A stretch of 64,000 nt of DNA from Candidatus Komeilibacteria bacterium (GTDB lineage Bacteria > Patescibacteriota > Patescibacteriia > UBA1558 > GWA2-36-10), in assembly GCA_018656065.1 (NCBI GenBank), contig JABHZY010000015.1, positions 5,622 through 69,621 of the forward strand. Reading direction: 5' to 3'. Below are positions 1 through 64,000 of the stretch, one piece after another. The first letter of the stretch is position 1, and each line of letters starts with the position of its first letter. The notes under the pieces were generated by a model. That model searched no databases and was not told the DNA's origin. It saw only the letters and a list, made by a program, of their open reading frames with translations. The translations under genes and the position numbers were made by a program.

Positions 1-247
1 CCAATTCTTCTTTTAATTCAATTGTGAGATTTCCTGGACCGCAAGCTAAATCAATCCCTGTAATTTCATCTGGATTTTCTAGTTCTTCTTCTGAAAAAGC
101 TAAAGTAGAATCTATAACTTTATGACCTATAGTTTTTTGAGAAGAGGAGTGGCGTTCATATTCATCACTCATGTGAAAATGTTGGTCTGATTCAGCTTCT
201 GCACTTTTTGATTTATTTCCTTTTAGCTCAAATGTTGGTTCTTTCAT
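1..247 (-). CDS. Class I SAM-dependent methyltransferase, N-terminal part (gene continues beyond window start)
   Basis: Minus-strand ATG at 245-247, open to position 1. My translation MKEPTFELKGNKSKS...ITGIDLACGPGNLTIELKEEL contains a motif-I-like IDLACGPGN (hhDhGxGxG). Not in the supplied ORF track. Confidence 0.5.
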   Translation of the reverse strand, partial: MKEPTFELKGNKSKSAEAESDQHFHMSDEYERHSSSQKTIGHKVIDSTLAFSEEELENPDEITGIDLACGPGNLTIELKEEL

Positions 248-291
248 ATGTTTGAATTTATATTATTAGCTTACTTCATTCAATAAAAAAT

Positions 292-324
292 GACAAACAA
301 AATAGCCCTCGGAGGGGAGGGCTA
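292..324 (-). terminator. Intrinsic terminator of the Tmk-like::DUF1846 gene (TAGCCC...GGGCTA stem family)
   Basis: Stem TAGCCCTC (303-310) / GAGGGCTA (317-324), followed on the minus strand by ATTTTGTTTGTCATTTTTT. Confidence 0.6.
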
Positions 325-337
325 AAATGGGAAGTAT

Positions 338-2038
338 TTATTTTATTTGATAAATTTCATTAAATTTACCTAATACTTTACGAGCAATATCTACAGTTTC
401 AATTTTTTCTATACCTTGGTCTACTTCACCCTCGTATCTTAATATTCTAGCAATAATTTCTTGACGGCAAGATTCCACTACAAGGTCCATATCAGCTATT
501 CCATCAACTATTCTATTAATACCCATATCTACAGCATCTTTTGTATCAGATAATTCTTCATTTTTCCCGAAGAGTTTAAATAATTTTTTTAATAAAATAA
601 AATTTTCTATATCTTTATCATAACTTGTTCTAAATTTTTTTTGTCCTTTGGTTCTAACATCTAAAACATGATTATCAAGATCTGCTGTAGCTGCCTCAAA
701 AGCAAGGTTGAGAGCATGAGTAGTTTCTAGTTGGTAAATTGGGAATGTTTCAAATTTAACATAATTTGGTGTTTGGCCGGAGGTTAATGAACGATACATT
801 TCAGATAATAATACTCCAAATTTACCACTGCCTCCTCCAGGACTTATTACAACTAGATTACCATCATCAACCCTGACAGGGTCATTTTTTTCGAAAGGGT
901 TGTTTCCCTCTGTAAAAATTTCAACATTAGGGTATTTTTCAATTCCAAAATTTGTCAAAAGATTAACATTTATTTTGTGTAAATCTTCTCTAAATTTATC
1001 TATTCTTCTTTTGTTACCCGAAGTCATCTCTCTAGGTGTAACAGCTAGAACAACCTTATCTATTGGGATTTGTTTTTTGTGTGCCTCTTCAATTAATCTA
1101 ATTGTTTCTCTATCATAAATGAGGCCAGAATCTCCACGAATTCTACCTTTTGGCTTTCTCCCGTCTGGCTGAGATAGTATATCAAGAGAATTTACTACCA
1201 TTACAACGTCGGCAAGCTTAACTACTTCTCTTAGTATTTCCGCTTTGCAGTCAGCTTCATATCCAGGCATGACTCTTTCAGCATGGCGGTCGTCAAATGG
1301 CTTTCCACCAAATTCTAAGAAAGCTGGTTTGTTTGGTTTGCTAGTAAGCGCTTCATAAAATTTTTCTGTTTGACTTTCTAGATATTTAGGTGAATTGAAG
1401 CCTTGCTTGGGGTTTTTCTGATTAATAATATGGTCAATAATTTTTTTGGCTACCTGAGTAGCATCTAAAGTGCCCGTGTCTACATGTAATACAGAATCTT
1501 TAGCTGATTCCTCAGATGTTTTTAATAGATAATCTTCAAAATATCCAAGTCGTGTGTCAGGATTTTTCTCTTCCAAATCTCTTTCGTTTAATACCCCTCT
1601 ATCATTAAGTCTTTCGCGTCTTTTAGATTCTTCAAGTAATAATATAACTTTTAAATCTGGCTGTACCATAGGAAATTTAGCCTCTAGCTCTTCTAGCTTT
1701 TCTTTTTCAATGCCAAGGTGTGAAAAATGAGCTTTTATGTCATCAAGGTACCTACTTTTGACCACGTGATAACCTTGAGATAATAATTCTTCTATCTGAT
1801 CACTGTGATACATCATAGATTCTAAGTAGGCAGCTAATTCATCTTCTAATATTCCGGAGTCCCTAGCTTCCTTTTTTCTAGTAGTATGTGGATTTTCAAG
1901 ATCCTCTTTATAATCATCGTAGTTTATAGTTTTTTTACCAGATTTATTTAGGGTTTCTACTAGCTCCTTTGTGGTAGTTGTTTTTCCTGTGCCATCTATT
2001 CCATGTATAGAAACAAATTCTCCCATTTTTTCGGACAT
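338..2038 (-). CDS. Thymidylate-kinase-like P-loop domain fused to a DUF1846/UPF0371 domain
   Basis: 566-aa ORF. The N-terminus has FVSIHGIDGTGKTT, SRYLDD and PDLKVILLL (Tmk/dNK-like). From about residue 210, EFGGKPFDDRHAERVMPGYE, VVISPGGGSGKF and VKFETFPIYQLETTHALNLAFEAATADL match my recollection of UPF0371/DUF1846. Confidence 0.7.
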   Translation of the reverse strand: MSEKMGEFVSIHGIDGTGKTTTTKELVETLNKSGKKTINYDDYKEDLENPHTTRKKEARDSGILEDELAAYLESMMYHSDQIEELLSQGYHVVKSRYLDDIKAHFSHLGIEKEKLEELEAKFPMVQPDLKVILLLEESKRRERLNDRGVLNERDLEEKNPDTRLGYFEDYLLKTSEESAKDSVLHVDTGTLDATQVAKKIIDHIINQKNPKQGFNSPKYLESQTEKFYEALTSKPNKPAFLEFGGKPFDDRHAERVMPGYEADCKAEILREVVKLADVVMVVNSLDILSQPDGRKPKGRIRGDSGLIYDRETIRLIEEAHKKQIPIDKVVLAVTPREMTSGNKRRIDKFREDLHKINVNLLTNFGIEKYPNVEIFTEGNNPFEKNDPVRVDDGNLVVISPGGGSGKFGVLLSEMYRSLTSGQTPNYVKFETFPIYQLETTHALNLAFEAATADLDNHVLDVRTKGQKKFRTSYDKDIENFILLKKLFKLFGKNEELSDTKDAVDMGINRIVDGIADMDLVVESCRQEIIARILRYEGEVDQGIEKIETVDIARKVLGKFNEIYQIK

Positions 2039-2039
2039 A

Positions 2040-2585
2040 TTAGATTATTTTAGACGTATTATGGTAGATATTTTTTATAGAGGTATATTTTGGTTTACAT
2101 TTTTTCTTGTAGGATGTAATAGATATTTTATCAAAGCCTGCTTCTAGGTATTTAATACCCCAAGCTAAGCGTTCTTCGTAGCTAGTTTTTTTACACATTA
2201 GCATAAATGCTTCATGGTATTCTATTTTTGACCCAGCGTCAGCGGAACGAACAATTTGTTCTTCGATAGACTTGGGGGTATTTTTTGAGTTATGTGACAA
2301 AATACAAGCGTATATTTTTTCTTTTTCTTTTTCATTAAATTTAGAATCTTCTAAAATTTTTTCAGCCATTCTTTTTCCGGTTTGAGGGTGTTTTTCGCTT
2401 CCTCTTTCTTTTCCTCTGCCAATATCATGTAATAAACAAGCGGTCTCAATAATCTTAGGATTAACATCGTATTTTTTTGTTATTTCCATGGCAATTTTAA
2501 CTACATATTGTATATGACAAGAATATTCTTTCTTTTTTTCTGATAATAGAATATTTAGTATTCTTTCTTTTAATTTTTTGTTCAT
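2040..2585 (-). CDS. HD-domain phosphohydrolase
   Basis: 181-aa ORF with CLLHDIGR (HD motif). One nt separates it from the downstream fusion gene, so the two are probably co-transcribed. Confidence 0.75.
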   Translation of the reverse strand: MNKKLKERILNILLSEKKKEYSCHIQYVVKIAMEITKKYDVNPKIIETACLLHDIGRGKERGSEKHPQTGKRMAEKILEDSKFNEKEKEKIYACILSHNSKNTPKSIEEQIVRSADAGSKIEYHEAFMLMCKKTSYEERLAWGIKYLEAGFDKISITSYKKKCKPKYTSIKNIYHNTSKII

Positions 2586-2605
2586 AATTTAAGTTTAAAT
2601 TTTAT

Positions 2606-2650
2606 ATGGCCCAGGCCATCCTCTCTGGCTCCGCCATTCACCTTGCACTT
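2606..2650 (-). promoter_or_regulatory. Conserved 45-nt 5' UTR element, copy 1 (second copy at 21396-21440)
   Basis: 36/45 identical to 21396-21440. Both copies are in the sense orientation about 20 nt upstream of a minus-strand start codon and begin a few nt after a plausible -10 (TTGTCT-N17-TAAGAT here). Contains two small hairpins, one with a compensatory G-C to A-U change between copies. Confidence 0.45.
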
Positions 2651-2686
2651 ATCTTACTAGATTAGCCAAAATTAGACAAATAAAAA

Positions 2687-2709
2687 TAGCCCGTCAGAGG
2701 GAAGGGCTA
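2687..2709 (-). terminator. Intrinsic terminator (TAGCCC...GGGCTA stem family)
   Basis: TAGCCC (2687-2692) pairs with GGGCTA (2704-2709). The minus strand continues TATTTTTATTTG. Lies just downstream of the 2724-4148 gene. Confidence 0.6.
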
Positions 2710-2723
2710 AATGGAGGAGGGTA

Positions 2724-4148
2724 TTATTTTATTTTTATTATACCCTTATCGGCATCAACTTTTATTATATCTCCATCTTTTAATAATTTGGTAGCGTTTT
2801 TTGTACCTATGATGCAAGGTTTTTTCATTTCTCTAGCAATAATAGCGGCATGACACGTGATGCCACCTTCGTCAGTTATAAATGCGGCAGCTTTTTCCAG
2901 CGCGGGAATAAAATTGGGTGTGGTCATAATAGCAACAACAATATCTCCTTTTTTGACCTTCATATTATCTTTGGCACTTTTTATTATTTTTACCTTTCCA
3001 GTTGCTTTTCCTAGAAATCCTGTTTGGCCACTTATTTTTTTAGTGGTTTTTAAATTTTGTTTTAATATTGGTCGTTGTTTTATATATTTTAAGGCGTCAG
3101 TAGATTCTAAAACAATATTTTGATTGTAGTCAAAAAATACCAAGAATCCTTTTTTTCTTTTTTTAATGCAAGTTAGATAATTAAACTTATTTTTTAAAGA
3201 TAAGAGTACTTCCGATGCACTAAGGTATAATAAGTCGTTATAAGTAATTTTGAGTTCAGTAGCAATTTTTTTTATAAGTGGCAGAACATAGTATGAAGAT
3301 TCTTGAAAAAAATCAGTGCGTTGAGTTCTTAAAAAAACTATATTTCTTATTAATTCAACTATTTCTTTATCTTTTTTGCTAAAATTTTTAGTAACTTTAT
3401 TTATTTGGAGTTCTCTTGTTTGACGTGAGCTTACTATTTTTTCTAATTCTAGCCTGGCTTTAACAGGAGTATAATTTTTTAATCTTTGAAGAACTAATTC
3501 TTTTGTCCAAGGTTTACCAATAAAGAATCTGAGTGCCAGCCAGCTGTATTTTTTGACGTGCTTATTAATTGAAACTGAATCTTTTTTAACACCAAGACAT
3601 AAAAATTCATTTTTTTCTTTTTCGATAGCCGTCAAACGATTTGAAGTTGTTATTAGTTCTAATAGGGTGTTATATTCTTTTTTATTTTTGCTGTATTTTT
3701 TGACAAGTTTATTGGTTAAATCTGAAATCATATCTTCAAATAAGGCAATGTTTTGAAAAATCATATAATTGTTAGCTTCTGATAAATATTTTTTCAGCAG
3801 TTTATGCATTTGTTTCTTATCGAGATATTTTTTATCAGATTGCTTTTTTATATCTTTTGAAGTTTGAATTAATTGATTACCATATTCAAAACATTTTTTT
3901 ATCAGTTTTTTGGTATATGTTTCGTTATTCTTTTTTAAGAGAGTAGTGTTTATTTTGTCTAAATCAGATTTTTTAATAAAAAAATAATTATTGGTATATA
4001 TCCATCTAACACCATTTTGCCAGCCTAGTATTTTTGTCAGATTTACTTTATCCAACATACCACGAACAATGATAGATGAAGCAAAATATGGCTCAATTCT
4101 TTCGCCAAAGTATACTAAATCTTTATTTTTTATGCTCTCAATTTTCAT
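2724..4148 (-). CDS. PEP-utilising-enzyme mobile (phosphohistidine swivel) domain protein with unrecognised 380-aa N-terminal region
   Basis: 474-aa ORF. The C-terminus has GDIVVAIMTTPNFIPALEKAAAFITDEGGITCHAAIIAREMKKPCIIG, the PEP_mobile signature with catalytic His in TCH. Confidence 0.65.
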   Translation of the reverse strand: MKIESIKNKDLVYFGERIEPYFASSIIVRGMLDKVNLTKILGWQNGVRWIYTNNYFFIKKSDLDKINTTLLKKNNETYTKKLIKKCFEYGNQLIQTSKDIKKQSDKKYLDKKQMHKLLKKYLSEANNYMIFQNIALFEDMISDLTNKLVKKYSKNKKEYNTLLELITTSNRLTAIEKEKNEFLCLGVKKDSVSINKHVKKYSWLALRFFIGKPWTKELVLQRLKNYTPVKARLELEKIVSSRQTRELQINKVTKNFSKKDKEIVELIRNIVFLRTQRTDFFQESSYYVLPLIKKIATELKITYNDLLYLSASEVLLSLKNKFNYLTCIKKRKKGFLVFFDYNQNIVLESTDALKYIKQRPILKQNLKTTKKISGQTGFLGKATGKVKIIKSAKDNMKVKKGDIVVAIMTTPNFIPALEKAAAFITDEGGITCHAAIIAREMKKPCIIGTKNATKLLKDGDIIKVDADKGIIKIK

Positions 4149-4154
4149 GTATTT

Positions 4155-4163
4155 ATTTTAGCA
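4155..4163 (-). promoter_or_regulatory. Extended -10 promoter TGcTAAAAT placed 6 nt before the ATG (leaderless geometry)
   Basis: The minus strand reads TGCTAAAAT-AAATAC-ATG (ATG at 4146-4148). Confidence 0.4.
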
Positions 4164-4295
4164 CAAATTCTTCTCTTTGTACTTTTTTAGAAAAAGTACC
4201 AAAAATTTCTCGCTGCAGAAAAATCTAAATAATTTATTGCTTCTAGTCGCTTTTTTGTGAACTCGCCCTCGCTTCGCTCGAAGCTCAGACAGCAC

Positions 4296-4322
4296 AAAAA
4301 TAGCCCCGCCCAAGGGCGAGGC
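4296..4322 (-). terminator. Intrinsic terminator of the Fic gene
   Basis: GC-rich hairpin at 4303-4322 (GCCCCGCC / GGCGAGGC, one mismatch), followed on the minus strand by TATTTTTGTG. Confidence 0.5.
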
Positions 4323-4373
4323 AAGCGTGACTATACGCAGCTAAATTATAAGATTGTTTATGATGCGAGGGAT

Positions 4374-5573
4374 TTATTTTAAATTTTTTAGTTTATAAAG
4401 ATTTTTATAATCCCGTTCTTTAAATAGGTCTATGTATTTTGTATAGACAAATACTCTATCTCGGAGCTTTATATTTAGAGGTGTAAGGATTTTAAGATCA
4501 ACCATTTTTTCCACTAGGTTATTAGCATTAGCAAAAGTTATACCAGTCATACGACTAGCGTCATTTACAGTGATAATAGGATTACCAAATAATTCTTCTA
4601 AAAGTAATATAGCATTTTTTGATGATTGTGCACTTAATTCTGATAAACGCTTCATGTCTTTTTCTTTGAGAGAGTTAATTTTTTTTGCAGTTATCACAGC
4701 TTGCTCTGCTACAACCCATACACCCTCTAGAAAAAATTTACACCAACTTTCATAATCGCCTTTTTCATGCACATTATCAAGTCTATTGTAATATTCTTTT
4801 TGAAATACTTTGAAATATTCAGATAAATATAAGGCAGGCTTATTTAGTAAACGATAATGACATAATAATAATGTAATTAATAATCTTCCAATTCTACCAT
4901 TTCCATCAAGGAAAGGATGGATATTCTCAAATTGTGTATGAATTAATGCTATTTTAATTAATGGTGGCAACGGATTAGTGTCGTGTAAAAATTTTTCTAG
5001 ATTTGTTAGAGAAGCTTGCATATTATCAACTGTTGGTGGTATATAACTAGCAGTGTTTATGGTTGCACCGCCAATCCAATTTTGAGAAGTTCTAAATTCA
5101 CCAGGAGTTTTATGTTGACCTCTAACGCCAACCATTAATTTATTATGTATATCTTTAATTAATCTTAAGGTTAATGGAAAGTCGTCTTGTCGGATTTTTT
5201 TCAAACCAAAATTTAATGCATCAGTGTAATTAATAATTTCTTCATAATCTTTAGGAATTTCATCGTCAGTAGCACCTGCTTCAGCTTTAGCTACGTCCAT
5301 AAATGTTGCCTGAGTTCCTTCAATTTGACTTGATAGAGTAGCTTCTTTTCTAAGATAAGACAAGATAAAGAAATCAGAGTCTGGTAATAAATCTGTTGCC
5401 ATATCTAATGCACCTAAGGCTCTATCAGCATTTGATAGTAGCGTTTGCATTTTGTCATCTATGATTAATGGAGGGCTAGGGGGTAAGGTGGAGGGAATAA
5501 AAGCCTGATAAGCTGTTTCTTTGCTTTGGACTTGTTGATATTTTCCAGCTCTATTTAAGGAGGTCTTTTTCAT
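4374..5573 (-). CDS. Fic family protein (class II, with N-terminal inhibitory motif and C-terminal wHTH-like region)
   Basis: HPFLDGNGRIGR core motif. SSQIEG matches the [ST]xxxE[GN] inhibitory helix. Start moved to MKKTSLNRAG (ATG at 5571-5573), because the longer track ORF would read through an upstream 13-bp inverted repeat. Confidence 0.8.
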   Translation of the reverse strand: MKKTSLNRAGKYQQVQSKETAYQAFIPSTLPPSPPLIIDDKMQTLLSNADRALGALDMATDLLPDSDFFILSYLRKEATLSSQIEGTQATFMDVAKAEAGATDDEIPKDYEEIINYTDALNFGLKKIRQDDFPLTLRLIKDIHNKLMVGVRGQHKTPGEFRTSQNWIGGATINTASYIPPTVDNMQASLTNLEKFLHDTNPLPPLIKIALIHTQFENIHPFLDGNGRIGRLLITLLLCHYRLLNKPALYLSEYFKVFQKEYYNRLDNVHEKGDYESWCKFFLEGVWVVAEQAVITAKKINSLKEKDMKRLSELSAQSSKNAILLLEELFGNPIITVNDASRMTGITFANANNLVEKMVDLKILTPLNIKLRDRVFVYTKYIDLFKERDYKNLYKLKNLK

Positions 5574-5592
5574 AACGATAATATAGTTTATT

Positions 5593-5626
5593 ATTATTAT
5601 CGATTTTATCAATAATCGATAATAAT
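5593..5626. promoter_or_regulatory. Perfect 13-bp inverted repeat upstream of the Fic gene (candidate operator)
   Basis: ATTATTATCGATT (5593-5605), 8-nt spacer, AATCGATAATAAT (5614-5626). Lies 20-53 nt upstream of the proposed start. Confidence 0.35.
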
Positions 5627-5675
5627 GTCAAGTCTAATTATTGTTGGAAAATTTTGTAAAAATAATTTAAATCAA

Positions 5676-5697
5676 AAACCCCGTTTTCACAGGGTTT
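5676..5697 (-). terminator. Intrinsic terminator of nrdJ
   Basis: AAACCC (5676-5681) / GGGTTT (5692-5697). U-rich on the minus strand downstream. Confidence 0.5.
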
Positions 5698-5705
5698 AAA
5701 TAATT

Positions 5706-8645
5706 TTATTTCATATCACAAGCGCCTTTCATACCACATTGCTTGGAGCATTCGGTACAGCCGCCAAATTTTACCATGATGCCTTTCTTGCACTGTGGGC
5801 AGGTTTGGCCAACGGCAGTGCCGTAGTTGGCGTCGTCATCCTCAGGTAATTCTATATCAGCGTGTTTGCGAGGATTTTGCATTTCAGTAATTTCTTCTTT
5901 AACAGCTTCTTTGAATGGTTCCATTTGTTCTTGCTTGGTAACTTCTCGATCACCATTGTAAGCTAGATTTTTTTCTTCAGTATCAGCTTCGGTAGTAAGG
6001 ACTTGTTCATCACGAGAGCTATCTCTATAAATAGTCACTCCTTTACAACCAAGCTCGTAGGCTTTTTCATAAAGTTGAGCAGTTTGTTCAATAGTATAGT
6101 CAGCTGGAGCATTGGCAGTTTTAGAAATAGAGGAGTCAGTCCATTTTTGAACAGCGGCTTGGACTTTGACATGCTCTAGAGGATCTAGTTCCATAGCTGA
6201 GACAAAGAATTTTGGCAAAGAGCCATTACTCTTATATTCTTGAGCTAGTGGAATCAATACTTCATGGAAACCTAGTCTAGATTGTCTATAGAATTTAAAA
6301 GCATAGTAAGGTTCAATACCAGTTGAAGTTGATAACATTGAACCAACAGTACCAGTTGGAGCTTGAGTAGTTAAAGCAACATTACGGATTCCATTTTCTC
6401 TAACCATTTGTCTAACGTCTTCTGGCATTTTTTTCATAAAGCCAGAGTCTAGGAATTTATCAGCGTTGAATTTAGGGAAAGCGCCTTTTTCAGCAGCAAT
6501 TCTAGATGACTCTTTATACATTTCAGAGGTAATAGCTTTGTATAGCTCGTCTATAAAAACTAGAGATTCATCTGAACCATAACGCATGCGGAGTTTAATT
6601 AGCATTTCGCCTAAGCCTAGAGTACCACCGCCAACTCGACGTTCATTCTTTTGATTATCTTCGTTTTCTTGGAAATGATAGGGAGTTAAATCAATTATAT
6701 TATCTAAGAAGCGAGATAGAGTGCGAGCGGCTTTTTTAAGTTCCTCCCAATTTACTTCATAAGTTGGTCCTAATTCATCTTGACCATTTTCGTCTAGGAA
6801 TGAAGCTAGATATAAGTGGCCTAGATTACATACTCCCCAACCTGGTAAACCTTGTTCGCCACAGGGATTAGTACAAATTACTTTATTAAAATAGTATGAA
6901 TTAGATTCTTTATTATATCTTTCCATGAATACTATACCAGGTTCGGCACTAGCGTGAGCTGAAGCAACTAACTTATTCCAAAGATCACGAGCTTTGATAG
7001 TTTTGTAAACTTTAGTTGGGAAGCCAGCTTCTTTCCAAGCTTCTAGATCGCCAGTCCATTGTTGGTCATAGATATCTGAATAAGCAGGATCTTCATAGTC
7101 GGGGAATTCTAAATCCCAATTACTATCATTTTTAACAGCTTCCATAAAACCATCAGAAATCATGATTGAGATATTAGCATTTTCAATTTGACCAGCTACT
7201 GTTTTAGCAGAAATAAATTCAATCACATCTGGATGCCAATCCCATTGCATAAGCATCAAAGCACCACGACGTGAACCACCTTGTTCGATTAGGCCAGTGG
7301 CATAGGAAAATAGTCCGGCCCATGATACAGAACCAGATGATTTGCCGTGCACACCTTTAACATAAGCATAACGAGGACGAAGGGCTGACAAAGTCATGCC
7401 AACTCCACCGCCACGACTCATTACTTCTACCATTTGGTGTAGACTGTCTTTGACAATGGCTTTTCTAGAATCTAAGGGTGAAGGCAAAACATAGCAATTG
7501 AATAAAGTAAGATTGCCAGTGTAATTACCGTGTGGATCTACATTAGCGCCAGTCATGATACGTCCGCCAGGTTGAATATATTTTTTATCTAAAGCTTCAA
7601 AGAAATCTTCAAAATACTTTGTTTTATTTTCTTCAGTAGTCTCTACAGAAGCTACGGCTTTGGCAATACGACGATGAGCATCAGAAATAGCTTCGCGAGG
7701 TTTATCACATTTAAATATTTCTTGTTCAAATTCAAAATTATTTTCTTTGTCGGCATAGATGCCAGTTAGCATATGTAACTTAGCCTTATCAGCTGTGATC
7801 ATTTCTTTGATAATGCCTAAGTCCTTTTTAGGATATTTACGATCTTCTTTAGTAATAACAATTACTAGATCGCCGACATTAATATCATCTCGTTTGTCTT
7901 TAATAGAATAGCGATCTAAAAAAATAATTCTGCCTAATTCATCAAAATTAGTAGAATTATTAATAATATGTTTGGCTTGCTTAGAAAGATTAACGCCAGC
8001 TTCTTGTAATTTTTTTACTTCTTCAGAGGTAATTTGCTTACCTTCTTCCAAACGGATTTTTTTTCTTTGCTCACGATAGAGGATAAAGTGCTTAGCAGTA
8101 CTAGCCCAATTAGATTGGATTAGAATAATTTCAATAATATCTTGAATCTGCTCTACATTTGGAGTAAGGCGGTCGTTAAATTTGTGTTCTAGGATGGCAG
8201 TTACCACATCAGCCAATCTTTGAGCCTCTTGTCTATTATATTCCCCAGAAGTTTGTCCGCTTTTAAACAAAGCAGAAAAAATCTTGTCTTTATCAAAATC
8301 AACAACAGAGCCGTCTCTCTTTTTGATTTGTCTAACACCAGAAGCCATGTTTTTTTCTTTTACTAGCTTTTTCCCACGAGTTTTAAAGTAAATTTTAGCT
8401 ACTTCAATATGATTATTATCTAGTAGAGCTATATTAACGGCATTTCTAATATCATCAGTAGTAACAGTTTGATCAGCAGAGTAATTTTCTTCCAAATATT
8501 TGGTCACTTGTTTGGCAAGTTTGCCAGAAATTGGATTATCTTTTAGCCCCGTACTAGTAATAGCCTGAGAGAGAGAGGAGATTAGCTTAGATTGGTCAAA
8601 ATTTTCAGTTCGACCGTCTCGTTTTCTGATTTCTTTTAACTGCAT
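5706..8645 (-). CDS. nrdJ: Class II (adenosylcobalamin-dependent) ribonucleotide reductase with two N-terminal ATP-cone domains and a C-terminal Cys-rich zinc-ribbon tail
   Basis: 979-aa ORF. Two ATP-cone-like starts (IRKRDGRTENFD, IKKRDGSVVDFD), active-site TNPCGEQ, and C-terminal CPQCKKG...GGCTECSKQCG. Confidence 0.9.
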   Translation of the reverse strand: MQLKEIRKRDGRTENFDQSKLISSLSQAITSTGLKDNPISGKLAKQVTKYLEENYSADQTVTTDDIRNAVNIALLDNNHIEVAKIYFKTRGKKLVKEKNMASGVRQIKKRDGSVVDFDKDKIFSALFKSGQTSGEYNRQEAQRLADVVTAILEHKFNDRLTPNVEQIQDIIEIILIQSNWASTAKHFILYREQRKKIRLEEGKQITSEEVKKLQEAGVNLSKQAKHIINNSTNFDELGRIIFLDRYSIKDKRDDINVGDLVIVITKEDRKYPKKDLGIIKEMITADKAKLHMLTGIYADKENNFEFEQEIFKCDKPREAISDAHRRIAKAVASVETTEENKTKYFEDFFEALDKKYIQPGGRIMTGANVDPHGNYTGNLTLFNCYVLPSPLDSRKAIVKDSLHQMVEVMSRGGGVGMTLSALRPRYAYVKGVHGKSSGSVSWAGLFSYATGLIEQGGSRRGALMLMQWDWHPDVIEFISAKTVAGQIENANISIMISDGFMEAVKNDSNWDLEFPDYEDPAYSDIYDQQWTGDLEAWKEAGFPTKVYKTIKARDLWNKLVASAHASAEPGIVFMERYNKESNSYYFNKVICTNPCGEQGLPGWGVCNLGHLYLASFLDENGQDELGPTYEVNWEELKKAARTLSRFLDNIIDLTPYHFQENEDNQKNERRVGGGTLGLGEMLIKLRMRYGSDESLVFIDELYKAITSEMYKESSRIAAEKGAFPKFNADKFLDSGFMKKMPEDVRQMVRENGIRNVALTTQAPTGTVGSMLSTSTGIEPYYAFKFYRQSRLGFHEVLIPLAQEYKSNGSLPKFFVSAMELDPLEHVKVQAAVQKWTDSSISKTANAPADYTIEQTAQLYEKAYELGCKGVTIYRDSSRDEQVLTTEADTEEKNLAYNGDREVTKQEQMEPFKEAVKEEITEMQNPRKHADIELPEDDDANYGTAVGQTCPQCKKGIMVKFGGCTECSKQCGMKGACDMK

Positions 8646-8719
8646 GGGGGTATATTTTTATTATTTTTATTGATTTTATCGTTTCAGATAAAAAAAGGAC
8701 AAAAATTTTTAGCTCTTTT

Positions 8720-8767
8720 TTACTATATCTTGTGTCCAGAATCATTATAGCACACAAGATGTAGGTT
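8720..8767 (-). promoter_or_regulatory. Two NrdR boxes upstream of nrdJ
   Basis: ttaCtAtATcTtGtgt (8720-8735) matches the acaCwAtATaTwGtgt consensus at 13/16. acaCaAgATgTaGgtt (8752-8767) matches at 12/16. Box starts are 32 bp apart, the typical tandem spacing. Confidence 0.6.
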
Positions 8768-8839
8768 TGCCAAATTTTCGTCTTTTATTTTTATTTTTGC
8801 CTCAAAATCACTTTAATTTGAGCCTATACATTATAGTGG

Positions 8840-9118
8840 ATGAAAAAACATTTGTCCAATTATGACATTTTTGGGGCTATTGTCACAAGAAAAACTATCT
8901 GCTATGATGTTGGCATGGCTCAATTTTTCAAAAAATTCAATAAAAAGAAGAAAGGTCCACGTCGTGGACCAAAGTCAAAGGTAAAAGAGGATATTATGGA
9001 TCCTATTCTTTATAATGGAGGTTTGGATAAGGAAAAGTTTCCTCAATTGCCATTAGAAAAGAGAGAAAAGCCGGTGGAAGATATAGAAAATCCACTTAAC
9101 CAACGTAGAAGTTTGTAA
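8840..9118 (+). CDS. Hypothetical small basic protein (true start may be the internal ATG giving MAQFFKKFNKKKKG)
   Basis: 92-aa ORF followed by a strong terminator. No recognisable motif. Confidence 0.35.
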   Translation: MKKHLSNYDIFGAIVTRKTICYDVGMAQFFKKFNKKKKGPRRGPKSKVKEDIMDPILYNGGLDKEKFPQLPLEKREKPVEDIENPLNQRRSL

Positions 9119-9144
9119 AGATACTAGAATATTTATAGACAAAA

Positions 9145-9176
9145 CAAAAACCCCGTACATTAGAACGGGGATTTTT
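9145..9176. terminator. Bidirectional intrinsic terminator
   Basis: CCCCGT (9151-9156) / ACGGGG (9165-9170), flanked by an A-run and a T-run. Lies between convergent ORFs. Confidence 0.7.
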
Positions 9177-9179
9177 ATT

Positions 9180-9314
9180 TTAGCTGCAAAGACAATCTTT
9201 AGCTTGTAACCACCAAGTGGCTAATACTACATAAGTAGTTAATAGGAAGCCTATTAGCAAGTAGAGTATTATCCAAGAGAAGGTAAGCTTAGAATCTTTT
9301 TCTTTTTTTGCCAT
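9180..9314 (-). CDS. Unlisted 44-aa small membrane protein downstream of the MBL gene
   Basis: My translation is MAKKEKDSKLTFSWIILYLLIGFLLTTYVVLATWWLQAKDCLCS: a charged N-terminus and one TM helix. Starts 31 nt after the MBL stop and ends at the terminator. Below the ORF-track size cutoff. Confidence 0.35.
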   Translation of the reverse strand: MAKKEKDSKLTFSWIILYLLIGFLLTTYVVLATWWLQAKDCLCS

Positions 9315-9345
9315 AATTTTTTATTTAAGCTTAGTTATTAAATTT

Positions 9346-10701
9346 TTATTTTAATGTTAAAGGATTGTTAAATTTTAATACTTTCGTTTCAAAATTTAAC
9401 TGTTCTGCTATTATTATAGCAAATTTTTCCAAAACCTGCTTGTCACCATGATTTAGCAGTATTTGTTTGGGTTGTTTGAAGCCTCCTAACCATTGTAATA
9501 GGGCAGATTGATCGGCGTGAGCTGAGAAGCCATCTATTTGATCAGCCACTGCTCTTACTTCTATTTTTCGTCCATAATAATCAAAATCAAAAGCACCATT
9601 TAATATTTTATGGCCCAAGGTACCTGGTACTTGGAAACCCATGAATAAAATATTATTATTTCTATCACCAATATATTGGGAGAGGTGATGTATCATTCGT
9701 CCGCCTTCCATCATTCCAGAGCCAGCCATAATAATTTTAGGAGGCGGTACGGTATTTATTTCTTTAGATTGTCGGATGTGGTTAGTAATTTTTAAATGAG
9801 GAAAGTCAAAAATATCTCGATCTCGTTTCATAACATCTTGGGCGTCTTCATTTAGATAATCAAGGTGTTTTTTATAGACTCGAGTAGCTTCGGCGGCCAT
9901 AGGGCTATCTAGAAAGACTGGCACTGCAAAATCTAAATGAGATTCATAATAGTCATTCAAGACCTTAAGAATGTCTTGGGTTCTTTCTAAAGCAAAAATT
10001 GTAATTAATAACGTGGAACGATTAAGGGTGGCTCGTTGAACAGCTTTAATTAATTCTTTATCACGAGTTTTAGTATCATGATGAGCGCGGTCACCATAGG
10101 TGCCTTCACAAATTACATAGTCAGCCTGTTTAATGATATCTATGTCTTTGACTAGCGGCATATCTTCTCCACCAATGTCTCCGGAAAATACTATAGTCTT
10201 ATTGCCAGCTTTAATTTCCACTATAGATGAACCGAGAATATGGCCAGCGTTGTGAAGTTTGAAACTAATATCAGGATTTAAATCTTGCTTCTCATAATAA
10301 TTTAAAGGCACAAAACTTTTCATAGCCCTATTTAAATCTTTTTGCCCAAACATTTTTGGCATTTTTTTACGAAAAGCTTTTTCATCCATTATAAAATAAC
10401 TATCCTCCAAGACTATTTTAGCTAAATCAATAGTAGCTCCAGTAGCATAGATGGGTCCGTTGTATCCTTTGGAGTAGAGCTTTGGTAAACGACCACAATG
10501 ATCTAAATGAGCGTGAGTCAGAATGACAGCGTCTACATTTTGTGGATCAAACAAAAAACTATCCCAGTTTTTGACATAGTTATCCCAATTACCTTGCCAC
10601 ATTCCACAATCAACTAAAATACGATAACCATCTATATTTAGCAGATGACATGAGCCAGTCACTTCTTCGGTAGCACCGTATGATGTTAGTTTTATTTCCA
10701 T
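9346..10701 (-). CDS. MBL-fold beta-CASP family hydrolase (RNA-metabolising, RNase J/CPSF-like)
   Basis: 451-aa ORF with HAHLDHCG motif 2, and beta-CASP-like middle and C-terminal HAD/H motifs (FSAHADQ, LNHGD). Confidence 0.8.
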   Translation of the reverse strand: MEIKLTSYGATEEVTGSCHLLNIDGYRILVDCGMWQGNWDNYVKNWDSFLFDPQNVDAVILTHAHLDHCGRLPKLYSKGYNGPIYATGATIDLAKIVLEDSYFIMDEKAFRKKMPKMFGQKDLNRAMKSFVPLNYYEKQDLNPDISFKLHNAGHILGSSIVEIKAGNKTIVFSGDIGGEDMPLVKDIDIIKQADYVICEGTYGDRAHHDTKTRDKELIKAVQRATLNRSTLLITIFALERTQDILKVLNDYYESHLDFAVPVFLDSPMAAEATRVYKKHLDYLNEDAQDVMKRDRDIFDFPHLKITNHIRQSKEINTVPPPKIIMAGSGMMEGGRMIHHLSQYIGDRNNNILFMGFQVPGTLGHKILNGAFDFDYYGRKIEVRAVADQIDGFSAHADQSALLQWLGGFKQPKQILLNHGDKQVLEKFAIIIAEQLNFETKVLKFNNPLTLK

Positions 10702-10796
10702 CCTCCTAAGATTTTTTTATTTTAGTTTTAACTAAGAAAAGTATAACATTTTTTCCTTTTTTATGCTAAGCTGAAGGTAGTTTTTAAATTAAAATT

Positions 10797-12581
10797 ATGA
10801 AATCTTTTTTATTATTTTTAGCTTTTAGTATTGGTCTACTGTGGGCGCCATCAGCTTTGGCTAATTACGGAGAGACAATAGATAGATATCAAGTCGATAT
10901 AGAAATTTTATCAGACTCTAGTATTAAGGTAACTGAGATTATTGATTATAATTATGGTGCTAATAGCAAGCATGGTATTTATCGTGATATCCCTATGCCA
11001 ACTAGGCATATTTCTGAAAATCCTTTTGAAATAAAATATGTTAAAGTTAAAAATGAAGTAGGTAAAGTATATAGAAAAGAAACTTCTCGACAGTTAAACA
11101 ATTTTAGAATAAAAATTGGCGATCCTAATAAGTATGTTAGCGGGATCAAAACTTATATTATCTCTTATACAGTCCATGGTGCATTTTCTTTTTCTGAAAA
11201 TATCGATGGATTTTTTTGGAATGCCCTTGGTAGTGAATGGGAGGTAGACAGCATAGAAAATATTATAATTAATACTTATTTACCAGAATCTATAGATAAG
11301 GATCAAGTTAGGTCGGCTTGTTATTTTGGATTTCGTGGGAGTAATAAAGAATGTCAGGGGCCATACTACGGAGTATTAGGAGAAGATAGGATTGGAAATA
11401 TAGAGCAAGTCATTTTTCGAGTGCCTAAATTATTTTATACTCAAGGAGCCACTGTAAATTTATATTTTCAAAAAGGTATAATAAGTGAACCACCATTACC
11501 AAATCTTCAGCTAGCGTATTTTAAATTATATGGACCATTGATCTTGCCGATCCTTAGTTTCTTACTGATGCTTTATTTTTGGTATCATCATGGTCGTGAT
11601 CCTAAGGGTCGAGGTAATATTATAGTTCAATATGATTCACCTAAAGATATGATGCCAGCAGAAGTAGGTTCTCTATATGATGAGAGGGTGCATAGTAAAG
11701 ATATTTCAGCTGAAATTATACATTTAGCTATTTTAGGATATATAAAGATTACTCGGATTAAGAAAAAACACGCATTTTCTAAAGATGATTATGTTTTAGA
11801 AAAATTAAAAGAACCAGCTGATCTGCCTAGGCATTATCAGATTAAGTTAATGAATAAATTATTTGGCAGCCCATTAAGTTCTTTTGATCTTAAAGAAATG
11901 AATTTTACTTTGTCTACTGGAGCCAAACAGGTTATTTTACTTTCAGATTTGAAGACAAAGTCTCGTAAATGGATGAAAGAAATTGAATCTGACATATATA
12001 AATTAATGGTTAAGAAAAAATATTTTCATAAAAATCCGCATAAAACCAGACAAGTTTATATGATAGCAGCTGTTGCTTTAATTTTTAGTGTTAAATTATT
12101 TGGAGCTTTTGCTGAAAATGTTGTACAAGGTGACGATTTAGGAATTGTTATTTGGATGATAGCCTTGTTTACATCTTTATTGATTGTAATTATTTTTGGT
12201 ATGGTGATGCCAAAGAAGACTATCAAGGGGGTTTTTGCTAAAGAACATATTTTAGGTCTTAAGGAATATATTAGAGTTGCGGAAAAACATCGTATTAAAT
12301 TTCATAATACTCCTTATAAAGATCCTAAGAATTTTGAAAAATTATTACCTTATGCTATGGCCTTTGGCTTAGAGAAAGAGTGGGCTAAGCAATTTGAAGG
12401 AATCTATAACGAAGAGCCTAATTGGTATGTAGGTAGTGGCGGGGGTCATTTTAGCGCTAGTAGTTTTGGCTCTAGTTTAAATGGTTTTAGATCTTCTGCT
12501 TCTCGTGTAGCTAGCACTAGTTCCTCTGGCGGAGGTAGTTCTGGCGGCGGAGGCGGCGGAGGCGGCGGTGGAAGCTGGTAA
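10797..12581 (+). CDS. DUF2207-like membrane protein with Gly-rich C-terminal tail
   Basis: 594-aa ORF. Signal peptide, large extracytoplasmic N-domain, several TM helices, and C-terminal SSGGGSSGGGGGGGGGGSW, which is typical of DUF2207 proteins. Confidence 0.65.
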   Translation: MKSFLLFLAFSIGLLWAPSALANYGETIDRYQVDIEILSDSSIKVTEIIDYNYGANSKHGIYRDIPMPTRHISENPFEIKYVKVKNEVGKVYRKETSRQLNNFRIKIGDPNKYVSGIKTYIISYTVHGAFSFSENIDGFFWNALGSEWEVDSIENIIINTYLPESIDKDQVRSACYFGFRGSNKECQGPYYGVLGEDRIGNIEQVIFRVPKLFYTQGATVNLYFQKGIISEPPLPNLQLAYFKLYGPLILPILSFLLMLYFWYHHGRDPKGRGNIIVQYDSPKDMMPAEVGSLYDERVHSKDISAEIIHLAILGYIKITRIKKKHAFSKDDYVLEKLKEPADLPRHYQIKLMNKLFGSPLSSFDLKEMNFTLSTGAKQVILLSDLKTKSRKWMKEIESDIYKLMVKKKYFHKNPHKTRQVYMIAAVALIFSVKLFGAFAENVVQGDDLGIVIWMIALFTSLLIVIIFGMVMPKKTIKGVFAKEHILGLKEYIRVAEKHRIKFHNTPYKDPKNFEKLLPYAMAFGLEKEWAKQFEGIYNEEPNWYVGSGGGHFSASSFGSSLNGFRSSASRVASTSSSGGGSSGGGGGGGGGGSW

Positions 12582-12593
12582 GTTTTGAATATT

Positions 12594-12634
12594 AAAAAAC
12601 TCGTCCATTCGACTTTGCTCAGGACGAGTTTTTA
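12594..12634. terminator. Bidirectional terminator with conserved 15-nt loop ATTCGACTTTGCTCA
   Basis: Stem ACTCGTCC (12599-12606) / GGACGAGT (12622-12629), with an A-run before and a T-run after. The loop is shared with the terminators at 31852-31878 and 39984-40010. Confidence 0.7.
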
Positions 12635-12639
12635 GATTT

Positions 12640-13485
12640 TTATTTATATAAGCCCATAATTAATTTGTTAACTGATTCAAAGTCACCATCATTTTCTATT
12701 ATAATATCAAAGTTTTCTAAAAACTGTTTTTTTATTTTAGTATCGTCATAATTTAAAAAGCCAATTTTTATTAAATTATCATAATCAAAGCCAGTAATCA
12801 TATCTATATCAGCTAGATTATCGCCAAGTAAAATTACATTTTTTCTATTAACTATCTCTTTATATATTTTAGGAAAATTTTTAACTATAGTCTCGTCTTT
12901 ATTAAGGGAATGAATTATTGGCTCTTTGATAGAGATAGCATTGCCTTTGTCATCCCAATTGAGAGAATTAGTTATATAGTGGATATTTGCATAATCTTGT
13001 TTTGCATTTTGGAAATATAACGGGACAGCTTCGCCGACACCGCTAGCTGATAGTATTAGCAGAGGAATATTTTGAGTATGTAGATAGTCCACAAACTTAT
13101 TTACTCCTTGGCGGAATTTTATATTACGATCTTTTATGATCTCAACTATATCATTTTTATTTAAACCTGATTCGATTAATAATTGTTTGTGAGTTCTCCA
13201 CCAAGTATCCATGGCTAGCTTTTTATCGGCTAGTTTTATATTAGGGTCAATTTCAATTGGATGATATTTATCAAATAAGGTGTGGGCTTGCTTAGCATAA
13301 TCTGATGTAAGATATTGTCCGTTTCTTAATACAGCTATAATAGAGGGGATTTTTTGGCCATCTACAGAACTATAAGTTAGGGTACGGTCAAAATCAGCTA
13401 AAATATGTAGCTTATCTTTACCTGCTTGTTTGATATTAGATATTGTTTGATCTAATTTTTTTTGATTGGGGATTATTACTGACAT
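12640..13485 (-). CDS. HAD-superfamily hydrolase, pyrimidine 5'-nucleotidase (UMPH-1)-like
   Basis: 281-aa ORF. DFDRTLT (HAD motif I), LILSASG (motif II) and LLGDNLADIDM (motif IV-like). Confidence 0.5.
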   Translation of the reverse strand: MSVIIPNQKKLDQTISNIKQAGKDKLHILADFDRTLTYSSVDGQKIPSIIAVLRNGQYLTSDYAKQAHTLFDKYHPIEIDPNIKLADKKLAMDTWWRTHKQLLIESGLNKNDIVEIIKDRNIKFRQGVNKFVDYLHTQNIPLLILSASGVGEAVPLYFQNAKQDYANIHYITNSLNWDDKGNAISIKEPIIHSLNKDETIVKNFPKIYKEIVNRKNVILLGDNLADIDMITGFDYDNLIKIGFLNYDDTKIKKQFLENFDIIIENDGDFESVNKLIMGLYK

Positions 13486-13495
13486 ATTTTAAATT

Positions 13496-14233
13496 TTATT
13501 TAATCTCTTTGGCAGCGCGCCAAGCTAATAAAAAGAAATTTTTAAATGTTTTAGCTAAATCTTCTGATTCAATCAAAACTCCAAACAAATTATCCAGAGA
13601 AACTATAAAAATTTTATTTTCTGTGATAACTCCATCAGCAAAAACTGGTAAATCTTTAGGCATGGCCTTAATTGGTCTACTAGCTGAGTTATATTCCCTA
13701 GCATATTCAAGACTGTCTTGGTCAGAGGATACAATTTCTTTATAGTCTTTATATTTTTTTGTTTTAATAAATTTTTCAGTTAGATGTTCAAGCATTTCTG
13801 GCCAAACTTTCATTAGTTTTGGTATATCAGTGCCAAAGAAGAATATTTCTTTAGAGGGGAAGAGTGATTTTGTGTAAGCGTGCCATAATTCTTCTTTTCC
13901 TTCGTAGAATTTTATCTTAGGTTTAGAGCCCTTATTAAACTTAGCTTCAAAATAAGGTAATAGATCTTGAAAGTTAGCTATCTTTTCTTTGAATTTATTT
14001 AATACTATTTTAGGATCTTCAGCTGAGTAGAGGGTAGTGCTTTGTTTTTCTATTTTAGTAACTAGGCCCTGATTTTGGAGGCTATCTAAAGTTAAATAAC
14101 AGCTAGGGCGTTTAACCTCAGCCTTTTTGGCGATGTTTTGAACAGTATCAGTGCCCAATTCTAGGATGGCCATATAGGTTTTGGCTTCTATATTTGTCAG
14201 TCCTAGGTCATTTAGTATGCGTTGTTCTATCAT
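13496..14233 (-). CDS. TrmB-family transcriptional regulator
   Basis: The N-terminal wHTH LGLTNIEAKTYMAILELGTDTVQNIAKKAEVKRPSCYLTLDSLQNQGLV is TrmB-like. Confidence 0.7.
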   Translation of the reverse strand: MIEQRILNDLGLTNIEAKTYMAILELGTDTVQNIAKKAEVKRPSCYLTLDSLQNQGLVTKIEKQSTTLYSAEDPKIVLNKFKEKIANFQDLLPYFEAKFNKGSKPKIKFYEGKEELWHAYTKSLFPSKEIFFFGTDIPKLMKVWPEMLEHLTEKFIKTKKYKDYKEIVSSDQDSLEYAREYNSASRPIKAMPKDLPVFADGVITENKIFIVSLDNLFGVLIESEDLAKTFKNFFLLAWRAAKEIK

Positions 14234-14239
14234 GTTTTA

Positions 14240-14268
14240 ATAGTAGCATAGATAGCTAAATCTGTCAA
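14240..14268 (-). promoter_or_regulatory. Sigma-70-type promoter of the TrmB gene, leaderless geometry
   Basis: The minus strand reads TTGACA (14263-14268)-N17-TACTAT (14240-14245)-N6-ATG (14231-14233). Confidence 0.5.
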
Positions 14269-14349
14269 TATTTCTGACAACATGATATATTTTTAGCCCA
14301 TTTTTACTATATTTCTTAAATAATACTTAAAAATAGCTTGTCATTACTA

Positions 14350-14378
14350 TTGACAGAAATAGACAAACATGGTATGAT
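14350..14378 (+). promoter_or_regulatory. Consensus-like sigma-70 promoter in AT-rich host DNA just upstream of the GC-rich insert
   Basis: TTGACA (14350-14355)-N17-TATGAT (14373-14378). Confidence 0.55.
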
Positions 14379-14422
14379 GTTTTATTAATCAAAAAGGCAC
14401 AGATCATTAAAATAAATTACTT

Positions 14423-14439
14423 CAACTGAGTTCTTGAAT
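14423..14439 (+). repeat. Left imperfect direct repeat flanking the GC-rich insert
   Basis: CAACTGAGTTCTTGAAT versus CAACTAAGTTCTTAATT at 15255-15271. 14 of 17 positions are identical. Confidence 0.5.
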
Positions 14440-14481
14440 GGTTCGAGAATTCTGAGAGGTTCTTTTACAAGGAGAGACATC

Positions 14482-15201
14482 ATGCAGAAGTTTAACACTG
14501 TTGCTCAGGTTTTGGCCGCTTACCCCGAAAACGTTGTGATGATTGAGCGTCATGGTTCCTATCTGATGAATCCTGAGGGAGCAAACAACCCTGAGGACGG
14601 ACTGGAGCTGGCGGCTCAGAATTATGCTCGGGTTTATCCGGATCATCACAACCCTTTGGACCAGAACGGTCGTAGCACCTCGGTTCGTCAGGGTCATCAG
14701 TTGGCCGAGACGGGCGTGGAGATCGATCAGATTCTGGTTTCACGGCAGGGTCGTGGTCCGGAGACTGGTCTGTATATGGGTCTGGGTTTTCTCAACGGTC
14801 GTGGCACCATGCCTTCGATCAATCACTGCCTCGGCGCTGATTATCCGGTCTATTCCAGTGCCAAGCTGGTCAAGGACATGCTCGCTGAGCACGACGACTG
14901 GATTACGGTTCGCTGGCTCAACGGGCTGATCCCAGGTTTCTGCACTGAGACTCCCGAGGAGTTCATGGCTCGGGTGGAGCAAATGGTGGCGGATATCTTC
15001 GCCAACGGTCAGGGCCTGACTCTGGTGGCTTCACACTTCGAGATCATCACCTATGCCCAGATTCACTGGGTAGCCAAGGAACAGCCTGGCGAAATCTCAG
15101 ATGATTTCGTTCCCGCCAAGAGTGGTGGCGTCATCCTTTTCCAGGAAGACGGAGAGATTCGTGGCTTGTGCTACGATCCTGACCTGAACATCATGGAGTA
15201 A
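14482..15201 (+). CDS. Histidine phosphatase superfamily (phosphoglycerate-mutase-like) protein, foreign GC-rich gene
   Basis: RHGSYLMN (RHG motif) and LVASHFE (second catalytic His). Start set at MQKFNTV, which is preceded by AAGGAGAG 6-8 nt upstream. About 60% GC on the counted lines versus about 28% in the flanks. Confidence 0.75.
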   Translation: MQKFNTVAQVLAAYPENVVMIERHGSYLMNPEGANNPEDGLELAAQNYARVYPDHHNPLDQNGRSTSVRQGHQLAETGVEIDQILVSRQGRGPETGLYMGLGFLNGRGTMPSINHCLGADYPVYSSAKLVKDMLAEHDDWITVRWLNGLIPGFCTETPEEFMARVEQMVADIFANGQGLTLVASHFEIITYAQIHWVAKEQPGEISDDFVPAKSGGVILFQEDGEIRGLCYDPDLNIME

Positions 15202-15223
15202 GGCTCCAAGAGCCAGACTTCAA

Positions 15224-15251
15224 GCCCGGACTACCTTTTGGTAGTTCGGGC
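15224..15251 (+). terminator. 12-bp GC-rich stem-loop at the 3' end of the foreign gene (no U-tract)
   Basis: GCCCGGACTACC-TTTT-GGTAGTTCGGGC. Confidence 0.45.
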
Positions 15252-15254
15252 ACT

Positions 15255-15271
15255 CAACTAAGTTCTTAATT
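15255..15271 (+). repeat. Right imperfect direct repeat flanking the GC-rich insert
   Basis: See 14423-14439. Confidence 0.5.
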
Positions 15272-15310
15272 AAATATTGAGGCCTTTGAGAGTAAATTAA
15301 GTAAAATCAT

Positions 15311-16711
15311 ATGACTAAGAAAATTATATTAAAAGGAATGCCAGTTAGTAAGGGTATTGCTCAAGGAAGAGTTAAGTTAGTAACTGGAGTTAAAGATTCT
15401 CAAAATTTTAATGAAGGTGATATTTTAGTTACTAAAATTACTGATCCAACTATGGTAATGATGATGTCCAAAGCAGCGGCTATTATTTGTGATGTTGGAG
15501 GTATGACTTCACATCCATCTATTGTCAGTCGTGAAATGGGTACGCCTTGTATAGTTAATACTAAAGAAGGCACTACTAAACTCAAGGATGGTATGCAAGT
15601 TATAGTCGACGGCACTAAAGGTGAAGTTTATCAAGTATTTAGTCAGTCTTTTAATCCGGCATTTGATATTGATAAATATTTAGATACAGTGACTGATGCT
15701 TGCTCATCAATGGATTATGCTACTTTTGATGATACAATATCTTGGTTTTCTTATGATCCATTAATAGCCAAGTCTTGGACTCAAAGAATTTTAAAGTTGA
15801 TTGATGATTGTCAAAAATCAAAGTTAAGCTTTGAAGAAATAGGTCTATTTTTTCCTTCTATTAGTCAATTACGTAATATGATGTTGTTCGATTTATGGAT
15901 GGCTAATTATACAGAGATCAGCGGAGCAGCCAGGAAAAAAATATTTAATTTTTATACTAATATTTTAGAGGCAGCGTGTATAGAAGATCCGCATGCTAGT
16001 AAGTTTAAGAATGTTATTCATAGTCAGGAACAAATTAGCTCACTTGTTTCTGATATGCAAACTGCTGATGAAAAAATTGCTAAAACTCTCGGTAAAATTG
16101 CTAATATTTGTTATCATTTTGGTCATGCTGCTTATTCCGATATGAATCCATCTACTTGTTATGAAAATTATGGTTCTTATGATGTTAGTGGTATTTATGG
16201 CTCAGGTCACATAATGGTAGTTAAAGAGTTTAATCATTTACGTTGTCCTGAGCTTTGGCCAGAAACCAAAGATATTAATTTTAATCGTATACATATAGTG
16301 GCTGTCTACGAAAATGTTAAAGTTAAAGTGGATAATATTTCTCATGTTACTTATCAAGGAGAGCTTATTAAAAACTTGAAATATTATCGTCTCTTAGTTA
16401 ATGGTCAAGATTATCCTATAGAAAAAATAGATCAGATTTTGGAAATTGTTGGTCAGCAGGCAATTAGTTTATTTGAAAAATTTCAAAAATTAGATTTTGA
16501 AGATAGAAAAATGAAATATTATCATATGAAGGCTTATGTTTATAAGTGGTTGTATGATAGATTGGGCCAAGCATGGCAACCTTCTCAGGAAATATTAAAT
16601 GAAGCTAAAAATCAAAAATTATTTAAGATAGAGTGGCCAAAAGATAGACAAGGTAGATGGCAATTAACTAGAAATATTACAGATCCTAGAATAGTTGTTA
16701 GAGAGAAGTAA
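15311..16711 (+). CDS. PEP-utilising-enzyme mobile-domain protein (swivel domain N-terminal, unrecognised 350-aa C-terminal region)
   Basis: GDILVTKITDPTMVMMMSKAAAIICDVGGMTSHPSIVSREMGTPCIV in the first 100 residues. Confidence 0.6.
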   Translation: MTKKIILKGMPVSKGIAQGRVKLVTGVKDSQNFNEGDILVTKITDPTMVMMMSKAAAIICDVGGMTSHPSIVSREMGTPCIVNTKEGTTKLKDGMQVIVDGTKGEVYQVFSQSFNPAFDIDKYLDTVTDACSSMDYATFDDTISWFSYDPLIAKSWTQRILKLIDDCQKSKLSFEEIGLFFPSISQLRNMMLFDLWMANYTEISGAARKKIFNFYTNILEAACIEDPHASKFKNVIHSQEQISSLVSDMQTADEKIAKTLGKIANICYHFGHAAYSDMNPSTCYENYGSYDVSGIYGSGHIMVVKEFNHLRCPELWPETKDINFNRIHIVAVYENVKVKVDNISHVTYQGELIKNLKYYRLLVNGQDYPIEKIDQILEIVGQQAISLFEKFQKLDFEDRKMKYYHMKAYVYKWLYDRLGQAWQPSQEILNEAKNQKLFKIEWPKDRQGRWQLTRNITDPRIVVREK

Positions 16712-16712
16712 T

Positions 16713-16745
16713 AAAAAAATACCCCGCTAGGCGGGGTATTTTTGA
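16713..16745. terminator. Bidirectional intrinsic terminator
   Basis: ATACCCCGC-TAG-GCGGGGTAT, flanked by an A-run and a T-run, between convergent genes. Confidence 0.75.
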
Positions 16746-16754
16746 TGTAAATTT

Positions 16755-17357
16755 TTAAAGTTTTCCTACTAGATCTAAACCAGGCTTTAAAGTATCAGCA
16801 CCAGGCTTCCAGTTAGCCGGACAAACTTGATCACCGTGTTCATGTACAAATTGAGCAGCTTGGAGAGTGCGTAGTAATTCATCGCTACTTCGTCCTATGC
16901 CATTATCATGGACTTCAATGGTTTTTAGTATTCCATCAGGGTTGATAATAAAAGTTCCTCTAAGCGCTAGACCTTCTTCTTCAATTAGGACTCCATATTT
17001 GTATGAGACCTCATGAGTTGGATCAGCTACCATAGGGAATTTTATTTTTTTGATAGTATCGCTGTCTTCATGCCAAGCTTTATGTACAAAGACAGTGTCA
17101 GTTGATACTGATAGTACTTCGGCATTGAGCTTTTTAAGCTCTTCATATTTATCAGCCAAGTCGCCTAACTCAGTAGGACAGACAAAAGTAAAGTCAGCTG
17201 GGTAGAAAAATAGAATTACCCACTTTCCTTTATAGTCAGATAGTTTTACTTTTTTAGTATCATCTTCGTGATAAATTTCTGCTTCAAAATCTGGGGCAGG
17301 ACGGCCAATTTTTAATTCATAGCCACATCCACCACCACAACAATTTTCTTTTTCCAT
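16755..17357 (-). CDS. 2-Cys peroxiredoxin (AhpC/Prx1-type) with Cys-rich N-terminal extension
   Basis: FTFVCPTE peroxidatic Cys motif and a C-terminal resolving-Cys region (GDQVCPANW). The N-terminus is MEKENCCGGGCGYE. Confidence 0.85.
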   Translation of the reverse strand: MEKENCCGGGCGYELKIGRPAPDFEAEIYHEDDTKKVKLSDYKGKWVILFFYPADFTFVCPTELGDLADKYEELKKLNAEVLSVSTDTVFVHKAWHEDSDTIKKIKFPMVADPTHEVSYKYGVLIEEEGLALRGTFIINPDGILKTIEVHDNGIGRSSDELLRTLQAAQFVHEHGDQVCPANWKPGADTLKPGLDLVGKL

Positions 17358-17396
17358 ATATTTTTTCTTTAATATTTATTATGTTTAATTTATTTT

Positions 17397-17454
17397 GTCA
17401 TTTCGACTGTAATGGAGAAATCTAGCTGGATCTCTCGACTACGCTCGAGATGAC
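17397..17454 (-). repeat. Family-A 58-bp quasi-palindromic GC-rich element, copy 1
   Basis: GTCATTTCGACTGTAATGGAGAAATCTAGCTGGATCTCTCGACTACGCTCGAGATGAC. Lies between the patatin stop and the peroxiredoxin start. Confidence 0.8.
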
Positions 17455-17469
17455 AAGCCTATTATTTAT

Positions 17470-18360
17470 TTAATTAATAAAACCAATTTTTTTTAATAAC
17501 TTTTCCCCTTTAGCTACTCCATGTTTGTATGAGGTATAAATTCTTTCTTGACTTCGCTCTCTTTTAGAGGTGTTGGCCTCATCATAGACTACATGGACAT
17601 TTTTATATCTAGCCAGAGTTTCTATGTATGGGTAATTTAGAATACTAAAAAGGTGTTTAAAGCCATACATAGGACCTAGATAACGTGCTTTAAATAATAT
17701 ATCAAGTAAATCCCAAAGTAAGAATTTTAATACTCTTGGTAGAGTCTTTCGGTCATTAAAGATATATAATATTTTTTTATCAGGATATTTACGAACAACA
17801 TTTTTTATAAAATCTCTAGTGGGCATAATACCACCATCATAATATAATTCGTTTTTTATTTTGGTGTAAGCATAAGGTGGTACTTTAGCAGACTGGATTA
17901 GACGATTAATAGTGTCTACTTTGCCATCTAGATATTCTAGACGTAAAGTTTCAGGATTAAAAACACGAGCATAGAAATTGATAGATGAAGTACGAATTTT
18001 CTTTACATCTAATTTGGTATCGCCCATAGTTTCTAATTCTCGAGCATAATCCAAATCAATAATATTAAAAGGTTTTTTGTGAATAAATAATTGCCAACAT
18101 TTATGCCAGATTATTTTAGGTGATAAATCTTTTAAAAATTTGTGTTTTTTATATAAATGCTCGTAGTATATTTTTCCACCTATTTCAGTTTGATGAGCTA
18201 GAAAATAAGCTGCGTTATGAGCGCCAGAAGATACGCCATAAACAGAGTGAACTCGAGGATATAGGTTATGTTTTTGGAAAGCTGCTAATACACCAGCACT
18301 AAAGACGCCTTGGATAGTTCCTCCTTTAACAATAATAATTACATCTCGCTCTGTTTCCAT
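17470..18360 (-). CDS. Patatin-like phospholipase
   Basis: KGGTIQG (oxyanion Gly-rich loop), GVSSGA (GxSxG) and YDGG (catalytic Asp). Confidence 0.75.
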   Translation of the reverse strand: METERDVIIIVKGGTIQGVFSAGVLAAFQKHNLYPRVHSVYGVSSGAHNAAYFLAHQTEIGGKIYYEHLYKKHKFLKDLSPKIIWHKCWQLFIHKKPFNIIDLDYARELETMGDTKLDVKKIRTSSINFYARVFNPETLRLEYLDGKVDTINRLIQSAKVPPYAYTKIKNELYYDGGIMPTRDFIKNVVRKYPDKKILYIFNDRKTLPRVLKFLLWDLLDILFKARYLGPMYGFKHLFSILNYPYIETLARYKNVHVVYDEANTSKRERSQERIYTSYKHGVAKGEKLLKKIGFIN

Positions 18361-18379
18361 TAGATTATAAATTAATATT

Positions 18380-18994
18380 TTATTTAGTAGCTTGGTATTT
18401 CTCCGCTACCTTTAGCCAGTTTATCACATTAAAGAAGTTTTCGACAAATTCGGCTCGTCTATTTTGATATTTTAGATAATATGAGTGCTCCCAAACATCA
18501 ATACTTAATATAGGGATATGACCTAGAGAGTAGGGACTATCTTGTTTACTAGTTTGTTCTATTATCAGTTTACCATCAGCTACTGACAACCAAGCCCAGC
18601 CTGAACCAAAGACAGTCATGGCAGCTTTAGTAAATTCTTCTTTGAATTTTTCTGGTGATCCAAAGGCGTCATTTATAGCTTGTAATAATTCTCCTTCTGG
18701 TTGGCCGCTTTCATTAGCTGGAGCCATGATTTCCCAAAAAAAGCTATGATGGACATGTCCGCCACCGTGATTTTTGACAGCTGAACGAATTTCTTCAGGC
18801 AAAGAATTTATATTAGCTAAGATATCTTCAGCTGATTGTTCAGCAATCTTTGGATAAGCCTCAAGGGCTTTATTAAAATTAGCGGTATAAGCAACATGGT
18901 GCTTGTCATGATGAATTTTCATGGTAGCTTCATCAATATATGGCTCTAGCGCATTGTATTCATATGGTAGAGCTGGTGTTTCAAATTTACTCAT
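18380..18994 (-). CDS. Fe/Mn superoxide dismutase
   Basis: PALPYEYNALEPYIDEATMKIHHDKHH and DVWEHSYYL. Confidence 0.9.
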   Translation of the reverse strand: MSKFETPALPYEYNALEPYIDEATMKIHHDKHHVAYTANFNKALEAYPKIAEQSAEDILANINSLPEEIRSAVKNHGGGHVHHSFFWEIMAPANESGQPEGELLQAINDAFGSPEKFKEEFTKAAMTVFGSGWAWLSVADGKLIIEQTSKQDSPYSLGHIPILSIDVWEHSYYLKYQNRRAEFVENFFNVINWLKVAEKYQATK

Positions 18995-19027
18995 ATATTT
19001 TTATTTAGTTTATTATATTATTAATTT

Positions 19028-19084
19028 GTCATTTCGACCGCAGTGGAGAAATCTAGCAAGATCTCTCGACAAGCTCGAGATGAC
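19028..19084 (-). repeat. Family-A quasi-palindromic element, copy 2
   Basis: GTCATTTCGACCGCAGTGGAGAAATCTAGCAAGATCTCTCGACAAGCTCGAGATGAC. Lies between the nifU stop and the SOD start. Confidence 0.8.
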
Positions 19085-19088
19085 AACA

Positions 19089-19811
19089 CTAGCCAAAATA
19101 TTTTTCAGTATAAAATCTAATTAATTGTTCTACTTCTGGTATCACTTCTGGATTACCAACGCCCACTTTAGTTTTTTTCTGGACAGCTTCTAGGGTGTGA
19201 GCGCCCTCGAGCACTGCTTCTTCTATGTCGTGATCGGTTACTTTAGCTATTTTATCAATTATTCTTACTTGTTCTTTAATAACTCTATCTTTTTGTTTAG
19301 TTTTTATAAAATAATTATTGATCGCAGAACGAAGTGCTTTATCGCCAAGTACTGAACAGTGGATTTTTCTAGTTGGTAAATCTCCTAAGCGCTTGGTAAT
19401 GTCTTGAGGTTTGATAGCTAGAGCTTTATCTATTTTTATACCACCTGCTTCAGATACCATAACAGAAAGCATAGAGGTGGCGGCAATAGCTGAGCCGCAA
19501 CCAAAAGTTTGCCACTTCATTTCTTTAATCTTGTCAGCTTGCTTATCTACTTTGATCCAGATCTTCATCATATCACCACAAGCAGGGGAGCCAACCATAC
19601 CTAAACCATCGTAGCCTTTCATTTTACTAGCGTCAGTCACTAGATTTTTAGGGCTAAAGAAATGTTCTTTAACTGTATCAGTATAGATCCAAGTATCATT
19701 TGTACCCTTAGGCACTACATCTACAGAACTAGCTATATCTGTTTTCCTTCGACTAGGCTTCTTTCCACTTCGGTCAAGATCTTTGACAGGACTTTTAGTC
19801 TTTTTTGGCAT
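19089..19811 (-). CDS. nifU: NifU/IscU-type Fe-S scaffold protein with Lys-rich N-terminal extension and Cys-less BFD-like middle/C-terminal region
   Basis: GSPACGDMM, FGCGSAIA and KIHCSVL (the three IscU Cys ligands). Confidence 0.8.
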   Translation of the reverse strand: MPKKTKSPVKDLDRSGKKPSRRKTDIASSVDVVPKGTNDTWIYTDTVKEHFFSPKNLVTDASKMKGYDGLGMVGSPACGDMMKIWIKVDKQADKIKEMKWQTFGCGSAIAATSMLSVMVSEAGGIKIDKALAIKPQDITKRLGDLPTRKIHCSVLGDKALRSAINNYFIKTKQKDRVIKEQVRIIDKIAKVTDHDIEEAVLEGAHTLEAVQKKTKVGVGNPEVIPEVEQLIRFYTEKYFG

Positions 19812-19830
19812 ATATATAAATGTATATTAA

Positions 19831-21072
19831 TTATAAAGTTTCAATTTTACGTGGAGCATTTTTAATAGCCCTGTCCACTTCTTTCATATCTACTATCACG
19901 GGGGAAGCAGCACGTAAATGTTTAATTATATCTGGTAAATGTTTGAGTACATATTTTATATCAGTCGCTTTAGTATATTTACCCAATGTAAAGCGCATAG
20001 ATCCATGAGCTACTTCATAAGGACAACCCAAAGCTCGGATGACATGGCTAGGGTCTAGAGTAGTTGAAGTACAAGCTGAACCAGTAGAAGCTTGAATACC
20101 TATTTCATCGAGATAGAGGAGCATAGCTTCGCCTTCTACATCTAAGATAGAAATGTTTACATTATTAGGTAGTCTTTTAGTAGTATGGCCATTTAAGATA
20201 GTCTTAGGAATAGTTTTCAAAATACCAGTTATTAGCTGATCTCTTAGTTTAGTAAGGCGTGCGTTTTCTTTATGCTTAGTTTGATTAGTTAATTCCAAAG
20301 CAGTGGCTAATCCAACAATGCCAGGGACATTTTCAGTTCCAGAACGTAGATTTTTTTCTTGACCGCCACCATCTATAATAGCTCTGATGATAGTGCCAGT
20401 TTTAATATATAAGAGACCAACGCCTTTTGGCCCATATATTTTACTACCATTAATAGTCATTAGATCAACATGAAGTTTTTTAACATCTAGATCTAGAGTT
20501 CCTGAGGCTTGGCAAGCATCAGTATGAAAATAAATTCTAGGCAAAGCCTTTTTGGCACGGGCTTTATTTATTTTTTCTATTAAAGCTCCAATTTTTTGAA
20601 TATCTTGAATAACGCCAATTTCATTATTAGCAATCATTATAGAAATTAAGCGAGTATTATCTTGAATAGCTGTTTCAATGTCACTTAATTTAATTAAACC
20701 TTCAGCATCAACTGGTAAAATAGATATAGCCTGGCCAGATTTTTTAAGACTGTCGGCAGTATGAAGTACAGCGTGATGTTCAATAGAGGAGGTAATCATA
20801 TGACCAGCTTCTATTTTATTCATTACGCCTTTGAGAGCTAGATTAACACTTTCAGTGCCACCACCAGTGAATATTATTTCATCAGTTTGGCAATTTAGTA
20901 GCTTACTAATCTTTATTTTGGCCTGACTTATAGCCTCTTTACTTTTTAAGCCTAATTGATAGAGGCTAGAGGGATTTCCATAGTAGGTATTCCAATATGG
21001 TTCCATAGCTTTAACCACTTTAGGGTCAGTAGGGGTAGTGGAGGCATAGTCTAGGTATATTTTTTTTTTCAT
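19831..21072 (-). CDS. nifS: Cysteine desulfurase (NifS/IscS, class V aminotransferase)
   Basis: 413 aa. INGSKIYGPKG (PLP Lys region) and SGSACTS (active-site Cys loop). Confidence 0.9.
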   Translation of the reverse strand: MKKKIYLDYASTTPTDPKVVKAMEPYWNTYYGNPSSLYQLGLKSKEAISQAKIKISKLLNCQTDEIIFTGGGTESVNLALKGVMNKIEAGHMITSSIEHHAVLHTADSLKKSGQAISILPVDAEGLIKLSDIETAIQDNTRLISIMIANNEIGVIQDIQKIGALIEKINKARAKKALPRIYFHTDACQASGTLDLDVKKLHVDLMTINGSKIYGPKGVGLLYIKTGTIIRAIIDGGGQEKNLRSGTENVPGIVGLATALELTNQTKHKENARLTKLRDQLITGILKTIPKTILNGHTTKRLPNNVNISILDVEGEAMLLYLDEIGIQASTGSACTSTTLDPSHVIRALGCPYEVAHGSMRFTLGKYTKATDIKYVLKHLPDIIKHLRAASPVIVDMKEVDRAIKNAPRKIETL

Positions 21073-21152
21073 AATTTATTTTTTTAAATGAGAGTAAAGG
21101 CGCCTAATCATTGATTTTGATAGGTTTAAGATCCTTATAATTTAGCATCTAG

Positions 21153-21371
21153 CTATTTTACAGGTGGATGAATCTGTTTACCATCATCATCAGAGATAAT
21201 AATAGCGTTAACTGGACAGCTTTGAGCTGATTGGAGGATAGTAGCTTCATCATCTCCCTTGGGATCCTTGATAATAGCAATGCCTTCGTCATCTAATTCA
21301 AAGGTGTTTGGAGCTACTGCGACGCAAGTAGCCACACTAGTACAAAGCTCTCTGTCTACTTCAATTTTCAT
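21153..21371 (-). CDS. Small ferredoxin (single-cluster Fer4_13-like)
   Basis: 72 aa. C..TC.AVAP...F......SCP pattern. Confidence 0.7.
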   Translation of the reverse strand: MKIEVDRELCTSVATCVAVAPNTFELDDEGIAIIKDPKGDDEATILQSAQSCPVNAIIISDDDGKQIHPPVK

Positions 21372-21395
21372 ATATAAATATAATTAATTATAATA

Positions 21396-21440
21396 ATGGC
21401 CCAGGCCACCCTCTCTAGCCTTGCTATTCACCTTGTATTA
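21396..21440 (-). promoter_or_regulatory. Conserved 45-nt 5' UTR element, copy 2
   Basis: See 2606-2650. Here it heads the ferredoxin-nifS-nifU-SOD-patatin-prx gene string and follows a TATAAT. Confidence 0.45.
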
Positions 21441-21472
21441 TTATAACCTAAAACAATTTTTTTTTATATACC

Positions 21473-21501
21473 TTGACAAAAGCCATTTTTCATGCTATAC
21501 T
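21473..21501 (+). promoter_or_regulatory. Strong sigma-70 promoter (TTGACA-N17-TGcTATACT)
   Basis: TTGACA at 21473-21478, TG at 21493-21494, TATACT at 21496-21501. Confidence 0.6.
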
Positions 21502-21507
21502 GTCTTT

Positions 21508-21562
21508 GTAAGTTAGAATTGGCAACAAATTCCGAAAGGAGTTGTGCCAATTTTTTATTTTT
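21508..21562 (+). ncRNA. Candidate ~55-nt small RNA or attenuator: single hairpin with GAAA tetraloop plus U-tract
   Basis: AATTGGCAACAAATTCC-GAAA-GGAGTTGTGCCAATT (21517-21552), then TTTTTTATTTTT. Starts about 7 nt after the promoter above. No ORF. Confidence 0.4.
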
Positions 21563-21657
21563 CTAAACTCTTTTAGAAAAATAGCCCCAATATTTAATAA
21601 TTAATTTTCTAACTTATTAAAAAACTTCTAATTAAATTTTATTAAGAAGAATAAAGT

Positions 21658-21801
21658 ATGCTAAATAATAATTTAAAATCATTTAAACTGGTCATCAAAC
21701 CAGGTGATCGGCAATTAAGGAATAGTGATTACTGGGCAATAATTACTTTGTGTTCAGTGGGTGCGTTTACTCTTCTTTTTATAGTAGGAGGATCTATTTA
21801 A
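21658..21801 (+). CDS. 47-aa small membrane peptide, paralog 1 (KSF...WAI family)
   Basis: My translation is MLNNNLKSFKLVIKPGDRQLRNSDYWAIITLCSVGAFTLLFIVGGSI. Shares KSF at residues 7-9 and WAI at 26-28 with the next ORF. Confidence 0.45.
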   Translation: MLNNNLKSFKLVIKPGDRQLRNSDYWAIITLCSVGAFTLLFIVGGSI

Positions 21802-21823
21802 CAAAAATAAAAACAAAAATAAT

Positions 21824-21949
21824 ATGAAAGAGTGTAAATGTAAATCTTTTCAGCTAGCGGGATTTCGAGCTACTCCTGAAATAGAAAGTCATGAGAATTG
21901 GGCAATATTAAGTCTATTTCTCCTTAACCTAACATTTTGGTACGTTTAA
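21824..21949 (+). CDS. 41-aa small membrane peptide, paralog 2 (KSF...WAI family)
   Basis: MKECKCKSFQLAGFRATPEIESHENWAILSLFLLNLTFWYV. Preceded by a (YAAAAA)n tract. Confidence 0.45.
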   Translation: MKECKCKSFQLAGFRATPEIESHENWAILSLFLLNLTFWYV

Positions 21950-21971
21950 AAAAATAAAAACAAAAACAAAA

Positions 21972-22034
21972 ATGTCACAATTAATGTATGTCTTGCTAAT
22001 TTTTAGTTGGACACCAATCACCTTGTATTGTTAA
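21972..22034 (+). CDS. Possible 20-aa hydrophobic mini-ORF
   Basis: MSQLMYVLLIFSWTPITLYC. Preceded by the same (YAAAAA)n tract as paralog 2. Very short, so weak. Confidence 0.2.
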   Translation: MSQLMYVLLIFSWTPITLYC

Positions 22035-22170
22035 AAATACAATCTAGGTGCCTCTCAATTAATACTTGAGATGAAAACAAAAATAAAAACAACCTGCCTC
22101 GACTTGACCCGCGTCGCTGCGAGGCATAAGTCGATTCAAGGTGGGAAAAGAACATTAAAAATTTAAAATT

Positions 22171-22347
22171 ATGTCATTTTGGAAAAATCTATTCGGAGCT
22201 TCCAAAAAGGAAACTCAAATAATGGAGGAGCCAGAGCATGACCTAAGGGTAGCCCCTCCTGATGATCTGATGATCGTCAAAGATGAAGAAGAATCTAATA
22301 TCTCAGAAGATAAAAAAGAAAATTTAGATAATAGGGACTCTCCCTGA
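22171..22347 (+). CDS. 58-aa acidic hypothetical protein
   Basis: MSFWKNLFGASKKETQIMEEPEHDLRVAPPDDLMIVKDEEESNISEDKKENLDNRDSP. Just under the ORF-track cutoff. Confidence 0.35.
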   Translation: MSFWKNLFGASKKETQIMEEPEHDLRVAPPDDLMIVKDEEESNISEDKKENLDNRDSP

Positions 22348-22426
22348 TAAGAAATATTAGCTTTCTATCTTATATGGAGAGCTTGGAAAATTTGAAAGAG
22401 TTAATTAATAAAATAAAAATAAACAT

Positions 22427-22657
22427 ATGGGATTTGGAATGAGTGGTCTTGGGCCTGATGCGGCGAAAAAGATATCTATAAGTGAAGAAGAAAGTAAAAT
22501 ACTTATAGAAAAACATATAGCCAAAAAAGCAGCAGCTAAGTCTGCGCCAGAAGCTGTTGTTGATAAAGCGGCAATTCAAGAGCAGGAAGCAATTCAAGAA
22601 GAGGAAGAAGTTGGTCAAATGGAAGATATTCGTGAACAAATTGACAGAAGTTCTTGA
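22427..22657 (+). CDS. 76-aa acidic/Lys-rich hypothetical protein
   Basis: Track ORF. Preferred over the antisense 22370-22666 ORF, whose translation is low-complexity F/L/N junk. Confidence 0.4.
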   Translation: MGFGMSGLGPDAAKKISISEEESKILIEKHIAKKAAAKSAPEAVVDKAAIQEQEAIQEEEEVGQMEDIREQIDRSS

Positions 22658-22845
22658 TTCTAACAAAGAACCCTCAGAGATAAAAAGTGCTTAAAATTAT
22701 ATGTAGCAAAAACAAAAACAAAAATTAAAAGCTAATCCTAGGCTAGATAATTAGGATAATAAAAAAACTCCCGAAAAATGGAGAAAATAAAATTTTAAAA
22801 AGATTTTTAGAGTAAAAATAAACTCTAAACAAAAATTAAATAAAA

Positions 22846-22895
22846 AACTTTGTTATATAACAGAGTTTTTTATTTTGGCTTAAAAATGTTATAAT
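22846..22895 (+). repeat. Terminator-promoter junction (hairpin + T-run + TGtTATAAT) ahead of korA
   Basis: AACTTTGTTA-TA-TAACAGAGTT (22846-22867), TTTTTTATTTT, TG at 22887-22888 and TATAAT at 22890-22895. Confidence 0.6.
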
Positions 22896-22925
22896 AATAA
22901 TAAAGTTTTAATCTTAAAAATTCCC

Positions 22926-24665
22926 ATGCAAAACAAAAATAATTTGACTTGGAAGATCGCCGGTGAAGCCGGTTTTGGTATTAAGTCAGCTGGTATGATG
23001 TTTGGAAAAATATTTATGCGAGCTGGTTACGAAATTTTTGATTTTACAGAATATCCATCGCTAATTAGAGGTGGACACAACACTTATCAATTAGTAGTAG
23101 ATACCAGGCCAGTCAATAGTGTATTCAAAAAAAATGATATTTTGGTGGCTCTGAATCAAAATACCATTAAACAAAATTTAGCAGAGCTAAACAGTGGCGG
23201 AGCTCTAATTTATGACAGTGATAAAGTAAAAGTAAGTCCTGCTAAACTAAAAAATGATCATGTTCAAAACATTGGTATTCCTTTGACTAGTATAGCTAAG
23301 GAGGCTGGTGGCGAACTCATGAGAAACGTAGTGGCCTTAGGAGCTACTATGTATTTAGTTGGTCAAAAACTTACTATTGCTAATAAGGTGGTTAAAGAGA
23401 CTTTTTCTAAAAAAGGAAAAAAGATTGTAGACAATAATCTTAAGGCTCTAAAAGCTGGCTATGACTTTGTAAAAGAAAATAGTAAAGATGAATTTATGTG
23501 TCAGCTACCAACTTTGGCAGCCAAAGATAATATTTTTATTACAGCTAATGAATCTATGGCTCTGGGTGCAGTAGCTGGAGGTCTAGGATTTTACGCTGCT
23601 TATCCAATGACCCCTTCTTCATCAATACTTCATTATTTGGCTAAGATTGCCAGTAAGACAGGATTAGTAGTTAAGCATGCTGAAGATGAAATATCAGTCG
23701 CTAATATGGCTTTAGGGGCTTCTCATATGGGAGCTAGGTCAATGGTGGCTACCTCTGGAGGAGGTTTTGCCTTAATGACTGAAACTTTAGGTTTGATGGG
23801 CTTAACCGAAACACCAATGGTACTTATTAATGTGCAAAGAGGAGGTCCAGCAACTGGACTACCTACTTGGACAGAGCAGGCTGATTTACAATTTATGCTT
23901 CACGCTGCTCAAGGTGATTTTCCTAGAATAGTAATGGCTCCCGGAGATGCTGGCGAAGCCTTTGAGATGGGCCACCAAGCACTTAATTGGGCCGATATGT
24001 ATCAAGCGCCAGTACTTATTTTATCTGACAAATTGATTGGCGAGGGGAATACTACAGTGCCAAGATTTAATACTAAAAATGTAAAAATAAACAGAGGTAA
24101 GATTTTGACTCAAGCACAGTTAAGTAAGATAAAAGAGTATGGTCGTTATAAAGTAACTCCAGATGGTATTTCACCAAGAGCTTTGCCGGGTATGAAGGGT
24201 GGGCTTTTTATTGCTAATAGTGATGAGCACGATGCCTATGGATTTTCTAACGAAGATAGTCAGAATCGTATTGACCAAGTTGATAAAAGATATAGAAAAT
24301 TAGATCAGTTTAGAAAAATAATGCCAAAGCCTTTGATCTATGGAAATCCTAAGGCTAAAAAAACTGTAGTTTTTTGGGGATCAAATAAAGGTGTAGTTTT
24401 AGATTCTTATGTAGCTCTGCCTGACAAGATAAAGTCTAAAATTAGAATAATGCAGTATCAATATCTATGGCCTTTTGATGCAGATTTTACTAAAAAGATT
24501 TTGGATAGCTCTAAAGACATATTACTTATAGAAAATAATCCTAATGGTCAGCTGGCTAATCTTATTGCTCAAGAAACTGGCATTATGATTGAAAATAAAT
24601 TACTCAAATATGATGGACGCCCTTTCTTTAGGGAAGAAATAATTAGTGCTTTAAAAAAATTATAA
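22926..24665 (+). CDS. korA: 2-oxoacid:ferredoxin oxidoreductase, alpha subunit (gamma+alpha fused)
   Basis: 579 aa. The N-terminal gamma-like domain (KIAGEAGFGIKSAG) is followed by an alpha domain (AAYPMTPSS). Confidence 0.85.
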   Translation: MQNKNNLTWKIAGEAGFGIKSAGMMFGKIFMRAGYEIFDFTEYPSLIRGGHNTYQLVVDTRPVNSVFKKNDILVALNQNTIKQNLAELNSGGALIYDSDKVKVSPAKLKNDHVQNIGIPLTSIAKEAGGELMRNVVALGATMYLVGQKLTIANKVVKETFSKKGKKIVDNNLKALKAGYDFVKENSKDEFMCQLPTLAAKDNIFITANESMALGAVAGGLGFYAAYPMTPSSSILHYLAKIASKTGLVVKHAEDEISVANMALGASHMGARSMVATSGGGFALMTETLGLMGLTETPMVLINVQRGGPATGLPTWTEQADLQFMLHAAQGDFPRIVMAPGDAGEAFEMGHQALNWADMYQAPVLILSDKLIGEGNTTVPRFNTKNVKINRGKILTQAQLSKIKEYGRYKVTPDGISPRALPGMKGGLFIANSDEHDAYGFSNEDSQNRIDQVDKRYRKLDQFRKIMPKPLIYGNPKAKKTVVFWGSNKGVVLDSYVALPDKIKSKIRIMQYQYLWPFDADFTKKILDSSKDILLIENNPNGQLANLIAQETGIMIENKLLKYDGRPFFREEIISALKKL

Positions 24666-24677
24666 ATTATATATCCT

Positions 24678-24735
24678 GTCATCTCGAGCGTAGTCGAGAG
24701 ATCTTGATAGATTTCTCCGCTTCGGTCGAAATGAC
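24678..24735 (+). repeat. Family-A quasi-palindromic element, copy 3 (same orientation relative to transcription as copies 1-2)
   Basis: GTCATCTCGAGCGTAGTCGAGAGATCTTGATAGATTTCTCCGCTTCGGTCGAAATGAC. Lies between korA and korB. Confidence 0.8.
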
Positions 24736-24752
24736 AAATTAAAAATAAAATT

Positions 24753-25610
24753 ATGCAGGAAAAAGATTTTAACACAAGTTATGAACCAAGTTGGTGTCCA
24801 GGATGTGGAAATTTTGGCATATTCATAGCTTTAAAAAATGCCTTAGTAGAATTAGGGCTTAAGCCAGACAATGTTTTATTAGTAGCTGGCATTGGCTGTT
24901 CGGGCAATGGAGTTAATTTTCTCAAAGCTTACGGTTGGCATTCACTTCATGGTCGGGCACTTCCTACTGCAGTAGGAGCTAAGCTAGCTAATCAAAATAT
25001 GACGGTCATAGTTATGGCTGGTGATGGTGATAGTTATGGTGAAGGTATGGCTCATTTTATTCACGCTGTGCGTGGTAACGCTAATATCACTTATATTACA
25101 CACGACAATAGTTTGTATTCTTTGACTACTGGTCAATCAGCTCCAACTACAGATAAAGGTACTAGAACTAAATCTACTCCAGATGGTTTGATAGAAGTAA
25201 GAGCCAATCCAATGAGCTTAGCTTTATCCGCTGGAGGCGGTTTTGTGTCTCGTGGTTTTTCTGGTCAAGCTGATCATCTTACTAGTTTAATTAAAAAAGC
25301 TATTAACCACGAAGGATTTTCATTAGTCGACGTTTTTCAACCTTGCGTGACTTTTAATAAGATAAATACTTTTAAATATTATCTTGATAGATTATATAAT
25401 TTAGATGAGCAATCTAATTATAAAGCAAATAATCTAGAAGCGGCTCATAAAGAAGCACTTGTCTGGGGTAATAAAATTCCTTATGGATTGTTTTATCAAG
25501 ATAAGCGTCGTAGTTATGGCGACCATCTACCACAACTCAAAGGTCAGCCTTTAGCTAAACGACCAGTTAAAGTTAGAAATATTGATCAATTAACTCGTGA
25601 GTTTGCTTAA
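24753..25610 (+). CDS. korB: 2-oxoacid:ferredoxin oxidoreductase, beta (TPP-binding) subunit
   Basis: WCPGCGNFG and GDGDSYGEG (TPP motif). Confidence 0.85.
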   Translation: MQEKDFNTSYEPSWCPGCGNFGIFIALKNALVELGLKPDNVLLVAGIGCSGNGVNFLKAYGWHSLHGRALPTAVGAKLANQNMTVIVMAGDGDSYGEGMAHFIHAVRGNANITYITHDNSLYSLTTGQSAPTTDKGTRTKSTPDGLIEVRANPMSLALSAGGGFVSRGFSGQADHLTSLIKKAINHEGFSLVDVFQPCVTFNKINTFKYYLDRLYNLDEQSNYKANNLEAAHKEALVWGNKIPYGLFYQDKRRSYGDHLPQLKGQPLAKRPVKVRNIDQLTREFA

Positions 25611-25616
25611 ACAGTT

Positions 25617-26510
25617 ATGATGTTTTTTCGGAACAGACAACCCATTCGACTACGCTCTCGTTCGAGCCTGAGCGACGAGGTCGTCAGGCCTCAGAGCCGA
25701 ACGGCAGGGCAAGCGGGATTCACTATGCTGCAATTGATTATTGTGGTAGCTATTATTTTGGTATTATCGGCAGCTGTTTTTACGTGGATTGATCCAGTAG
25801 CCAAGATAGGGGAGACTAAAAATAATAAAAGAACACAAGACATAAATATTATAGCTACGGCCATTGCCGAATATAGTGGAGATCACAAAGGAGTTTTGCC
25901 AGTTATAGGAGAAGTGGCTACTAGCACTAAAAAAGTTTTATGTTCATCTCAGAGTGGCTCAACTTTGGACTGTGATGGCGATAGTGCTATTTGTTTGAAG
26001 GTTGATGATCCGGATTTTTACAAATATTTATCTGAATTTCCTTATGATCCAGATAAAGATAGCAGTGAAGACACTGGCTATTATTTATTTAAAGATAGTA
26101 ATGGACAATTAGAGGTGGGTGCTTGTGATACTTATGATAATGAGTCTATTTCTCGCACATTATCAATTAAGGTAACTTGTCCGGCTTATGCTGGAGGGGA
26201 GTGTTGGTATGTATCATATGATAGGGTAGGAGATGATTGTGACGATGTTTGTGCTGAGTATAATTTAACTTGTGTAAATAATGCTGTTTATGGCCCAGAT
26301 GTTGATAGTGAAGAAACGGGTTTTTGTGCATTAAACCAAGCTTTTGGTTATATGGGTGAGTTGAGATGTGCCTCTGGCTGTTCTTCCAGTGATAGTTCCT
26401 CTGGACCACCGGCAAATCAAAATGGTGCTTCAGCCTGTTATTATCGTACACATCCGGTTGTTTGTTCTGGCTCAACTTCTGGATTTTTCTCAGTTTGTCC
26501 TTGCGAGTAG
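25617..26510 (+). CDS. Prepilin-like protein with long unusual leader and Cys-rich C-terminal domain
   Basis: AGQAG/FTMLQLIIVVAIILVLSAAVF resembles the G/FTLIE class III signal, with Gln at +5. The C-terminal 130 aa contain many Cys. Confidence 0.6.
   Translation: MMFFRNRQPIRLRSRSSLSDEVVRPQSRTAGQAGFTMLQLIIVVAIILVLSAAVFTWIDPVAKIGETKNNKRTQDINIIATAIAEYSGDHKGVLPVIGEVATSTKKVLCSSQSGSTLDCDGDSAICLKVDDPDFYKYLSEFPYDPDKDSSEDTGYYLFKDSNGQLEVGACDTYDNESISRTLSIKVTCPAYAGGECWYVSYDRVGDDCDDVCAEYNLTCVNNAVYGPDVDSEETGFCALNQAFGYMGELRCASGCSSSDSSSGPPANQNGASACYYRTHPVVCSGSTSGFFSVCPCE
25629..25718 (+). repeat. GC-rich nested-palindrome element lying inside the 5' coding end of the prepilin-like gene
   Basis: Contains CATTCGACTACGCTC (the family-C core) and CCTGAGCGA (its reverse complement). 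Nested stems are CGAC-GAG-GTCG, GCCTGA...TCAGGC and CGTTCG...CGAACG. Confidence 0.65.
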
Positions 26511-26526
26511 TATTATTTTTTTTAAA

Positions 26527-26576
26527 AGCTCTATTGTTAGGTAGAGTTTTTTTGTTTATTTGATTTGTGGTATAAT
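26527..26576 (+). repeat. Terminator-promoter junction ahead of the giant surface-protein gene
   Basis: GCTCTA-TTGTTAGG-TAGAGT, then TTTTTTTGTTTATTTGATTTG-TGGTATAAT (TATAAT at 26571-26576). Confidence 0.55.
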
Positions 26577-26603
26577 AAACCAATATAAAGTAATAAATTT
26601 ATT

Positions 26604-29600
26604 ATGATTTTAGATCGAATTCAACACTATCTAGGTATTATTTTTTTCACTACCTTAGTACTTACTCAAGCTTTAATTTTTGTAGCGGTTAGCGCTTCTA
26701 ATAATGATGAAACATTGCCAGTAGTTTTTGTAGAGCCCATTAGTGAAAATATGAATATTGGAGATAGCGTTTATTTTCAAGCCATGATTTCTGATCAAGA
26801 AGATCAGCAATATGATTTGGTTTATTTTAATCTTAAAAATTTCGCCACAGGTTTAGATGAAAATTATCAAGCTAGTTTGGTAGATGATGGCACTTGGACA
26901 GCCCAAAATATTTGGGATACTGACGATGCTTATCAGCCAGGACAATATTATTTATCAGTTGTAGCTCATGAGAATTTAGGTGATTTACCAGTTGATATTT
27001 ATTACTCTCAAGAAAAACTTATTAATCTAAATGGAGAATATCAAATTGCTGCTTTGGGTGATCCAGTATTTTTTGGTTATCCTGTAGCTGGTGATAGTAT
27101 TAATGCTATAACAGAGCCTAATTTAACGGCTGTATTGTATATAGATACCTTGATTAGTCAACAGGTAGGTGATATGAGATTTGAATTACGAGGGCAGATT
27201 GAAACTGACGACGACGACGGTAATCCAACATTTTTTGTATTACCCTTTAATGGCTTCGCTGATCATATTGAATCAGGCGGTGATTACCCTGGTTATGACA
27301 GGTGGGAATCTGATATTAGTATATTACTTGTGGAGGAGGGTTTTTATTCTATAACTGTTACTGCAACGGGCGGTGGTGTAATTTTAGACCCTAGTGTAGA
27401 GGTTTTTGAAATATTCAGACCCATGCAGGGAATACCACTAACTGGAGATATAGATGTCATTTCGCCAATATCAGGACAAGAATTTAGTATTACAGATACT
27501 ATGAATATCCAAGTAGAGACAGCTCCGGAAGATTCTGAAGCATATGCCGTCGTGGCAGAAATTCATCATAATAACGCTGGTCTTATTTTAGAGACAGTAT
27601 TAGCATTAGATGGTAATCAGCACAGCATTTTAGTAGATTTTGATGAGCATATAGTAGGTGATGATGGAAGCGGAGGCACGGATTTAGACAGTATTTTTTT
27701 TACAGGCGATTATAATATACAATTTTATTTAGCATCACGTGATGATCCGAATGCAGATAGAATTGCAAAAGATAGAATTGCTTTTTCTATATTTGATGAA
27801 GAGCCGGAACCAGTTTATGAAATAATTCCAAATAGTCCTTTGCCTGACTCTATTGTGGAAGGTAATGATTTAGCTTTAAATTTTACTACTAGTTTTGAGG
27901 CTGACAATTTTAATTTTGTTTTAGTTAAGGATGGAGATACCACTGAAGGAATAGACCACGTTATTGATTTAGTAGCCGGTGGTACTTCCTGGCAATATAG
28001 TGTCTCGGCCGAGAATAATGGTTTAAGCAATGGTAGATATATATTGTCAGCTTCTGTTGATAATATAGAGGGAGCTACGGTTAATTTAGAGCCATTTACT
28101 TTTTATTGGGAAATTACAGAGGATGAAGTTGAGCCAAATTTAATTTCTTATCAACCGCCTGGAGGACAATTAGGATTGGGAGGCGTATTAGTAGCCAGCT
28201 CTAATATCTTAGATATTGATTTTATTTTACGCGGTGTAGCAGGCATGGAGAATGCATATTATTTGGAACACAACTTAGTTGATTGTAGTAGCGAAATATT
28301 TTTTACGTCTGAGATGAGAGAACTTATGGAGCTCGCAGGCCATGATTATTGTTTTTATTCTACTATTTCGTCTGATGTAGCTACAGAGATAGTAAATGGG
28401 AATTATAATTTTTATATTGAATATATAACAACGGGGTTTACTAGTTCTAGTACCCCGGTGCTTTTAACATATTTTAATGAACTAAGTTTAGATGAGGATT
28501 TATTCGGTACCTTGGAAATTGATTCTGCATTTGCAGGAGAGAGCTCAATAGAAATTACGTTTGCAGACCAAATTTACGAAGGTGTGTTTTTCCTTGAAAA
28601 TATAGAAGATCAAACACTTTATAATTTTGATAATATTGCTTTTTCATTACAGAATAATTATTACGTAGCGCTTGAGTTTAGTCGTATTAGCATTCCTATA
28701 GGCACCTATAAAATTTATTTTAAAACATTTATAGATGGTGAGGCTAAATGGACAAATCACTTACCTTATTTTTTTAAAGTAGATGTTGATGAATCTAAAT
28801 TTATACCTGAGAATGAAGAAGAATTATCTGAACCTGGATCATATAGAATTTATAGATTGGTTGATGAAAAAAGTGGTGATTTTGATTTATTAATTGCTTC
28901 AAACTTATCTAGTGATAGTCTAGAAGTAGAATTAAAACATTTAGATTCTGAAGAAGTCTTTAGTTTTATTGTTGAACAATCTTCTTGGGCAGCGATGGAT
29001 GCCTTGGGTGTGGCTCATGGACTTATTACTGATGTACCTTTTGCTTATATTCGGGAAGGAGTTGATTCTACTCTTTTGCCAAATGGTTCATATAGTCTTT
29101 CAATTGGAAATACTCCGGTTGCTTCATTGGTAGTTAGAATAAATAATAGAACAGAAGATGAAAATGAAGACAATGAAGAAGAACAAAATGATTCAGAAGA
29201 AAGTGATGATCATTCAATAGCAGAAGATATAGTGATTGATTATTATAGTACTTGTATAGAACAAGGCATATCAGATGAAGAGACCTGTATGTGGTTTAGG
29301 GCAACTATGGATTTATTAGATCAGACTTGTATAGAACAAGGTATATATGAAGATGTGGCTTGTGAAGATTACTTATTTAGAATTGAAACTGATTTAGAAT
29401 GTCAGGCAAATAATGTGATTGATAGAGAAGAATGTAAAAATTATTTATTAGAAAAATATGGAGGGCAAGTTGATTGTCAGTTGGATGATATGAATTTATG
29501 TAATAGCATTTTGCGAAATGAATATCTCAATAGATTGGTATCTGGACAGCGTTTGAGTAATAATATTAATCAGGCGGTTGATTCATTGCTCGGTAAAAAT

Positions 29601-30431
29601 ATTAGTACACAAGAATTAAGTGATAGTTTAGAGAGTAGAGGTATAGATAGTCTAGAGGTTTTACCGCTACCACCAAGTAATAGTACTAAAGTCTTAGTAG
29701 CTAAAGCACAAAAAGAAATAGTCCTTGAAGAAAAAGACAAGTTAACCATTCTCAATCAGGCCGTTATTATTTTAGATGCAGATGGCGATGGGCTTTCTGA
29801 TGATTTAGAAAAATATTATGGTACGGAAGTTAATAACTCAGATACTGACGGAGATGGTTATTCAGATGGTGAGGAAATTAGCAATGGTTATGATCCTTTG
29901 GGGCCTGGTAAATTAATTAAAGAGAGAACAGATTTTGATAAAGTTACACTAGATGATGAAAAAATTATCGAACAACCAAAAGTAAAATCTAATAAGATTG
30001 ACAGGGTTATGAGAGTGACTGATGTTGATACTTCTGAAGAAGAATTAAAGTTGACTGGTAAGGCAGAGGCTAATTCCTGGGTTAATCTATATTTATATAG
30101 TGGCTTACCATTAGTAATGACTACTAAAACAGACGCTAGTGGTAACTGGTCATATGATATTAAAAATTCTTTAACTGATGGTCATCACAGAGTTTTTGTA
30201 ACAGTTAATGATGATACAGGTAAGATAGTTAAGCAATCAAGACCAATATCATTCTTAATTAAAGAGGCAAAAGCGGTGACAGCTGATGATTATTTTGATG
30301 AAGCCTCTAGTTCCACAGCGGTAAATAATCTATTTATATATTATATATTAGGAGGAGCCTTTTTAGTATTTTTAGCCTTAGGAGCTATAATTTATCTGCA
30401 TAAAGGTAAAAATCAAAATTTAGAAATATAA
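26604..30431 (+). CDS. 1275-aa cell-surface protein (signal/anchor N-terminus, Cys-rich repeats, Ca-binding TSP3-like repeats, Ig-like domain, C-terminal TM anchor)
   Basis: DADGDGLSDDLE...DTDGDGYSDGEE, repeated TCIEQGI..E..C, and the C-terminal TM LFIYYILGGAFLVFLALGAIIYL. Confidence 0.7.
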   Translation: MILDRIQHYLGIIFFTTLVLTQALIFVAVSASNNDETLPVVFVEPISENMNIGDSVYFQAMISDQEDQQYDLVYFNLKNFATGLDENYQASLVDDGTWTAQNIWDTDDAYQPGQYYLSVVAHENLGDLPVDIYYSQEKLINLNGEYQIAALGDPVFFGYPVAGDSINAITEPNLTAVLYIDTLISQQVGDMRFELRGQIETDDDDGNPTFFVLPFNGFADHIESGGDYPGYDRWESDISILLVEEGFYSITVTATGGGVILDPSVEVFEIFRPMQGIPLTGDIDVISPISGQEFSITDTMNIQVETAPEDSEAYAVVAEIHHNNAGLILETVLALDGNQHSILVDFDEHIVGDDGSGGTDLDSIFFTGDYNIQFYLASRDDPNADRIAKDRIAFSIFDEEPEPVYEIIPNSPLPDSIVEGNDLALNFTTSFEADNFNFVLVKDGDTTEGIDHVIDLVAGGTSWQYSVSAENNGLSNGRYILSASVDNIEGATVNLEPFTFYWEITEDEVEPNLISYQPPGGQLGLGGVLVASSNILDIDFILRGVAGMENAYYLEHNLVDCSSEIFFTSEMRELMELAGHDYCFYSTISSDVATEIVNGNYNFYIEYITTGFTSSSTPVLLTYFNELSLDEDLFGTLEIDSAFAGESSIEITFADQIYEGVFFLENIEDQTLYNFDNIAFSLQNNYYVALEFSRISIPIGTYKIYFKTFIDGEAKWTNHLPYFFKVDVDESKFIPENEEELSEPGSYRIYRLVDEKSGDFDLLIASNLSSDSLEVELKHLDSEEVFSFIVEQSSWAAMDALGVAHGLITDVPFAYIREGVDSTLLPNGSYSLSIGNTPVASLVVRINNRTEDENEDNEEEQNDSEESDDHSIAEDIVIDYYSTCIEQGISDEETCMWFRATMDLLDQTCIEQGIYEDVACEDYLFRIETDLECQANNVIDREECKNYLLEKYGGQVDCQLDDMNLCNSILRNEYLNRLVSGQRLSNNINQAVDSLLGKNISTQELSDSLESRGIDSLEVLPLPPSNSTKVLVAKAQKEIVLEEKDKLTILNQAVIILDADGDGLSDDLEKYYGTEVNNSDTDGDGYSDGEEISNGYDPLGPGKLIKERTDFDKVTLDDEKIIEQPKVKSNKIDRVMRVTDVDTSEEELKLTGKAEANSWVNLYLYSGLPLVMTTKTDASGNWSYDIKNSLTDGHHRVFVTVNDDTGKIVKQSRPISFLIKEAKAVTADDYFDEASSSTAVNNLFIYYILGGAFLVFLALGAIIYLHKGKNQNLEI

Positions 30432-30434
30432 TTC

Positions 30435-31838
30435 ATGCCAAAAATTAAAAATACTTTTTTACTTAGGCAAAGTCATCAGGTAATATATGCTATTGTCCTA
30501 ATTCTTTTGATTCCCTTGGCGATTATTTTGAATACTATTTGGTCTGTAAAATCTTTTCAGACTAATATTGACATATCTTTACAGAGACAAGCTTTGATGA
30601 TTGGGCAACTTTTTGATAGTGCTGTTTATAATGACTTAGATTCATTAGAGGAAATGCAGGCTCGGGTGAAGAGTATAGAAAATTCAGGAGTAGAGGTGCG
30701 TAATTTTGATATATTAGTTAAAGAGGGCGATGATTTTAGGATAGCAGCAAGTTTTGATGAAGAAATTATTGGCAATTCTACTAATGATTTAAATTATGTG
30801 ATTGCCTGGCATCAAAATGAAGCAGTGGCCACATTAGTGTCAGGCGCTTTGAATGCCGGAGAAGACTCAGAGCGTCTTTGGGAGATAGCTATGCCACTTA
30901 AAAATTCTCAAGGCGAGAAAGAAGCTTTGCTTAGTTTGCGATTATCATTAAAGCTTATTGATGAATTAGTTAGAGATACATTAACACAATCTTATGCCAT
31001 ATTATCTATTACAGTTTTAATTGTTATTTTACTGTTAGCTCTTAATACTAGATTATTTGAGCATGCTATATTATTTAGGAAACTCAAAGAAGTAGACAAG
31101 ATGAAAGATGAGTTTATTTCCATTGCTTCTCATGAGTTAAGGACACCTATTACCACTTTGAAGGGATTTGTGTCCATGGCTATCGAGGGCGATTACGGTG
31201 AACTTAATGAACAGGGCAGAAAAGGCTTTAAAATCATGGAAGCGTCAGCCAATCGACTAGGTGCTTTAGTTGAAGATCTTCTGAATGTTAGTCGAATAGA
31301 ACAGAATCGCTTATCTATATCACCTAAAATAATTGATTTATCAAATATACTAGAAAGTTTAGAAGCAGAATTTGAATTTCGTGTTCAAGAAAAAGGTCTT
31401 AAGTTTAAATTAGTTAAAGAAGGAAAATTACCCAATGTTTGGGCTGACGAAGATAAACTTAGACAAATCTTGGTTAACTTGATTGGTAATGCAGTTAAAT
31501 ATACTAAACAGGGTGAAATAGAATTGATAGCTAAAATAGATGACACTAAATTTGTTACTTTAAATGTTAAAGATACTGGCTTAGGTATGAATGCCAAAGA
31601 GAGAGAGGGGCTATTTGAAAAATTCTATCGTATTCAAGATGCAGAGACTAAAGGTATTGTAGGTACAGGCTTAGGACTTTGGATTACTAAGCAGTTAGTA
31701 GAGCTCATGGGTGGAAATATTTATGTAGACAGTATTAAACATGTTGGTTCGCAGTTTTATTTTACAGTGCCAGTTTATAATGAGTTAGTTCATAAAACCA
31801 AAGGATCCGAAGAGCTTAAGCAAATAGTCAAAAAATAA
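30435..31838 (+). CDS. Sensor histidine kinase (no cognate response regulator adjacent)
   Basis: H-box SIASHELRTPIT, N-box LIGNAVKYT, and G-boxes DTGLGM and GTGLGLWI. Two TM helices bracket a 150-aa extracytoplasmic loop. Confidence 0.85.
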   Translation: MPKIKNTFLLRQSHQVIYAIVLILLIPLAIILNTIWSVKSFQTNIDISLQRQALMIGQLFDSAVYNDLDSLEEMQARVKSIENSGVEVRNFDILVKEGDDFRIAASFDEEIIGNSTNDLNYVIAWHQNEAVATLVSGALNAGEDSERLWEIAMPLKNSQGEKEALLSLRLSLKLIDELVRDTLTQSYAILSITVLIVILLLALNTRLFEHAILFRKLKEVDKMKDEFISIASHELRTPITTLKGFVSMAIEGDYGELNEQGRKGFKIMEASANRLGALVEDLLNVSRIEQNRLSISPKIIDLSNILESLEAEFEFRVQEKGLKFKLVKEGKLPNVWADEDKLRQILVNLIGNAVKYTKQGEIELIAKIDDTKFVTLNVKDTGLGMNAKEREGLFEKFYRIQDAETKGIVGTGLGLWITKQLVELMGGNIYVDSIKHVGSQFYFTVPVYNELVHKTKGSEELKQIVKK

Positions 31839-31846
31839 TTTATATT

Positions 31847-31880
31847 AAAAAACACCCATTCGACTACGCTCAGGGTGTTT
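31847..31880. terminator. Bidirectional terminator with conserved 15-nt loop ATTCGACTACGCTCA
   Basis: Stem ACACCC (31852-31857) / GGGTGT (31873-31878), flanked by an A-run and a T-run. Confidence 0.7.
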
Positions 31881-32528
31881 TTATTTTAGTTTAGCTAAGG
31901 CTTCTTTGATGCTATCAGCTTTTTGAAAATACGATCCAGGGCAGACTATATTGGCGCCAGCTTTAGTGATAGCCTTAAAAGTTTTATCATTAACTGCGCC
32001 ATCCACCTCTATATTGATGTTAGGATATTTATAGCGCAAAGCTTTTATTTTAGTGATTACCTTAGATTGAAATTTTTGACCTTGTTTGCCAGGAGTGACA
32101 CCCATGATTTGTATTGTATCAAAGTCAGAAATTATATTTTTGATACTAGCTAGTGATGTATTAGGATTGATGGCCAGGCCGGTTTTTATTTTTTTATTTT
32201 TTAAATAATTATTGATAGCAGCTATACGCTGAGTATTTTTATTGGCTTCGTAATGCCAAATAATTTTTTTAACATTTTTAAGCTTAGCCCAGCGAGTTAT
32301 ATATTTACTAACTCCATCTACCATTAGATGAATTTCTAATTTATGTTTTTTAGTCAGTAGACGCACAGTTTCAGGAGTAATAGAATTTTTTTGTTTAGTA
32401 AATTCTCCATCCATAATATCTATTTGAGCGTAGCTAAAATAAGGGCTGATTTTTTTCCAGTGCTTGATAAATTCAGCTTTATTTTTTGATAGTATAGAAG
32501 GAATTATTTTTATTTTCTTTTTAGGCAT
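31881..32528 (-). CDS. rpe: Ribulose-phosphate 3-epimerase-like
   Basis: PSILS, DIMDGEF, HLMV and VDGAVN motifs in the expected order. Confidence 0.7.
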   Translation of the reverse strand: MPKKKIKIIPSILSKNKAEFIKHWKKISPYFSYAQIDIMDGEFTKQKNSITPETVRLLTKKHKLEIHLMVDGVSKYITRWAKLKNVKKIIWHYEANKNTQRIAAINNYLKNKKIKTGLAINPNTSLASIKNIISDFDTIQIMGVTPGKQGQKFQSKVITKIKALRYKYPNINIEVDGAVNDKTFKAITKAGANIVCPGSYFQKADSIKEALAKLK

Positions 32529-32958
32529 ATTTTTTTAGTATATAAAGTGCCATATTACGTACGTTATCAGGACAATTTTTTAATTTTTTTATATCTTCTT
32601 TTCCTAGCCAAGCTATGTCATGACTTTCATGACTTTTAATTAATTTGGTATTTTTTGTTTTACAAGCATAAAATAGCGCCCAATGATCGTGATCACCTAC
32701 ACTGTGAAAGCTGGTATGAAATGGGAAGGCACTAGGAGTTAATTCTTCTTTTGCTTTTCCTAAAGGAGAGTATTCTAAGAATTCTACTTCTAGACCAGTT
32801 TCTTCCATAGCTTCTCGAAGAGCTGCTTGATCTGGTGTTTCATCTGGATCTATGTGTCCACCGGGAAAAAGCCAAAGATTCAGCTTGGTATGCAAGACAA
32901 AAAGAATTTTATCTTCATTTATTATGCAAGTGCCGACTGTTAGGTCTATTTTAGACAT
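32521..32958 (-). CDS. NUDIX hydrolase
   Basis: Nudix box GGHIDPDETPDQAALREAMEETGL fits Gx5Ex7REUxEExGU. Confidence 0.85.
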   Translation of the reverse strand: MSKIDLTVGTCIINEDKILFVLHTKLNLWLFPGGHIDPDETPDQAALREAMEETGLEVEFLEYSPLGKAKEELTPSAFPFHTSFHSVGDHDHWALFYACKTKNTKLIKSHESHDIAWLGKEDIKKLKNCPDNVRNMALYILKKYA

Positions 32959-33382
32959 TGATTTTTTTAATACGTCTTTTGTAGCGAGCTAAATTACCAA
33001 AATCAGTTGATAGCCAAGCTTTGACAACTTGTAAAGCTTTTTGATTGGTGAGCCTCCAAGCAGGTAAGCATAAAATATTAGCATCATCATCGTGGCGAGC
33101 TCGGCGAGCGGCTGCTGATGACCAACCTAGAATGGCTCGAATGTTTTTAAACTTATTAGCTACTATAGACATGCCTTGTCCAGAGCCACAGAGGAGTATG
33201 CCAGTAGCATTTTTGGATCTTTGAACTTTCTTAGCTACCAGTTTGGCAAAATCAGGATAATCGTCAGTTGGTTTAAATTTTGTATTGCCCAAATCAGTAT
33301 ATTTGATATTTTTATCATCAAAATATTTTTTGAGGTATTCTTTGGTTTTAAAACCATTATGGTCTGCTCCAAGATATATCAT
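32951..33382 (-). CDS. rpiB: Ribose-5-phosphate isomerase B (RpiB/LacAB family)
   Basis: MIYLGADHNGF and LLCGSGQGMSIVANK. Confidence 0.85.
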   Translation of the reverse strand: MIYLGADHNGFKTKEYLKKYFDDKNIKYTDLGNTKFKPTDDYPDFAKLVAKKVQRSKNATGILLCGSGQGMSIVANKFKNIRAILGWSSAAARRARHDDDANILCLPAWRLTNQKALQVVKAWLSTDFGNLARYKRRIKKINV

Positions 33383-33386
33383 ATAT

Positions 33387-33773
33387 TTATCTTAATTTTA
33401 AAGATTTTGATTTTCGTGAAATAGCAAATATACCTAGCACAGATATATAGGTAGCCTTAAATTCAGTGGCTAATGTATATTGATTTTTATCGATGGCAGT
33501 CATTAGTACAAATATCAGTATTATTAATGTCCAAGCAATTACAAAGATTTCTCCATAATAACGAGAAAGAAATTTTTTATTTTTCCAGCGATTGAATTCT
33601 TTTAAGCCAGTAAATATAGATAGTATAGACAAATAGATTATACTAGCGTCTGCCAAAACATGAGATAGATCATAATATCTGAAAAATGTTAGTAAAAAGA
33701 ATATAGCAGTTATTATACCCCAAAGATCACTTAGTACTTTCCAAAAAAATAATTCTTTATTGTTTCTTTTCAT
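33387..33773 (-). CDS. Hypothetical 4-TM membrane protein
   Basis: 128-aa hydrophobic ORF with no motif. Confidence 0.5.
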   Translation of the reverse strand: MKRNNKELFFWKVLSDLWGIITAIFFLLTFFRYYDLSHVLADASIIYLSILSIFTGLKEFNRWKNKKFLSRYYGEIFVIAWTLIILIFVLMTAIDKNQYTLATEFKATYISVLGIFAISRKSKSLKLR

Positions 33774-33786
33774 GTCTTTATTTTAG

Positions 33787-33820
33787 CACCCGCCTAGACT
33801 CGAGTCCAGTCGGGGCTGGT
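33787..33820 (+). repeat. Family-F GC-rich element, copy 1 (CACCCGCCTAGACTCG-N11-GGCTGGT)
   Basis: The 16-nt and 7-nt blocks are identical to those at 39943-39976, while the centre differs. Confidence 0.6.
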
Positions 33821-33828
33821 ATTTTATC

Positions 33829-33857
33829 TTGACTTAAAAGCAATTTATTGTTATAGT
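33829..33857 (+). promoter_or_regulatory. Promoter of the tRNA pair
   Basis: TTGACT (33829-33834)-N17-TATAGT (33852-33857), 20 nt before tRNA-Arg. Confidence 0.5.
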
Positions 33858-33877
33858 TGTTCGTGTTTAAAATATCC

Positions 33878-33952
33878 GCTCCCATAGTTCAACGGATAGA
33901 ACAGCGGCCTTCTAAGCCGTAGATGTAGGTTCGATTCCTACTGGGGGTACCA
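33878..33952 (+). tRNA. tRNA-Arg (anticodon UCU), CCA encoded
   Basis: Hand-folded cloverleaf. Acceptor GCTCCCA/TGGGGGT (2 G-U pairs), D stem GTTC/GAAC, anticodon stem GCGGC/GCCGT, loop CTTCTAA, T arm GTAGG-TTCGATT-CCTAC. Confidence 0.85.
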
Positions 33953-33985
33953 TTTTATTTTGAGTAAGTAAAATTTATTAACCAT

Positions 33986-34061
33986 GGTGCCCATGGTGTA
34001 ACGGTTAACACAGCGGCTTGTGGTGCCGCTAATGAGGGTTCGATTCCCTCTGGGCACCCCA
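33986..34061 (+). tRNA. tRNA-His (anticodon GUG) with encoded G-1 and CCA
   Basis: Acceptor GTGCCCA/TGGGCAC, with an extra 5' G opposite discriminator C. D stem GTGT/ACAC, anticodon loop TTGTGGT, T arm GAGGG-TTCGATT-CCCTC. Confidence 0.85.
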
Positions 34062-34108
34062 TCAAAGAATGAGCTAGTATTAGCTCGTTTTTTGTTTTGT
34101 GGTATAAT
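34062..34108 (+). repeat. Junction cassette J1 (abuts the tRNA-His CCA): TCAAAGAAT-GAGCTA-GTAT-TAGCTC-T-run-TGGTATAAT
   Basis: Hairpin at 34071-34086 and TATAAT at 34103-34108. The ATG follows 6 nt later (leaderless geometry). Confidence 0.75.
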
Positions 34109-34114
34109 TTATTT

Positions 34115-35107
34115 ATGGAAAATAACGAAATTTCTTTTATATGTGACGATTCTTTTTCTGAAAAAGAAAAAGATTATATTTATGAAAATATTCATAAGGC
34201 CGAGAAGCATATAGATTCTTTTTTAGGAAAACCAGAAAAAAATAAATGGACTATTTCTAGGTTTAAACATGGTCAATCTTACTATGAGACCGATTATAAT
34301 AAAAAAACTATATATTTGGGCAGGGATATATTTTTAGATGCTTTAATGCACGAGATTATTCACGCTTGGCATGGATTAAATCTGTCATATGATTTTATAG
34401 AGGAGGGCATAACATGCGTAGCCGTTAATAACTTGTCTAGTAAGTTAAATTTTATTGATAATAATTCTACTAATTTTTCTAAAAGTAATAATTTTTCTGA
34501 GCTTATTTGTTTTGATCCAGTTCAAGGCACCAAGTCTAATATTCATCTTTTAGATTTTTACAGAACAAGAATTATTTTTGATGTTTGGATGAAGTATGAA
34601 AAAAAGACCCCCGGATTAGTTTATAACATTATTAATGAATTAAAGAGATTAGGAAAACAAGAGGATGGTCTAAAGGTCTTTATGAAAATCATAAACAAGT
34701 ATAATAAAGATTTATTCAAAGAGTTTGATAATATTTTTTCAGTCAATTTAAGATTAATAAAAAGAAGTATTAAATTTAGTACTTCTTTGAATATTTTGGG
34801 TGGAGTAGTAGATTATGGAATTAACAAAGCTATTTTGTTTGTAGCAGTTAAAAAAGTATTATCACAGATCATATTGAAAAATAACAAGGTCTATCCAGGA
34901 TTAGTTGATCATATACTAAAATTACCCAATGATGAATTATTATTCACAATAGAGTCATTTGAATCAAAAAAAACTAAATTTAAAGTTAAAGTTCTAGAAG
35001 ATGGCACCTTTGGTTTTAAATATGATAATTTATCACCTGGTATATATAATATTTATGCTGAATCAAACGATGGAAAATTAAAAGATAAAATAATATTAAG
35101 TATATGA
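34115..35107 (+). CDS. Hypothetical HExxH protein (SprT-like zinc-peptidase motif LMHEIIHAWH)
   Basis: Start set at MENNEISF, because the track start at 34097 overlaps the promoter. There is no signal peptide. Confidence 0.55.
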   Translation: MENNEISFICDDSFSEKEKDYIYENIHKAEKHIDSFLGKPEKNKWTISRFKHGQSYYETDYNKKTIYLGRDIFLDALMHEIIHAWHGLNLSYDFIEEGITCVAVNNLSSKLNFIDNNSTNFSKSNNFSELICFDPVQGTKSNIHLLDFYRTRIIFDVWMKYEKKTPGLVYNIINELKRLGKQEDGLKVFMKIINKYNKDLFKEFDNIFSVNLRLIKRSIKFSTSLNILGGVVDYGINKAILFVAVKKVLSQIILKNNKVYPGLVDHILKLPNDELLFTIESFESKKTKFKVKVLEDGTFGFKYDNLSPGIYNIYAESNDGKLKDKIILSI

Positions 35108-35661
35108 AAATATTAGCAATTGCAGACAGGCCCCCTAAAAATTTAATTAAGACTACAGTTGTATCAGAAAAAATAGACATTATATGCACTTTGGGCGATT
35201 TAGATTTTTTTGACATAAAAGAACTAAAGGAAATTAATGATATCCCCAAAATAGGTGTATATGGAAATCATTGTTCAGGTAAATATTTTGAAAGTTTAGG
35301 CATTAAGAACCTGCATTTGACTACTTTTAAGTTTATGGGCTATACCTTCGGTGGTTTTGAGGGCTCTCTACGATATAAGCAGGGCAAACACATCATGTAT
35401 ACTCAAGCGGAGGCAGAAAGAAAACTTTTTAATTATGAATATGTTGATATAATGTTAGCTCATAGCCCACCATATGGAGTAAATGATGACATTAACGACA
35501 ATACACATACTGGCCTTATAGGGTTAAAAAGATATATAGAAGCCAAATGCCCAAAATTTTTTTTACATGGACATACATATCCATCAGATCCAAATAAAAT
35601 TGTTGAATTAGGCGACACCAAAATAATTTATGTTTATCAGGATAAAGTTATAAATTTATAA
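35104..35661 (+). CDS. Calcineurin-like metallophosphoesterase
   Basis: ILAIADRP, GDLD, GNHC and HGHTY motifs. ATGA overlap with the upstream gene. Confidence 0.7.
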   Translation: MKILAIADRPPKNLIKTTVVSEKIDIICTLGDLDFFDIKELKEINDIPKIGVYGNHCSGKYFESLGIKNLHLTTFKFMGYTFGGFEGSLRYKQGKHIMYTQAEAERKLFNYEYVDIMLAHSPPYGVNDDINDNTHTGLIGLKRYIEAKCPKFFLHGHTYPSDPNKIVELGDTKIIYVYQDKVINL

Positions 35662-35792
35662 AATCAGGATTCTCCATCAAAAAAGTTCTGAAAGTGTCCC
35701 ATAGGGCACCCCATTTGTCCTGAGCGAGAGTAACGAGTCGAAGGGTCAAAAAGTGAGCTAACCTTAGCTCGTTTTTTGTTTTGTGGTATACT
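35661..35792 (+). repeat. Composite junction J2: E-box + tRNA-His-like minihelix + GC-rich insert + GAGCTA-ACCT-TAGCTC terminator + TGGTATACT
   Basis: AAATCAGGATTCTCCATCAAAAAAGTTCTGAAA, then GTGTCCCATAGGGCACCCCA (35694-35713), TTGTCCTGAGCGAGAGTAACGAGTCGAAGGGT, a hairpin at 35755-35770 and the -10 at 35787-35792. Confidence 0.75.
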
Positions 35793-35822
35793 TAAGGTGT
35801 TATTAAAATTTAAATTAAATTT

Positions 35823-36062
35823 ATGAAAAAAGTTTTATTAGTAGTTATTATTTTAGGTGCAGGATATTATTTTTGGCAACAATTTCAAAATAATAAACTT
35901 CAAGTATGTCCTGATAGATGGACTGATAATCAAGAATTGCCAATCGTACCAGGCAAAGAAACACAATATTTTATAATTGATGGAGCTAGAAGGGAATTAG
36001 ATGAATTTGATTTAGATTGGGTAAAAGAAAATTGTGATATTGAACCTATTATAGTTCAATAA
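35823..36062 (+). CDS. Small secreted/anchored hypothetical protein
   Basis: 79 aa with an N-terminal hydrophobic helix MKKVLLVVIILGAGYYFW. Confidence 0.5.
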   Translation: MKKVLLVVIILGAGYYFWQQFQNNKLQVCPDRWTDNQELPIVPGKETQYFIIDGARRELDEFDLDWVKENCDIEPIIVQ

Positions 36063-36070
36063 AATTTATT

Positions 36071-36221
36071 TTATTCTCCACTAAAAAAGTTCTGAAAGTG
36101 TCCCACCCTTCGGCTTCGCTCAGGGTCTACGATAGGACCCCATTTGTCCTGAGCGAGAGTAACGAGTCGAAGGGTCAAAAAGTGAGCTAGCAATAGCTCG
36201 TTTTTTGTTTTGTGGTATAAT
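36071..36221 (+). repeat. Composite junction J3 (as J2, with an extra GC-rich insertion splitting the minihelix)
   Basis: TTATTCTCCACTAAAAAAGTTCTGAAAGTGTCCCA, then CCCTTCGGCTTCGCTCAGGGTCTACGA, TAGGACCCCAT, TTGTCCTGAGCGAG..., a hairpin at 36184-36199 (loop GCAA) and TATAAT at 36216-36221. Confidence 0.75.
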
Positions 36222-36248
36222 TAAAGTATTATTAAAATAGAAAAAATA

Positions 36249-37832
36249 ATGAGTAAAATAAAAAGTAAGGTAAAAATAAAAAGTGGATTAACTATAGATG
36301 TTAGATTAGCTTTGTCTATAATGATAGTATCTACTGCTATGCTAGCCTTTAATTTTGCAGCAGCAATGTTTTCTTTGCCAGATAAGGAAGTAGTAGTTAA
36401 ACAAAACATAAACCAAAAAATAACAGGTATCGTAGAGTTACTTACTACGGATGATTTTGAAAATAATATAGCAACATATTTATATAGTATTAATGTAGAT
36501 GGTGTGCGATATGATTTACAATCACCTGACAAGCAGTTAAGTGATTATGTTGGTAAAGAAGTCATTATAGATGGTTCAATCAAAAGTGATGTTATTATAG
36601 CAAATTCTATTCAAGATACTTTATCAAAGAATATCTATCCAGCTGTATTGGGGGAACAAAAATATGTGGTTGTATATTTACTTGATGGGACAGAAGACCC
36701 TAGTTTTGATGCACAAGCTTATACAAATTTACATTTTGAGGGAGCTAATGATTTTATTATCCAAGAATCTATGGGTGGGGCTAACATAAGTGCGTTAACA
36801 AAAACCGTATTCTTTACAACTCCTTTATGTTCGTCTTTCGATGTTAAAAATTATGCAATCGAAGCAATTGACGCAGAGGTTGATTTTAATCAGTATGATG
36901 GAATAATTATTTATTTACCATACAATAGTTGTCTTAATTATACGGCTGTAGGAAGTGTTGGTAAGTGGGAGGTTAGCACAGATGATGGTCTTTTACCACT
37001 ATATTATGTCATAATGAATGGATATAGTAGTTCTGTTGTACCATCAGCTGTGCTTGGACATGAGATAGGGCATAATTTTGGATTTGCTCATTCTGCAAGT
37101 TTAGAATGTGGAGAATTTCCATATAGGAAGCCATTGGATAGTGAGTGTTATTACTATTCCTATGGAGATAGGTTTAATATAATGGGTGGAGGAACATATA
37201 GTACCCACTACAGTCTTAGTAATAAATTGAAAGCTGGTTGGATTGCTGACAAAGAAGTTATTATTGCAAATTTAGGGACTTATGCCTTGGCTTCTATTGA
37301 AAATTCAGATGGCTTCATGCCGCGTGGTATAAAAATTCCTATTTTATGGGATGCAGAAGATATAAAAGCAATAGAGTTATATTATCAATCATATTATCTT
37401 TATTTAGCAGAATATGGAGTTACAGATTATTTTTTAGAATATTGGAGTGATATTGATATGAGTTGGTTTTCAGATGAGGTATTTGATTGTCCAGATAATA
37501 CTTATGGCTTAAGCCCCTCGGACGTAGAGAGAGGCTTATTAATAAGAGTGGGGGCAGATCCTGAATATAAACTTGATTTTAGTTTAACTATGCATCCCAA
37601 TACTGAGGTTTGTTGGGGTTCAGATATTCAAGATTCTTGTCGTCCTGATTCTTGTTTAAATATGGCCATGTTCTCTGAACCATTTAAGTTTCTTTTGGAA
37701 GGAGAGACTTATTATGATCAATTTAATAATATGAAAATAACTTTATTATCCGCTGGAGACGAAACGGCGACAGTAAAGATTTCTAGAATATATGATGATA
37801 TAGATGCATATGAGATATATGAAGATCTTTAG
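36249..37832 (+). CDS. Membrane-anchored/secreted metzincin-type zinc metalloprotease
   Basis: HEIGHNFGFAHS (HExxHxxGxxH). The N-terminus has a K-rich segment plus a TM helix. Confidence 0.65.
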   Translation: MSKIKSKVKIKSGLTIDVRLALSIMIVSTAMLAFNFAAAMFSLPDKEVVVKQNINQKITGIVELLTTDDFENNIATYLYSINVDGVRYDLQSPDKQLSDYVGKEVIIDGSIKSDVIIANSIQDTLSKNIYPAVLGEQKYVVVYLLDGTEDPSFDAQAYTNLHFEGANDFIIQESMGGANISALTKTVFFTTPLCSSFDVKNYAIEAIDAEVDFNQYDGIIIYLPYNSCLNYTAVGSVGKWEVSTDDGLLPLYYVIMNGYSSSVVPSAVLGHEIGHNFGFAHSASLECGEFPYRKPLDSECYYYSYGDRFNIMGGGTYSTHYSLSNKLKAGWIADKEVIIANLGTYALASIENSDGFMPRGIKIPILWDAEDIKAIELYYQSYYLYLAEYGVTDYFLEYWSDIDMSWFSDEVFDCPDNTYGLSPSDVERGLLIRVGADPEYKLDFSLTMHPNTEVCWGSDIQDSCRPDSCLNMAMFSEPFKFLLEGETYYDQFNNMKITLLSAGDETATVKISRIYDDIDAYEIYEDL

Positions 37833-37860
37833 TAAATGATAGAGCTTTTATATATAGTTA

Positions 37861-37999
37861 TAACCAAGGTCCGAATGGGACCCTCGCCCGCTATGCTAGT
37901 GCAAGCGTGGCGAGTGGGCCAGCAAAAAGTGAGCTAACATTAGCTCGTTTTTTGTTTGCTGTATTTTTTTATTATTTATTGTTAATATATAAGTATAAT
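37861..37999 (+). repeat. Composite junction J4 (different GC-rich inserts, GAGCTA-ACAT-TAGCTC terminator, relocated TATAAT)
   Basis: GGTCC-GAAT-GGGACC and CTCGCC...GGCGAG hairpins. Terminator at 37931-37946 and TATAAT at 37994-37999. Confidence 0.65.
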
Positions 38000-38015
38000 A
38001 ATTTATTATAATTAT

Positions 38016-38291
38016 ATGAGTAAATGGGAAAAAATTAAAAATCTTGTTACTAATAAGTCAACTAGTGAGCAAAAGGAAGAGATGCCAAAAGAGTTAAGAA
38101 CGGCATCTGAAATAACTGAAAGTGGCACGGGTGAATTAGAAGGACAAATAGATGAAAAAGTAGAGTCAGAAAAACAAGAAGCTGCAGATTTAGAACATAG
38201 AGAAAGAGTAAGAAGAAGAATCGCAGAAATAGCAGGCCCCCCTGGCAAACTTGAAACCATAGGAGAGGACTCTGAAGAAAAGGAGAAATAA
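38016..38291 (+). CDS. Acidic, probably disordered hypothetical protein
   Basis: 91-aa ORF in the same orientation as the junction promoters. The overlapping antisense ORF is rejected. Confidence 0.45.
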   Translation: MSKWEKIKNLVTNKSTSEQKEEMPKELRTASEITESGTGELEGQIDEKVESEKQEAADLEHRERVRRRIAEIAGPPGKLETIGEDSEEKEK

Positions 38292-38342
38292 ATAATCAAA
38301 GAATGAGCTAATGTTAGCTCGTTTTTTGTTTTGTGGTATAAT
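38292..38342 (+). repeat. Junction cassette J5 (TCAAAGAAT-GAGCTA-ATGT-TAGCTC-T-run-TGGTATAAT)
   Basis: The 15 nt TCAAAGAATGAGCTA are identical to J1. Hairpin at 38305-38320 and TATAAT at 38337-38342. Confidence 0.75.
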
Positions 38343-38366
38343 TAGAGTGTTATTAAAATTTAAATC

Positions 38367-39101
38367 ATGACAAGCACAACAAAGAAAATTTTATCTATTA
38401 TTATTATAGTTATTATTATTATTTTTGTACTAGTATTAACTATAGGCCTTGATAGTGATGCTGGAGGTTCTCCATTTATGACTCCGCTTTTGGGTTTTTT
38501 AATATTTAGTATACCATTGGTATTTGTGGCTTTAGTTTCTATTATTCAGCTGAAGAGGGGTAGGTCATTTTGGAAAGGTTTACTACAAGGAATAGTATTG
38601 TGTGTAGTGTTGAGCGCTTTACTTACAATGGGTATGAGAATTTATGAGGCTGTAGATTATAATAATAAGAGACAAGAGAGATTAGATGCAATGAGATCTT
38701 TTAATCAGACAGAGCATTATAAAAAAGATCAATTAAAAATTAGTCAAATTGAATTTAGATTATATACTGAATCTAATCAAACTGTAATCTCAGTTGGTGA
38801 TGGCTTTATTACTAATAATTTAAAAAGAGATACGCAAATTTTAGGTGAGAAATCATTTTCTGAATATATGGAATTAGTTCAAACAAGTGAATTTTTAGAT
38901 TTAGACGAGATATATAAAAATAAAACAAGTCCAGCCAACACCGAAGAGAATTTATATATTATTACTTTATTTTCTGGCAGTAAGTCTTTTAAGATAGTGA
39001 GGTGTTCTGGTGATTATAACGATTGTCCACTGGTCATGAGAAAAGTTATGGATAAAATTGAAAATGATTTAGGGGAAGATCTTTTTTCTGAAAATAATTA
39101 A
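38367..39101 (+). CDS. Hypothetical multi-TM membrane protein with soluble C-terminal domain
   Basis: 244 aa. Three or four N-terminal TM helices and no motif. Confidence 0.55.
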   Translation: MTSTTKKILSIIIIVIIIIFVLVLTIGLDSDAGGSPFMTPLLGFLIFSIPLVFVALVSIIQLKRGRSFWKGLLQGIVLCVVLSALLTMGMRIYEAVDYNNKRQERLDAMRSFNQTEHYKKDQLKISQIEFRLYTESNQTVISVGDGFITNNLKRDTQILGEKSFSEYMELVQTSEFLDLDEIYKNKTSPANTEENLYIITLFSGSKSFKIVRCSGDYNDCPLVMRKVMDKIENDLGEDLFSENN

Positions 39102-39110
39102 ATTAGGATT

Positions 39111-39317
39111 ATGAATCAAGAATTACAAAATTATATTAACGAAGAAAAAAATATAGGTACTGATGATGAGGCTATTAAACAGAAATTAAGAGACAGTGGA
39201 TGGGAAGATAAAATGTTTAACGAGTATTTTATTACGCCCACTAATCAACAAGAACCACACGCAGAGAATGGAGGAGAGTGGACTTATAGTTTAAATACTG
39301 ATGCACGTTGTAAGTAA
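39111..39317 (+). CDS. Hypothetical small protein
   Basis: 68-aa ORF, 9 nt after the previous gene. Confidence 0.4.
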   Translation: MNQELQNYINEEKNIGTDDEAIKQKLRDSGWEDKMFNEYFITPTNQQEPHAENGGEWTYSLNTDARCK

Positions 39318-39336
39318 TTAGATATTTAAGACTTTA

Positions 39337-39502
39337 AAATCAGGATTCTCCACCAAAAAAGTGCTCCGCCCGACATCGCCTAACGACGAAGTCGTTGGCG
39401 GACGGGTGAAAGTGTTCCACCCCCTCCCTCGGGGGTTATAATAGAGGATCCCAGTCAAAGAATTACCTCATATTGAAGTGGTTTTTTGTTTTGTGCTATA
39501 CT
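39337..39502 (+). repeat. Composite junction J6 (E-box, two GC-rich palindromic inserts, degenerate hairpin, TGCTATACT)
   Basis: AAAATCAGGATTCTCCACCAAAAAAGT, an insert with AACGAC-GAA-GTCGTT, then GAAAGTGTTCCA, CCCCC-TCCCTC-GGGGG, ...CCCAGTCAAAGAAT. The -10 is at 39497-39502. Confidence 0.65.
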
Positions 39503-39525
39503 GAAGATGTTATTAAAATAAAGTT

Positions 39526-39825
39526 ATGAAAGTCAGTAAAAAAGAATGGGTAAATAGAGGGTTATTGAGAGAAAAAGCCTATCAATCAATTAAAGAAAGT
39601 GAATTAAAAAAACTAGTAAAAGTTGGTTTAAAAAATAATAAACTTAAAAAATATTTACTAGATTATTTTAGTTACAGAGAATATGACTATACAGTTTGCT
39701 ATAACTGTTATAAGTCTATGGATAAAGATGAAAATATTTCTGCTAACGGATGGGGTTTGATAGTCAATTATTGTAATGAGTGTGGAGACGAAAGAATGGA
39801 TCAGATTAAATCCAAGAATTTTTAA
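39526..39825 (+). CDS. Small Cys4 zinc-ribbon-like hypothetical protein
   Basis: CYNCYKS...YCNECGD pairs. Confidence 0.45.
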   Translation: MKVSKKEWVNRGLLREKAYQSIKESELKKLVKVGLKNNKLKKYLLDYFSYREYDYTVCYNCYKSMDKDENISANGWGLIVNYCNECGDERMDQIKSKNF

Positions 39826-39942
39826 AATATATGAATCAATAAATAACGAAGAATCGTGGGAAATAGAAAGAATTGGAGATTATCAATAACTTAAAACATA
39901 AGTAAACATAGCCAGAGCTCCGAACTTATCCCTTAGGGGCCC

Positions 39943-40041
39943 CACCCGCCTAGACTCGCATTTATGCGAGGCTGGTCAAAAAGTGACCTATTCGACTTCG
40001 CTCAGGGTCATTTTTTGTTTTTGTAGCATATATGATATAAT
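39943..40041 (+). repeat. Composite junction J7 (family-F copy 2 + conserved-loop terminator + TGaTATAAT)
   Basis: CACCCGCCTAGACTCG...GGCTGGT, then CAAAAAGTGACCT-ATTCGACTTCGCTCA-GGGTCA, a T-run, and TATAAT at 40036-40041. Confidence 0.65.
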
Positions 40042-40078
40042 TATATCGTAATAATTTAATAATTTAATAAATAAAATT

Positions 40079-40753
40079 ATGGCAATAACAAACAATTTTG
40101 GCCAAGAAACTATCAATATTGGCCAAGAAATCACCGCCTCTTTATTAGGAGTAGTTTATACAATAATTGATTGGGTGCCTCGAGTTATTGGGGTTCTTAT
40201 TATCTTAATTATTGGGCATTATCTAGCTAAAGGAGTTAAGCAGCTTATAAAAAAGGTTTTAAAAACCATCAAATTTGAAGATTTTATGGTTAAGCTTAAA
40301 GTTACTGACATGATAAAATCTCAAGGAGTGTCTTTAACTATTAGTGATATCGCTGTTTGGTTAATTTATTGGCTAGTATTTTTAGCATTTATTAGTGCAG
40401 CAGCTGATGTATTAGCTGTGCCTAGTATTACAGAATTTATAGCAATGGTTATATCATATATTCCATCTATATTTGCTGGGCTGATCATTATTCTTTTAGG
40501 TATTATAGCTGCTAATACTTTAAGCTCCTTTGTTAAAAATTTTAAAGGCGGCGATACATATAAACAATTGGTTCGTTGGTTTATTTTAGTTATTGCTTTT
40601 ATAGCTGCCATAGAGCAACTAGGTTTAGACATTAGTTTTGTTACCAATAATTTATTTATTATTCTAGCTGGAGTAATGCTGGCCTTTGGTTTAGCTTTTG
40701 GACTTGGTGGGCGTGATAAAGCCAGAGAAATTATAGATAGACATATTAGATAA
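40079..40753 (+). CDS. Hypothetical membrane protein (repeated TM-helix modules)
   Basis: 224 aa with about 5 TM helices. Faint resemblance to conserved-TM-helix repeat proteins. Confidence 0.5.
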   Translation: MAITNNFGQETINIGQEITASLLGVVYTIIDWVPRVIGVLIILIIGHYLAKGVKQLIKKVLKTIKFEDFMVKLKVTDMIKSQGVSLTISDIAVWLIYWLVFLAFISAAADVLAVPSITEFIAMVISYIPSIFAGLIIILLGIIAANTLSSFVKNFKGGDTYKQLVRWFILVIAFIAAIEQLGLDISFVTNNLFIILAGVMLAFGLAFGLGGRDKAREIIDRHIR

Positions 40754-40770
40754 CCAATTTATAACTTATC

Positions 40771-40826
40771 AAAAAAACCATTCTATTCGGAATGGTTTTT
40801 TGTTTTGTTTAAAATGATGGTATAAT
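40771..40826 (+). repeat. Junction cassette J8 (AACCATTC...GAATGGTT subfamily + TGGTATAATAAATACAT)
   Basis: Hairpin at 40776-40797 and TATAAT at 40821-40826. Confidence 0.7.
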
Positions 40827-40859
40827 AAATACATTAAAATAAAGATATAAAAGATAATT

Positions 40860-41789
40860 ATGTTGAAAGCATATTTTAAAACGGCTCAAAGTAAAAGATT
40901 AAGAAAGATTAAAAAAATTCGAGAAGGCTCTTGGATAAATATTAATCACGCAGAGCATGATGATTTAGAGGCTATTACTAAATTAACTGATTTAAGCCTT
41001 TTAGATTTACAGGATACCCTAGATCTACAAGAATTGCCTCGTATTGAAAGACACAATAAGAGTATCATTTTATTTATTAGAACACCGATAGCAAAAAATA
41101 GCGGTCATCAATTTATTCATACCGTGCCATTAGCTATTATTATTAATAGTAAATATTTTATTACTATTTCTGCTGAGAAGAATAGTATAATAAAAGAGAT
41201 ACAAAAAAACAGCCTATCAATTGCTACCACCCAAAGAGGTAAAATGTTAGTTTATGTGCTTTTGAGAGTTTCTAAAAGTTTTACTAATAGAGTTAAAGAA
41301 ATTAGCTATGAAGTTTTATCCAAAAAGAAGCACATTGAAAATATTAAAAATTCTGATATTAGTGAATTGATTAAACATGAGGATGTTCTTAATCAGTATA
41401 TTTCAGCTTTAATACCTATGAGAACTTTATTTGAAAATTTAATGAGTAGTAGTTACTTAAAATTTTATAGAGAAGATCAAGATTTATTTGATGATATGTT
41501 AAATAGCATTCGACAATCAGTAGATATTTGTCAGGTTAATCTAAAAAGTATTAAAAGTTTGCGGGAATCTTATCAGATTGTTTTTACTAATCGTTTAAAT
41601 AAAGTTATTCAGTTTCTTACAGCCTTTACTATTGTTATGACTATTCCTACTATTATAGCTAGTCTTTATGGTATGAATGTTGAATTGCCTTTAGCGGGCA
41701 GTAAGTTTGCTTTTCTATATGTCTTGTTTTTTTCTTCATTTGGAATAGCGGCCTTTCTTTTCTTTTTTTATAAGAAAAAGTGGTTGTAA
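40860..41789 (+). CDS. corA: CorA-family magnesium/cobalt transporter
   Basis: YGMNV motif, followed by two C-terminal TM helices. Confidence 0.8.
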   Translation: MLKAYFKTAQSKRLRKIKKIREGSWININHAEHDDLEAITKLTDLSLLDLQDTLDLQELPRIERHNKSIILFIRTPIAKNSGHQFIHTVPLAIIINSKYFITISAEKNSIIKEIQKNSLSIATTQRGKMLVYVLLRVSKSFTNRVKEISYEVLSKKKHIENIKNSDISELIKHEDVLNQYISALIPMRTLFENLMSSSYLKFYREDQDLFDDMLNSIRQSVDICQVNLKSIKSLRESYQIVFTNRLNKVIQFLTAFTIVMTIPTIIASLYGMNVELPLAGSKFAFLYVLFFSSFGIAAFLFFFYKKKWL

Positions 41790-41790
41790 T

Positions 41791-41881
41791 TAGGATTTCC
41801 AATCAAAAAAGTTATTATAGTATTCTAAAGTTTTTATATTTTTAAAAAACCATTCCATTTGGAATGGTTTTTTGGTATAAT
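41791..41881 (+). repeat. Junction J9 (degenerate E-box TAGGATTTCCAATCAAAAAAGTT + AACCATTCC-ATTT-GGAATGGTT terminator + TGGTATAATAAATATAT)
   Basis: Hairpin at 41848-41869 and TATAAT at 41876-41881. Confidence 0.7.
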
Positions 41882-41907
41882 AAATATATAATATTTAAAT
41901 TTAAAAT

Positions 41908-43569
41908 ATGATTGAAGTAAAAACTAAAGTCAAAAATGCCTTAGGCATTAAAACTAAATTATCATTATTACTTATAGCGGCTACAGCCCTATCATTTAGT
42001 GTTACATCTTTTGCTATGCTGTCTGTTAATTTTGAAAAACTCAAAGCTAAAAAAAATGTCCCATCTAGTATTACAAAACAAGTTAGTAATGAGGTTTCAG
42101 GGCAGGTGAAAGATATATTGACAGGAGAAGCTCTATCTAATGTCACTGTAACTTTCACTAATTCAAATGATCCTGGTGAAATTTATAATACGGTTGTTGA
42201 CGCTGACGGTAATTATGAATTAGTTTTGGGTGCAGCTGGAGAGTATGATGTATATACAAATTATAATACAGTAGAATATTATGGTTATCAAGATTCTTAT
42301 TTACAAATAAATACATTCCCGTTTGTTTATAATGTAAATTTATTGCAATATGAAGATTATGACATGGAGGCTAATTGGGATTGTAGCAGTGAATTTAATA
42401 TTACACCAGGAGATTTTCCATTAATTACTTATATGGACAGATACTATGAATTACTTAATATTTATATTAATAATGGAACATTAACTCAAGCAGAATGGGA
42501 TGAATTAATAGCTCTTAAATGGGGCACTATTAATAGTATTAAATCTGAATTACAAATAATAAATAATGATATTAGTAATCAGCTGTATGTAGATGGTGAA
42601 TATGCCTCAATTCTTCTGGACAAAACTTTATGTAATTATCGTACAGAAATCGACTTTTATTATAGTTTAGATCATTCAGCGTGGCCACCAGTATATCCGA
42701 ATGAATTAAATCCTCATTCACATATTAGTACTAATTATTGGTACGATAATGACAATCGTAGTATTTTGAATACTATCAATGAAATAATAAAAGCTAATCC
42801 AAGTATTGTTGCACAAGAATTATTTGATAATCAAGCAATAGAAAAGATAGCGAGTATTTTGGACTGGCAAATAAAATTTAGTTCAGAAGGTGATAAAATA
42901 AAAGGTAGGCATCCTTGGACTTTTTGGGATGATTATGCAGAACATTTAAGATTAGATGATATGAGCTGGGTTCATCCATCTGACGCTATTTATCCTAATA
43001 CTCAACGCAGGTTGATGCTTTTTTATACAAATGGAATAGATGCTTTATTAAGTATGTTAGTAAATATAGCAGATAATAGTGATAAAGAATTATTAAATGA
43101 TTCATTGAAGAATAATGGTATATTTGCAAAAAATTATAAATTAATGACCTTACCTTCTATTACCGACGCCACAATGCCTGCCTATAGAGTACATGTAATA
43201 GGTCGAAATTTAGATCTTTTGAATATAATGTATCCCTATGTATTTAGAAATGAAAATGTTCAAGATATTGTAGCCTGGAACAATGAAAATAAAAATCAAA
43301 ATAGTCATTTCTGGACATATATAGCTACAGATAAAGTTTTTACGCATCATGATCAAGAGATGATAGAGATTTCAAATTTATTTAATAATTTTTGTACCAG
43401 CACTAGCACTACAGGATTAAATGGTGTTTGTTCACCTATAGAAAAACCATTATTTTGTGATAATGGAAATATTGTAAACAATTGTCAACGTTGCGGTTGT
43501 GTAAGTGGAGCAGAGTGTCATGACCGTGGTTATTGCTATATTGATGAAATACCCGCAATACATTTTTAA
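41908..43569 (+). CDS. Secreted/anchored protein with CarboxypepD_reg-like domain and Cys-rich C-terminus
   Basis: SGQVKDILTGEALSNVTVTF...DADGNYEL, and C-terminal CSPIEKPLFCDNGNIVNNCQRCGCVSGAECHDRGYCY. Confidence 0.55.
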   Translation: MIEVKTKVKNALGIKTKLSLLLIAATALSFSVTSFAMLSVNFEKLKAKKNVPSSITKQVSNEVSGQVKDILTGEALSNVTVTFTNSNDPGEIYNTVVDADGNYELVLGAAGEYDVYTNYNTVEYYGYQDSYLQINTFPFVYNVNLLQYEDYDMEANWDCSSEFNITPGDFPLITYMDRYYELLNIYINNGTLTQAEWDELIALKWGTINSIKSELQIINNDISNQLYVDGEYASILLDKTLCNYRTEIDFYYSLDHSAWPPVYPNELNPHSHISTNYWYDNDNRSILNTINEIIKANPSIVAQELFDNQAIEKIASILDWQIKFSSEGDKIKGRHPWTFWDDYAEHLRLDDMSWVHPSDAIYPNTQRRLMLFYTNGIDALLSMLVNIADNSDKELLNDSLKNNGIFAKNYKLMTLPSITDATMPAYRVHVIGRNLDLLNIMYPYVFRNENVQDIVAWNNENKNQNSHFWTYIATDKVFTHHDQEMIEISNLFNNFCTSTSTTGLNGVCSPIEKPLFCDNGNIVNNCQRCGCVSGAECHDRGYCYIDEIPAIHF

Positions 43570-43592
43570 TTAATTTTAAAATAAAGAATACT

Positions 43593-43631
43593 AAAAAAAC
43601 CATTCCACTGAGAGTGGTTTTTTGATATAAT
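43593..43631 (+). repeat. Junction cassette J10 (near-duplicate of J9)
   Basis: AAAAAAACCATTCCACTGAGAGTGGTTTTTTGATATAATAAATACAT. TATAAT at 43626-43631. Confidence 0.7.
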
Positions 43632-43657
43632 AAATACATAAGATTTAAATTTAAATT

Positions 43658-43921
43658 ATGAAAAAATTATTATTAATTTTAGCCATTCCTTTGTTAATGG
43701 GTGTAGGCTGTGTCAAAACAGAAACTTTAACCAATAAGGAGATTAATGAAGGCTTAGCTAGTGGTGAGCTCGCTTGTAACACAGCTAAACATTGCGCCGA
43801 TTTGGGCTTTGTCTGTGAAGATGAATTAAATTCTCCACGATGTTTAACGGATTATGATTTAGCTGGGCGTATAATTGAGTATCCTGTATGTATTTGTATT
43901 AATCCAAATTTAGATTATTAA
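43658..43921 (+). CDS. Small Cys-rich putative lipoprotein
   Basis: Signal peptide ending LMGVGC, with 7 further Cys. Confidence 0.5.
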   Translation: MKKLLLILAIPLLMGVGCVKTETLTNKEINEGLASGELACNTAKHCADLGFVCEDELNSPRCLTDYDLAGRIIEYPVCICINPNLDY

Positions 43922-43925
43922 AATA

Positions 43926-44363
43926 ATGAAAAAATTTTGCTGCAGTAACTATTTAAAAATAACTCAAGAAGCTTTTACGCTCGTTGAGTTATTGGTCGTT
44001 ATAGCAATAATTGGTATTTTATCTACAGCGGCAGTAGTTAATTTTAATACTACACGAGAAAAAGCTAAAGTTGCTGGAGCAAAGGCTTGGGGTTCAGCTC
44101 TTAAACCAGCAGTTATATTTTGTGATAGTCAAGGGTCTATTCTTACTGATCCAATGAACACGCCAACAGTTTATGGCGGTGGTGGTGCTCTTTGTATGCC
44201 AGATGTAGGCGTAGACTGGCCAACTGAAATGCCAGAAGGTTATAATCGTATAAATGTATTAAGTAATGGTCAGGGTTTGTGGGTTTTTGAAATTCGTACT
44301 TTTAATGTGACGCCTTTGTTACCAGAAGTTATTTGCAATAATTTTGAGGGTTGTGCTGGATAA
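43926..44363 (+). CDS. Type IV pilin-like protein (Ala at -1)
   Basis: QEA/FTLVELLVVIAIIGILS N-terminal methylation-type motif. Confidence 0.7.
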   Translation: MKKFCCSNYLKITQEAFTLVELLVVIAIIGILSTAAVVNFNTTREKAKVAGAKAWGSALKPAVIFCDSQGSILTDPMNTPTVYGGGGALCMPDVGVDWPTEMPEGYNRINVLSNGQGLWVFEIRTFNVTPLLPEVICNNFEGCAG

Positions 44364-44463
44364 AATAATAAATTAAATAATATTAATATAAAAATTAAAA
44401 GCCAAAATAAATGTTAATCGGTCATTTTTAACTGCTGAGCGATTTTTTATTTTGTTTATTTTA

Positions 44464-44472
44464 TGTTATAAT
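44464..44472 (+). promoter_or_regulatory. Extended -10 promoter TGtTATAAT of the repeat-protein gene
   Basis: TG at 44464-44465 and TATAAT at 44467-44472, preceded by TTTTTTATTTTGTTTATTTT. Confidence 0.45.
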
Positions 44473-44527
44473 AATTATATTATAGTATAAAAATTTTAAA
44501 ATATATTAAACACTCTAAAATTAAATT

Positions 44528-46801
44528 ATGAAAAAAGTTAAAACACAAACTAAGAGTCGTGTGGCAACTAAAGCTGGTGTATCAGTTGGACATAAGATAG
44601 CTCTTTCTATGTTGATTGCTTCAGCTTTTGCGTTGGGATTAAATTTTGCAGGCATGGCAATGCAATTGCCCAAAAAGCTAAAAGTCAAAAAAGTAAGAGT
44701 GAGTGCACCAACACCTCTTACAGTAAATATTACTAATGCGGCAATAAATGTTCCAATTTTTTATCCCGATGGATCCACAGCTTCATTTAGTAGCAGTGGC
44801 ATAGATCAGGGTAGCCTAGATATGGGGTCTAATAATTATTCTCATGCATCAGGTTCAGGTGGCGGTATATTACGAGGGCCATTAAAATTATCTTTGTCTC
44901 ATATGGAAGAAGGGCCTATTACTTTACCAGCTAGAATTATCAGATTAGAAGAGTTTGATATTAATGTATACAATCTTTGTGTACCAGAAACTACAGTATT
45001 TAATGAAGAATTAAATTATCCAGCTTCATATTATTATGATATCAATGGTACGCCGTATCATGATGTCAATCTTACACAAAGAGCTATTCCAGCACCATGT
45101 AACGTATTATTGGCCAATGCTTATGATCCAAGTGCTGTCACAGACGCCAAAGCAAATTTAGCTTTATCTGGATATTCAGAAGATGTTTACGCGGATTTTT
45201 ATTCTAATTTTAATAACTATCAGCAGAGTGCACACGGTCATCTTAATATTAGAAACAATACCTTTCAAAATTATAACACAACACATTTTCCAGGCGCGCC
45301 TTTGTCAATACTTTTATTTAATAATGAAGCTGACAATTTAACAGGATTTACTATACCATCTAGGATAGTAAAAGTCTTTAACTATGATCTAGAAAAAAAT
45401 CTTTGTCTTCCAGGAACAGTAATTTCTACATCTAGATATAGTCCGTCAATTTATTTCTACGATAACAACGGTACTCCATATTATGACTCTTTATTGACCG
45501 ACATGGCTACACCAGCTCCATGTAATCAACTCTTAGCTAATCGTTTTGAAACATATGATGGTATAAATGAAGCATTGATTAATTATATTGATTATGAGTT
45601 AGAATATGGTTCTCTATATTTTAATAATAATTTTGATGTCAATTTTAATGGTCAAGGAAATTTGTGGTTAGACTCTAATTACTATGACAATTATCCACCA
45701 ACAGTGTTGGGAGGACATTTAGAAGGTGCACCAATGGCCATTTCTATTTTACAAGATTCAAATAACGGAGCTATTTTAGCTCCTAGAGTTGTAAAGTTAA
45801 GCATGGATGATCAATCAGAGCATATAATTTGTGTACCAGAAACATATGTTCCTGGCGGCTCAGATTATCCAGAGATTAAAACTCCAGTATATTTTTATGA
45901 TAATAATGGCACCCCATATCACGATTCTTTATTGACTGATATGGCTACACCGGCTCCATGTAATCAACTTTTAGTAAATAAACTTGATGTTGGAATCAGT
46001 GATGTAAATGTTAATATCCCAGTTTGGAACCCTACTATTTCTTCAGCTGGATTCTTATATAATTTTGGTGCGCCAGATATGCATAAGGGCAACCTTAATT
46101 TACGTATGAGTCAATATGATCTTTTTACAGAATCAAATCAAGTAGGAGCACCTTTGGCCATAGAAGTGCTTCATGGCGAAGGTTCGAGTGCTATTGTGCC
46201 AGCTAGAGTATTGGTAATGCAAAGTTTTGACGGTGATTATTATACACTTTGTTTACCAGATTCTTTGATTAGGTCAGAGGAAAGAGAATTATATTTTTAT
46301 GACAATAATGGTACTCCATACTATGATTCGTTGATGACTGATATGGCAACTCCTAAAGCATGTAATCAATTATTAGCCAATGCTTTAGATATAGATCATG
46401 TATCTAATGCTAGTGTGGCTAGTACTCTTGATAGTCCGGATATAGCGGAAGTTCATTTTATACAAAATGGAGCACCAATTGGGAGTTTAGATTTAAATAC
46501 AAATATTTTTGATGAAAATGAATGGGGCAGTAATGATTTATTTATAAATCCATTGGTAATATTTTTGACTCATGGCGAAGAGGGAGATCAAAGATTCCCA
46601 AATATGAGACTTGGCGTTGAATCAGGTGATTCTAGATATTCTCTTTGTGTACCACCCTCTTTGGTAACAGACTATACTCATACAGGGCCGATTCATTATT
46701 TCTATGATAGTGAAGGTAATCCGTATAGAGATAGTATATTAACTCAAAGAATTACTTGTCCACCAATAAACACTCATTATAATATACAAGAATTGCCTTA
46801 A
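44528..46801 (+). CDS. 757-aa secreted/anchored protein built from five tandem ~135-145-aa repeats
   Basis: The motif [LC.P]...YFYDNNGTPY[YH]DSLLTDMATPAPCNQLLAN recurs at about nt 45030, 45463, 45889, 46291 and 46693. The N-terminus has a K-rich segment plus a TM helix. Confidence 0.7.
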   Translation: MKKVKTQTKSRVATKAGVSVGHKIALSMLIASAFALGLNFAGMAMQLPKKLKVKKVRVSAPTPLTVNITNAAINVPIFYPDGSTASFSSSGIDQGSLDMGSNNYSHASGSGGGILRGPLKLSLSHMEEGPITLPARIIRLEEFDINVYNLCVPETTVFNEELNYPASYYYDINGTPYHDVNLTQRAIPAPCNVLLANAYDPSAVTDAKANLALSGYSEDVYADFYSNFNNYQQSAHGHLNIRNNTFQNYNTTHFPGAPLSILLFNNEADNLTGFTIPSRIVKVFNYDLEKNLCLPGTVISTSRYSPSIYFYDNNGTPYYDSLLTDMATPAPCNQLLANRFETYDGINEALINYIDYELEYGSLYFNNNFDVNFNGQGNLWLDSNYYDNYPPTVLGGHLEGAPMAISILQDSNNGAILAPRVVKLSMDDQSEHIICVPETYVPGGSDYPEIKTPVYFYDNNGTPYHDSLLTDMATPAPCNQLLVNKLDVGISDVNVNIPVWNPTISSAGFLYNFGAPDMHKGNLNLRMSQYDLFTESNQVGAPLAIEVLHGEGSSAIVPARVLVMQSFDGDYYTLCLPDSLIRSEERELYFYDNNGTPYYDSLMTDMATPKACNQLLANALDIDHVSNASVASTLDSPDIAEVHFIQNGAPIGSLDLNTNIFDENEWGSNDLFINPLVIFLTHGEEGDQRFPNMRLGVESGDSRYSLCVPPSLVTDYTHTGPIHYFYDSEGNPYRDSILTQRITCPPINTHYNIQELP

Positions 46802-46806
46802 AATAT

Positions 46807-47736
46807 ATGGAATTAAATTACCCATTAGTATTTAGTTTTTTATTTATAATTTTTGCTGCGTTCTATTTATTACGCGGTAAAACATCAGGCGCTGCTGGCA
46901 ATAAAGCTAGCGGTGGTTCAGCTACTTTTGTAAATAATTTTTCTACAGATTTAACAGCTTTAGCCAGAGAAGACAAGTTGGATCCAGTTATTGGAAGAGA
47001 TAAGGAAATAAAAAAGGTTGTTCAGGTTTTGTCTCGTCGTCGTAAAAATAATATCATTATTTTTGGTAAAGCCGGTATTGGTAAGACAGCCATTGCTGAA
47101 GGACTGGCTATTGCTATTGCCCAAGGCTTAGTTCCTAAGAATTTGGCAGACAAGATAGTACTCAAGATTGAATTATCATCTGTTTTGGCTGGCACAAAGT
47201 ATCGAGGTGAATTTGAGAAAAGATTTAAAAGCCTTATAGACAATGTTATATCTATGGATAAGCGCATTATTGTCTTTATGGATGAAATTCATACCATAGT
47301 GCAAGCTGGGGGCACAGAGGGGTCAGTAGATGCTGATGATATTATTAAGGCACCACTCGCTAGGGGTGAATTACAGATGATAGGTACTACTACTACCGAG
47401 GAGTATAAAAAATACATAGAGCCAGATAAGACTTTGACTAGGCGATTTGAAGGCTATCTCATGAAAGAGCCGGATAAAAAGACTACAGTTAAAATGCTAG
47501 AAGCTCTTAAGAAAAATTATGAAGAATATCATCGAGTATCTATTGGCAGTGATATCATAAAACAGATAGTGGAAGGTACAGCCAAGATAAAAGACAGATC
47601 TTTCCCAGATAAAGCTATAGATATTTTAGATGAAGTTTGCGCTCAGGTTAGACTTAATAATTCAGATTCAGAAAAAATTATAAAAGTGACAAGTAAAGAT
47701 TTAAAAGAAGCGATAAAAGAATATCACAATTACTAA
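46807..47736 (+). CDS. Membrane-anchored single-domain Clp/Hsp100 D1-type AAA+ ATPase
   Basis: N-terminal TM helix (LVFSFLFIIFAAFYLL), then LDPVIGRDKEIKKVVQVLSRRRKNN, Walker A GKAGIGKT, Walker B IVFMDEIH, GTTT and RRFE. It ends after D1. Confidence 0.7.
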   Translation: MELNYPLVFSFLFIIFAAFYLLRGKTSGAAGNKASGGSATFVNNFSTDLTALAREDKLDPVIGRDKEIKKVVQVLSRRRKNNIIIFGKAGIGKTAIAEGLAIAIAQGLVPKNLADKIVLKIELSSVLAGTKYRGEFEKRFKSLIDNVISMDKRIIVFMDEIHTIVQAGGTEGSVDADDIIKAPLARGELQMIGTTTTEEYKKYIEPDKTLTRRFEGYLMKEPDKKTTVKMLEALKKNYEEYHRVSIGSDIIKQIVEGTAKIKDRSFPDKAIDILDEVCAQVRLNNSDSEKIIKVTSKDLKEAIKEYHNY

Positions 47737-47744
47737 AACAAAAA

Positions 47745-47774
47745 ATCGCCCTTAGGGCGATTTTTTGGTATAAT
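47745..47774 (+). repeat. Terminator-promoter junction J12 (ATCGCCC-TTA-GGGCGAT + TTTTTTGGTATAAT)
   Basis: Hairpin at 47745-47761 and TATAAT at 47769-47774. Confidence 0.7.
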
Positions 47775-47780
47775 AAAATT

Positions 47781-47837
47781 ATGGAAAAGTCTTTAAAATT
47801 AAGTAAAGGCAAGATAATATTAACTATGGTTTTATGA
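47781..47837 (+). CDS. Possible leaderless 18-codon upstream ORF overlapping the patatin start (ATGA)
   Basis: ATG lies 6 nt after TATAAT. The peptide is MEKSLKLSKGKIILTMVL. Its TGA (47835-47837) overlaps the patatin ATG (47834-47836). Confidence 0.3.
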   Translation: MEKSLKLSKGKIILTMVL

Positions 47838-48613
47838 AAAAAGTTGGTCTAGTATTATCTGGTGGAGGAGCTAGAGGTATGGCGCACATTGGAGCGCTTA
47901 AAGTTTTTGATGATTTAGGTATAAAATTTTCGGCTATATCCGGCTGTAGTATTGGGGCGGTGATAGGAGCTTTTTATGCAGCTGGTAAAAGTGGTCAAGA
48001 AATTGAAAATTTTGTTTTGAATAATAAAATTTACAGAAATTTTGATTTTTCTTTTTCTACCTTAGGCGTTAAGAATATTGCCAAGTTGGAAAAAATTATG
48101 CTTGATTTTATAGGAGTTGATAGTTTTCATAAATTAAATACACCTTTGTATATTAATGCTACTAATATATCAAAAGGTAAAGAATTAGTATTTAAAAATG
48201 GAAAATTAATGGAAGCTATTAGAGCTAGTATTTCTGTGCCAGGAGTTTTTAGTCCTATAAGAATAAAAGAGGAATATCATATTGATGGAGGAGTATTAAA
48301 TGAAGTTCCTTTTTCTATATTGCCCGAAGAGATAGATCATTATATAATAGTAGATGTATCACCTTATCAAGGCTTGGGAGATAAACAAAGAATTAATATA
48401 GTGGATGTATTACAGGCCAGTATTAAGATAATGCAAAAACAAATTTTTTGGGAAAAATTAAAGAATATTCCTGAAGAAAAATATGTATTAATTAGTCCTC
48501 AGTTGAATAAGTATCACCTTTTAGAAAGTGAGAGAAAATTTAAAGATATATTAAATACAGGAAGAGTGTCAGCTATAAGCCATAAAAATGAAATATTAAA
48601 TTTATTTAAATAA
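47834..48613 (+). CDS. Patatin-like phospholipase
   Basis: GGGARG, GCSIGA (GxSxG) and DGG. Confidence 0.85.
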   Translation: MKKVGLVLSGGGARGMAHIGALKVFDDLGIKFSAISGCSIGAVIGAFYAAGKSGQEIENFVLNNKIYRNFDFSFSTLGVKNIAKLEKIMLDFIGVDSFHKLNTPLYINATNISKGKELVFKNGKLMEAIRASISVPGVFSPIRIKEEYHIDGGVLNEVPFSILPEEIDHYIIVDVSPYQGLGDKQRINIVDVLQASIKIMQKQIFWEKLKNIPEEKYVLISPQLNKYHLLESERKFKDILNTGRVSAISHKNEILNLFK

Positions 48614-48618
48614 ATCAT

Positions 48619-49245
48619 ATGCCTAAAACAAAAAATAAATACAAAGCTATACACACTATTATTACTTTTCTCTTGATGTATATAATAGGCGCTTTATTCA
48701 TTACTAGTGTTTTTGTTTGGACTGAGGTACGTACTCAACAAATTGTTAGTAATATTTTTGCGACCGCTAAATCAAAATATTTTAACAGAAAGGTTACTAA
48801 ACCTATTGATGGTTTTAAAAAATGTGTAGCCGTAGGACGGCCAATATTAGAATCTCATCCTAGGCGGTGTGTTGGTCTGGCTGGTCAGATTTTTGTAGAA
48901 GATTCAGAGGAAATAGTAGTTGATAATACAGTGATTAGAATAGGGCAACCATTAGCGGGTACTTTTATCACTAGTCCTTTGATAATTCAGGGAGAAGCAG
49001 TCGGAACTTGGTTTTTTGAAGGTGATTTTGCGGTGACTTTAATTGATGAACAACAAGAAGAGGTTGCTGTTACTATTGCCACTGCCCAAGGAGAATGGAT
49101 GACAGAAGATTTCGTAGATTTTGAAGCAGAGCTTATTTTTGAACAACCAGATACAAATATTGGTTTCTTAGTATTTAAGAAAGACAATCCATCTGGATTA
49201 ACAGAGTATGATGACGCAATAACTATTCCAGTATTTTTTAAATAA
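48619..49245 (+). CDS. Membrane-anchored Gmad2 Ig-like domain protein
   Basis: N-terminal TM helix. The C-terminal ITSPLIIQGEAVGTWFFEGDFAVTLIDE...GEWMTEDFVDFEAEL is typical of Gmad2. Confidence 0.6.
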   Translation: MPKTKNKYKAIHTIITFLLMYIIGALFITSVFVWTEVRTQQIVSNIFATAKSKYFNRKVTKPIDGFKKCVAVGRPILESHPRRCVGLAGQIFVEDSEEIVVDNTVIRIGQPLAGTFITSPLIIQGEAVGTWFFEGDFAVTLIDEQQEEVAVTIATAQGEWMTEDFVDFEAELIFEQPDTNIGFLVFKKDNPSGLTEYDDAITIPVFFK

Positions 49246-49262
49246 TATAATTTATAGGTATT

Positions 49263-49290
49263 AAAAAACTCCCTAATAAGGGAGTTTTTG
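49263..49290. terminator. Bidirectional intrinsic terminator
   Basis: ACTCCCT-AATA-AGGGAGT, flanked by an A-run and a T-run. Confidence 0.7.
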
Positions 49291-49325
49291 TTTTTTATAA
49301 ATTAAACTTCGTTGGCGTAACCTTA

Positions 49326-50057
49326 TTATTGATTAAGGGCGGCCATAAATAGATCTTCATTTGGTTTATGTGGTAGGTGACCAATATTATTAATATAATT
49401 TATCTTTATATAACCATCACGATCAATTACTAGCTTAGTAACAGAAGATTGATATATTTCCATAGAAAGAAAACCAATGACATCAGTATTAAGTACGCTA
49501 GTGACCATAGAGCGAATCAGATTACCATGACAAAATAGGCCAATTTTTTTACCTTTATTTTTTTTATAGATATCAGCTAGCATACGACGGGATTTATCAT
49601 GTAATTTATGCATTTCCTTATCCATACTTTTATATTCTTTTACTTTCTTCATGCGAGTTTTTTCTGACATGCGAAAATATTTTATTTTATACCATTCAGT
49701 CCAATCTACTTCATTAAGCCGTTTATCTACATATATTCTTTTTTTATGTTTTTTGGCAAAATCTTGAGCAGTTTCTTTGGCGCGGGTTAATTCGCTAACA
49801 TATATTTTCTCTAATTGGATTTGTTTTAGTTTTTTATTTAATAATTTTCTTTGTCCACGACCTAACTCAGATAAAGGCATGTTAGCATCGCCCAAGGCTT
49901 CTTTGAGAGCGTAGTCAGGATGACAATGACGAATTAAATATATTCTAGTGTAAGGCCCATTAATGGGTTGCCTAGTTTTAGCGTATGGAGTTTGCTCATT
50001 TATAGAAGGGTTTTTGAATCCTACTTTTACAAAAGGTGTTCTTAATTTTAATCCCAT
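49326..50057 (-). CDS. Histidine phosphatase family protein (native, AT-rich)
   Basis: LIRHCHPDY (RHG-like) and FCHGNLIRS. Confidence 0.65.
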   Translation of the reverse strand: MGLKLRTPFVKVGFKNPSINEQTPYAKTRQPINGPYTRIYLIRHCHPDYALKEALGDANMPLSELGRGQRKLLNKKLKQIQLEKIYVSELTRAKETAQDFAKKHKKRIYVDKRLNEVDWTEWYKIKYFRMSEKTRMKKVKEYKSMDKEMHKLHDKSRRMLADIYKKNKGKKIGLFCHGNLIRSMVTSVLNTDVIGFLSMEIYQSSVTKLVIDRDGYIKINYINNIGHLPHKPNEDLFMAALNQ

Positions 50058-50170
50058 ATTTTTATTTATTTTATAGTACTTATTTTAATATTATTTGAGT
50101 AAAAAAGCAATCTTATTATATATGAAATAAATTGCATTTTAATACGTATTATATAATAATAAGAATAGCT

Positions 50171-50752
50171 ATGTCTGATATTGTGAATAAAGAAAATTTA
50201 TCTGATGAGCAATTAGTTGAATTAACCTTGGAAAATCAAGAGGATTTTTTGTATTTAATAAATAGATATGAGGCTAAATTAGCTAGATATATAAAGCGTA
50301 TAGCAGGACTTGGCAAAGAAGATACAGAAGATTTATTGCAAGAGGTTTTTATTAAGATTTATCAAAATATAAATAACTTTGATAAAGATTTGAAATTTTC
50401 TTCTTGGGCTTATCGTATAACCCATAATGAAGTCATAGATAATTATAGAAAAAAACAGTCCAGACCTCAAGAGATGACCTTTGATGCAGAAAATATATTG
50501 AATAATATAATCAGTGAATTTAATATTTCTAAAGAATTAGATCATAAATATTTACAAGCTAATATTAGTCAGGTTTTAAATAGTTTAGATTTGAAGTATC
50601 GAGAGGTATTAGTGCTTAAATTTTTAGAAGAAAAAGAGTATAAAGAAATTTCAGACATTTTGAAAAAACCCATGGGAACTGTTGCAACTTTAATTAGTCG
50701 AGCTAAAAAGCAATTTTTACAAAAAATGAAAGAACAAGAGATTAAATTATAA
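50171..50752 (+). CDS. ECF-type RNA polymerase sigma factor
   Basis: Region 2 (FSSWAYRITHNEVIDNYRK) and region 4.2 (YKEISDILKKPMGTVATLISRAKKQF). Start set at MSDIVNKEN. Confidence 0.8.
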   Translation: MSDIVNKENLSDEQLVELTLENQEDFLYLINRYEAKLARYIKRIAGLGKEDTEDLLQEVFIKIYQNINNFDKDLKFSSWAYRITHNEVIDNYRKKQSRPQEMTFDAENILNNIISEFNISKELDHKYLQANISQVLNSLDLKYREVLVLKFLEEKEYKEISDILKKPMGTVATLISRAKKQFLQKMKEQEIKL

Positions 50753-50756
50753 ATAT

Positions 50757-51515
50757 ATGAGTGAAAAAAATATTTCTGAACAAATACTGGATAAAATAAA
50801 AGATGTCAAACCAAAACCACGTTGGCAGTTTTTGCTTAAAGATTATATTATTTGGTTAGCCGCTAGCCTAGCTTTGATTATTAGTAGTTTAGCTTTCGCA
50901 GTTGTTCTATATATGATGATAGATAATGATTGGGATATTTATTCTAATATTAGCAATAGTTTATTAGAATTTGTGTTTTTAACTCTGCCATATTTTTGGT
51001 TATTGTTTTTAGGGGCTTTTATTTTAATAGCTTATTATTATTTTAGGCATACTAAAAAGGGTTATAAATTTTCATTGAGTAAAATATTCTTAGTAAGTTT
51101 AGCAATTAATATATTTATTGGAGCTTTTTTATATAACGCGGGAGTCGGTCAGGCTATTGATGGTATAGTTGCTCAGAGAGTACCTTTTTACAAAGAACTT
51201 ATTAATAGAAGACAGCATATTTGGTCTAGGGTTGACGATGGTCTTTTAGGTGGAGTAGTGGTAGGCATCGAAGATGAACATCTCTCTTTAGAGGATATGG
51301 AAGGTAATATTTGGATTATTCAACATTTTAATACTACTACACCTAATTTTATAAATTTACAAATAGGTGATCATGTTCGTATGATTGGTCAGAAAATAGA
51401 TAGCCAAAATTTTAAGATGTATAGAATCATGCCAATGCGTGGTATGCATTGGATGAAAGAACATTGTCCTGTGGACAAGGAACATTGTCCGTTTATGAAT
51501 GAAAGAAAATTTTGA
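50757..51515 (+). CDS. 3-TM membrane protein co-transcribed with the ECF sigma (candidate anti-sigma/sensor) with C-terminal KEHCP tandem motif
   Basis: 4-nt gap to the sigma gene. The C-terminus is MKEHCPVDKEHCPFMNERKF. There is no canonical ZAS motif. Confidence 0.45.
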   Translation: MSEKNISEQILDKIKDVKPKPRWQFLLKDYIIWLAASLALIISSLAFAVVLYMMIDNDWDIYSNISNSLLEFVFLTLPYFWLLFLGAFILIAYYYFRHTKKGYKFSLSKIFLVSLAINIFIGAFLYNAGVGQAIDGIVAQRVPFYKELINRRQHIWSRVDDGLLGGVVVGIEDEHLSLEDMEGNIWIIQHFNTTTPNFINLQIGDHVRMIGQKIDSQNFKMYRIMPMRGMHWMKEHCPVDKEHCPFMNERKF

Positions 51516-51582
51516 GATACACGTAGTAATTAATACAAGATGGTTAATCAACTTAATAATTAATTACTAACTAATAAGAAGT

Positions 51583-51990
51583 ATGAAAAATAACAAATTT
51601 TATGCCTTGGCTGGGTTTTTAGGTCTAGTGATTACCACTTTAGTGGTTTCCAATATGGCTTCTGCCTACCGAGGTGATTCAAGTGTGCAGGGTCCAAATT
51701 TTGATCCGGCTAGGCACGAGGCAATGCAAGAAGCTATCGACAGCCAAGACTATGCTGCCTGGGCAGAGCTACACAATGGTCGTGGTAGAATAACAGAAGT
51801 GGTGACGGAAGAAAATTTTGATAGATTTATTGCTATGCATGATTTGATGATGGCTGGAGATAAAGAAGGAGCTCAAGAAATTCGAGAAGAGTTAGGTCTG
51901 GGGCAAGGACACAGAGGCAAAGGAGATTTTGTTAAAGGTTTTCATAGAGGATATGAAAAAGGAGCAGGCGATTGTCCGTTTCAGAAATAA
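51583..51990 (+). CDS. Secreted hypothetical protein ending in DCPF
   Basis: Signal peptide, helical acidic core, and C-terminal GAGDCPFQK. Confidence 0.5.
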   Translation: MKNNKFYALAGFLGLVITTLVVSNMASAYRGDSSVQGPNFDPARHEAMQEAIDSQDYAAWAELHNGRGRITEVVTEENFDRFIAMHDLMMAGDKEGAQEIREELGLGQGHRGKGDFVKGFHRGYEKGAGDCPFQK

Positions 51991-52016
51991 TACATAAAAG
52001 ACATTTTTTCACAAAT

Positions 52017-52048
52017 AAAAAACACCTTGGCGCGATGAGGTGTTTTTT
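52017..52048. terminator. Bidirectional intrinsic terminator
   Basis: AACACCT (52021-52027) / AGGTGTT (52038-52044), flanked by an A-run and a T-run. Confidence 0.65.
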
Positions 52049-52054
52049 GATTAT

Positions 52055-52543
52055 CTATTTTAGACAAGGATATTTTTGGACTAGTGAGCTTTGAGACCAT
52101 TTACGGCCTAAGCCCCAGTCATTACCAGCTCCATTGAGATATAGGCCTATTAAAACCAAGGCGTATATAATATGGTCATCCATGAAAGGGTTATTACTTG
52201 GCAGTAGAAGAGCCAGATACATTAATAGCATCATTAGAACGCCACCGATAGCAGCTAGTTTCATAGCAATGCCAAGGATGAGCGCTAAACCTATTAATAA
52301 TAGTCCTAGCATAAATGCCCAATCTACCCAAGCTTGTCCAGCTAAAGATTGAAACATTACTTTTAATGGTCCAGTGCTCGCATGTTCTAAAAACCCTGTT
52401 GTAGGAGAGCCTTCATTAAGCCAAGCCTTTTTAGTCGTAGTGGCAAAACCTAGGCCAAAGAGCTTATCTATAAAAGCCCAAAAGAAAATCCAACCCATAG
52501 AAATTCTTAAAATGCCGCGTATGTATTTTATGTTTTCTCGCAT
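52055..52543 (-). CDS. DoxX-like membrane protein
   Basis: 162 aa with 4 TM helices. The N-terminus LRISMGWIFFWAFIDKLFG resembles the DoxX/DoxD family. Confidence 0.5.
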   Translation of the reverse strand: MRENIKYIRGILRISMGWIFFWAFIDKLFGLGFATTTKKAWLNEGSPTTGFLEHASTGPLKVMFQSLAGQAWVDWAFMLGLLLIGLALILGIAMKLAAIGGVLMMLLMYLALLLPSNNPFMDDHIIYALVLIGLYLNGAGNDWGLGRKWSQSSLVQKYPCLK

Positions 52544-52550
52544 ATTTTCA

Positions 52551-53222
52551 TTATTTAATTTTTTTATTTGTAAATGGTATACATTTTTTTGAAATGTCTA
52601 TGGATATTCTAAAAATCAGTACAGCGATTACCAGGAGAGAGAGTAGTAGTCTTGGTGGTGGAAATCCTGAAAAATCTTCTAAATAGTCTAACCAAATTTC
52701 TTTTTCTACAAACCAGGCTCTAAGCGCTAAGAGTATCCAAGCTAGATAACCAAGTCGTAATGTGTAGCGCCATTTATGTGGGCCCATGGCCAGCATTATT
52801 TTATCTCGAGAAATTATAGCTATGAAAGTAAAAATAAGCATGGATATTCCACCCAGTAAAACATCAGCTGTGAAAAGATTATCGGTTAGATGGAATAAAT
52901 ATTTGTCAGGGTTTATTAATAAGATAGAAATACTATAGGCCAGAGCCAGCCAATAGGCTATTAGTCCTAAGTATTTACGATAGCCTATTTTAGTATCTAG
53001 AAAATCCCACCAATAACAAAATCCACTAAGTGAAAACGAAGCGGTAAACATTAGAGCTGAGGCGCCGGCCAGAGCTTTAGAGAATTGTAAAAAGCTATAT
53101 TCCTTGTCTAAGGTGGAAGTAAAAATAAGCATCAATATAAAGATAACAAAAGCTATAACAAGACTATTTCGCCATATTATTTGTTTAACATGTTTTTGGA
53201 ATATATCAGCTTTTTGTTTCAT
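52551..53222 (-). CDS. Hypothetical 6-TM membrane protein
   Basis: 223-aa hydrophobic ORF. TGaTATAAT lies 7 nt upstream of the ATG. Confidence 0.5.
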   Translation of the reverse strand: MKQKADIFQKHVKQIIWRNSLVIAFVIFILMLIFTSTLDKEYSFLQFSKALAGASALMFTASFSLSGFCYWWDFLDTKIGYRKYLGLIAYWLALAYSISILLINPDKYLFHLTDNLFTADVLLGGISMLIFTFIAIISRDKIMLAMGPHKWRYTLRLGYLAWILLALRAWFVEKEIWLDYLEDFSGFPPPRLLLSLLVIAVLIFRISIDISKKCIPFTNKKIK

Positions 53223-53283
53223 TATTTATATTATATCATAAATTATTTACAAAAGCTTTATATAAGGTATAATATATATACTT

Positions 53284-53661
53284 ATGAAACTAGCTAGAAA
53301 CAAAATAATTATCCTATCTTTATTTATTGCTTTGGCAAATTTATTTGCTTTAGGATGTTTTTTTATTGGGCAGAGTTTGCACAGTGACCATCATCAAACT
53401 ATGAGCTCCATGAAATGTTGTACTATGGGTGCTTATAATGAAACAGAGCATGCCGGATATAATTTGCAGTATAACATTTCTAACGGAGCTTCTGTCAGTT
53501 TAAATTTGATTTTATTTTCAGTTGTATTGGCATTATTCATTTTAAAAGAAACTAAATTTTCTAATTATTATTTAGTTAAAGATAGGTACGGTGGTTTTAA
53601 ATTGTTACATAAATTTTTATTTTTGTTTAAAACTGGAATATTGCATCCTAAAATTTATTAA
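53284..53661 (+). CDS. Hypothetical membrane protein with His/Cys-rich loop
   Basis: SDHHQTMSSMKCCTMG lies between two TM helices. Confidence 0.45.
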   Translation: MKLARNKIIILSLFIALANLFALGCFFIGQSLHSDHHQTMSSMKCCTMGAYNETEHAGYNLQYNISNGASVSLNLILFSVVLALFILKETKFSNYYLVKDRYGGFKLLHKFLFLFKTGILHPKIY

Positions 53662-53754
53662 TTTTTAGTAAAGCCTTATTTTTATATTATCAAAATATAA
53701 ATAATTAAGGTTTTTTTTGATATTTAAAAAATAAACTTATAATAATTTATTAAT

Positions 53755-55086
53755 ATGAAAAATAAACAATGTAAATTGATATACATATCAGGTATGACTT
53801 GTACGTCCTGTGAAATGTTGATTAAAGATTCTCTAGAAGAGGTAAAGGCAGTCAAATATGTAAAAATTAGTCACAGACATGGCAAAGCCGAACTAGGTCA
53901 TGATGGCGAAAAATTACCTCTTAAAGATATTTTAGAAAAAATAGAAGATTTGGGCTATCAAGCCTCTCTTGAGCCCATTAAAGAAAAAAAATCAAAGGCT
54001 TCAGCTGAGCAGTGGTTCCATTCCATATTACTAGTAGCTGGTTTGTATTTAGTCTATAAATATTTACAATGGATTGGACTCCTAAATTGGATAGAAGCAG
54101 ATACTAGCGACATAAATTATGGCGCGGCCTTTATTATAGGTATAGTGGCTTCAGTTTCTAGTTGTCTGGTAGTAGTGGGAGCAGTGGTAATGTCTTTTGC
54201 TAGTAAGTATCAGGCTCGTGGGACTTTTTATCAGCGTAATTTGAAACCGCATTTACTATTTCATATTGGACGACTAGCCACTTTTTTTATATTAGGTGGA
54301 GTATTAGGCATGATTGGTTCTTGGTTTAATATTTCAGATGTTTTCATGAGTTGGTTTACAATATTTATTGCTGTAGTTTTACTTTGGATGGCTTTAAATA
54401 TTTTAGGCTTTGTACCATCTATGACTATTTTGGGCATAAGAATGCCTAAGCGTAGTATGGGAGCTTGGAAAAAACTACAAAAATCAGAACATGCTATGGC
54501 GCCAGTAGTTCTAGGAGCTTTTACATTCTTCTTACCGTGCGGTTTTACTCAGAGCATGCAACTTTTTGCTATGTCGTCAGGCGATTTTATGACTGGAGGG
54601 CTGACTTTATTTCTTTTTGCTCTTGGTACTTCGCCAGTCTTACTGGGATTGGGAGTGGCTACTACCAAATTTAAAAATATGGAGACAGTAGTGCTACAAA
54701 AAGCAATTGGATTCATAGTTTTATTTTTTGCTTTTTTTACTATGTCTTCAGGCTTAGCTATTCGAGGAGTAGATATTGATATTTTTGCTAAAAAAGAAGT
54801 AGGGCAAGTAATAAATACTGCTAATGCACAAATCATTAATATGACAGTAGATTATAGAGGTTATACGCCCAGTGTATTTAAATTACAGAAAGATGTGCCT
54901 GTAAAATGGATTATAGATGGTGATGGTGCTACTGGTTGTACTAATGAAATAATTGTTCCAGATTTAGGTATTAGGGAGCCTATACGTTCTGGTGAAAATA
55001 TTATTGAATTTACACCAACCAAAGTAGGAAATATTAATTTTTCTTGTTGGATGGGTATGGTTCGTGGTAGGTTTATTGTAGAATAA
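53755..55086 (+). CDS. HMA domain + TauE/SafE-like permease + C-terminal cupredoxin-like domain protein
   Basis: GMTCTSCE, FFLPCGFTQ inside a polytopic core, and a C-terminal beta-sandwich (KWIIDGDGATGCTNEIIVPDLG...FSCWMGMVRG). Confidence 0.7.
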   Translation: MKNKQCKLIYISGMTCTSCEMLIKDSLEEVKAVKYVKISHRHGKAELGHDGEKLPLKDILEKIEDLGYQASLEPIKEKKSKASAEQWFHSILLVAGLYLVYKYLQWIGLLNWIEADTSDINYGAAFIIGIVASVSSCLVVVGAVVMSFASKYQARGTFYQRNLKPHLLFHIGRLATFFILGGVLGMIGSWFNISDVFMSWFTIFIAVVLLWMALNILGFVPSMTILGIRMPKRSMGAWKKLQKSEHAMAPVVLGAFTFFLPCGFTQSMQLFAMSSGDFMTGGLTLFLFALGTSPVLLGLGVATTKFKNMETVVLQKAIGFIVLFFAFFTMSSGLAIRGVDIDIFAKKEVGQVINTANAQIINMTVDYRGYTPSVFKLQKDVPVKWIIDGDGATGCTNEIIVPDLGIREPIRSGENIIEFTPTKVGNINFSCWMGMVRGRFIVE

Positions 55087-55097
55087 TTAATAATTAT

Positions 55098-57260
55098 ATG
55101 AAAAATATAAATTTAAAAATCTCTGGCATGCATTGTGCTTCCTGTGCTTTGAATATTGAAAAAACTATCAAAAAAAAGTCAGGCATAAAAAGTGCTAGTG
55201 TTAATTATGCTAATAATCAAGCCAAGGTGGAGTTTGATGCTGAGCAAATTAACCAAAGTGAAATAGCCGAAGTTATTTCTCAGGCTGGTGATTATAAAGT
55301 AATAGATGATAGTGATCAAAATATGGAGCAAGATTTAACTAAGCGCGCTTATTATAGGTTTATCTGGGCATTGATTTTTACTTTGCCGTTGTTTATTTCT
55401 ATGTTCTATATGTCAAATTTTTCTTCTAGTTTTTGGGGCGTAAGTTTAGAGAAGTGGATAATGCATGATTTGGCTTTTATAGTAGTATTTATTATTGGCT
55501 GGCAGTTTCACAAGGGAATGTTTTTGCAGCTCAAGCAATTTAAGTCAAACATGGATACTCTGATATCTATTGGCACTTTGTCTGCTTATTTTTATAGTCT
55601 CTATGCTATGTTTAGCGGTGGTCATGTCTATTTTGAGACTGCAGCTACGATTATTACTTTGATATTACTGGGTAAATATTTTGAAGAAAAATCTAAAGGC
55701 CGAGCTTCAACTGCTATTAAGCAATTGTTGTCTCTAGGAGTAAAACAGGCAACAGTCTTAGCTGGTGATACAGAAGTTAAAACAGATATCAAAGATATTA
55801 ATATAGGCGATATAGTTTTAGTTAAGGCTGGCGAGAAAATTCCTTTAGATGGAGAGGTGATTGAAGGCAAGACTTCTATCGATGAATCAATGCTAACTGG
55901 GGAGAGTATTCCAGTTAATAAGAAAAAGGGAAGTGTAGTTTACGGAGCCACTATTAATAATCAAGGAGTTATAAAAGTAAAAGTTAATAAAATTGGCGAA
56001 GATACGGTTTTGTCACAAATCATCAAGCTAGTGGAAAATGCTCAGGCTTCCAAGGCACCTATTCAAAAATTAGCTGATAAGGTATCTGGTATTTTTGTGC
56101 CAACGGTTATTGTTGTATCTATACTTACTTTTGTGGTTTGGTATTGGCTTGTCGGAGCTGGATTTGAAGTTAGCTTAATCAATGCAGTGGCTGTGATAGT
56201 GATCGCCTGCCCTTGTGCTTTGGGCTTGGCTACGCCTACGGCCATCATGGTTGGTTCTGGTAAGGGCGCTGCCAATGGCATACTGATCAAAGATTCACAG
56301 AGTTTAGAAGTTGCTCATAAAGTAGACGTAGTAGTTTTTGACAAGACAGGCACTTTGACTAAAGGTAAGCCAACGGTGACAGATATTAATACTACTAGTC
56401 ACGATTTAACAACCAGTCAGCTTATGGAGTTAGCATGTTCTCTAGAAGCTAGCAGCGAACATTCTTTGGCTAATGCCTTTGTAAAATACGCCAAAGATAA
56501 TAACTTAAATCTCAAAAAAGCAACTAATATAGAAGCTATCAAAGGTAAGGGTGTAAAAGGCTTAGTAGACAATCAAGAAATACATCTTGGTAACAAAGAA
56601 TTATTGAAAGATTTAGGCGTAGAAGAAAATCCAATTTATCAGGCAGCTTTTGAAGATTATGCGGAGCAAGCTAAAACTCCTATTTATTTTATAAAAGACA
56701 AAAAATTGATGGGAGTAGTAGCTGTTGCTGATGTGATTAGAGATTCTTCCAAAGAGGTTATTAAGAATTTACGGGAAAATATTGAAGTATATATGTTAAC
56801 TGGCGATCATAAATTAACAGCGCAAGCCATTGCCAAAGAGTTGGGCATTAAAAATGTGATTGCCGAAGTTTTACCTGATCAAAAAGTTGAAGAGATAAGA
56901 AAACTTCAATCAGAAGGCAAGGTAGTAGCTTTTGTGGGTGACGGTATTAATGATGCTCCAGCGCTTACTTTAGCAGATTTAGGTATTGCAGTCGGAGGAG
57001 GCACAGACATTGCCATGGAAAGCGGTAATGTAGTACTGATGAACAGCGATCCCATGAAAGTTATTAGTGCTATTAATTTATCTAAAAAAACTTTTAGTAC
57101 TATCAAGCAAAATTTATTTTTTGCCTTTGGCTATAATGTCATTGCTATTCCTTTGGCTGCTTTAGGATTACTCAACCCAATGATTGCTGCCGCGGCTATG
57201 AGTTTTAGTAGTGTTTCGGTAGTGACTAATAGTCTGAGGATCAAACGAGCTAAAATATAA
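55098..57260 (+). CDS. copA: Copper-translocating P1B-type ATPase
   Basis: GMHCASCA, CPC, DKTGTLT and GDGINDAP. Confidence 0.9.
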   Translation: MKNINLKISGMHCASCALNIEKTIKKKSGIKSASVNYANNQAKVEFDAEQINQSEIAEVISQAGDYKVIDDSDQNMEQDLTKRAYYRFIWALIFTLPLFISMFYMSNFSSSFWGVSLEKWIMHDLAFIVVFIIGWQFHKGMFLQLKQFKSNMDTLISIGTLSAYFYSLYAMFSGGHVYFETAATIITLILLGKYFEEKSKGRASTAIKQLLSLGVKQATVLAGDTEVKTDIKDINIGDIVLVKAGEKIPLDGEVIEGKTSIDESMLTGESIPVNKKKGSVVYGATINNQGVIKVKVNKIGEDTVLSQIIKLVENAQASKAPIQKLADKVSGIFVPTVIVVSILTFVVWYWLVGAGFEVSLINAVAVIVIACPCALGLATPTAIMVGSGKGAANGILIKDSQSLEVAHKVDVVVFDKTGTLTKGKPTVTDINTTSHDLTTSQLMELACSLEASSEHSLANAFVKYAKDNNLNLKKATNIEAIKGKGVKGLVDNQEIHLGNKELLKDLGVEENPIYQAAFEDYAEQAKTPIYFIKDKKLMGVVAVADVIRDSSKEVIKNLRENIEVYMLTGDHKLTAQAIAKELGIKNVIAEVLPDQKVEEIRKLQSEGKVVAFVGDGINDAPALTLADLGIAVGGGTDIAMESGNVVLMNSDPMKVISAINLSKKTFSTIKQNLFFAFGYNVIAIPLAALGLLNPMIAAAAMSFSSVSVVTNSLRIKRAKI

Positions 57261-57333
57261 TAATATTTTACAGACAAAAATGTTCTATTAGGGCGTTTTT
57301 GTTTTTGACTCAAAAATGATATAATCTTTATAT

Positions 57334-57879
57334 ATGATTAATAATATTTTACCAGCTTTTAGGTTGGTTTTTAGCAGATGGCATTACATTTTATTAGTTT
57401 TTGTTGTGGCCATTATATTCTTTTGGGGAACTGTTTTGTTGCAAAGTATTTCTTTTTTAAAATTTGCATCTACTTATACGCCTTCAGAATTTTGGGCACG
57501 ATTTAGAATTATCTTTCAAGTTTGGGGATTTTTTAAAATTAATTCTACCCTGTGGAGTCGATGGTTAGTTTTCTTAGTATCTATATTGGCAGGTATTAAT
57601 TTTTCTATGTTGATATTTTATTTAAAACGTAAAATTAAGTTAGAAAAATCAGCTGGCACTGGCTTTGTCGGTATAATAGTGGGAATTTTTGGGGTGGGTT
57701 GTGCTTCTTGTGGTTCAGTAGTTTTATCTTCTATCTTTGGTTATACAGCAACAACTAATTTTTTAGCTACTTTACCTTTTCATGGTATAGAGATTGGAAT
57801 TCTTGGTTTATTGTTGCTTTTATTATCTATTTATTTATTAGCCTCTAAAATACAAAATCCATCTGTTTGTAAAATATAA
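57334..57879 (+). CDS. Hypothetical membrane protein with CxxC in a TM helix
   Basis: GVGCASCGSV. Confidence 0.5.
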   Translation: MINNILPAFRLVFSRWHYILLVFVVAIIFFWGTVLLQSISFLKFASTYTPSEFWARFRIIFQVWGFFKINSTLWSRWLVFLVSILAGINFSMLIFYLKRKIKLEKSAGTGFVGIIVGIFGVGCASCGSVVLSSIFGYTATTNFLATLPFHGIEIGILGLLLLLLSIYLLASKIQNPSVCKI

Positions 57880-57882
57880 TAT

Positions 57883-58212
57883 ATGATAAATTCTAAAAGA
57901 GTAAAACAAATTATTGGCGTTCTTATTTTATTATACGTATTATATTTCGCTTATTTATTTTTTAAGCCAATACATCCAGTATTTGTTGGTGTAAGTATAA
58001 AGGATAATTGTATATCTGAAGGTAATGATTATACGCTCCCAATACCTCCAGGGCAGTTTGGAAAATTTGATAATCTTTGTTGTAAAGATTTAGTGGCAGT
58101 AGATTTAGAAAATATTTGGGGCGCCACTCATCACTATCATTGCATAAGTTATAATGATTATAAATGGCGTCAAATAAAAAATGATATATTTTTTGGTTTT
58201 ATAAAATATTAA
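57883..58212 (+). CDS. Hypothetical anchored protein
   Basis: 109 aa with one N-terminal TM helix. Confidence 0.45.
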   Translation: MINSKRVKQIIGVLILLYVLYFAYLFFKPIHPVFVGVSIKDNCISEGNDYTLPIPPGQFGKFDNLCCKDLVAVDLENIWGATHHYHCISYNDYKWRQIKNDIFFGFIKY

Positions 58213-58216
58213 TATT

Positions 58217-58579
58217 ATGGTAAAAAATGATTACGGTTTAATTTTCTGGATACATCTACTAGTAATTTTAGCTTATTTAATTACGCCTTTTGTATTGGGA
58301 TGGCAATGGATACTTTTAATAGTAGCCTTGTTTTATGTTCAGAATTTCTTTTTCAAAAATTGTATTTTAACAAAAGCCCAATTAGACAATAGAGGAGATG
58401 TAGATGAAAGTGAAAAAAGTTTTTATGCTTATTATTTCAAAAAGATGAGTCCAAAAGTAGATCCTAGGTGGGTTAAAAAATATTTTGCTTACTCATTAAT
58501 GTGGACAGTTTTTACTATATCTTTGATATGGCAGTTAGTTTTTAGTCACCAACCTTATTGGTTCAGTAATTTATTTTAG
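58217..58579 (+). CDS. Hypothetical membrane protein
   Basis: 120 aa with 3-4 TM helices. Confidence 0.45.
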   Translation: MVKNDYGLIFWIHLLVILAYLITPFVLGWQWILLIVALFYVQNFFFKNCILTKAQLDNRGDVDESEKSFYAYYFKKMSPKVDPRWVKKYFAYSLMWTVFTISLIWQLVFSHQPYWFSNLF

Positions 58580-58584
58580 GGAAT

Positions 58585-59355
58585 ATGAAGTATCGTAAAT
58601 TAGATATTTTAATTTTAATATTTTTTCCATTATTTGCCATGGTTACTTCTATAGCTCTGGAGGCAAATTATTTGATTTCTACACTATTATTTTTTGGTGC
58701 GCCTAGTCTTTATCTTTCTGTTCGTAATTATAAAATAATACTTAAGAGTTTTATATTTTCCATGCTACTAGGCTTTCCTTTTGCAACGATTATAAATTCA
58801 GTGGCTGTGCTTAGTAAATCTTGGCTTACTTATTCCATATTTGATTTTAGATTTTTAGGTTTAATTCCCATTGAGGATTTTGTTTTTGGTACACTTTTTG
58901 TTTATTTAACTATTATGTTTTATGAGCATCTTCTAGATAAAGGTAAAGATAACAAAATTGATAAAAAATTGAGATTATTTATAATACCGTTGACAATTAT
59001 TTTTTTAATATTTTTGATTATTATATTTAAGAATTCAGAGCTTTTAAATATTCCTTATGCTTATTTTTGGATTGGATTATTAGCTGGTTTATTACCATTA
59101 GCCGCTATGCTATCTTTTTTCCCTCGTTTATTTTGTAAGTTTATAAAAGCAGCTAGTTATTTTTTCTTTTTAACTTTACTTTTTGAATTAACTGCACTTC
59201 ATTTAGATCAGTGGGTTTTTCCAGGGGATCAATTTATATTTTGGGTAGATATTGCTGGTAATCGGTTTCCTTTTGAGGAGTTATTTTTTTGGGTAATATT
59301 AGCTTCAATTTCAGTATTAACTTATTATGAATTCTTTGCTGATGATAGAAAATAA
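58585..59355 (+). CDS. Lycopene-cyclase-domain (CrtYc/d-like) membrane protein, two internal repeats
   Basis: Two copies of the P.EE/P.ED..F motif (LIPIEDFVFG, FPFEELFFW) in a 7-TM protein. Confidence 0.45.
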   Translation: MKYRKLDILILIFFPLFAMVTSIALEANYLISTLLFFGAPSLYLSVRNYKIILKSFIFSMLLGFPFATIINSVAVLSKSWLTYSIFDFRFLGLIPIEDFVFGTLFVYLTIMFYEHLLDKGKDNKIDKKLRLFIIPLTIIFLIFLIIIFKNSELLNIPYAYFWIGLLAGLLPLAAMLSFFPRLFCKFIKAASYFFFLTLLFELTALHLDQWVFPGDQFIFWVDIAGNRFPFEELFFWVILASISVLTYYEFFADDRK

Positions 59356-59383
59356 TTTTAATTAATATATTAACTATAAACAT

Positions 59384-60031
59384 ATGCCAAAAGTAAAAAA
59401 AAGAAAATTACCAGCCAAAGTTATAAAGTATTTAAAAAAGGCTGGTGTAAAACATGACATGCTCGAACACAAAACAATCTATACTGCTATTGACGCAGCT
59501 AATACCATGAAGAAAAAAATGAATGAGATCGCTAAATCATTATTGGTCAAAGCAGATAAGGATTATTTTATGATTATTTTACCCGCTGATCAAAATCTTG
59601 ATATTAATAAGTTGAAAAAAACCTTGAGTAAGTCTCAGCAAAAACAAATCAAGGTAGTTAAGATTCCTGGTGAAAAAATTGCTAGAGATGTGCTTAAGGT
59701 CAAAAAAGATTCTATTTCTGCTTTTGGGTCTCTATATAAACTACCTGTTATAATGGAAAAGAGAATTGCCAAGGTTAAAAAAGCAGTTTTTTCTTCAGAT
59801 AGCTTCAATCATTCAGTAGAGATGGTAGTTAAAGACTTTATTAATTTGGAAGAAGCAGTGGTTGATACTTTTGGAGTTAAGAAAAAAATAAAAAAACCAA
59901 TTCCTTCTAAATCTGCCCGTAAAACTAGCAGGGCAGGCGGGAAATCTCCAGTGTCAAAAAAGAAAAAGCCAGTTAAGAAAAAAATTGTAAAGAAAAAAGT
60001 AAGTAAAAAGAGAGTAGTAAAAAAGAAATAA
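59384..60031 (+). CDS. YbaK/aminoacyl-tRNA-editing-domain-like protein with Lys-rich C-terminal tail
   Basis: The N-terminal 150 aa are YbaK-like (IAKSLLVKADKDYFMIILPADQNLDINKL). The tail is KKKKPVKKKIVKKKVSKKRVVKKK. Confidence 0.5.
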   Translation: MPKVKKRKLPAKVIKYLKKAGVKHDMLEHKTIYTAIDAANTMKKKMNEIAKSLLVKADKDYFMIILPADQNLDINKLKKTLSKSQQKQIKVVKIPGEKIARDVLKVKKDSISAFGSLYKLPVIMEKRIAKVKKAVFSSDSFNHSVEMVVKDFINLEEAVVDTFGVKKKIKKPIPSKSARKTSRAGGKSPVSKKKKPVKKKIVKKKVSKKRVVKKK

Positions 60032-60113
60032 GATAAAATAATGTGGTTTTCCTAGGCTACTCAGCATCAAGAAGATGGAGTGGTTTGAGAAGTCAAATAA
60101 ATTTTTATAAAAA

Positions 60114-60177
60114 ACTCTTCTTAATATATTGGGGAAGAGTTTTTTATTTTGTAAAAGACCCTGATTTCTGGTATAAT
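60114..60177 (+). repeat. Terminator-promoter junction ahead of pilB
   Basis: ACTCTTC...GAAGAGT hairpin, TTTTTTATTTTG, TG at 60169-60170 and TATAAT at 60172-60177. Confidence 0.55.
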
Positions 60178-60207
60178 ATTATATATAAATTATATTTTTA
60201 GATTAAT

Positions 60208-61938
60208 ATGGCATCTCGTTTACCAATACCACAAGACGAATTAAAAAAAATACTTTTTGAGGCGAAAATAGTTAAAGAAGAAGAGTGGAAAGAAGCAGAA
60301 GATAATGCACATCGTCGCCGTAGAGGAGTAGAGGAAGTTTTAATAGAACGTGGATTTTTGAATTCGCGTTATTTATATGAATTAATTAGCGATAAGTTAA
60401 AAGTTCCTTTTATTAACTTACGTAAAAGAAAATTAGATCATGAAGTTTTAAATATTATTGATGAAAAAACAGCTCGTCAGGCTAAAGCTATACCTTTTGC
60501 ATTAGAAAAAGGCAAACTTAAAGTAGCCTTTGTTGATCCAAAAGATAAAGATAAGATAAGTCTAATAAAAAAAGCTAGTAAAAAGAGAGTAGAAGTCTTT
60601 ATGACTAGCTACAAAAATTTTCTTTTTGCTTCTCGTTTGTATCAAAAGGATATACAAGAGGAGCTTAATCAAATATTAGATGACAAAATATTAAAAGTAG
60701 ATGGTAAGCCCACAGAAGTAGAAGTTCCTATTATAAAAATTATTGATGCTATTTTAGAATCAGCTTTATTTGAACAAGCCTCCGATGTTCATATAGAAGC
60801 CTTGCCTGATGCAGTAGTAGTTCGTTTTAGAGTAGATGGTGATCTTCATGATGTAGTAGAGTTGCCATCGTCTACGCATGATGCTTTGATAGCTCGTATT
60901 AAAATTTTGTCTAATTTGCGTATTGATGAACATCGTGTTCCTCAAGATGGTCGTTTTTCTTTTAAAATAGAAGATGAGGAAGAATCAGTTAGGGTTTCTG
61001 TTTTACCAGCTTTTTATGGAGAAAAGATAGTTATGCGTATGATGACAGATGACGCTCAAAACCTTAGTTTAGAAGATTTAGGATTTTTGGAACATAATCA
61101 AGAGATTATGATTAGGCAGGTAAAGAAGCCATTTGGTATGATACTTGTGGTAGGGCCAACTGGTTCTGGTAAAACCACCACTCTTTATTCAGTGCTGAAT
61201 ATTTTGAATACGGAGGAAGTAAATATTTCTACAATTGAAGATCCAATAGAATACGGCGTGCATAGAGTTAACCAAACTCAAACTAATACAAAAGCAGGCT
61301 ATGATTTTGCTAATGGTTTACGGGCTTTGCTTCGTCAAGATCCAGATATTATAATGATTGGTGAAATTAGAGATAATGACACAGCTCAAATTGCTGTTAG
61401 AGCTGGTTTGACTGGTCATTTAGTATTATCTACTCTTCATACCAATAATGCTAGTGGCGCGCCGCCTAGGTTAGCAGATATGGGGGTAGAGCCTTTTCTG
61501 GTGGCGTCTACACTTAATTTAGTGATTGCACAGAGATTGGTAAGGCGTATTTGTTTGAATTGTATTGAAAGTTTTAAATTAACTAAAGATCAATTAAAAA
61601 GTCTTAATCAAGAATTTGATTTGGAAGAAATGTTTAATCGTTTTAAAGAACTTAAGTTAATTGAAGATAATATTGTATCTTTTTCTAAACTAACTTTTTA
61701 TAAAGGAAAGGGTTGTTCTAGATGTAATGGTTCTGGTTATCACAAGCGGATTGCAGTTTTAGAATTATTAGAAAATAATAAAAAAATAGGAGATTGTATT
61801 ATCCAAAATTCTACATCTGCCGAAATAGAGAGTGTCGCCAAAGAACAGGGGATGATTACTATTTTTGAAGATGGTATGCAAAAAGTTCTTTTGGGTATGA
61901 CAACTATAGAAGAAGTATTACGTATTAAAAGAGTATAA
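60208..61938 (+). CDS. pilB: Type IV pilus assembly ATPase (PilB/GspE family)
   Basis: T2SSE_N-like N-terminus, Walker A GPTGSGKTTT, a tetracysteine CLNC...CSRCNG, and Asp/His boxes. Confidence 0.9.
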   Translation: MASRLPIPQDELKKILFEAKIVKEEEWKEAEDNAHRRRRGVEEVLIERGFLNSRYLYELISDKLKVPFINLRKRKLDHEVLNIIDEKTARQAKAIPFALEKGKLKVAFVDPKDKDKISLIKKASKKRVEVFMTSYKNFLFASRLYQKDIQEELNQILDDKILKVDGKPTEVEVPIIKIIDAILESALFEQASDVHIEALPDAVVVRFRVDGDLHDVVELPSSTHDALIARIKILSNLRIDEHRVPQDGRFSFKIEDEEESVRVSVLPAFYGEKIVMRMMTDDAQNLSLEDLGFLEHNQEIMIRQVKKPFGMILVVGPTGSGKTTTLYSVLNILNTEEVNISTIEDPIEYGVHRVNQTQTNTKAGYDFANGLRALLRQDPDIIMIGEIRDNDTAQIAVRAGLTGHLVLSTLHTNNASGAPPRLADMGVEPFLVASTLNLVIAQRLVRRICLNCIESFKLTKDQLKSLNQEFDLEEMFNRFKELKLIEDNIVSFSKLTFYKGKGCSRCNGSGYHKRIAVLELLENNKKIGDCIIQNSTSAEIESVAKEQGMITIFEDGMQKVLLGMTTIEEVLRIKRV

Positions 61939-61940
61939 GT

Positions 61941-63230
61941 ATGGAATATTTAGATAATAGAAATAAAAAGACTAATACTAATGCTAATTTAGATATTGGT
62001 AAATTAACAGGTGACGGTGAATTAACAAAGACTAAGCCTAATATGTCATCTTTTAAACTTTATACTGGTAAAAAGAAAAAGGTTGCTAAGAAAAAAGCTT
62101 CTAAACTTAAAGTGGACAAAAAAGATCAAAAAAAAATTACAAAGAAATCAGTCGCACCAAAGCATAAATATAAAATTGAGATGTTTAATATAGTATCTCT
62201 GACAGACAAAATGCTTTTTATGGATAATATGTCTACTATGCTTAGGGCCGGCTTATCACTTACTCCAGCTCTTAAAACTATTAAGAACGAAATAAAAAAT
62301 AAATATTTTAAAGAAGTATTAGAATATTTAGTTTATCATATTGAAAATGGACAATCACTTTCTAGTGGTATGAAAAATTATCCAAAAGTATTTTCAGGTA
62401 TGATTATAGCCACTATAGAAGTGGGTGAAAATACTGGCATGTTGTCTGATACTTTTGGACATTTGGCAGACATTATGAAACGTCAAAAAGAACTTCGTAA
62501 TAAGGTAATAGGAGCCATGATGTATCCAGTAATAGTTATTTTGGCTTTATTGGTAGTTAGTGGTTTTTTAGCGATGGTTATATTTCCACAGTTGATAGAT
62601 CTTTTTCAGTCAGGTGGAGTAAAATTACCATTTGTTTTAGTGGCTGTTCAGACTTTTAACTTTATAGTAAGAAATTATTGGCATCTTTGTTTGGGTGGTT
62701 TATTTGGTTTAATAGTATTATTTAAAATTATATTTTCTAAACAAGGGCCAAAATTATTATTAAGTAGAGCTATTTTAAAAACACCTTTTTTAGGTAAAAT
62801 TAATCAAGAATTAGCCTTGACTCGTTTCGCAGGTAATCTTAACGCTCTATTAGCAGCAGGATTAGGAATTGTTCAGTCAATGGAGATTGTTGCTAAGACA
62901 GTTGGCAATCTACAATATAAAGAAGAAATTTTGTTAATGGCTAAAGAACTGGAAAAAGGTCAGTCATTACAAATAGCTATGGCTAAAAGACCGGATTTAT
63001 TTCCATCTTTAACTATACAGTTGGTACAGGTAGGGGAAACTACGGGTCAGTTAGAAGAGATATTAGCAAAGATTTCTGAATTTTATGGCGATAGAGTTGA
63101 TAGTGTTTTGAATAATTTATCTACAATTTTAGAACCTGTTTTGTTAGTGATAGTTGGAATAGCAGTAGGTTTTATTGCTGTATCAGTTATTGGGCCAATG
63201 TATGAACTAACCAATTCTTTTGCCGAGTAA
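61941..63230 (+). CDS. pilC: Type IV pilus platform protein (PilC/GspF family)
   Basis: Two GspF-type repeats and 3 TM helices. GE.TG motifs (EVGENTGML, QVGETTGQL). Confidence 0.85.
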   Translation: MEYLDNRNKKTNTNANLDIGKLTGDGELTKTKPNMSSFKLYTGKKKKVAKKKASKLKVDKKDQKKITKKSVAPKHKYKIEMFNIVSLTDKMLFMDNMSTMLRAGLSLTPALKTIKNEIKNKYFKEVLEYLVYHIENGQSLSSGMKNYPKVFSGMIIATIEVGENTGMLSDTFGHLADIMKRQKELRNKVIGAMMYPVIVILALLVVSGFLAMVIFPQLIDLFQSGGVKLPFVLVAVQTFNFIVRNYWHLCLGGLFGLIVLFKIIFSKQGPKLLLSRAILKTPFLGKINQELALTRFAGNLNALLAAGLGIVQSMEIVAKTVGNLQYKEEILLMAKELEKGQSLQIAMAKRPDLFPSLTIQLVQVGETTGQLEEILAKISEFYGDRVDSVLNNLSTILEPVLLVIVGIAVGFIAVSVIGPMYELTNSFAE

Positions 63231-63235
63231 TCTTT

Positions 63236-63712
63236 ATGTTTATAAAAAATCAAAGAGGAGTAAGTATATTGGAAGTATTATTTATTCTTATGATTGTTGC
63301 TATTGTTATGAGTATGGGTTTTTCAGCATATCGTGTTTGGCAAAGACAGGTTTTACTTACTAATACTCGTGATGAGCTTAAAAGCGCCTTGGTTAGAGCT
63401 CAGCAATTAGCTACAGCTGCTGCTGATAACCGTGCTTGGGGTATGCGCTTAGCTACTAGCTCCTATACTATTTTTCCAGGTAATTTTTATAATGACTCAG
63501 ATCCTGATAATAAAACTTGGGAGTTAAGAGATATAGAAATAGTAGATTCATATATTACTTTCGCTGATGGTGCTGGAGGTTATTCCTCCGATGTAGTATT
63601 TTCTAAATTCGATGGTGATACCTATAATACGGGCACTGTTAGTATTATAGTATCAGCTCAAGCGGAGCTTAGTAAAAACATAACAGTTTTATCTTCAGGA
63701 CAAATTGATTAA
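63236..63712 (+). CDS. Pseudopilin / minor pilin-like protein
   Basis: NQRG/VSILEVLFILMIVAIV prepilin-type signal. Confidence 0.7.
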   Translation: MFIKNQRGVSILEVLFILMIVAIVMSMGFSAYRVWQRQVLLTNTRDELKSALVRAQQLATAAADNRAWGMRLATSSYTIFPGNFYNDSDPDNKTWELRDIEIVDSYITFADGAGGYSSDVVFSKFDGDTYNTGTVSIIVSAQAELSKNITVLSSGQID

Positions 63713-63716
63713 TATG

Positions 63717-63825
63717 AACCCCGTTAGAAATTTACTCTAATGGGGCTAGGAATAATAATATTAAATAATTGAGTACTAATTTTACTTTATGCTAAAAGTA
63801 AAACGAAAAAGAATTTCTAACGGGG
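63717..63825 (+). promoter_or_regulatory. 15-bp perfect inverted repeat bracketing the start of the next pilin gene, with a competing local hairpin
   Basis: ACCCCGTTAGAAATT (63717-63731) and AATTTCTAACGGGGT (63811-63825). The first arm can alternatively pair with CTAATGGGG (63736-63744). Confidence 0.45.
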
Positions 63826-64000
63826 TGAAAAAGTTAGCAAAACAAGAAGGTTTTTCTTTAATGGAATTATTAATAGTAATTTCTTTTGTTAGTGCTATGA
63901 CTTTATTAATTGTAGCTGTGTCTGTTTCAAATAATAAATTAAGATATATAAACGAAGAAAGAACGCAGGCTTTATTTTATTCTACAGAAGCTTTAGAAGC
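63788..64000 (+). CDS. Pilin-like protein, 5' part (runs off window)
   Basis: My translation is MLKVKRKRISNGVKKLAKQEG/FSLMELLIVISFVSAMTLL, with a class III signal and Glu at +5. Not in the ORF track. Confidence 0.65.

Follow-up and report, generated by a model that had tools for sequence, protein, structure and literature searches.

The window, by which we mean the whole 64,000-nt stretch of Candidatus Komeilibacteria DNA analysed here, contains three copies of a 58-nt hairpin element (E1-E3), each placed between genes of redox and Fe-S metabolism. Pfam assignments give the order nifS (cysteine desulfurase), nifU, E2, Fe/Mn-SOD, patatin, E1, peroxiredoxin on the minus strand and korA, E3, korB on the plus strand, and the gene calls of the original prediction were right at all three junctions. 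The nearest named relatives of KorB are proteins of Patescibacteria, with 79% identity to that of a Candidatus Komeilibacteria MAG. The elements and their halves, below called C-arm and T-arm, are as follows (SRM repeats are introduced further on):

17397..17454, minus strand: E1, SRM-like inverted doublet between patatin (17470-18360, minus) and peroxiredoxin (16755-17357, minus)
17429..17454, minus strand: C-arm of E1, forward SRM-like hairpin, tGTC-ATCTCGA-GCGTAG-TCGAGAT-C
17397..17422, plus strand: T-arm of E1, forward SRM-like hairpin, tGTC-ATTTC-GACTGTAATGGA-GAAAT-C
19028..19084, minus strand: E2, SRM-like inverted doublet between nifU (19089-19811, minus) and Fe/Mn-SOD (18380-18994, minus)
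19060..19084, minus strand: C-arm of E2, GTCATCTCGAGCTTGTCGAGAGATC
19028..19053, plus strand: T-arm of E2, GTCATTTCGACCGCAGTGGAGAAATC
24678..24735, plus strand: E3, SRM-like inverted doublet between korA (22926-24665, plus) and korB (24753-25610, plus)
24678..24703, plus strand: C-arm of E3, GTCATCTCGAGCGTAGTCGAGAGATC
24710..24735, minus strand: T-arm of E3, GTCATTTCGACCGAAGCGGAGAAATC on the minus strand

The third copy is inverted on the plus strand, and all three have the same orientation relative to transcription, as had been noticed in the original prediction. The near-identity of the copies was also borne out: the 57-58-nt cores are 88-91% identical in pairwise comparison (with flanks, mean column identity is 83%), and the differences among them (9-12%) are mostly located in the loops and in the middle of the T-arm. 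For a 26-nt pattern derived from the element, 0.00 chance occurrences are expected in the window. Each element consists of two inverted hairpin modules of ~26 nt, the arms, which form a doublet and have the layout YGTC-ATYYCGA-loop-(T)CGRRAT-C or, more fully, GTC-ATYYC-GA-[SS-GNA-SS]-GA-GRRAT-C. In all three doublets a C-arm (ATCTC/GAGAT) is followed by a T-arm (ATTTC/GAAAT) after a spacer of 4-6 nt (6 nt in E1, read on the minus, mRNA-sense strand), and the shared composition therefore indicates one composite ancestor. In all six arms TGTC precedes ATYTC, a C follows the palindrome (...GAGAT-C or ...GAAAT-C), and at least five outer base pairs are perfectly paired; in a population variant (L003) A replaces the post-palindrome C in E3. 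A generic search of the window for GTC, then a palindrome starting with AT, then C recovered only the six half-elements and one A/T-rich chance hairpin, and no further copy or arm was found by this search, be it in the window or in the ~20 kb of host DNA next to it. By a rough calculation that assumes uniform placement, the occurrence of three doublets in 7.3 kb of ~84 kb of contiguous host DNA has P of ~0.02. The sole strong intrinsic terminator is located after peroxiredoxin, with none at the element junctions, and no copy is followed by a U-tract.

KorB identity served to recover relatives in which the gene order is conserved, and the junctions corresponding to E1-E3 have the following lengths:

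Window (KorB 100%): patatin/peroxiredoxin 112 nt (E1); SOD/nifU 94 nt (E2); korA/korB 87 nt (E3)
L268 (KorB 88%): patatin/peroxiredoxin not covered; SOD junction not covered; korA/korB 4 nt
L269 (KorB 84%): no peroxiredoxin; SOD/nifS 26 nt (no nifU); korA/korB 4 nt
L270 (KorB 82%): no peroxiredoxin; SOD/nifS 19 nt (no nifU); korA/korB 4 nt
L256 (KorB 81%): patatin/peroxiredoxin 18 nt; SOD/nifU 29 nt; korA/korB 4 nt
L258/L259 (KorB 78%): patatin/peroxiredoxin 18 nt; SOD/upstream gene 109 nt, with an unrelated hairpin; korA/korB 96 nt, with a different solo SRM

The korA/korB junction reads TAAATATATG in all four empty relatives (L268, L269, L270 and L256), and L256 lacks the element at all three junctions. 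In L258/L259 the solo SRM, GATTCCGGATCGAGTCCGGAATGAC, adjoins the korB start, and a second SRM is located downstream of peroxiredoxin. Filled and empty sites differ by the core, ~4 nt on each side (TT...AA) and extra A/T-rich sequence. Alignments of filled and empty junctions revealed no clean target-site duplication or transposition intermediate, so that mobility is deduced from presence and absence only. As the junctions of the relatives examined lack the element wherever they exist, E1-E3 are lineage-specific, recent insertions and not a conserved regulatory signal; presence of the element at orthologous junctions, which had been named as a check in the original prediction, was not observed in these relatives.

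Similar elements are distributed over many phyla. A scan of one genome per GTDB species for the termini (GTCATYTCGA, 28-48 nt, TCGARATGAC) gave at least 120 loci, with ~45 matches expected by chance according to our estimate, in Bacteroidota, Desulfobacterota/Syntrophales, Riflebacteria, Chloroflexota, Omnitrophota, several lineages of Patescibacteria, and others. An inner motif that was not part of the query, GAGARATC...GATYTCTC, occurs in 72 of 126 elements among the matches listed, and the segment between the conserved blocks is variable in sequence, yet still complementary. In Syntrophales the core is embedded in a larger palindrome of ~110 nt, whose flanks are unrelated between loci, a pattern characteristic of a dispersed repeat. 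A single-arm scan of metagenomes (GTCATCTCGAGC, 2-4 nt, GTCGAGAGATC) also yielded at least 120 loci, on contigs with GC content of 27-67%; here the arms often occur solo or have an inverted partner tens to hundreds of nt away. The 5' flanking base before GTC is mostly T or C across the family. Association with phages was considered and rejected, the termini pattern being found in only nine viral contigs and the full inner-motif pattern in two of these; three or four more show an arm-like sequence.

All-against-all BLAST of the open reading frames at the ~120 loci listed produced only generic families and no recurrent neighbour, and hence no locally linked transposase; the functional enrichment of neighbours suggested for the element is thus absent among these matches. 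Gene context was determined by crude gene calls for 136 unique doublets, of which 49 lie between co-directional, 20 between convergent and 3 between divergent genes, the remaining ones being at contig edges, far from genes or 'inside' called ORFs. Rarity between divergent genes is the usual REP-like avoidance of promoter regions. For asymmetric C-arm/T-arm doublets between co-directional genes elsewhere in the family, the orientation relative to transcription is 7:7, and the co-orientation in the window (3/3, two-sided p=0.25, or 4/4 with the doublet at the ssn locus described below) is not significant, so that the strict orientation bias, which had been held to argue against neutral insertion, did not survive. 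A replication-linked orientation is unlikely, as E1 and E2 are inverted with respect to E3 within 7 kb, tracking the gene strand. None of the three sites is matched by an Rfam covariance model, whether gathering thresholds or E up to 10 are applied, and a literature search with the sequence string returned only primers and shRNA hairpins.

As predicted, the mRNA-sense strand of the elements folds into a rod (-26.6 to -30.9 kcal/mol, z from -4.3 to -6.6). Folding of the antisense strand is just as favourable (-27 to -28.5 kcal/mol). The rod is favoured over two separate arm hairpins both in RNA (-23 to -28 vs. -10 to -14 kcal/mol) and in DNA (-7 to -13 vs. -5 to -8 kcal/mol). Covariation, however, backs the arms and not the 25-bp rod. 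Within an arm, both variable Y positions are complementary to its two R positions in 482 of 490 cases; among unique arms the concordance is 237/245 (CT/AG 105, TT/AA 103, TC/GA 19, CC/GG 10), while pairing across the rod is concordant in 75 of 135 doublets only (56%). In the set of 63 unique arms from termini-only scans, the arm hairpin is 96.8% paired, with 65 double-changed cells vs. 24.7 in shuffles (none of 500 shuffles reached 65), and the pair 11-17, which is not constrained by any search pattern, covaries (CG 27, GC 17, AU 12). These data support the arm hairpin, rather than the rod, as the selected unit. The rod exists because two similar palindromes stand head to head and, being thermodynamically favoured, could mask the arms. 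The hairpin in polycistronic transcripts is most likely a by-product; an incidental effect on mRNA, e.g., because korA and korB are no longer as tightly spaced as in relatives, is possible.

The arms resemble a repeat described in Neisseria. The NTS, CGTCATTCCCGCGMAVGCGGGAATCYRG, contains the dRS3 repeat ATTCCC-N8-GGGAAT, and its generalised form, the Ssn-related motif (SRM), flanks ssnA, a gene for a 94-aa single-domain GIY-YIG protein, across many phyla (Chenal et al., Nat Commun 2025; PMC11893778). SsnA, the one protein characterised as a binder of such motifs, recognises and cleaves them exclusively in ssDNA and exclusively on the forward strand, with the cut a few nt upstream of the motif, its substrates excluding RNA and dsDNA; in Neisseria cleavage is governed by the three bases before the palindrome, and binding depends most on the C directly behind it (PMC11893778). 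In N. meningitidis the Ssn system lowers transformation by NTS-bearing DNA, and the NTS-ssnA-NTS unit was likened to an insertion sequence and compared with REP/RAYT/BIME by its authors (PMC11893778). The C-arm of the window, TGTC-ATCTCG-AGCGTAGT-CGAGAT-C-TTG, has the GTC tag, a 6+8+6 palindrome and the trailing C, and the arms form the ~20-bp hairpin-forming imperfect palindrome characteristic of SRM/NTS. The published SRM search string, HGTCWYN(0-2)YYVSBRHN(0-5)WNVSBRGN(0-2)RNCYNB, which the NTS consensus itself satisfies, has no match in the window, whose arms are one or two substitutions away from it, and matches 0 of 383 unique arms of this type. The arms fail the string because their stem has CGA...(T)CG/GAG with tandem G-A and is not G+C-rich; as the string was hand-built from 29 genomes, the failure marks a divergent subfamily and does not exclude kinship. 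The words doublet, REPIN, Patescibacteria and Bacteroid- are absent from the main text of that paper (PMC11893778).

Genes of the corresponding type are enclosed by the arms. Inverted arms surround ORFs of 92-106 aa at six loci (L132, L151, L209, L233, L105 and L136), the arms of L136 showing a further compensatory variant, ATTGC/GCAAT. A Pfam scan of three enclosed ORFs (L151, L233 and L236) identified single-domain PF01541 proteins with at most a weak overlapping T5orf172 match; NCBIfam has no specific model that matches the GIY-YIG protein, and no solved homologue was found in the PDB by sequence. L132 is a complete unit of 502 nt: its outermost modules are the two arms, each followed inwards by a pair of small hairpins, and the ORF in between is preceded by a ribosome-binding site (AGGAGG). 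L221 carries two tandem ORF-less versions of ~320 nt that have the end modules of L132; in these structured versions Rfam found nothing, only unrelated dfrA-dnaX RNAs being present nearby. Together, these form a deletion series from 502 nt (L132) through ~320 nt (L221) to the 58-nt doublets, the smallest. The window elements retain the order of the arm-ssn-arm unit, C-arm then T-arm, with the gene missing, and the C-arm of E2 is identical in its 25 nt to the arm 5' of ssn in L151, being also found in a Peribacteria MAG (L082).

No ssn gene is present in the window or in its ~20-kb flanks. With the GIY-YIG protein of L151 as query, P0124 was found (86% identity). Its longest contig has 223,468 nt, exactly the length of ERZ27237584:k141_267546, the contig at the window's right edge, and P0124 contigs come from the same samples as contigs identical to the window. 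The unit found there is as follows:

L264, 9931-10292: host arm-ssn-arm unit, consisting of a C-arm, a 14-nt spacer, a 106-aa ORF and a T-arm

The C-arm of L264 (9929-9956, flanks included) is identical to the C-arms of E1 and E3 in 28 of 28 nt, and the GC content of L264 is 32.3%, that of the window being 32.8%. On indirect but consistent evidence, namely the 223,468-nt match, the shared samples, the base composition and the identical arms, the ssn gene is very probably in the host genome, on the contig of the window. The ORF has 106 aa when started from ATG 9971 (9971-10291; the gene caller's start is 10 codons later), and its stop codon lies inside the T-arm. The protein (MKEYNFYVYIM...LYIGVT...IEREKQLKKW), a candidate member of the Ssn nuclease family (CDD cd10448), shows the tyrosines of GIY and YIG and, around position 64, a Glu; that family is defined by a single GIY-YIG domain of ~94 aa with catalytic Tyr/Tyr/Glu. 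Just upstream of the unit there are a further doublet and arm fragments; this doublet looks like a local tandem duplication. In L264 ssn belongs to a type IV pilus operon, with pilC on one side and pilin genes on the other, and in L151 it occupies the same position, with an intact ORF and 87% nucleotide identity, which points to a resident, vertically inherited gene.

Taken together, the 58-nt elements are best explained as ORF-less inverted doublets of NTS/SRM-type repeats and predicted cognate sites of GIY-YIG Ssn nucleases, to which we assign a probability of about 0.72. As gene-less paired Ssn hairpin repeats they would be an example of the system described in 2025, and not a redox regulator. 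By analogy with SsnA of N. meningitidis, the elements would come into play in DNA that is made single-stranded by replication, by repair or in the uptake of transforming DNA. Each single strand would then expose one forward-oriented arm in its 5' half, Ssn would bind the arm hairpin and nick a few nt upstream; since a doublet offers one forward arm per strand, it is symmetric for Ssn recognition. As non-autonomous derivatives of the arm-ssn-arm unit, similar to REPINs or MITEs, the repeats may spread and persist, and incoming homologous ssDNA with repeats may be cut, leading to less recombination around the flagged genes. From this analogy we infer that the doublets could serve Ssn-dependent spread, restriction of incoming homologous ssDNA, or both. 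A stronger version, in which the doublets are true non-autonomous transposable elements mobilised in trans by a single-domain ssDNA nuclease and the nuclease of the pilus operon polices incoming ssDNA at repeat-flagged loci, the oxidative-stress/Fe-S cluster of the window being one example, is possible, though we regard it as doubtful. If it were true, arm-ssn-arm would be a previously unrecognised class of ssDNA-based mobile element, and the doublets would be GIY-YIG analogues of REPINs.

The reading favoured in the original prediction was an RNA-level one, with the ~25-bp rod acting as a cis element, either as an mRNA stabiliser or processing site or as the target of a bound protein that coordinates redox and Fe-S genes. 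The strong fold (z down to -6.6) is consistent with it, as are the intra-operon location of all three copies at junctions without a terminator, their concentration within 7.3 kb of redox genes, the co-orientation with transcription that they share with the ssn-locus doublet, and the SRM hairpins that the relative L258 has in the same cluster, one of them at korA/korB. However, the antisense fold is equally good, covariation favours the arms, three copies are too few for a bias that the rest of the family does not show, and SsnA does not bind RNA (PMC11893778). A redox-specific element is rejected on account of the same operons being empty in L256 at three junctions and in L268, L269 and L270 at korA/korB, and of the unrelated neighbours elsewhere: no function is common to the neighbours of the ~120 matches listed, in many phyla. 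Overall, we find a role in RNA very unlikely. Even less probable, to the point of being nearly negligible, is a classical REP/REPIN mobilised by a RAYT, i.e., an IS200/IS605-like Y1 HUH transposase, rather than a GIY-YIG nuclease. Its appeal lies in the short imperfect palindromes with an unpaired 5' tag, in the inverted doublets forming a long hairpin, and in the gene context, mostly co-directional or convergent and rarely divergent; a CGTC tag, which YGTC resembles, is reportedly found in one REP superfamily. Yet what inverted arms enclose are genes for single-domain GIY-YIG proteins and not for Y1 transposases, no transposase-like family recurs among the neighbours of the ~120 matches listed, the arm agrees with NTS in layout, down to the GTC tag and the post-palindrome C, and the host very probably carries arm-ssn-arm. 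As an analogy, the earlier label 'REP/BIME-like' stands, the element being an inverted doublet of short tagged palindromes comparable to a REPIN.

The elements might also be inert relics of past activity of Ssn elements, kept in intergenic spacers as harmless and having no present effect. The low copy number (three in 84 kb and one at the ssn locus), the divergence of the copies, the loss of the post-palindrome C from E3 in the L003 variant and the duplication-like rather than transposition-like appearance of the ssn-adjacent doublet would agree with this. On the other hand, all six arms retain intact stem positions and GTC...C determinants, the E1 and E3 C-arms are identical to the arm beside an intact ssn, and this ORF has been maintained at a conserved position in two lineages, so that we consider mere relics rather unlikely. 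The Ssn-related doublets of our preferred reading are in part modestly new: the cross-phylum SRM subfamily was missed by the published pattern, the compact inverted-doublet (REPIN-like) form is new as well, and so, very probably, is the Patescibacteria host with ssn in a type IV pilus operon.

For annotation, this reading explains a very common cross-phylum hairpin in the intergenic DNA of uncultured bacteria, which yields spurious short ORFs, e.g., with SLEMT or VRSK at the end of the peptide tail; the two window ORFs that had been labelled spurious (18921-19124, plus strand, and 24569-24775, minus strand) do exist. The Ssn repeat-nuclease system is extended to Patescibacteria and to a large subfamily. 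With intra-operon doublets and an ssn gene in a type IV pilus operon, CPR bacteria offer a way to test whether Ssn is linked to DNA uptake and genome stability.

Among known systems, NTS/SRM-Ssn is the closest. The window arms and NTS/SRM have in common a hairpin of ~26-28 nt with an unpaired 5' (C/T)GTC and a palindrome ATYYC...GRRAT followed by C, the C-arm having the 6+8+6 geometry of dRS3 (ATCTCG-N8-CGAGAT). In both, inverted repeats flank a gene for a single-domain GIY-YIG protein of ~94-106 aa, and the repeats are dispersed in intergenic regions of many phyla, with clusters around some genes. The sole parallel to the clustering of E1-E3 in the redox region is provided by the NTS clusters in Neisseria. 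In contrast to NTS/SRM, the window repeats are tight inverted doublets behaving as one 58-nt unit, the host belongs to Patescibacteria (CPR) and has ssn in a type IV pilus operon, and the system is known here from sequence alone.

REP, REPIN and BIME elements, which are said to be associated with RAYT transposases, likewise consist of short tagged palindromes whose inverted doublets form a long hairpin in single strands; they are non-autonomous, paired with a single-copy gene that is itself flanked by repeats, extragenic and often located inside operons. Here, however, the enzyme is a GIY-YIG nuclease, whereas theirs is a Y1 HUH transposase, and the arms keep their sequence from phylum to phylum, while REPs are as a rule confined to particular lineages. 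Like MITEs, the doublets lack an ORF and derive from a gene-bearing parent of which only the two inverted ends are left, but no DDE transposase or target-site duplication was identified here, and each 'terminal repeat' is itself a hairpin, presumably recognised as ssDNA. Finally, Neisseria intergenic mosaic elements (NIMEs) are reportedly short stretches of intergenic DNA with inverted dRS3-type hairpin repeats at their borders. The elements of the window are likewise short intergenic segments between inverted hairpin repeats, differing in that the dRS3 copies of NIMEs enclose repeat units of 50-150 bp, while the arms described here are separated by a spacer of 4-6 nt.

Among the relatives with the same redox gene order, found by KorB identity, korA and korB are separated by only 4 nt (TAAATATATG) in four (L256, L268, L269 and L270), a spacing that suggests translational coupling of the two genes. 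In the window, where the inverted doublet E3 lies at this junction, the gap is 87 nt (24665-24753), and no obvious Shine-Dalgarno sequence was found before korB. Another relative, L258/L259 (KorB 78% identical), carries solo Ssn-related motifs (SRMs) in the same redox cluster, differing from those of the window:

L258/L259, 9968-9992 and 2289-2322: two solo SRM variants, one (stem ATTCCGGA/TCCGGAAT) between korA and korB, adjoining the korB start, the other (stem ATTGC/GCAAT) directly downstream of the peroxiredoxin gene

The motifs of the two lineages may share ancestry and have undergone compensatory drift, or may have been inserted independently. The gene content of the cluster is itself fluid among the relatives. 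Relatives (L256 5717-6883; contig of protein cluster P0003) have a gene for a Fur-family regulator upstream of that for ferredoxin and, between ferredoxin and nifS, another peroxiredoxin gene (153 aa). For the window's species, the gene calls of L001 and L002 (compared with window 21072-22926) include neither of these at the corresponding positions, where short unannotated ORFs alone are called. Moreover, nifU and the terminal peroxiredoxin gene are missing from L269 and L270.

Larger forms of the repeat were also found. Syntrophales and their relatives (L010, L035, L043, L079, L121, L081, L058, L021 and L038) have an asymmetric core, one arm of which bears a small extra hairpin, AGTC-TTCAC-GACT. 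This core is situated within a larger conserved palindrome, AGTGTCATGTCAACGATACTCT[core]ATTTCTTGATTGACACGACACT, with a length of about 110 nt, outside which the loci are unrelated in sequence; in L038, one end of the element is partially duplicated. On L221, a contig of 28% GC, two tandem ORF-less Ssn-type elements of about 320 nt directly adjoin an array of five tandem matches to the dfrA-dnaX RNA motif (Rfam RF02952; 568-1086), four with scores that reach or exceed the gathering threshold and one just under it.

ORFs running into the arms yield recurrent peptide tails, e.g., ...DLSTSLEMT and ...DFSTHSVRSK; tails of this kind form the C-termini of P0186, P0124 (the GIY-YIG protein assigned to the host) and P0122. 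The window contains two such ORFs:

18921-19124, plus strand: arm-containing ORF
24569-24775, minus strand: arm-containing ORF

Such translation of the arms accounts for many of the short "hypothetical proteins" and unusual C-termini with which uncultured bacteria are annotated.

Three bidirectional terminator-like hairpins of the window, two at convergent gene ends and one at a co-directional junction, have the order A-run, stem, T-run:

12596-12644: terminator-like hairpin
31847-31895: terminator-like hairpin
39979-40027: terminator-like hairpin

Their stems are unlike (CTCGTCC, CACCC and GTGACC), while a 15-16-nt "loop", ATTCGACTNNGCTCAGG, is kept in all three, and in one of them a stretch of 12 nt, TCGACTACGCTC, is identical to the centre of the C-arm of E1, the patatin-peroxiredoxin doublet. 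These hairpins may be derived from the SRM or may constitute a separate, second repeat family. Elsewhere in the window, short paralogous genes in series are kept apart by a repeated module made up of a hairpin terminator (stem GAGCTA...TAGCTC, with a T-run) and a promoter of the extended -10 type, TGTGGTATAAT:

34059-34113: terminator/promoter module
35743-35797: terminator/promoter module
36172-36226: terminator/promoter module
37919-37973: terminator/promoter module
38293-38347: terminator/promoter module
39481-39519: terminator/promoter module

Finally, the host gene for the small GIY-YIG nuclease, ssn, is located within a type IV pilus operon that also encodes PilM, PilB, PilT and a prepilin peptidase:

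L264 (contig of the host species), 9797-10292: host ssn locus, between pilC (T2SSF) and pilin genes
L151, 5068-5428: ssn at the same position in a lineage whose nucleotide sequence is 87% identical

This conserved placement is suggestive, as SsnA modulates natural transformation in Neisseria (PMC11893778). One population variant of E3 (L003 5001-5058) has A instead of C after the C-arm palindrome (GAGAGATA); in Neisseria, SsnA binding depends most critically on the C following the palindrome (PMC11893778).

What the first reader, a model, noticed from the sequence alone, without database searches (positions are those of the whole stretch)
21658..22034. Tandem paralogous mini-ORFs (KSF...WAI + TM helix), each behind a (YAAAAA)n tract
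Seen: two unlisted ORFs, of 47 aa (21658-21801) and 41 aa (21824-21949), align without gaps. KSF falls at residues 7-9 and [DE][YN]WAI[IL][TS]L at 24-31, followed by a hydrophobic C-terminal helix. At DNA level both contain TGGGCAATA. Each following start codon is directly preceded by a hexamer-phased A-tract: CAAAAATAAAAACAAAAATAAT-ATG (21802-21823) and TAAAAAAATAAAAACAAAAACAAAA-ATG (21948-21971, ahead of a 20-aa hydrophobic ORF). Two further copies of the tract lie at 22073-22094 and 22707-22730. The whole 1.5-kb stretch between the ferredoxin gene and korA has no ORF longer than 76 aa, which is exceptional for this dense window. Inference: this is a family of small membrane peptides, possibly type I toxin-like, bacteriocin-like or regulatory small proteins. 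They may be expressed through SD-independent A-rich leaders.
Basis: partly seen in the sequence, partly recalled or inferred. Interest (0 to 1): 0.6.

Follow-up and report, generated by a model that had tools for sequence, protein, structure and literature searches.

The report
Conserved micro-protein operon in Patescibacteria
The "empty" 1.5 kb between the ferredoxin and korA genes holds a conserved operon of four tiny proteins (47, 41, 20 and 58 aa, three of them membrane peptides), whose internal start codons sit directly behind conserved AAAAAY-repeat tracts in a bacterial lineage that does not use Shine-Dalgarno sites; what the proteins do is unknown.

Summary
The two mini-ORFs are genuine, conserved genes, and they are paralogues (profile-profile probability 96.4%, E 1.4e-9).

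The order ORF1-2-3-4 recurs in 22 species-level Komeilibacteria/Parcubacteria genomes and in further metagenome contigs. It always lies next to a divergent ferredoxin/peroxiredoxin/SOD/NifSU (+Fur or TrpR-like) cluster. Reading frames are kept, indels are in frame, and dN/dS is about 0.1-0.3.

The unit has its own near-consensus promoter, a conserved structured leader and its own terminator. korAB has a separate promoter and is absent in a distant lineage.

The (AAAAAY)n tract is a conserved, strand-specific, locus-specific element. It abuts the ORF3 start in 17 of 22 loci, against 1 of 232 control genes. The lineage lacks SD motifs: 0 of 57 window genes have one. The tract is therefore best read as a reinforced SD-independent initiation site.

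Nothing supports a type I toxin or bacteriocin reading. No Pfam, NCBIfam, PDB, PADLOC, PHROG or Rfam match exists. ORF3 appears in no protein collection. The function of the proteins remains inferred only.

The parts
21473..21501 (+). Promoter of the micro-protein operon: TTGACA (21473-78), 17-nt spacer, TG at 21493-94, TATACT (21496-21501)
   Evidence: 11 of 12 consensus matches with an extended -10, the best site in the region. The motif TTGACAAAAGCnTTTTTTnnTGCTA is conserved in all related loci and is unique in the window.
21508..21657 (+). Structured 5' leader. Conserved 5' GUAAGUU (21508-14). Terminator-like hairpin P1 (21515-21554) with U-run (21551-56). Hairpin P2 (21558-21581). Conserved unpaired GCCCCAA (21584-90). 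Distal complement AACUUAU (21611-17). ACUUCU (21624-29) pairs with AGAAG (21645-49) just before the ORF1 ATG.
   Evidence: MFE -35.7 kcal/mol, z = -5.86, 0 of 200 shuffles as stable. P1 plus U-run folds in all 23 loci, with different inner stems. A compensatory A-T to G-C change is seen against L007. The 5' 7-mer pairs with a distal site in the MFE of 11 long-leader loci, and L025 has switched both sides (AUAGCUA/UAGCUAU). No Rfam match.
21658..21801 (+). ORF1, 47 aa. Tail-anchored single-pass membrane micro-protein with motifs SF[KR]L..PGD..L[RK]..DYWA followed by a TM helix.
   Evidence: Conserved in 22 species-level loci and 50 protein clusters. dN/dS 0.06-0.31. AF2 helix at residues 22-46 with pLDDT 87-95. 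No Pfam or NCBIfam hit.
21802..21823 (+). (YAAAAA)n tract abutting the ORF2 start codon
   Evidence: A tract lies within 40 nt of the ORF2 ATG in 5 of 21 loci.
21824..21949 (+). ORF2, 41 aa. Paralogue of ORF1 with KSFxL...ESHENW followed by a TM segment.
   Evidence: hhalign of the ORF1 family against the ORF2 family: 96.4% probability, E 1.4e-9. Conserved in about 20 loci; the indel against L007 is in frame. dN/dS 0.08-0.56.
21947..21971 (+). (YAAAAA)n tract abutting the ORF3 start codon
   Evidence: The tract is conserved immediately 5' of the ORF3 ATG in 17 of 22 loci, against 1 of 232 control ORFs.
21972..22034 (+). ORF3, 20 aa hydrophobic peptide, consensus MxxxxYxLLLFSWAPxTLYC
   Evidence: Conserved in 21 loci. 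dN/dS 0.08-0.64. The exact sequence is in no protein collection.
22035..22170 (+). ORF3-ORF4 spacer. Hairpin 22053-22071, unpaired A-tract 22073-22094, GC-rich hairpin about 22093-22145, and the conserved ORF4 start box GAACATTAAAAATTTAAAATT (22150-22170).
   Evidence: In the fold, the tract and the start region are unpaired between hairpins. The GA(A/T)CATTAAAA box is conserved before ORF4 in nearly all loci, while the hairpins between differ in sequence.
22171..22347 (+). ORF4, 58 aa acidic protein (net charge -8). Motifs MSFWKxLxG, QIIxEPEHDL, PPDDLMVI and C-terminal NKDSP.
   Evidence: Conserved in 16+ loci and 79 protein clusters, all annotated 'hypothetical'. dN/dS 0.15-0.20. AF2 predicts disorder, pLDDT 63, with no secondary structure. 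Annotated at NCBI as MBT4209411.1.
22427..22657 (+). ORF5, 76 aa acidic protein. A variable fifth cistron, conserved only weakly and only in close relatives.
   Evidence: No hit in most loci. C-terminal similarity to an 88-aa ORF in the same position in L122, pairwise E 2e-4. Annotated at NCBI as MBT4209410.1.
22707..22730 (+). Fourth (YAAAAA)n tract copy, not next to a conserved start codon
   Evidence: In L020 the equivalent tract forms the A-rich 5' flank of the operon terminator.
22838..22880 (+). Intrinsic terminator of the micro-protein operon (19-nt arms, 95% complementary, followed by a T-run)
   Evidence: Inverted repeat I5. A GC-rich hairpin with U-run sits in the same place, between the last micro-ORF and korA, in nearly all loci.
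22887..22895 (+). Separate korA promoter (extended -10, TGTTATAAT)
   Evidence: aaaaaTGTTATAAT is conserved downstream of the terminator in nearly all loci. In L137 it precedes the pilin-like gene instead.

Best explanation
The stretch is a self-contained operon of a Candidatus Komeilibacteria (Patescibacteria/CPR) genome. It encodes four conserved micro-proteins.

SHOWN. A near-consensus extended -10 promoter (21473-21501) precedes a conserved structured leader with a terminator-like hairpin. Then come ORF1 (47 aa), ORF2 (41 aa, a paralogue of ORF1), ORF3 (20 aa), ORF4 (58 aa, acidic, disordered) and a variable ORF5. An intrinsic terminator (22838-22880) and a separate korA promoter follow. 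All four ORFs keep their frame, order and motifs across at least 22 species, with dN/dS well below 1. The lineage has essentially no Shine-Dalgarno motifs. The (AAAAAY)n tract is a conserved, coding-strand-specific element that ends 0-7 nt before internal start codons, above all that of ORF3.

INFERRED. ORF1 and ORF2 are tail-anchored: an N-terminal segment of about 22 aa carries an SF[KR]L strand motif on the cytoplasmic side, and a C-terminal TM helix follows. Together with the half-length hydrophobic ORF3 and the peripheral, motif-rich ORF4 they form one small membrane-associated complex. The A-tracts are unstructured ribosome landing pads, a reinforced form of the A-rich SD-independent initiation context. 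They would give these tiny internal cistrons efficient and independent initiation between flanking hairpins.

The physiological role is unknown. The only constant neighbours are the divergently transcribed regulator (Fur or TrpR-like) with the ferredoxin-peroxiredoxin-(SOD-NifSU) cluster. My best guess is therefore an accessory or regulatory membrane module linked to redox, oxidative-stress or iron homeostasis.
For: - Coordinates and sequences.
- An 85%-identical relative keeps all frames, and indels fall only outside the ORFs or are in frame.
- Same order ORF1-2-3-4 in 22 species-level loci, plus L100, L103 and L137.
- Family alignments.
- Paralogy of ORF1 and ORF2.
- dN/dS 0.06-0.6 with an excess of third-position changes.
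- Family sizes of 50 and 79 clusters, all hypothetical and all Patescibacteria.
- Exhaustive HMMER search finds only small proteins of 42-69 aa, apart from three larger proteins whose matches are short or repeated stretches.
- TM helix and disorder predictions.
- Fusion-like ORF1 variants with a second SFxL motif occur where ORF2 is missing.
- SD motifs in 0 of 57 window genes and 3 of 102 genes in relatives.
- Tract statistics: ORF3 17/22, ORF2 5/21, ORF4 5/16, ORF1 0/22, controls 1/232. Of 35 coding-strand tracts in 219 kb, 31 lie inside the cluster, and only 4 lie on the opposite strand.
- A at -3, -6 and -11 to -16 before ORF3.
- The tract is unpaired between hairpins.
- Terminator and independent korA promoter.
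- Promoter and leader conservation.
- Known role of upstream adenines in SD-less Bacteroidetes: PMC6847099.
Against: - There is no expression, ribosome-occupancy or peptide evidence.
- The N-terminal 21 residues of ORF1 and all of ORF4 are low-confidence as monomers, so the complex is inferred only from co-conservation and one fusion-like variant.
- dS is near saturation for several pairs.
- ORF4 is missing in one subclade (L036-L041), and ORF2 is missing in L032 and L059, so the set is not strictly invariant.
- Two of the four window tracts are not next to a conserved start. In L031 and L032 the tract lies inside the ORF3 reading frame (MKTKTK...). The tract may therefore have another or an additional role, such as RNA processing, protein binding or the A-flank of a terminator.
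- A link to redox stress rests on gene neighbourhood alone, in small and highly syntenic genomes.
Confidence: 0.6

Rival explanations
1. Type I toxin-antitoxin-like locus. The hydrophobic mini-peptides are membrane-damaging toxins held in check by antisense RNAs, and the tandem copies arose by duplication.
For: The peptides are small, hydrophobic and single-TM, and occur as tandem paralogues. ORF3 at 20 aa resembles Ibs-type toxins in size and composition (own knowledge). A structured 5' leader could mask the ORF1 start.
Against: The locus is single-copy, syntenic and vertically conserved across 22 or more species, under purifying selection. Only 3 of 23 loci have any minus-strand promoter-like site of 10/12 or better inside the cluster, and these lie at non-homologous positions. 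The peptides are always accompanied by the acidic ORF4. There are no homologues in viral contigs and no PADLOC hit.
Confidence: 0.05
2. Secreted peptides: bacteriocin or RiPP precursors, or signalling peptides. ORF1-3 would be exported or modified products.
For: Small size. ORF3 has a conserved C-terminal Cys and ORF4 a conserved C-terminal NKDSP. A pilin-like gene and giant surface proteins lie downstream.
Against: There is no double-glycine or other leader-cleavage motif. No ABC transporter, C39 peptidase, immunity gene or modification enzyme lies within about 5 kb in any locus. The hydrophobic 'core' is the most conserved part rather than hypervariable. The AF2 helix is of TM length.
Confidence: 0.05
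3. The ORFs are regulatory upstream ORFs or leader peptides. It is the act of translating them, not the peptides themselves, that controls korAB.
For: They lie upstream of korAB in most loci, and the leader is structured with a terminator-like hairpin.
Against: Selection acts at the amino-acid level on all four ORFs. A strong terminator and an independent, conserved korA promoter separate them from korAB. The cluster occurs without korAB in L105 and L137.
Confidence: 0.05
4. The A-tracts are not translation elements. They are RNA-processing or RNA-binding-protein sites (for example single-stranded A-rich RNase or Hfq-like ARN sites) or DNA-level elements (bent DNA, replication origin).
For: Two window copies are not next to a start. 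Hairpins immediately upstream of tracts in many loci would suit stabilised processing products. The tract fits an (ARN)n pattern (own knowledge). The region is a gene-strand switch point.
Against: The tract is strand-specific (35 against 4) and ends 0-7 nt from an ATG in most cases. The cumulative GC-skew minimum of the window lies at about 8-11 kb, not here, and there is no cluster of DnaA boxes. The lineage lacks SD motifs and generally has A-rich start contexts, which gives a direct role for extra adenines (PMC6847099). Processing and initiation roles are not mutually exclusive.
Confidence: 0.2

Closest known systems
Bacterial small membrane proteins that act as subunits or regulators of larger membrane complexes (e.g. 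KdpF, CydX, AcrZ, MgtS, MgrB; own knowledge)
   Same: Length of 20-50 aa, a single hydrophobic helix, chromosomal and vertically inherited, under purifying selection, and usually missed by annotation.
   Different: No sequence relationship: Pfam, NCBIfam and PDB searches are negative. Here three different membrane micro-proteins plus an acidic disordered partner form an operon of their own, rather than being appended to the operon of a large partner. No partner complex has been identified.
Type I toxins (Ibs, Ldr, Hok, TisB, Fst; own knowledge)
   Same: Tiny hydrophobic peptides, tandem paralogous copies, and a structured 5' UTR that could occlude the first start site.
   Different: No conserved antisense promoter. 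Conserved synteny and strong conservation across species. Not multicopy or mobile, and absent from viral contigs.
SD-independent, adenine-rich translation initiation regions of Bacteroidetes (Baez et al. 2019, PMC6847099) and S1-dependent A/U-rich or (CAA)n leader enhancers (own knowledge)
   Same: The genome lacks SD motifs. Adenines at -3, -6 and -11 to -14 are the positions occupied by A in the tract. The region is predicted to be unpaired.
   Different: This is a discrete, hexamer-phased (AAAAAY)2-4 repeat, conserved as sequence across species and confined to one operon (31 of 35 copies). The generic start context of the clade differs: moderately A-rich with T at -1 in 73% of genes.
Bacillus subtilis Fur-regulated small basic proteins FbpA/B/C with the sRNA FsrA (own knowledge)
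   Same: A cluster of very small proteins, plus a short promoter-proximal hairpin RNA, next to Fur-family, iron and redox genes.
   Different: The resemblance is in context only. The proteins here are membrane-bound or acidic, not basic. No Fur box overlaps the operon promoter in the window, and no homology is detectable.

Membership tests
Type I toxin-antitoxin system | Toxin is a hydrophobic peptide shorter than 60 aa with one TM helix | tested here: met
   ORF1 has a helix at residues 22-46 with pLDDT 87-95. Hydropathy maxima are 2.4, 2.2 and 1.9 for ORF1, ORF2 and ORF3.
Type I toxin-antitoxin system | Overlapping or adjacent antisense RNA gene (antitoxin) | tested here: not met
   Consensus promoter scan of the minus strand inside the cluster: sites of 10/12 or better in only 3 of 23 loci, at non-homologous positions. 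In the window only 9/12 sites are found. Caveat: this is a consensus scan only, with no RNA data.
Type I toxin-antitoxin system | Patchy, often multicopy or mobile distribution with weak conservation | tested here: not met
   One syntenic copy per genome in 22 species-level loci. dN/dS about 0.1-0.3. None in viral contigs.
Type I toxin-antitoxin system | Toxicity on overexpression | not testable with these tools
   Needs an induction experiment.
Class II bacteriocin / RiPP precursor | N-terminal leader with a cleavage motif (e.g. GG) and a variable core | tested here: not met
   The alignments show no GG-type motif, and the hydrophobic C-terminal part is the conserved part.
Class II bacteriocin / RiPP precursor | Neighbouring transporter, peptidase, immunity or modification genes | tested here: not met
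   The neighbours are Fdx, NifS, NifU, SOD, patatin, Prx, Fur/TrpR-like, KorAB, a pilin-like gene and Big_13 surface proteins.
SD-independent A-rich initiation region (Bacteroidetes type, PMC6847099) | Genome-wide lack of SD motifs upstream of genes | tested here: met
   0 of 57 window genes have GGAG, GAGG or AGGA at -18 to -4. In relatives, 3 of 102 ORFs of 150 aa or more do.
SD-independent A-rich initiation region (Bacteroidetes type, PMC6847099) | Adenines enriched at -3, -6 and about -11 to -14 | tested here: met
   Positional composition upstream of ORF2 and ORF3: A at 0.8-1.0 at these positions, against about 0.45-0.6 in 200 control genes.
SD-independent A-rich initiation region (Bacteroidetes type, PMC6847099) | The adenines raise translation initiation | not testable with these tools
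   Needs reporter fusions or ribosome profiling.
Intrinsic terminator / transcription attenuator (leader hairpin P1) | GC-containing stem-loop followed directly by a U-run | tested here: met
   All 23 leaders fold into a hairpin (-9.6 to -22.9 kcal/mol) followed by 5-8 U. Whether it terminates, and whether this is regulated, cannot be tested here.
Any curated protein or RNA family (Pfam, NCBIfam, PADLOC, PHROGs, PDB sequences, Rfam) | Significant profile match | tested here: not met
   No hits for ORF1-5. PDB best E is 0.5. Rfam finds nothing in the region or in 12 related loci.
Chromosomal replication origin (considered because of the strand switch and A-tracts) | Cumulative GC-skew minimum and a cluster of DnaA boxes | tested here: not met
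   The skew minimum lies at about 8-11 kb. Only one 1-mismatch DnaA box falls in 21.4-22.9 kb.

The most novel reading that the evidence does not exclude
The locus is a dedicated micro-protein expression module found so far only in one Patescibacteria clade. It would comprise a previously unrecognised four-subunit membrane micro-complex (ORF1/ORF2 paralogues, the never-annotated 20-aa ORF3 and the disordered ORF4). It would be driven by a new three-way-junction leader RNA containing an embedded terminator-like hairpin, a candidate cis-regulatory RNA or dual-output sRNA. Translation would run through a lineage-specific hexamer-phased (AAAAAY)n enhancer that replaces SD sites for very short cistrons. 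The module would be functionally tied to the ferredoxin/peroxiredoxin/Fur redox island.
Probability: 0.3. Interest if true: 0.75.

Novelty: new variant of a known kind. Interest (0 to 1): 0.58.

Why it matters
Patescibacteria/CPR genomes are tiny, yet this clade keeps a 1-kb operon made only of micro-proteins, with one of the strongest-looking promoters in the window. That argues for an important function, currently invisible to annotation. ORF3 is in no protein database, and NCBI omits ORF1 and ORF2 for this MAG.

The locus also offers a clean natural test case for how ribosomes choose start codons of very short internal cistrons in an SD-less lineage. The conserved AAAAAY repeat is a candidate sequence-defined enhancer that can be tested directly with reporters.

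The conserved leader (promoter, 5' seed, terminator-like hairpin, distal complement) is a candidate new cis-regulatory RNA. None of this yet answers a long-standing question, and the function remains unknown, so the interest is moderate rather than high.

Tried and rejected
1. Replication origin. The strand switch and A-tracts suggested oriC. Rejected: the cumulative GC-skew minimum is at about 8-11 kb and there is no DnaA-box cluster.

2. Known non-coding RNA in the gap. Rfam at gathering threshold and at E up to 10, and ARAGORN, find nothing relevant. Twelve related loci are also negative.

3. Known protein families. Pfam, NCBIfam, PADLOC, PHROGs and PDB sequence searches are all negative.

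4. Single-sequence homologue search with ORF1 returned only itself. Relatives appeared only after syntenic loci were fetched through KorA and profiles were built.

5. Mobile or viral origin. No relatives in viral contigs.

6. Antisense promoters for a type I antitoxin. None are conserved.

7. Structural variants L006 and L019, which diverge from the window at 21654 and 21367. These join unrelated sequence. L019 ends in a C4A4 ciliate-type telomere repeat at coverage 1.7, so I treat both as probable assembly chimeras, not as evidence of a mobile cassette.

8. KorAB as the functional partner. Weakened: a terminator and a separate promoter lie between, and the cluster exists without korAB.

9. 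AF2 monomer models gave only a TM helix for ORF1 and disorder for ORF4, so no fold search was worthwhile.

10. The promoter-plus-leader pattern scan of metagenomes mostly re-found the same operon. A few hits shared only the promoter part and were unrelated, and one (L132) places the full promoter+hairpin module in front of a large secreted protein.
Full report
**1. What is in the sequence**

The window is AT-rich (about 33% GC). Its KorA protein (22926-24665) is 91% identical to that of a Candidatus Komeilibacteria MAG from Saanich Inlet. The 58-aa ORF in the gap is annotated at NCBI as a hypothetical protein of Ca. Komeilibacteria.

Between the ferredoxin gene (21153-21371, minus strand) and korA there are five + strand ORFs:
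- ORF1, 47 aa, 21658-21801
- ORF2, 41 aa, 21824-21949
- ORF3, 20 aa, 21972-22034
- ORF4, 58 aa, 22171-22347
- ORF5, 76 aa, 22427-22657

- ORF1 and ORF2 align without gaps: 9 of 41 identities, including KSF at 7-9 and WAI at 26-28.
- The ungapped score is reached by 0 of 5000 segment-preserving shuffles.
- Both ORFs contain TGGGCAATA.
- The hexamer-phased A-tracts lie at 21802-21823, 21947-21971, 22073-22094 and 22707-22730.
- The tract motif is strongly over-represented and local: 8 matches in 64 kb against 0.65 expected, with 7 of them in this 1.5 kb, all on the + strand.

Minor corrections:
- The second tract starts at 21947, not 21948.
- A 98-aa TTG ORF lies antisense to ORF5.
- Only the first two tracts directly precede conserved start codons.

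**2. The ORFs are real, conserved genes**

Many metagenome contigs are 100% identical to the window. L007 is about 85% identical. In L007:
- ORF1 keeps its 47 codons.
- ORF2 differs by an in-frame 6-nt deletion.
- ORF3 has 2 substitutions.
- The N-terminal half of ORF4 is conserved.
- All larger indels fall between the ORFs.

Fetching syntenic loci through KorA from one genome per species and searching their small ORFs showed the same order, ORF1-ORF2-ORF3-ORF4, in 22 species-level loci with KorA identity down to about 61%. Loci retrieved independently through ORF1 homologues show the same order.

Family consensus sequences:
- ORF1: SF[KR]L[VI][VI][KR]PGDxxL[RK]xxDYWA, then a TM segment
- ORF2: MKExKSFxLxGxxCxPxVESHENWAIL, then a TM segment
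- ORF3: MxxxxYxLLLFSWAPxTLYC
- ORF4: MSFWKxLxG..QIIxEPEHDL..PPDDLMV..NKDSP

Nei-Gojobori dN/dS among the five closest species is 0.06-0.31 for ORF1, 0.08-0.56 for ORF2, 0.08-0.64 for ORF3 and 0.15-0.20 for ORF4. Third positions change most often.

Profile-profile comparison of the ORF1 and ORF2 families gives 96.4% probability and E 1.4e-9 over 38 columns. The two are true paralogues.

ORF5 is not generally conserved. It has only a weak C-terminal match in a close relative.

**3. How far the families extend, and what is known about them**

- A profile search of 5.8 billion clustered proteins found 50 ORF1-type and 79 ORF4-type clusters. All are unnamed or 'hypothetical', and all named ones come from Patescibacteria.
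- An exhaustive HMMER search of 1.84 billion representatives found 15 hits at E up to 0.001. Twelve are proteins of 42-69 aa. The other three are larger proteins (262-962 aa) whose matches are short or repeated stretches.
- Pfam, NCBIfam, PADLOC, PHROGs, PDB sequences and viral contigs give nothing.
- For this MAG, NCBI annotates only ORF4 and ORF5. The exact ORF3 sequence is in no collection.
- AlphaFold2 with the family alignment predicts a helix at residues 22-46 of ORF1 (pLDDT 87-95) and a low-confidence N-terminus. ORF4 is predicted disordered.
- In lineages that lack ORF2 (L059; P0047-49, P0051), ORF1 carries a second N-terminal KSFKx..HP segment. This is a fusion-like pattern, and it is the only direct hint that the ORF1 and ORF2 N-termini work together.

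**4. Operon anatomy**

*Promoter.* The best promoter-like site of the region (TTGACA-17-TGcTATACT, 21473-21501) is conserved almost base for base in all loci, including its T-rich spacer.

*Leader.* The promoter is followed by a conserved GUAAGUU and a hairpin with a U-run. The stem base (AAUUGG/CCAAUU) is constant, while the inner stem differs completely between species. L007 shows a compensatory A-T to G-C change.

In species with long leaders, the 5' 7-mer pairs with a distal AACUUAC. This encloses the hairpin and a second hairpin in a three-way junction, with a conserved unpaired GCCCCAA.
- The window leader folds with z = -5.86.
- The distal pairing appears in the MFE of 11 loci.
- L025 has changed both partners, to AUAGCUA/UAGCUAU.

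In species with short leaders, the ORF1 ATG follows the U-run by only about 25 nt. ORF1 must therefore be transcribed through the hairpin from this same promoter.

*End of the operon.* After the last micro-ORF, nearly every locus has a strong intrinsic terminator and then a conserved extended -10 (aaaaaTGTTATAAT) for the next gene. The micro-ORFs thus form their own transcription unit.

**5. The A-tracts**

The lineage essentially lacks Shine-Dalgarno motifs. None of 57 window genes, and 3 of 102 genes in relatives, have GGAG, GAGG or AGGA at -18 to -4. The generic start context is moderately A-rich, with T at -1 in 73% of genes. 'SD-independent' is therefore not special to these ORFs.

What is special is the discrete (AAAAAY)2-4 repeat. 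A tract within 40 nt upstream of the ATG occurs in:

| Start site | Loci with tract |
|---|---|
| ORF3 | 17 of 22 |
| ORF2 | 5 of 21 |
| ORF4 | 5 of 16 |
| ORF1 | 0 of 22 |
| Control ORFs of 100 aa or more | 1 of 232 |

- The tract ends 0-7 nt before the start codon in most of these cases; two ORF4 cases lie 21 nt upstream.
- In 219 kb of related loci, 31 of the 35 coding-strand tracts lie inside the micro-ORF cluster. Only 4 tracts are on the opposite strand.
- The surrounding spacers have diverged beyond alignment and often carry species-specific hairpins.
- In the window the tract is predicted to be unpaired between hairpins.
- It places A at -3, -6 and -11 to -16. These include the positions (-3, -6, -12, -13) at which adenines were shown experimentally to promote initiation in SD-less Flavobacterium johnsoniae (PMC6847099).

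I therefore read the tract as a reinforced SD-independent initiation site for very short internal cistrons. This is an inference. A role in RNA processing or protein binding is not excluded. In L031 and L032 the tract is translated as the Lys-rich N-terminus of ORF3.

**6. Context and function**

The neighbourhood is conserved. Genes in parentheses are present in only some loci.

| Side | Genes |
|---|---|
| Upstream, divergently transcribed | Prx, patatin, SOD, NifU, NifS, Fdx, (Fur) |
| The operon | ORF1, ORF2, ORF3, ORF4 |
| Downstream, same strand | (DUF1439), KorA, KorB, a pilin-like gene, giant surface proteins |

Two distant lineages lack korAB next to the cluster.
- L105 has Fur-Fdx-Prx-NifS, divergent from an ORF1-like gene.
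- L137 has TrpR-like-Fdx-Prx, divergent from five micro-ORFs: two ORF1-like, then ORF2-, ORF3- and ORF4-like. These are followed by a terminator, the TGTTATAAT promoter and the pilin-like gene.

KorA homologues below about 56% identity have no such ORFs nearby. The constant partner is therefore the divergent regulator/ferredoxin/peroxiredoxin cluster, not KorAB. From this I guess, with low confidence, at a membrane accessory or regulatory module related to redox, oxidative-stress or iron homeostasis.

**7. Rivals**

- *Type I toxin.* The size and hydrophobicity criterion is met. There is no conserved antisense promoter, the locus is single-copy and syntenic, and it is strongly conserved.
- *Bacteriocin or RiPP.* There is no leader-cleavage motif and no processing or export genes.
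- *Regulatory uORFs for korAB.* This is contradicted by amino-acid-level selection, by the terminator and separate promoter, and by loci without korAB.
- *oriC or a DNA-level role for the tracts.* This is contradicted by strand specificity, the position of the skew minimum and the absence of DnaA boxes.

**8. Verdict**

The toxin and bacteriocin options are not.

The finding is larger than reported. It is a conserved four-gene micro-protein operon with its own promoter, structured leader, locus-specific start-site tracts and terminator, seen so far only in a Komeilibacteria-centred clade of Patescibacteria and unknown to all curated libraries.

It is a new variant of known kinds (small membrane proteins; A-rich SD-less initiation). 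The function is unknown, so the interest is moderate.

Noticed in passing
window 21508-21657 (and the leaders of L020-L049, L100): The 5' leader of the operon is a conserved structured RNA. Its 5' GUAAGUU pairs with a distal AACUUAC, with a compensatory switch in L025. This encloses a terminator-like hairpin with U-run and a second hairpin, and leaves a conserved unpaired GCCCCAA. A further helix (ACUUCU/AGAAG; CUUCC/GGAGG in relatives) covers the purine patch before the ORF1 ATG. There is no Rfam match. It is a candidate new cis-regulatory RNA, attenuator or dual-output small RNA.
   Followed up: partly
L132 (reverse strand, pattern match at 6281-6320): The same promoter plus GUAAGUU-hairpin-U-run module precedes a secreted protein of more than 1128 aa instead of the micro-ORFs. 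The module is therefore reused in front of at least one other gene in a related organism.
   Followed up: partly
L137:1819-2700: A distant lineage has five micro-ORFs: a 69-aa ORF1-like gene with a duplicated SFxL motif, a 45-aa ORF1-like gene, a 54-aa Cys-rich ORF2-like gene, an uncalled 29-aa ORF3-like gene and a 54-aa ORF4-like gene. They lie next to TrpR-like-Fdx-Prx and are followed directly by a pilin-like gene, with no korAB.
   Followed up: partly
window 22150-22170; the same position in nearly all related loci: A conserved box GA(A/T)CATTAAAA(n)TTTAAA lies 12-25 nt upstream of the ORF4 start codon. In the window and in L022 a GC-rich hairpin (window about 22093-22145) is inserted between the A-tract and this box. 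The role of the box is not determined; it could be an internal promoter or part of the initiation region.
   Followed up: no
L036-L038, downstream of ORF3: In the subclade that lacks ORF4, the A-tract is followed by a two-codon mini-ORF (ATG-AAA-TAG/TAA or ATG-GAC-TAA) and a conserved AGCTCAGAGGCC.
   Followed up: no
L022, L030, L031, L032, L059 (upstream of the operon promoter): Where a Fur-family gene is the divergent neighbour, a near-perfect Fur-box-like palindrome (TTATTGATAATCATTATCAATAA) lies just upstream of the fur start, about 45 nt from the -35 of the micro-ORF promoter. The window, which has no adjacent fur, instead has TATAATTAATTATAAT directly upstream of the ferredoxin start (21380-21395).
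   Followed up: no
L019:1-22 and L006:1-581: Two contigs identical to the window break off into unrelated sequence, exactly at 21367 (L019) and at 21654 (L006). L019 ends in a CCCCAAAA repeat typical of spirotrich ciliate telomeres, at coverage 1.7. These are probably chimeric assemblies.
   Followed up: partly
window ~8000-11000: The cumulative GC skew of the window has its minimum at about 8-11 kb. The only other exact A-tract match (8783-8798, minus strand) lies in an intergenic region there. This could be a replication-origin-like switch and was not examined.
   Followed up: no
window 25617-26510 and 26604-30431: The 297-aa protein after korB has a weak prepilin-type N-terminal motif (sub-threshold N_methyl/GspG-like hits). 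It is followed by a 1275-aa protein. In relatives the equivalent genes carry Big_13/DUF4215 hits. This pair stays downstream of the micro-ORF cluster even where korAB is absent.
   Followed up: partly
window 22370-22666 (minus strand): A 98-aa TTG-start ORF lies antisense to ORF5. It is Phe/Leu-rich and is most likely a shadow of the A-rich coding strand.
   Followed up: no

Follow-up and report, generated by a model that had tools for sequence, protein, structure and literature searches.

Putative terminator-promoter junctions resembling the tRNA-His 3' flank separate the genes of a hypervariable locus in Candidatus Komeilibacteria

The window analyzed here, a 64-kb stretch of a Candidatus Komeilibacteria (Patescibacteria/CPR) genome, carries a tRNA-Arg/tRNA-His pair followed by an array in which intergenic junctions alternate with segments of one or two genes, beginning immediately 3' of tRNA-His (Table 1). 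The arrays of related loci, designated here by L numbers (L013, L015, L016, L029, L033, L037 and L039), come after the same Arg-His pair, and the tRNA-His of the window is 97% identical to those of L033, L036 and L039. The gene content given in an initial annotation of this DNA was borne out (HExxH, weak Metallophos, Reprolysin-like, CorA, CarboxypepD_reg, N_methyl pilin and AAA/AAA_lid_9, with no family for the rest). Segment 1, whose phosphoesterase is the weak Metallophos match, also has weak PADLOC and PHROGs matches and has no homologues in any related locus. Within the window the junction family is found only at 34-44 kb, as five exact units, two degenerate units and three units of a CCATTCC-type subfamily; the junction is repeated as the annotation had claimed, about ten times rather than a dozen.

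Table 1. Features of the tRNA-His array, in window coordinates
Feature	Position	Strand	Details
tRNA-Arg(tct)	33878-33952	+	ARAGORN; Rfam tRNA 70 bits; first gene of anchoring tRNA pair
tRNA-His(gtg)	33987-34061	+	ARAGORN, Rfam; end ...GGGCACCCCA; array anchor
Unit 0, native tRNA-His 3' flank	34062-34114	+	Fold -16.4 kcal/mol, z = -6.9
Unit 0 trailer	34062-34070	+	TCAAAGAAT
Unit 0 hairpin	34071-34086	+	GAGCTA-GTAT-TAGCTC, followed by T-tract
Unit 0 extended -10	34100-34108	+	TGGTATAAT; ATG just 6 nt further
Segment 1	34115-35661	+	HExxH protein (34115-35107); metallophosphoesterase-like protein (35104-35661)
Unit 1	35662-35822	+	3'-UTR motif; GTGTCCCATAGGGCACCCCAT (tRNA-His-end remnant); GC-rich insert 35715-35745; trailer TCAAAAAGT; hairpin loop ACCT; TGGTATACT; leader
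Segment 2	35823-36062	+	79-aa secreted ORFan between units 1 and 2
Unit 2	36063-36248	+	Unit-1-like; second GC-rich insert 36106-36132; loop GCAA
Segment 3	36249-37832	+	527-aa reprolysin-like metalloprotease, N-terminal signal anchor
Unit 3	37833-38015	+	GC-rich hairpins; ...GGGCCAG; trailer CAAAAAGT; loop ACAT; T-tract; -10 ~40 nt downstream
Segment 4	38016-38291	+	91-aa acidic ORFan
Unit 4	38292-38366	+	Trailer TCAAAGAAT; loop ATGT (reverse complement of ACAT); TGGTATAAT; leader
Segment 5	38367-39317	+	244-aa membrane protein and 68-aa ORFan
Unit 5 (degenerate)	39318-39525	+	3'-UTR motif; two GC-rich inserts; ...GGATCCCAG; trailer TCAAAGAAT (39455-39463); weaker hairpin; TGCTATACT (39494-39502); leader
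Segment 6	39526-39825	+	99-aa Cys-rich (zinc-ribbon-like) ORFan
Unit 6 (degenerate)	39826-40078	+	Trailer TCAAAAAGT at 39976; TGATATAAT (40033-40041)
Segment 7	40079-40753	+	224-aa MS_channel_1st_1 membrane protein (channel-like)
Subfamily-2 junction	40754-40859	+	AAAAAACCATTC-loop-GGAATGGTTTTTT; TGGTATAAT at 40818; fold z = -5.6
CorA	40860-41789	+	
Subfamily-2 junction	41790-41907	+	3'-UTR motif at 41788
CarboxypepD_reg protein	41908-43569	+	553 aa; between 68-nt repeats, 88% identical
Subfamily-2 junction	43570-43657	+	Hairpin altered
Distal segments	43658-47833	+	Terminator-promoter junctions unrelated to the family
Lipoprotein and pilin (N_methyl)	43658-44363	+	
757-aa repeat protein and AAA/AAA_lid_9 ATPase	44528-47736	+	
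Last distal junction	47737-47833	+	

The unit GAGCTA-N4-TAGCTC-GTTTTTTG occurs five times in exact form, compared with 0.01 expected by chance from shuffled sequence, and GAGCTA-N4-TAGCTC-GTTTTTTGTTT is present without mismatch at 34071, 35755, 36184, 37931 and 38305. The loops of these five copies are all different, as first described (GTAT, ACCT, GCAA, ACAT and ATGT); family-wide they are not free but belong to a limited group of related sequences (ACAT, ACCT, ATCT, ATCC and others, together with the inverted ATGT and AGGT). A T-tract and TGGTATAAT lie directly 3' of four exact copies and, with two mismatches, at 39482, while in the copy at 37931 the -10 is displaced ~40 nt downstream. The leader GTGTTATTAAAAT, earlier assigned to four copies, matches perfectly at 35797 and 38347 and with a single mismatch at 36226 and 39507. 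The degenerate units span 39455-39502 and 39976-40041, and the second subfamily is found at 40772, 41844 and 43594, with two of its copies bracketing the CarboxypepD_reg gene as proposed. The full repeated unit is ~110-190 nt, longer than first reported, and includes a 3'-UTR motif, AATCAGGATTCTCCAYCAAAAAAGT (35662, 36066, 39338 and 41788), and a ...CCCCA remnant immediately before the trailer. Units 1 and 2, which are 88% identical over 122 nt and have a GC-rich insert in common, flank the 79-aa ORF. Unrelated GC-rich mini-inserts act like small mobile insertions in these genomes.

In this clade, the native 3' flank of tRNA-His consists of CCCCA, a 9-nt trailer, a 14-bp terminator helix, TGGTATAAT and the leader. 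In the window and in L012, L013, L023 and L029, tRNA-His is directly followed by an xAGCTA-N4-TAGCTx terminator; L037 has a CGCTA variant there. In most copies distant from the tRNA, the trailer is still immediately preceded by CCCCA or a near match; 14 of the final 17 nt of tRNA-His survive in unit 1, and unit 4 is without a tRNA-end remnant. In its sequence, the reiterated junction is a copy of the 3' flank of tRNA-His itself. A functional reading of the same remnant is that a short hairpin and CCCA 5' of the trailer mimic the tRNA-His acceptor end, such that RNase P, RNase Z and the CCA-adding enzyme would cut or repair the transcript to give a defined, protected mRNA 3' end. The element (GT)YCCC-loop-GGGRAC-CCCA, GC-rich within an AT-rich genome, is indeed conserved in many units across species, some changes alter both sides of a pair, and the GC-rich inserts are placed in the loop, leaving the stem intact. 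This reading is nevertheless very unlikely for three reasons. First, pairing reaches only 70% of cells (slid controls: 35-58%), and at three of the six pairs the only departures are unpaired cells. Second, tRNA similarity beyond CCCCA is significant only in L018-type units (p = 0.003-0.04) and absent in others, and Rfam gave no tRNA-like match at E-values up to 10. Third, the element is missing from units 3, 4 and 6.

When the 14-bp helix was aligned across 20 distinct units, 280/280 cells formed standard pairs, compared with 40-55% in slid alignments. G.U pairs are found at two columns (the opposite strand would give C.A mismatches), the closing pair varies by compensation (GC, UA or AU), and the orthologous hairpins 3' of tRNA-His in L012, L013, L029 and L037 carry compensatory changes. 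Although the stem had been described as invariant, it is not so across the family. Because of these compensatory substitutions and G.U pairs, the stem is read as an RNA terminator and appears to evolve as one; such changes would not be expected of a site recognized by a protein or recombinase. Pairing of the A-tract with the U-tract lengthens the xAGCTA-N4-TAGCTx terminator into the 14-bp RNA helix. Junction folds have z-scores of -2.8 to -6.9 (unit 5: -10 kcal/mol, z = -3.2), and the hairpin of unit 6 (GTGACC...GGGTCA) has the GC-rich motif inside its loop. A hairpin, T-tract and TGNTATAAT form the general intergenic layout of the window, elsewhere with unrelated hairpins. Each unit is thus predicted to end the transcript of the preceding gene and then start that of the following gene, and because the units would terminate and re-initiate transcription, each segment of one or two genes would be an insulated transcription unit.

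GAGCTA-N4-TAGCTC is also a 16-bp palindrome, centered ~24.5 nt 5' of the -10 in four window copies, and many genes downstream of it have secreted or membrane products. It could accordingly be an operator over the -35 region, bound by a dimeric regulator of a secreted-protein set. We regard this as highly improbable, as the spacing to the -10 differs among copies (0, +8, +10, +23 and ~+40 nt), the half-sites vary by compensation instead of being fixed, the A-tract and T-tract on either side co-vary through G.U pairs confined to one strand, and the tRNA-proximal copy is clearly the terminator of the tRNA operon.

Exact-pattern scans, which would miss diverged copies, covered 185,579 reference genomes as well as metagenomes. 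The reference genomes yielded six exact matches in five Patescibacteria genomes, and 6/6 are in tRNA-His loci, with the L018 stretch, which is without a tRNA, assigned through its metagenome counterpart L029. These matches, and all metagenome matches from the clade with visible context, lie 0-8 kb downstream of tRNA-His, consistent with the initial proposal of a tRNA-His anchor; arrays of 2-3 units were also recovered on short contigs, and scanned viral contigs gave no matches. Several species carry arrays of 2-5 units, and every unit has the orientation of tRNA-His. These exact-pattern results support a junction specific to the tRNA-His locus rather than one spread genome-wide. They bear on the possibility that the unit is a MITE-like miniature transposable element carrying its terminator and promoter by chance. 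A short, structured, repeated intergenic element common to several species would suit such an element, as would the mini-inserts behaving as small mobile insertions. Given that all copies in every genome examined share one orientation and one locus, that neither terminal inverted repeats nor consistent target duplications were seen, and that the window has no transposase, this explanation is barely credible.

The upstream flank is syntenic among related species (52-81% protein identity), while gene content on the downstream side is unrelated in L013, L015, L016/L041, L033, L036, L037 and L039. Two ORF-sized blocks are shared with other loci. The CorA gene and its L041 counterpart share 94.5% protein and 90% DNA identity; in this genome pair, the sole one permitting core-gene comparison, core genes have only 52-64% protein identity, and the other 13 downstream genes of L041 have no homologues in the window. 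ORF 40079-40753 has 89% DNA identity to L027/L044, where its neighbors are different. Both homologies begin 10-25 nt 5' of the ATG and stop at the stop codon, leaving out the hairpin and promoter. A more distant CarboxypepD_reg homologue (46% identical) begins ~0.9 kb after tRNA-His in L013. Conversely, units are shared at 85-97% identity between genomes whose flanking ORFs are unrelated, and a unit together with its leader is also shared 5' of unrelated ORFs; unit 2, for example, matches units of L025 and L041 at 91-92% identity. Junctions therefore seem to move separately from ORFs. The junctions look like terminator-promoters, as the initial annotation had proposed, whereas its suggestion that cassettes bring them along does not fit shared blocks that exclude them. 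The CorA copy in L041 is without a junction downstream, and at least some transfers would therefore need illegitimate or one-sided recombination. The expected difference among relatives was found at the species level, where gene content differs completely, and not at the strain level: 22-29 same-strain assemblies showed no cassette presence/absence polymorphism, with gene order identical in all, and neither a circular intermediate nor polymorphism at any unit (the neighbors of segment 3 are unchanged across 22 assemblies). The locus is a hypervariable accessory-gene site 3' of tRNA-His in the Komeilibacteria lineage, with species-variable gene content.

Independent movement raises the question of whether the unit is a regulatory module only, a strong terminator-promoter that duplication, gene conversion or horizontal regulatory transfer has spread locally, with gene turnover arising from ordinary hotspot processes unconnected with it. 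Putative mobile promoters have been described as sequences of 50-100 nt, at least 80% identical, that lie 5' of non-homologous genes both in one genome and across genomes (PMC3488235), and the units match this description. The terminator-promoter layout is general in the genome, and units are more alike within a genome than between genomes, suggesting within-genome spread. We judge this account unlikely, if worth keeping in view, as it leaves unexplained the retained CCCCA end of the tRNA, the restriction to the downstream side and orientation of tRNA-His in at least five species, and the bracketing of genes by near-identical units.

Large serine recombinase genes, two of them and divergent, overlap the 3' end of tRNA-His in the sister genomes L033 and L039. 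The far end of the L039 island, 7.4 kb from the tRNA, carries a CCCCA-trailer-GAGCTA unit. L044 likewise has a unit after a similar island, which is at least 6 kb long and has its tRNA end outside the L044 stretch. These arrangements support tRNA-His as a real integration site, in line with the earlier suggestion. The array could in principle be an integron-like platform, with tRNA-His and its flank as primary attachment site, the units as attachment sites of small circular cassettes (tRNA-like left arm, CCCCA, trailer and hairpin), and a recombinase encoded elsewhere, such as a large serine recombinase, inserting and excising cassettes in trans. Such a platform would account for a unidirectional, ORFan-rich array of 0.3-1.8-kb segments that recurs in several species, for one tRNA upstream of all units in a common orientation, and for imperfect palindromes with conserved stem and variable centre. 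Non-proximal units retain CCCCA (those of L018 and L022 also a T-arm-like AGGGTTC..GAATTCC), the relatives have the two recombinases using tRNA-His, and the left part of the distal L039 unit is, by eye, ~65% identical to the L018-type left part, which would suit an attachment arm from a former island. We still find this reading decidedly unlikely. As the initial annotation stated, the window has no recombinase among its ORFs of ≥100 aa, all of which were scanned except two overlapping larger genes. ORFs are unlinked to neighboring units (blocks are shared without units and units without ORFs), stem compensation and one-strand-only G.U pairs are as expected for RNA, insertions vary the hairpin to -10 spacing and the unit content, the 22-29 assemblies lack strain-level polymorphism, and the integron core sites GTTRRRY/RYYYAAC are not in the sequence.

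The reading that we prefer, and to which we give about half of our confidence, is an insulated cassette array built by recombination, most likely homologous recombination at the repeated tRNA-His flank. The conserved 50-140-nt junctions would serve as portable homology arms: circularized DNA entering by a single cross-over would leave an inserted segment with a junction on each side, and a double cross-over would swap the ORF between two junctions. The ORF-precise breakpoints fit homologous exchange. With recombination at this flank as the way in and out for DNA, copies would be expected to accumulate as they do, on the downstream side of tRNA-His alone and in its orientation. Frequent recombination or gene conversion between units should homogenize the loops, yet the five window loops all differ. 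In the sister genomes a second route may operate, in which a large-serine-recombinase island integrates into the tRNA and pushes the old flank downstream.

The initial annotation knew of no described system with this layout, a statement that goes too far. Parts of the layout are shared by mobile promoters (PMC3488235), by integron/CALIN arrays, by tandem islands at tRNA genes and by SCC-type arrays whose elements have no recombinase. What would set the present array apart from known tRNA-linked islands and cassette arrays is a spacer predicted both to stop and to restart transcription.

Directly 3' of the CCA of tRNA-His, the sequence runs TCAAAGAAT-GAGCTA-GTAT-TAGCTC-GTTTTTTGTTTTG-TGGTATAAT. 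The 27-nt pattern GAGCTA-N4-TAGCTC-GTTTTTTGTTT occurs five times in the window without mismatch (0.01 expected); a T-tract and TGGTATAAT then follow four of the five exact copies and also the site at 39482, and the leader GTGTTATTAAAAT is present after four promoters. Degenerate units and junctions of a second, CCATTCC-type family were also found (see table), and a scan of the 64-kb window placed all unit motifs within 34-44 kb only. The segments between junctions in this array are 0.3-1.8 kb in size. The initial annotation had described one junction, reiterated after tRNA-His, which looked like serial site-specific insertion or a cassette-shuffling platform; the repeated series was confirmed, and the repeated unit is larger than first seen. 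Specifically, the unit starts with AATCAGGATTCTCCAYCAAAAAAGT, just 3' of the preceding stop codon (four copies, repeat family D7), and a GC-rich piece terminating in ...CCCCA precedes a 9-nt trailer, the hairpin and the -10; the direct repeat from CCCCA through the -10 spans 52 nt. Units 1 and 2, downstream of the tRNA-adjacent unit 0, are 88% identical over 122 nt, have a GC insert in common and bracket one segment. Similarly, two second-family copies (88% identical over 68 nt) bracket a single gene. An assembly artefact was ruled out because the identical array was independently assembled in >20 samples.

Coordinates of features in the window and in related loci
Feature	Locus	Position
tRNA-Arg(tct)	window	33878-33952
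tRNA-His(gtg)	window	33987-34061
Exact copies of the 27-nt pattern	window	34071, 35755, 36184, 37931, 38305
Degenerate units (two)	window	39455-39502, 39976-40041
Second-family junctions (three)	window	40772, 41844, 43594
Gene bracketed by second-family copies	window	41908-43569
Same layout with unrelated hairpins	window	22887, 26568, 47766, 57317, 60169
ATG 6 nt past TATAAT	window	34100-34117, 47766-47783
Hairpin loops ACAT and ATGT	window	37937-37940 and 38311-38314
GC-rich mini-inserts, array	window	35715-35745, 36106-36132, 36144-36174, 39359-39440, 39927-39975, 39985-40008
GC-rich mini-inserts, elsewhere	window	2606-2646, 12595-12623, 21394-21424, 31852-31874, 33785-33821
CorA gene	window	40860-41789
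CorA gene	L041	10001-10930
Channel-like ORF	window	40079-40753
Channel-like ORF	L027	4494-5168
N-terminal parts of three large secreted proteins	window	36249-36380, 41908-42040, 44528-44670
757-aa protein	window	44528-46801
Internal repeats of the 757-aa protein	window	45029-46400
Region of higher GC	window	14434-15201
Type IV pilus genes	window	60208-63712
Recombinase gene	L033	6261-7961
Recombinase gene	L039	6350-7981
Recombinase gene	L044	1-229
GIY-YIG ORF	L036	7610-7882

Some units are broken up by GC-rich inserts of 27-31 nt. Across the window, GC-rich mini-inserts of 25-40 nt, belonging to several families and present in both orientations, lie amid AT-rich intergenic DNA, often inside hairpin loops or leaders. 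Their motifs include CCNTTCGNCTNCGCTCAGGG, GTCCTGAGCGAGAGTAACGAGTCGAAGGG, ATGGCCCAGGCCAYCCTCTCTGGC and CACCCGCCTAGACTCG...GGCTGG, and the same mini-inserts break units and leaders in five loci fetched from other genomes and metagenomes (L012, L013, L016, L025 and L026). These mini-inserts look like small mobile GC clusters.

The origin of the unit can be traced to the tRNA itself. The hairpin adjacent to tRNA-His is orthologous between species and co-varies (GAGCTA/TAGCTC, TAGCTA/TAGCTA, AAGCTA/TAGCTT, CGCTA/TAGCG). CCCCA or a near variant, corresponding to the discriminator and CCA, precedes the trailer in most non-adjacent copies, and unit 1 has kept 14 of the 17 terminal nt of tRNA-His. From the co-varying orthologous hairpins, the CCCCA remnants and the unit 1 match, we infer that the unit is the 3' flank of tRNA-His, copied repeatedly. 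In local alignments of the tRNA 3' half against shuffles, likeness to the T-arm (AGGGTTC..GAATTCC) was significant in L018-type units only. An origin of the units as a degenerate tRNA half is suggestive only, and a possible acceptor-like minihelix in the units is weakly supported. When the window and clean units were searched against Rfam 15, using gathering and E-value thresholds up to E 10, the two tRNAs matched, the units matched nothing and nothing tRNA-like was found in them.

When 20 distinct units, taken from the window and from relatives, are aligned, a 14-bp helix consisting of A-tract, stem, loop, stem and U-tract is resolved. Standard pairs occupy 280 of 280 helix cells, compared with 40-55% in slid controls. 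Two helix columns are mostly G.U on the + strand, where the opposite strand would give C.A, and the closing pair of the stem varies by compensation (GC, UA, AU). Fold z-scores range from -2.8 to -6.9, with every junction well under its shuffles. With a stable RNA hairpin and a U-tract directly after it on the transcribed strand, the unit has the arrangement of an intrinsic (Rho-independent) terminator, and it is predicted to act as one at the RNA level on the + strand. Each unit also carries a predicted promoter: TGGTATAAT, TGGTATACT or TGATATAAT lies 6-45 nt 5' of each ATG, in agreement with a sigma-70 extended -10 (TGnTATAAT) upstream of the gene start. A terminator followed immediately by TGNTATAAT is the usual intergenic layout of this genome and recurs with unrelated hairpins, therefore the architecture is ordinary and the special part is the reuse of one sequence.

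Two other readings were rejected, that of an operator and that of a MITE. Unlike MITE- or REP-like elements, the units all lie at a single locus and point the same way, and neither terminal inverted repeats nor target duplications were found. The hairpin loops do not vary freely and form a restricted set across the family (ACAT, ACCT, ATCT, ATCC, ATTT, ACCC and the inverted ATGT and AGGT). The loops ACAT and ATGT of two window units are reverse complements, as are ACCT and AGGT (the hairpin from ~1304 in L029, a metagenome locus), which indicates inversion of the loop inside the palindromic stem. At two junctions, the ATG is just 6 nt past TATAAT, suggesting that the transcripts there may be leaderless or nearly so. 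No Shine-Dalgarno-like sequence is visible 5' of the ATGs in the array region.

Proteins identical or homologous to those of the window carry names that assign the organism to Candidatus Komeilibacteria. Among 185,579 species, each represented by one genome, a 24-nt pattern gave six matches in five Patescibacteria genomes, and all six are in tRNA-Arg/tRNA-His loci, 0 to ~5 kb 3' of tRNA-His. One of these, L018, lies on a stretch without a tRNA and was placed via its metagenome counterpart L029. A metagenome scan recovered the same loci together with short contigs carrying 2-3 units, while a scan of viral contigs for the unit gave no matches. In an HMM search, the tRNA orientation was common to every unit. 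Arrays contain five units in the window, four in L029/L018, three in L025 and two each in L012, L023, L026 and L015+L011. Two short same-strain contigs (L049 and L050) begin 175 and 56 nt 5' of the metalloprotease gene, inside unit 2, and the contig of the closest relative (P0002, neighbour protein 95% identical) stops near the tRNAs. Such contig ends are expected if short-read assemblies break at the repeats, and the arrays are then likely to be longer than they look in MAGs.

Upstream of the array, the order pyruvate:ferredoxin oxidoreductase, Big_13 protein, histidine kinase, Rpe, RpiB, membrane protein and two tRNAs is syntenic in all relatives fetched (52-81% protein identity), while the content 3' of tRNA-His is different in each species. 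For example, L013 carries a homologue (46%) of the gene bracketed by second-family copies, beginning ~0.9 kb past the tRNA, and L041 has 13 downstream genes without a window homologue, with CorA as the sole match. Both L033 and L039 contain a gene for a large serine recombinase (Resolvase + Recombinase + Zn_ribbon_recom) that runs towards tRNA-His and covers the last ~33 nt of the tRNA. These recombinases are only 24% identical, yet they have a common C-terminus, WGAQRESNPH, encoded antisense to tRNA-His. Defence-type genes are present in both islands: SIR2 and NucS-like genes in the 7.4-kb L039 island, and AbiEii and HsdR in that of L033. The far end of the L039 island is a CCCCA-trailer-GAGCTA-promoter unit. 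Similarly, a unit in L044 follows an island that measures at least 6 kb and encodes a methylase, a helicase and a recombinase of this kind; the tRNA end of the L044 island is outside the fetched stretch. Recombinase genes at tRNA-His in sister genomes, with units past the islands, argue that tRNA-His is a real integration site in the clade and that the old flank is pushed downstream by integration. A search of the distal borders of the L033 and L039 islands for direct repeats of tRNA-His gave just chance-level 8-11-mers. In L036, a GIY-YIG ORF is located between tRNA-Arg and tRNA-His.

ORFs and junctions appear to move separately. Protein identity between CorA of the window and CorA of L041 is 94.5%, and DNA identity is 90%, with homology extending from ~10 nt before the ATG to the stop codon; the core genes of the same pair share 52-64% protein identity. 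The channel-like ORF is 89% identical in DNA to its counterpart in L027/L044, in an unrelated context, with homology from about the -10 to just past the stop codon. These matches point to probable recent, gene-sized horizontal transfer among co-occurring Komeilibacteria. Conversely, units 85-97% identical across genomes have unrelated ORFs on either side: unit 2 is 91-92% identical to units of L025 and L041, and the tRNA-proximal unit and leader of L013 have a 93% match in L026 that is non-proximal and is followed by a different gene. Since ORFs are shared without units and units without ORFs, both are best read as mosaic modules in their own right, and the breakpoints lie where the conserved junctions begin or end.

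In the simplest account, the junctions would have two roles, insulating the segments as terminator-promoters and supplying portable homology. One cross-over of circularised DNA bearing one junction would produce a bracketed segment, a double cross-over within two junctions would swap an ORF, and integration of a recombinase island into the tRNA would add new material at the proximal end. DNA-uptake machinery is plausible in this organism because type IV pilus genes are present in the window. The loops of the five exact window units all differ, which counts against frequent homologous exchange. An integron-like form of gene capture, in which tRNA-His and its flank are the primary attachment site, the unit is both attachment site and terminator-promoter, and the mobile form is a single-gene circle with one unit, seems to us improbable. 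On this reading, a recombinase from another locus, possibly one of the large serine recombinases targeting tRNA-His, would act in trans to insert and excise such circles. The array is indeed unidirectional, but ORFs show no linkage to adjoining units (ORF blocks exclude repeats and vice versa), and the hairpin behaves as RNA. In addition, no IntI or other recombinase was found among window ORFs of at least 100 aa (all scanned except two overlapping larger genes), and no cassette variation was seen among 22-29 same-strain assemblies. The unit arms CAAAAAGT/GTTTTTTG do not fit GTTRRRY of the integron/CALIN core sites (RYYYAAC ... GTTRRRY). Because these defining features were tested and not found, we consider the locus to lie outside the integron family. 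Were site-specific capture true, the integron principle would have been invented twice, independently, and the locus would be a cassette system without dependence on IntI and attC.

Several observations concern the encoded proteins. PADLOC and PHROGs assigned no defence or phage identity to the segment proteins, with weak phosphoesterase and AAA matches only. In three large secreted proteins, the N-terminus is rich in Lys and leads into a hydrophobic segment that is similar in all three (...ALSIMIVSTAMLAFNFA..., ...LLLIAATALSFSV... and ...ALSMLIASAFALGLNFA...), a combination that may be a clade-specific export signal. One of the array proteins, 757 aa in length, contains four to five internal repeats of ~420 nt with 63-73% mutual identity (repeat family D1). 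Elsewhere in the window, a region with a GC content of 0.41 (compared with ~0.32) contains a TTG-start ORF whose only match, to a histidine phosphatase, is weak; the region may be of foreign origin.

On the account of insulating terminator-promoters with portable homology, one tRNA flank would be recycled as a portable stop-and-start module, such that any ORF placed between two copies would immediately be both insulated and expressed. The tRNA-His flank would also provide homology, or an attachment site, for exchange among co-occurring species. The locus is rich in ORFans and in secreted proteases, pilins and channels; an episymbiont would need variation in surface functions of this kind. For CPR/Patescibacteria, whose genomes are tiny, the locus would offer a compact way of gaining and expressing accessory genes. 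For CPR genetics, the conserved unit offers a candidate part that combines terminator and promoter, and the serine recombinases targeting tRNA-His mark a natural integration site that could be converted to an integration vector.

No description of such a locus was found in the literature on CPR and integrons or tRNA islands. The core common to attB and attP in tRNA-linked islands typically measures 25-76 bp (PMC8092301). Like tRNA-3'-end islands and prophages, including those that accumulate in tandem, the window array is anchored at the tRNA 3' end, beginning at the CCA of tRNA-His; its direct repeats span the last tRNA nt and the downstream flank, although likeness deeper into tRNA-His is weak at distal units. 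Cargo varies among relatives, being entirely different between species, and recombinase-bearing islands occupy tRNA-His in sister genomes (L033 and L039). In contrast to such islands, the window has no integrase or recombinase, its segments are just 0.3-1.8 kb, the repeat is a predicted terminator-promoter, and ORFs and repeats are swapped independently.

SCC/psiSCC composite arrays occupy the 3' end of rlmH (orfX) in staphylococci and consist of tandem elements, many of them recombinase-less. Direct repeats of the integration site form the borders of these elements, and Ccr large serine recombinases move them. The window array likewise has one conserved gene end as anchor, tandem recombinase-less segments and repeats of the anchor flank, and large serine recombinases are found at the same site in Komeilibacteria relatives. 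It differs in that the anchor is a tRNA, the segments are single-gene, and the repeats are much longer and contain terminator and promoter; a link between the Komeilibacteria serine recombinases and the small segments is putative. Chromosomal integrons, integrase-less attC clusters (CALINs) and the Vibrio VCR arrays are unidirectional series of ORFan-rich 1-2-gene cassettes, with repeats that are imperfect palindromes of ~100 nt, homogeneous per lineage, with R''/R' cores RYYYAAC/GTTRRRY. The window array shares the single direction, the ORFan-rich 1-2-gene cassettes and the imperfect palindromic ~100-nt repeats homogeneous within a lineage. Unlike integrons, it has no IntI and no core sites, a promoter is present in every spacer, the hairpin is a predicted RNA terminator with G.U pairs, and ORFs are not tied to the neighbouring repeat.

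In Neisseria minimal mobile elements, natural transformation brings in cassettes that are then swapped through homologous recombination in the conserved flanks. The resemblance lies in unrelated genes occupying one slot between conserved flanks in different genomes, with breakpoints at the flank edges. In the window, the flanks are recurring intergenic modules instead of conserved genes, so there are many equivalent slots in series. Putative mobile promoters are upstream regions of 50-100 nt that precede non-homologous genes, within or across genomes, and have an identity of at least 80% (Matus-Garcia et al. 2012; PMC3488235). Window repeat families D3-D6 are of this kind, and units are 85-97% identical between genomes; unlike mobile promoters, copies of the unit keep to a single locus and a single orientation, are joined to a terminator and a tRNA-end remnant, and bracket segments. 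The locus combines features of tRNA islands, SCC-type arrays, integron/CALIN arrays and mobile promoters.
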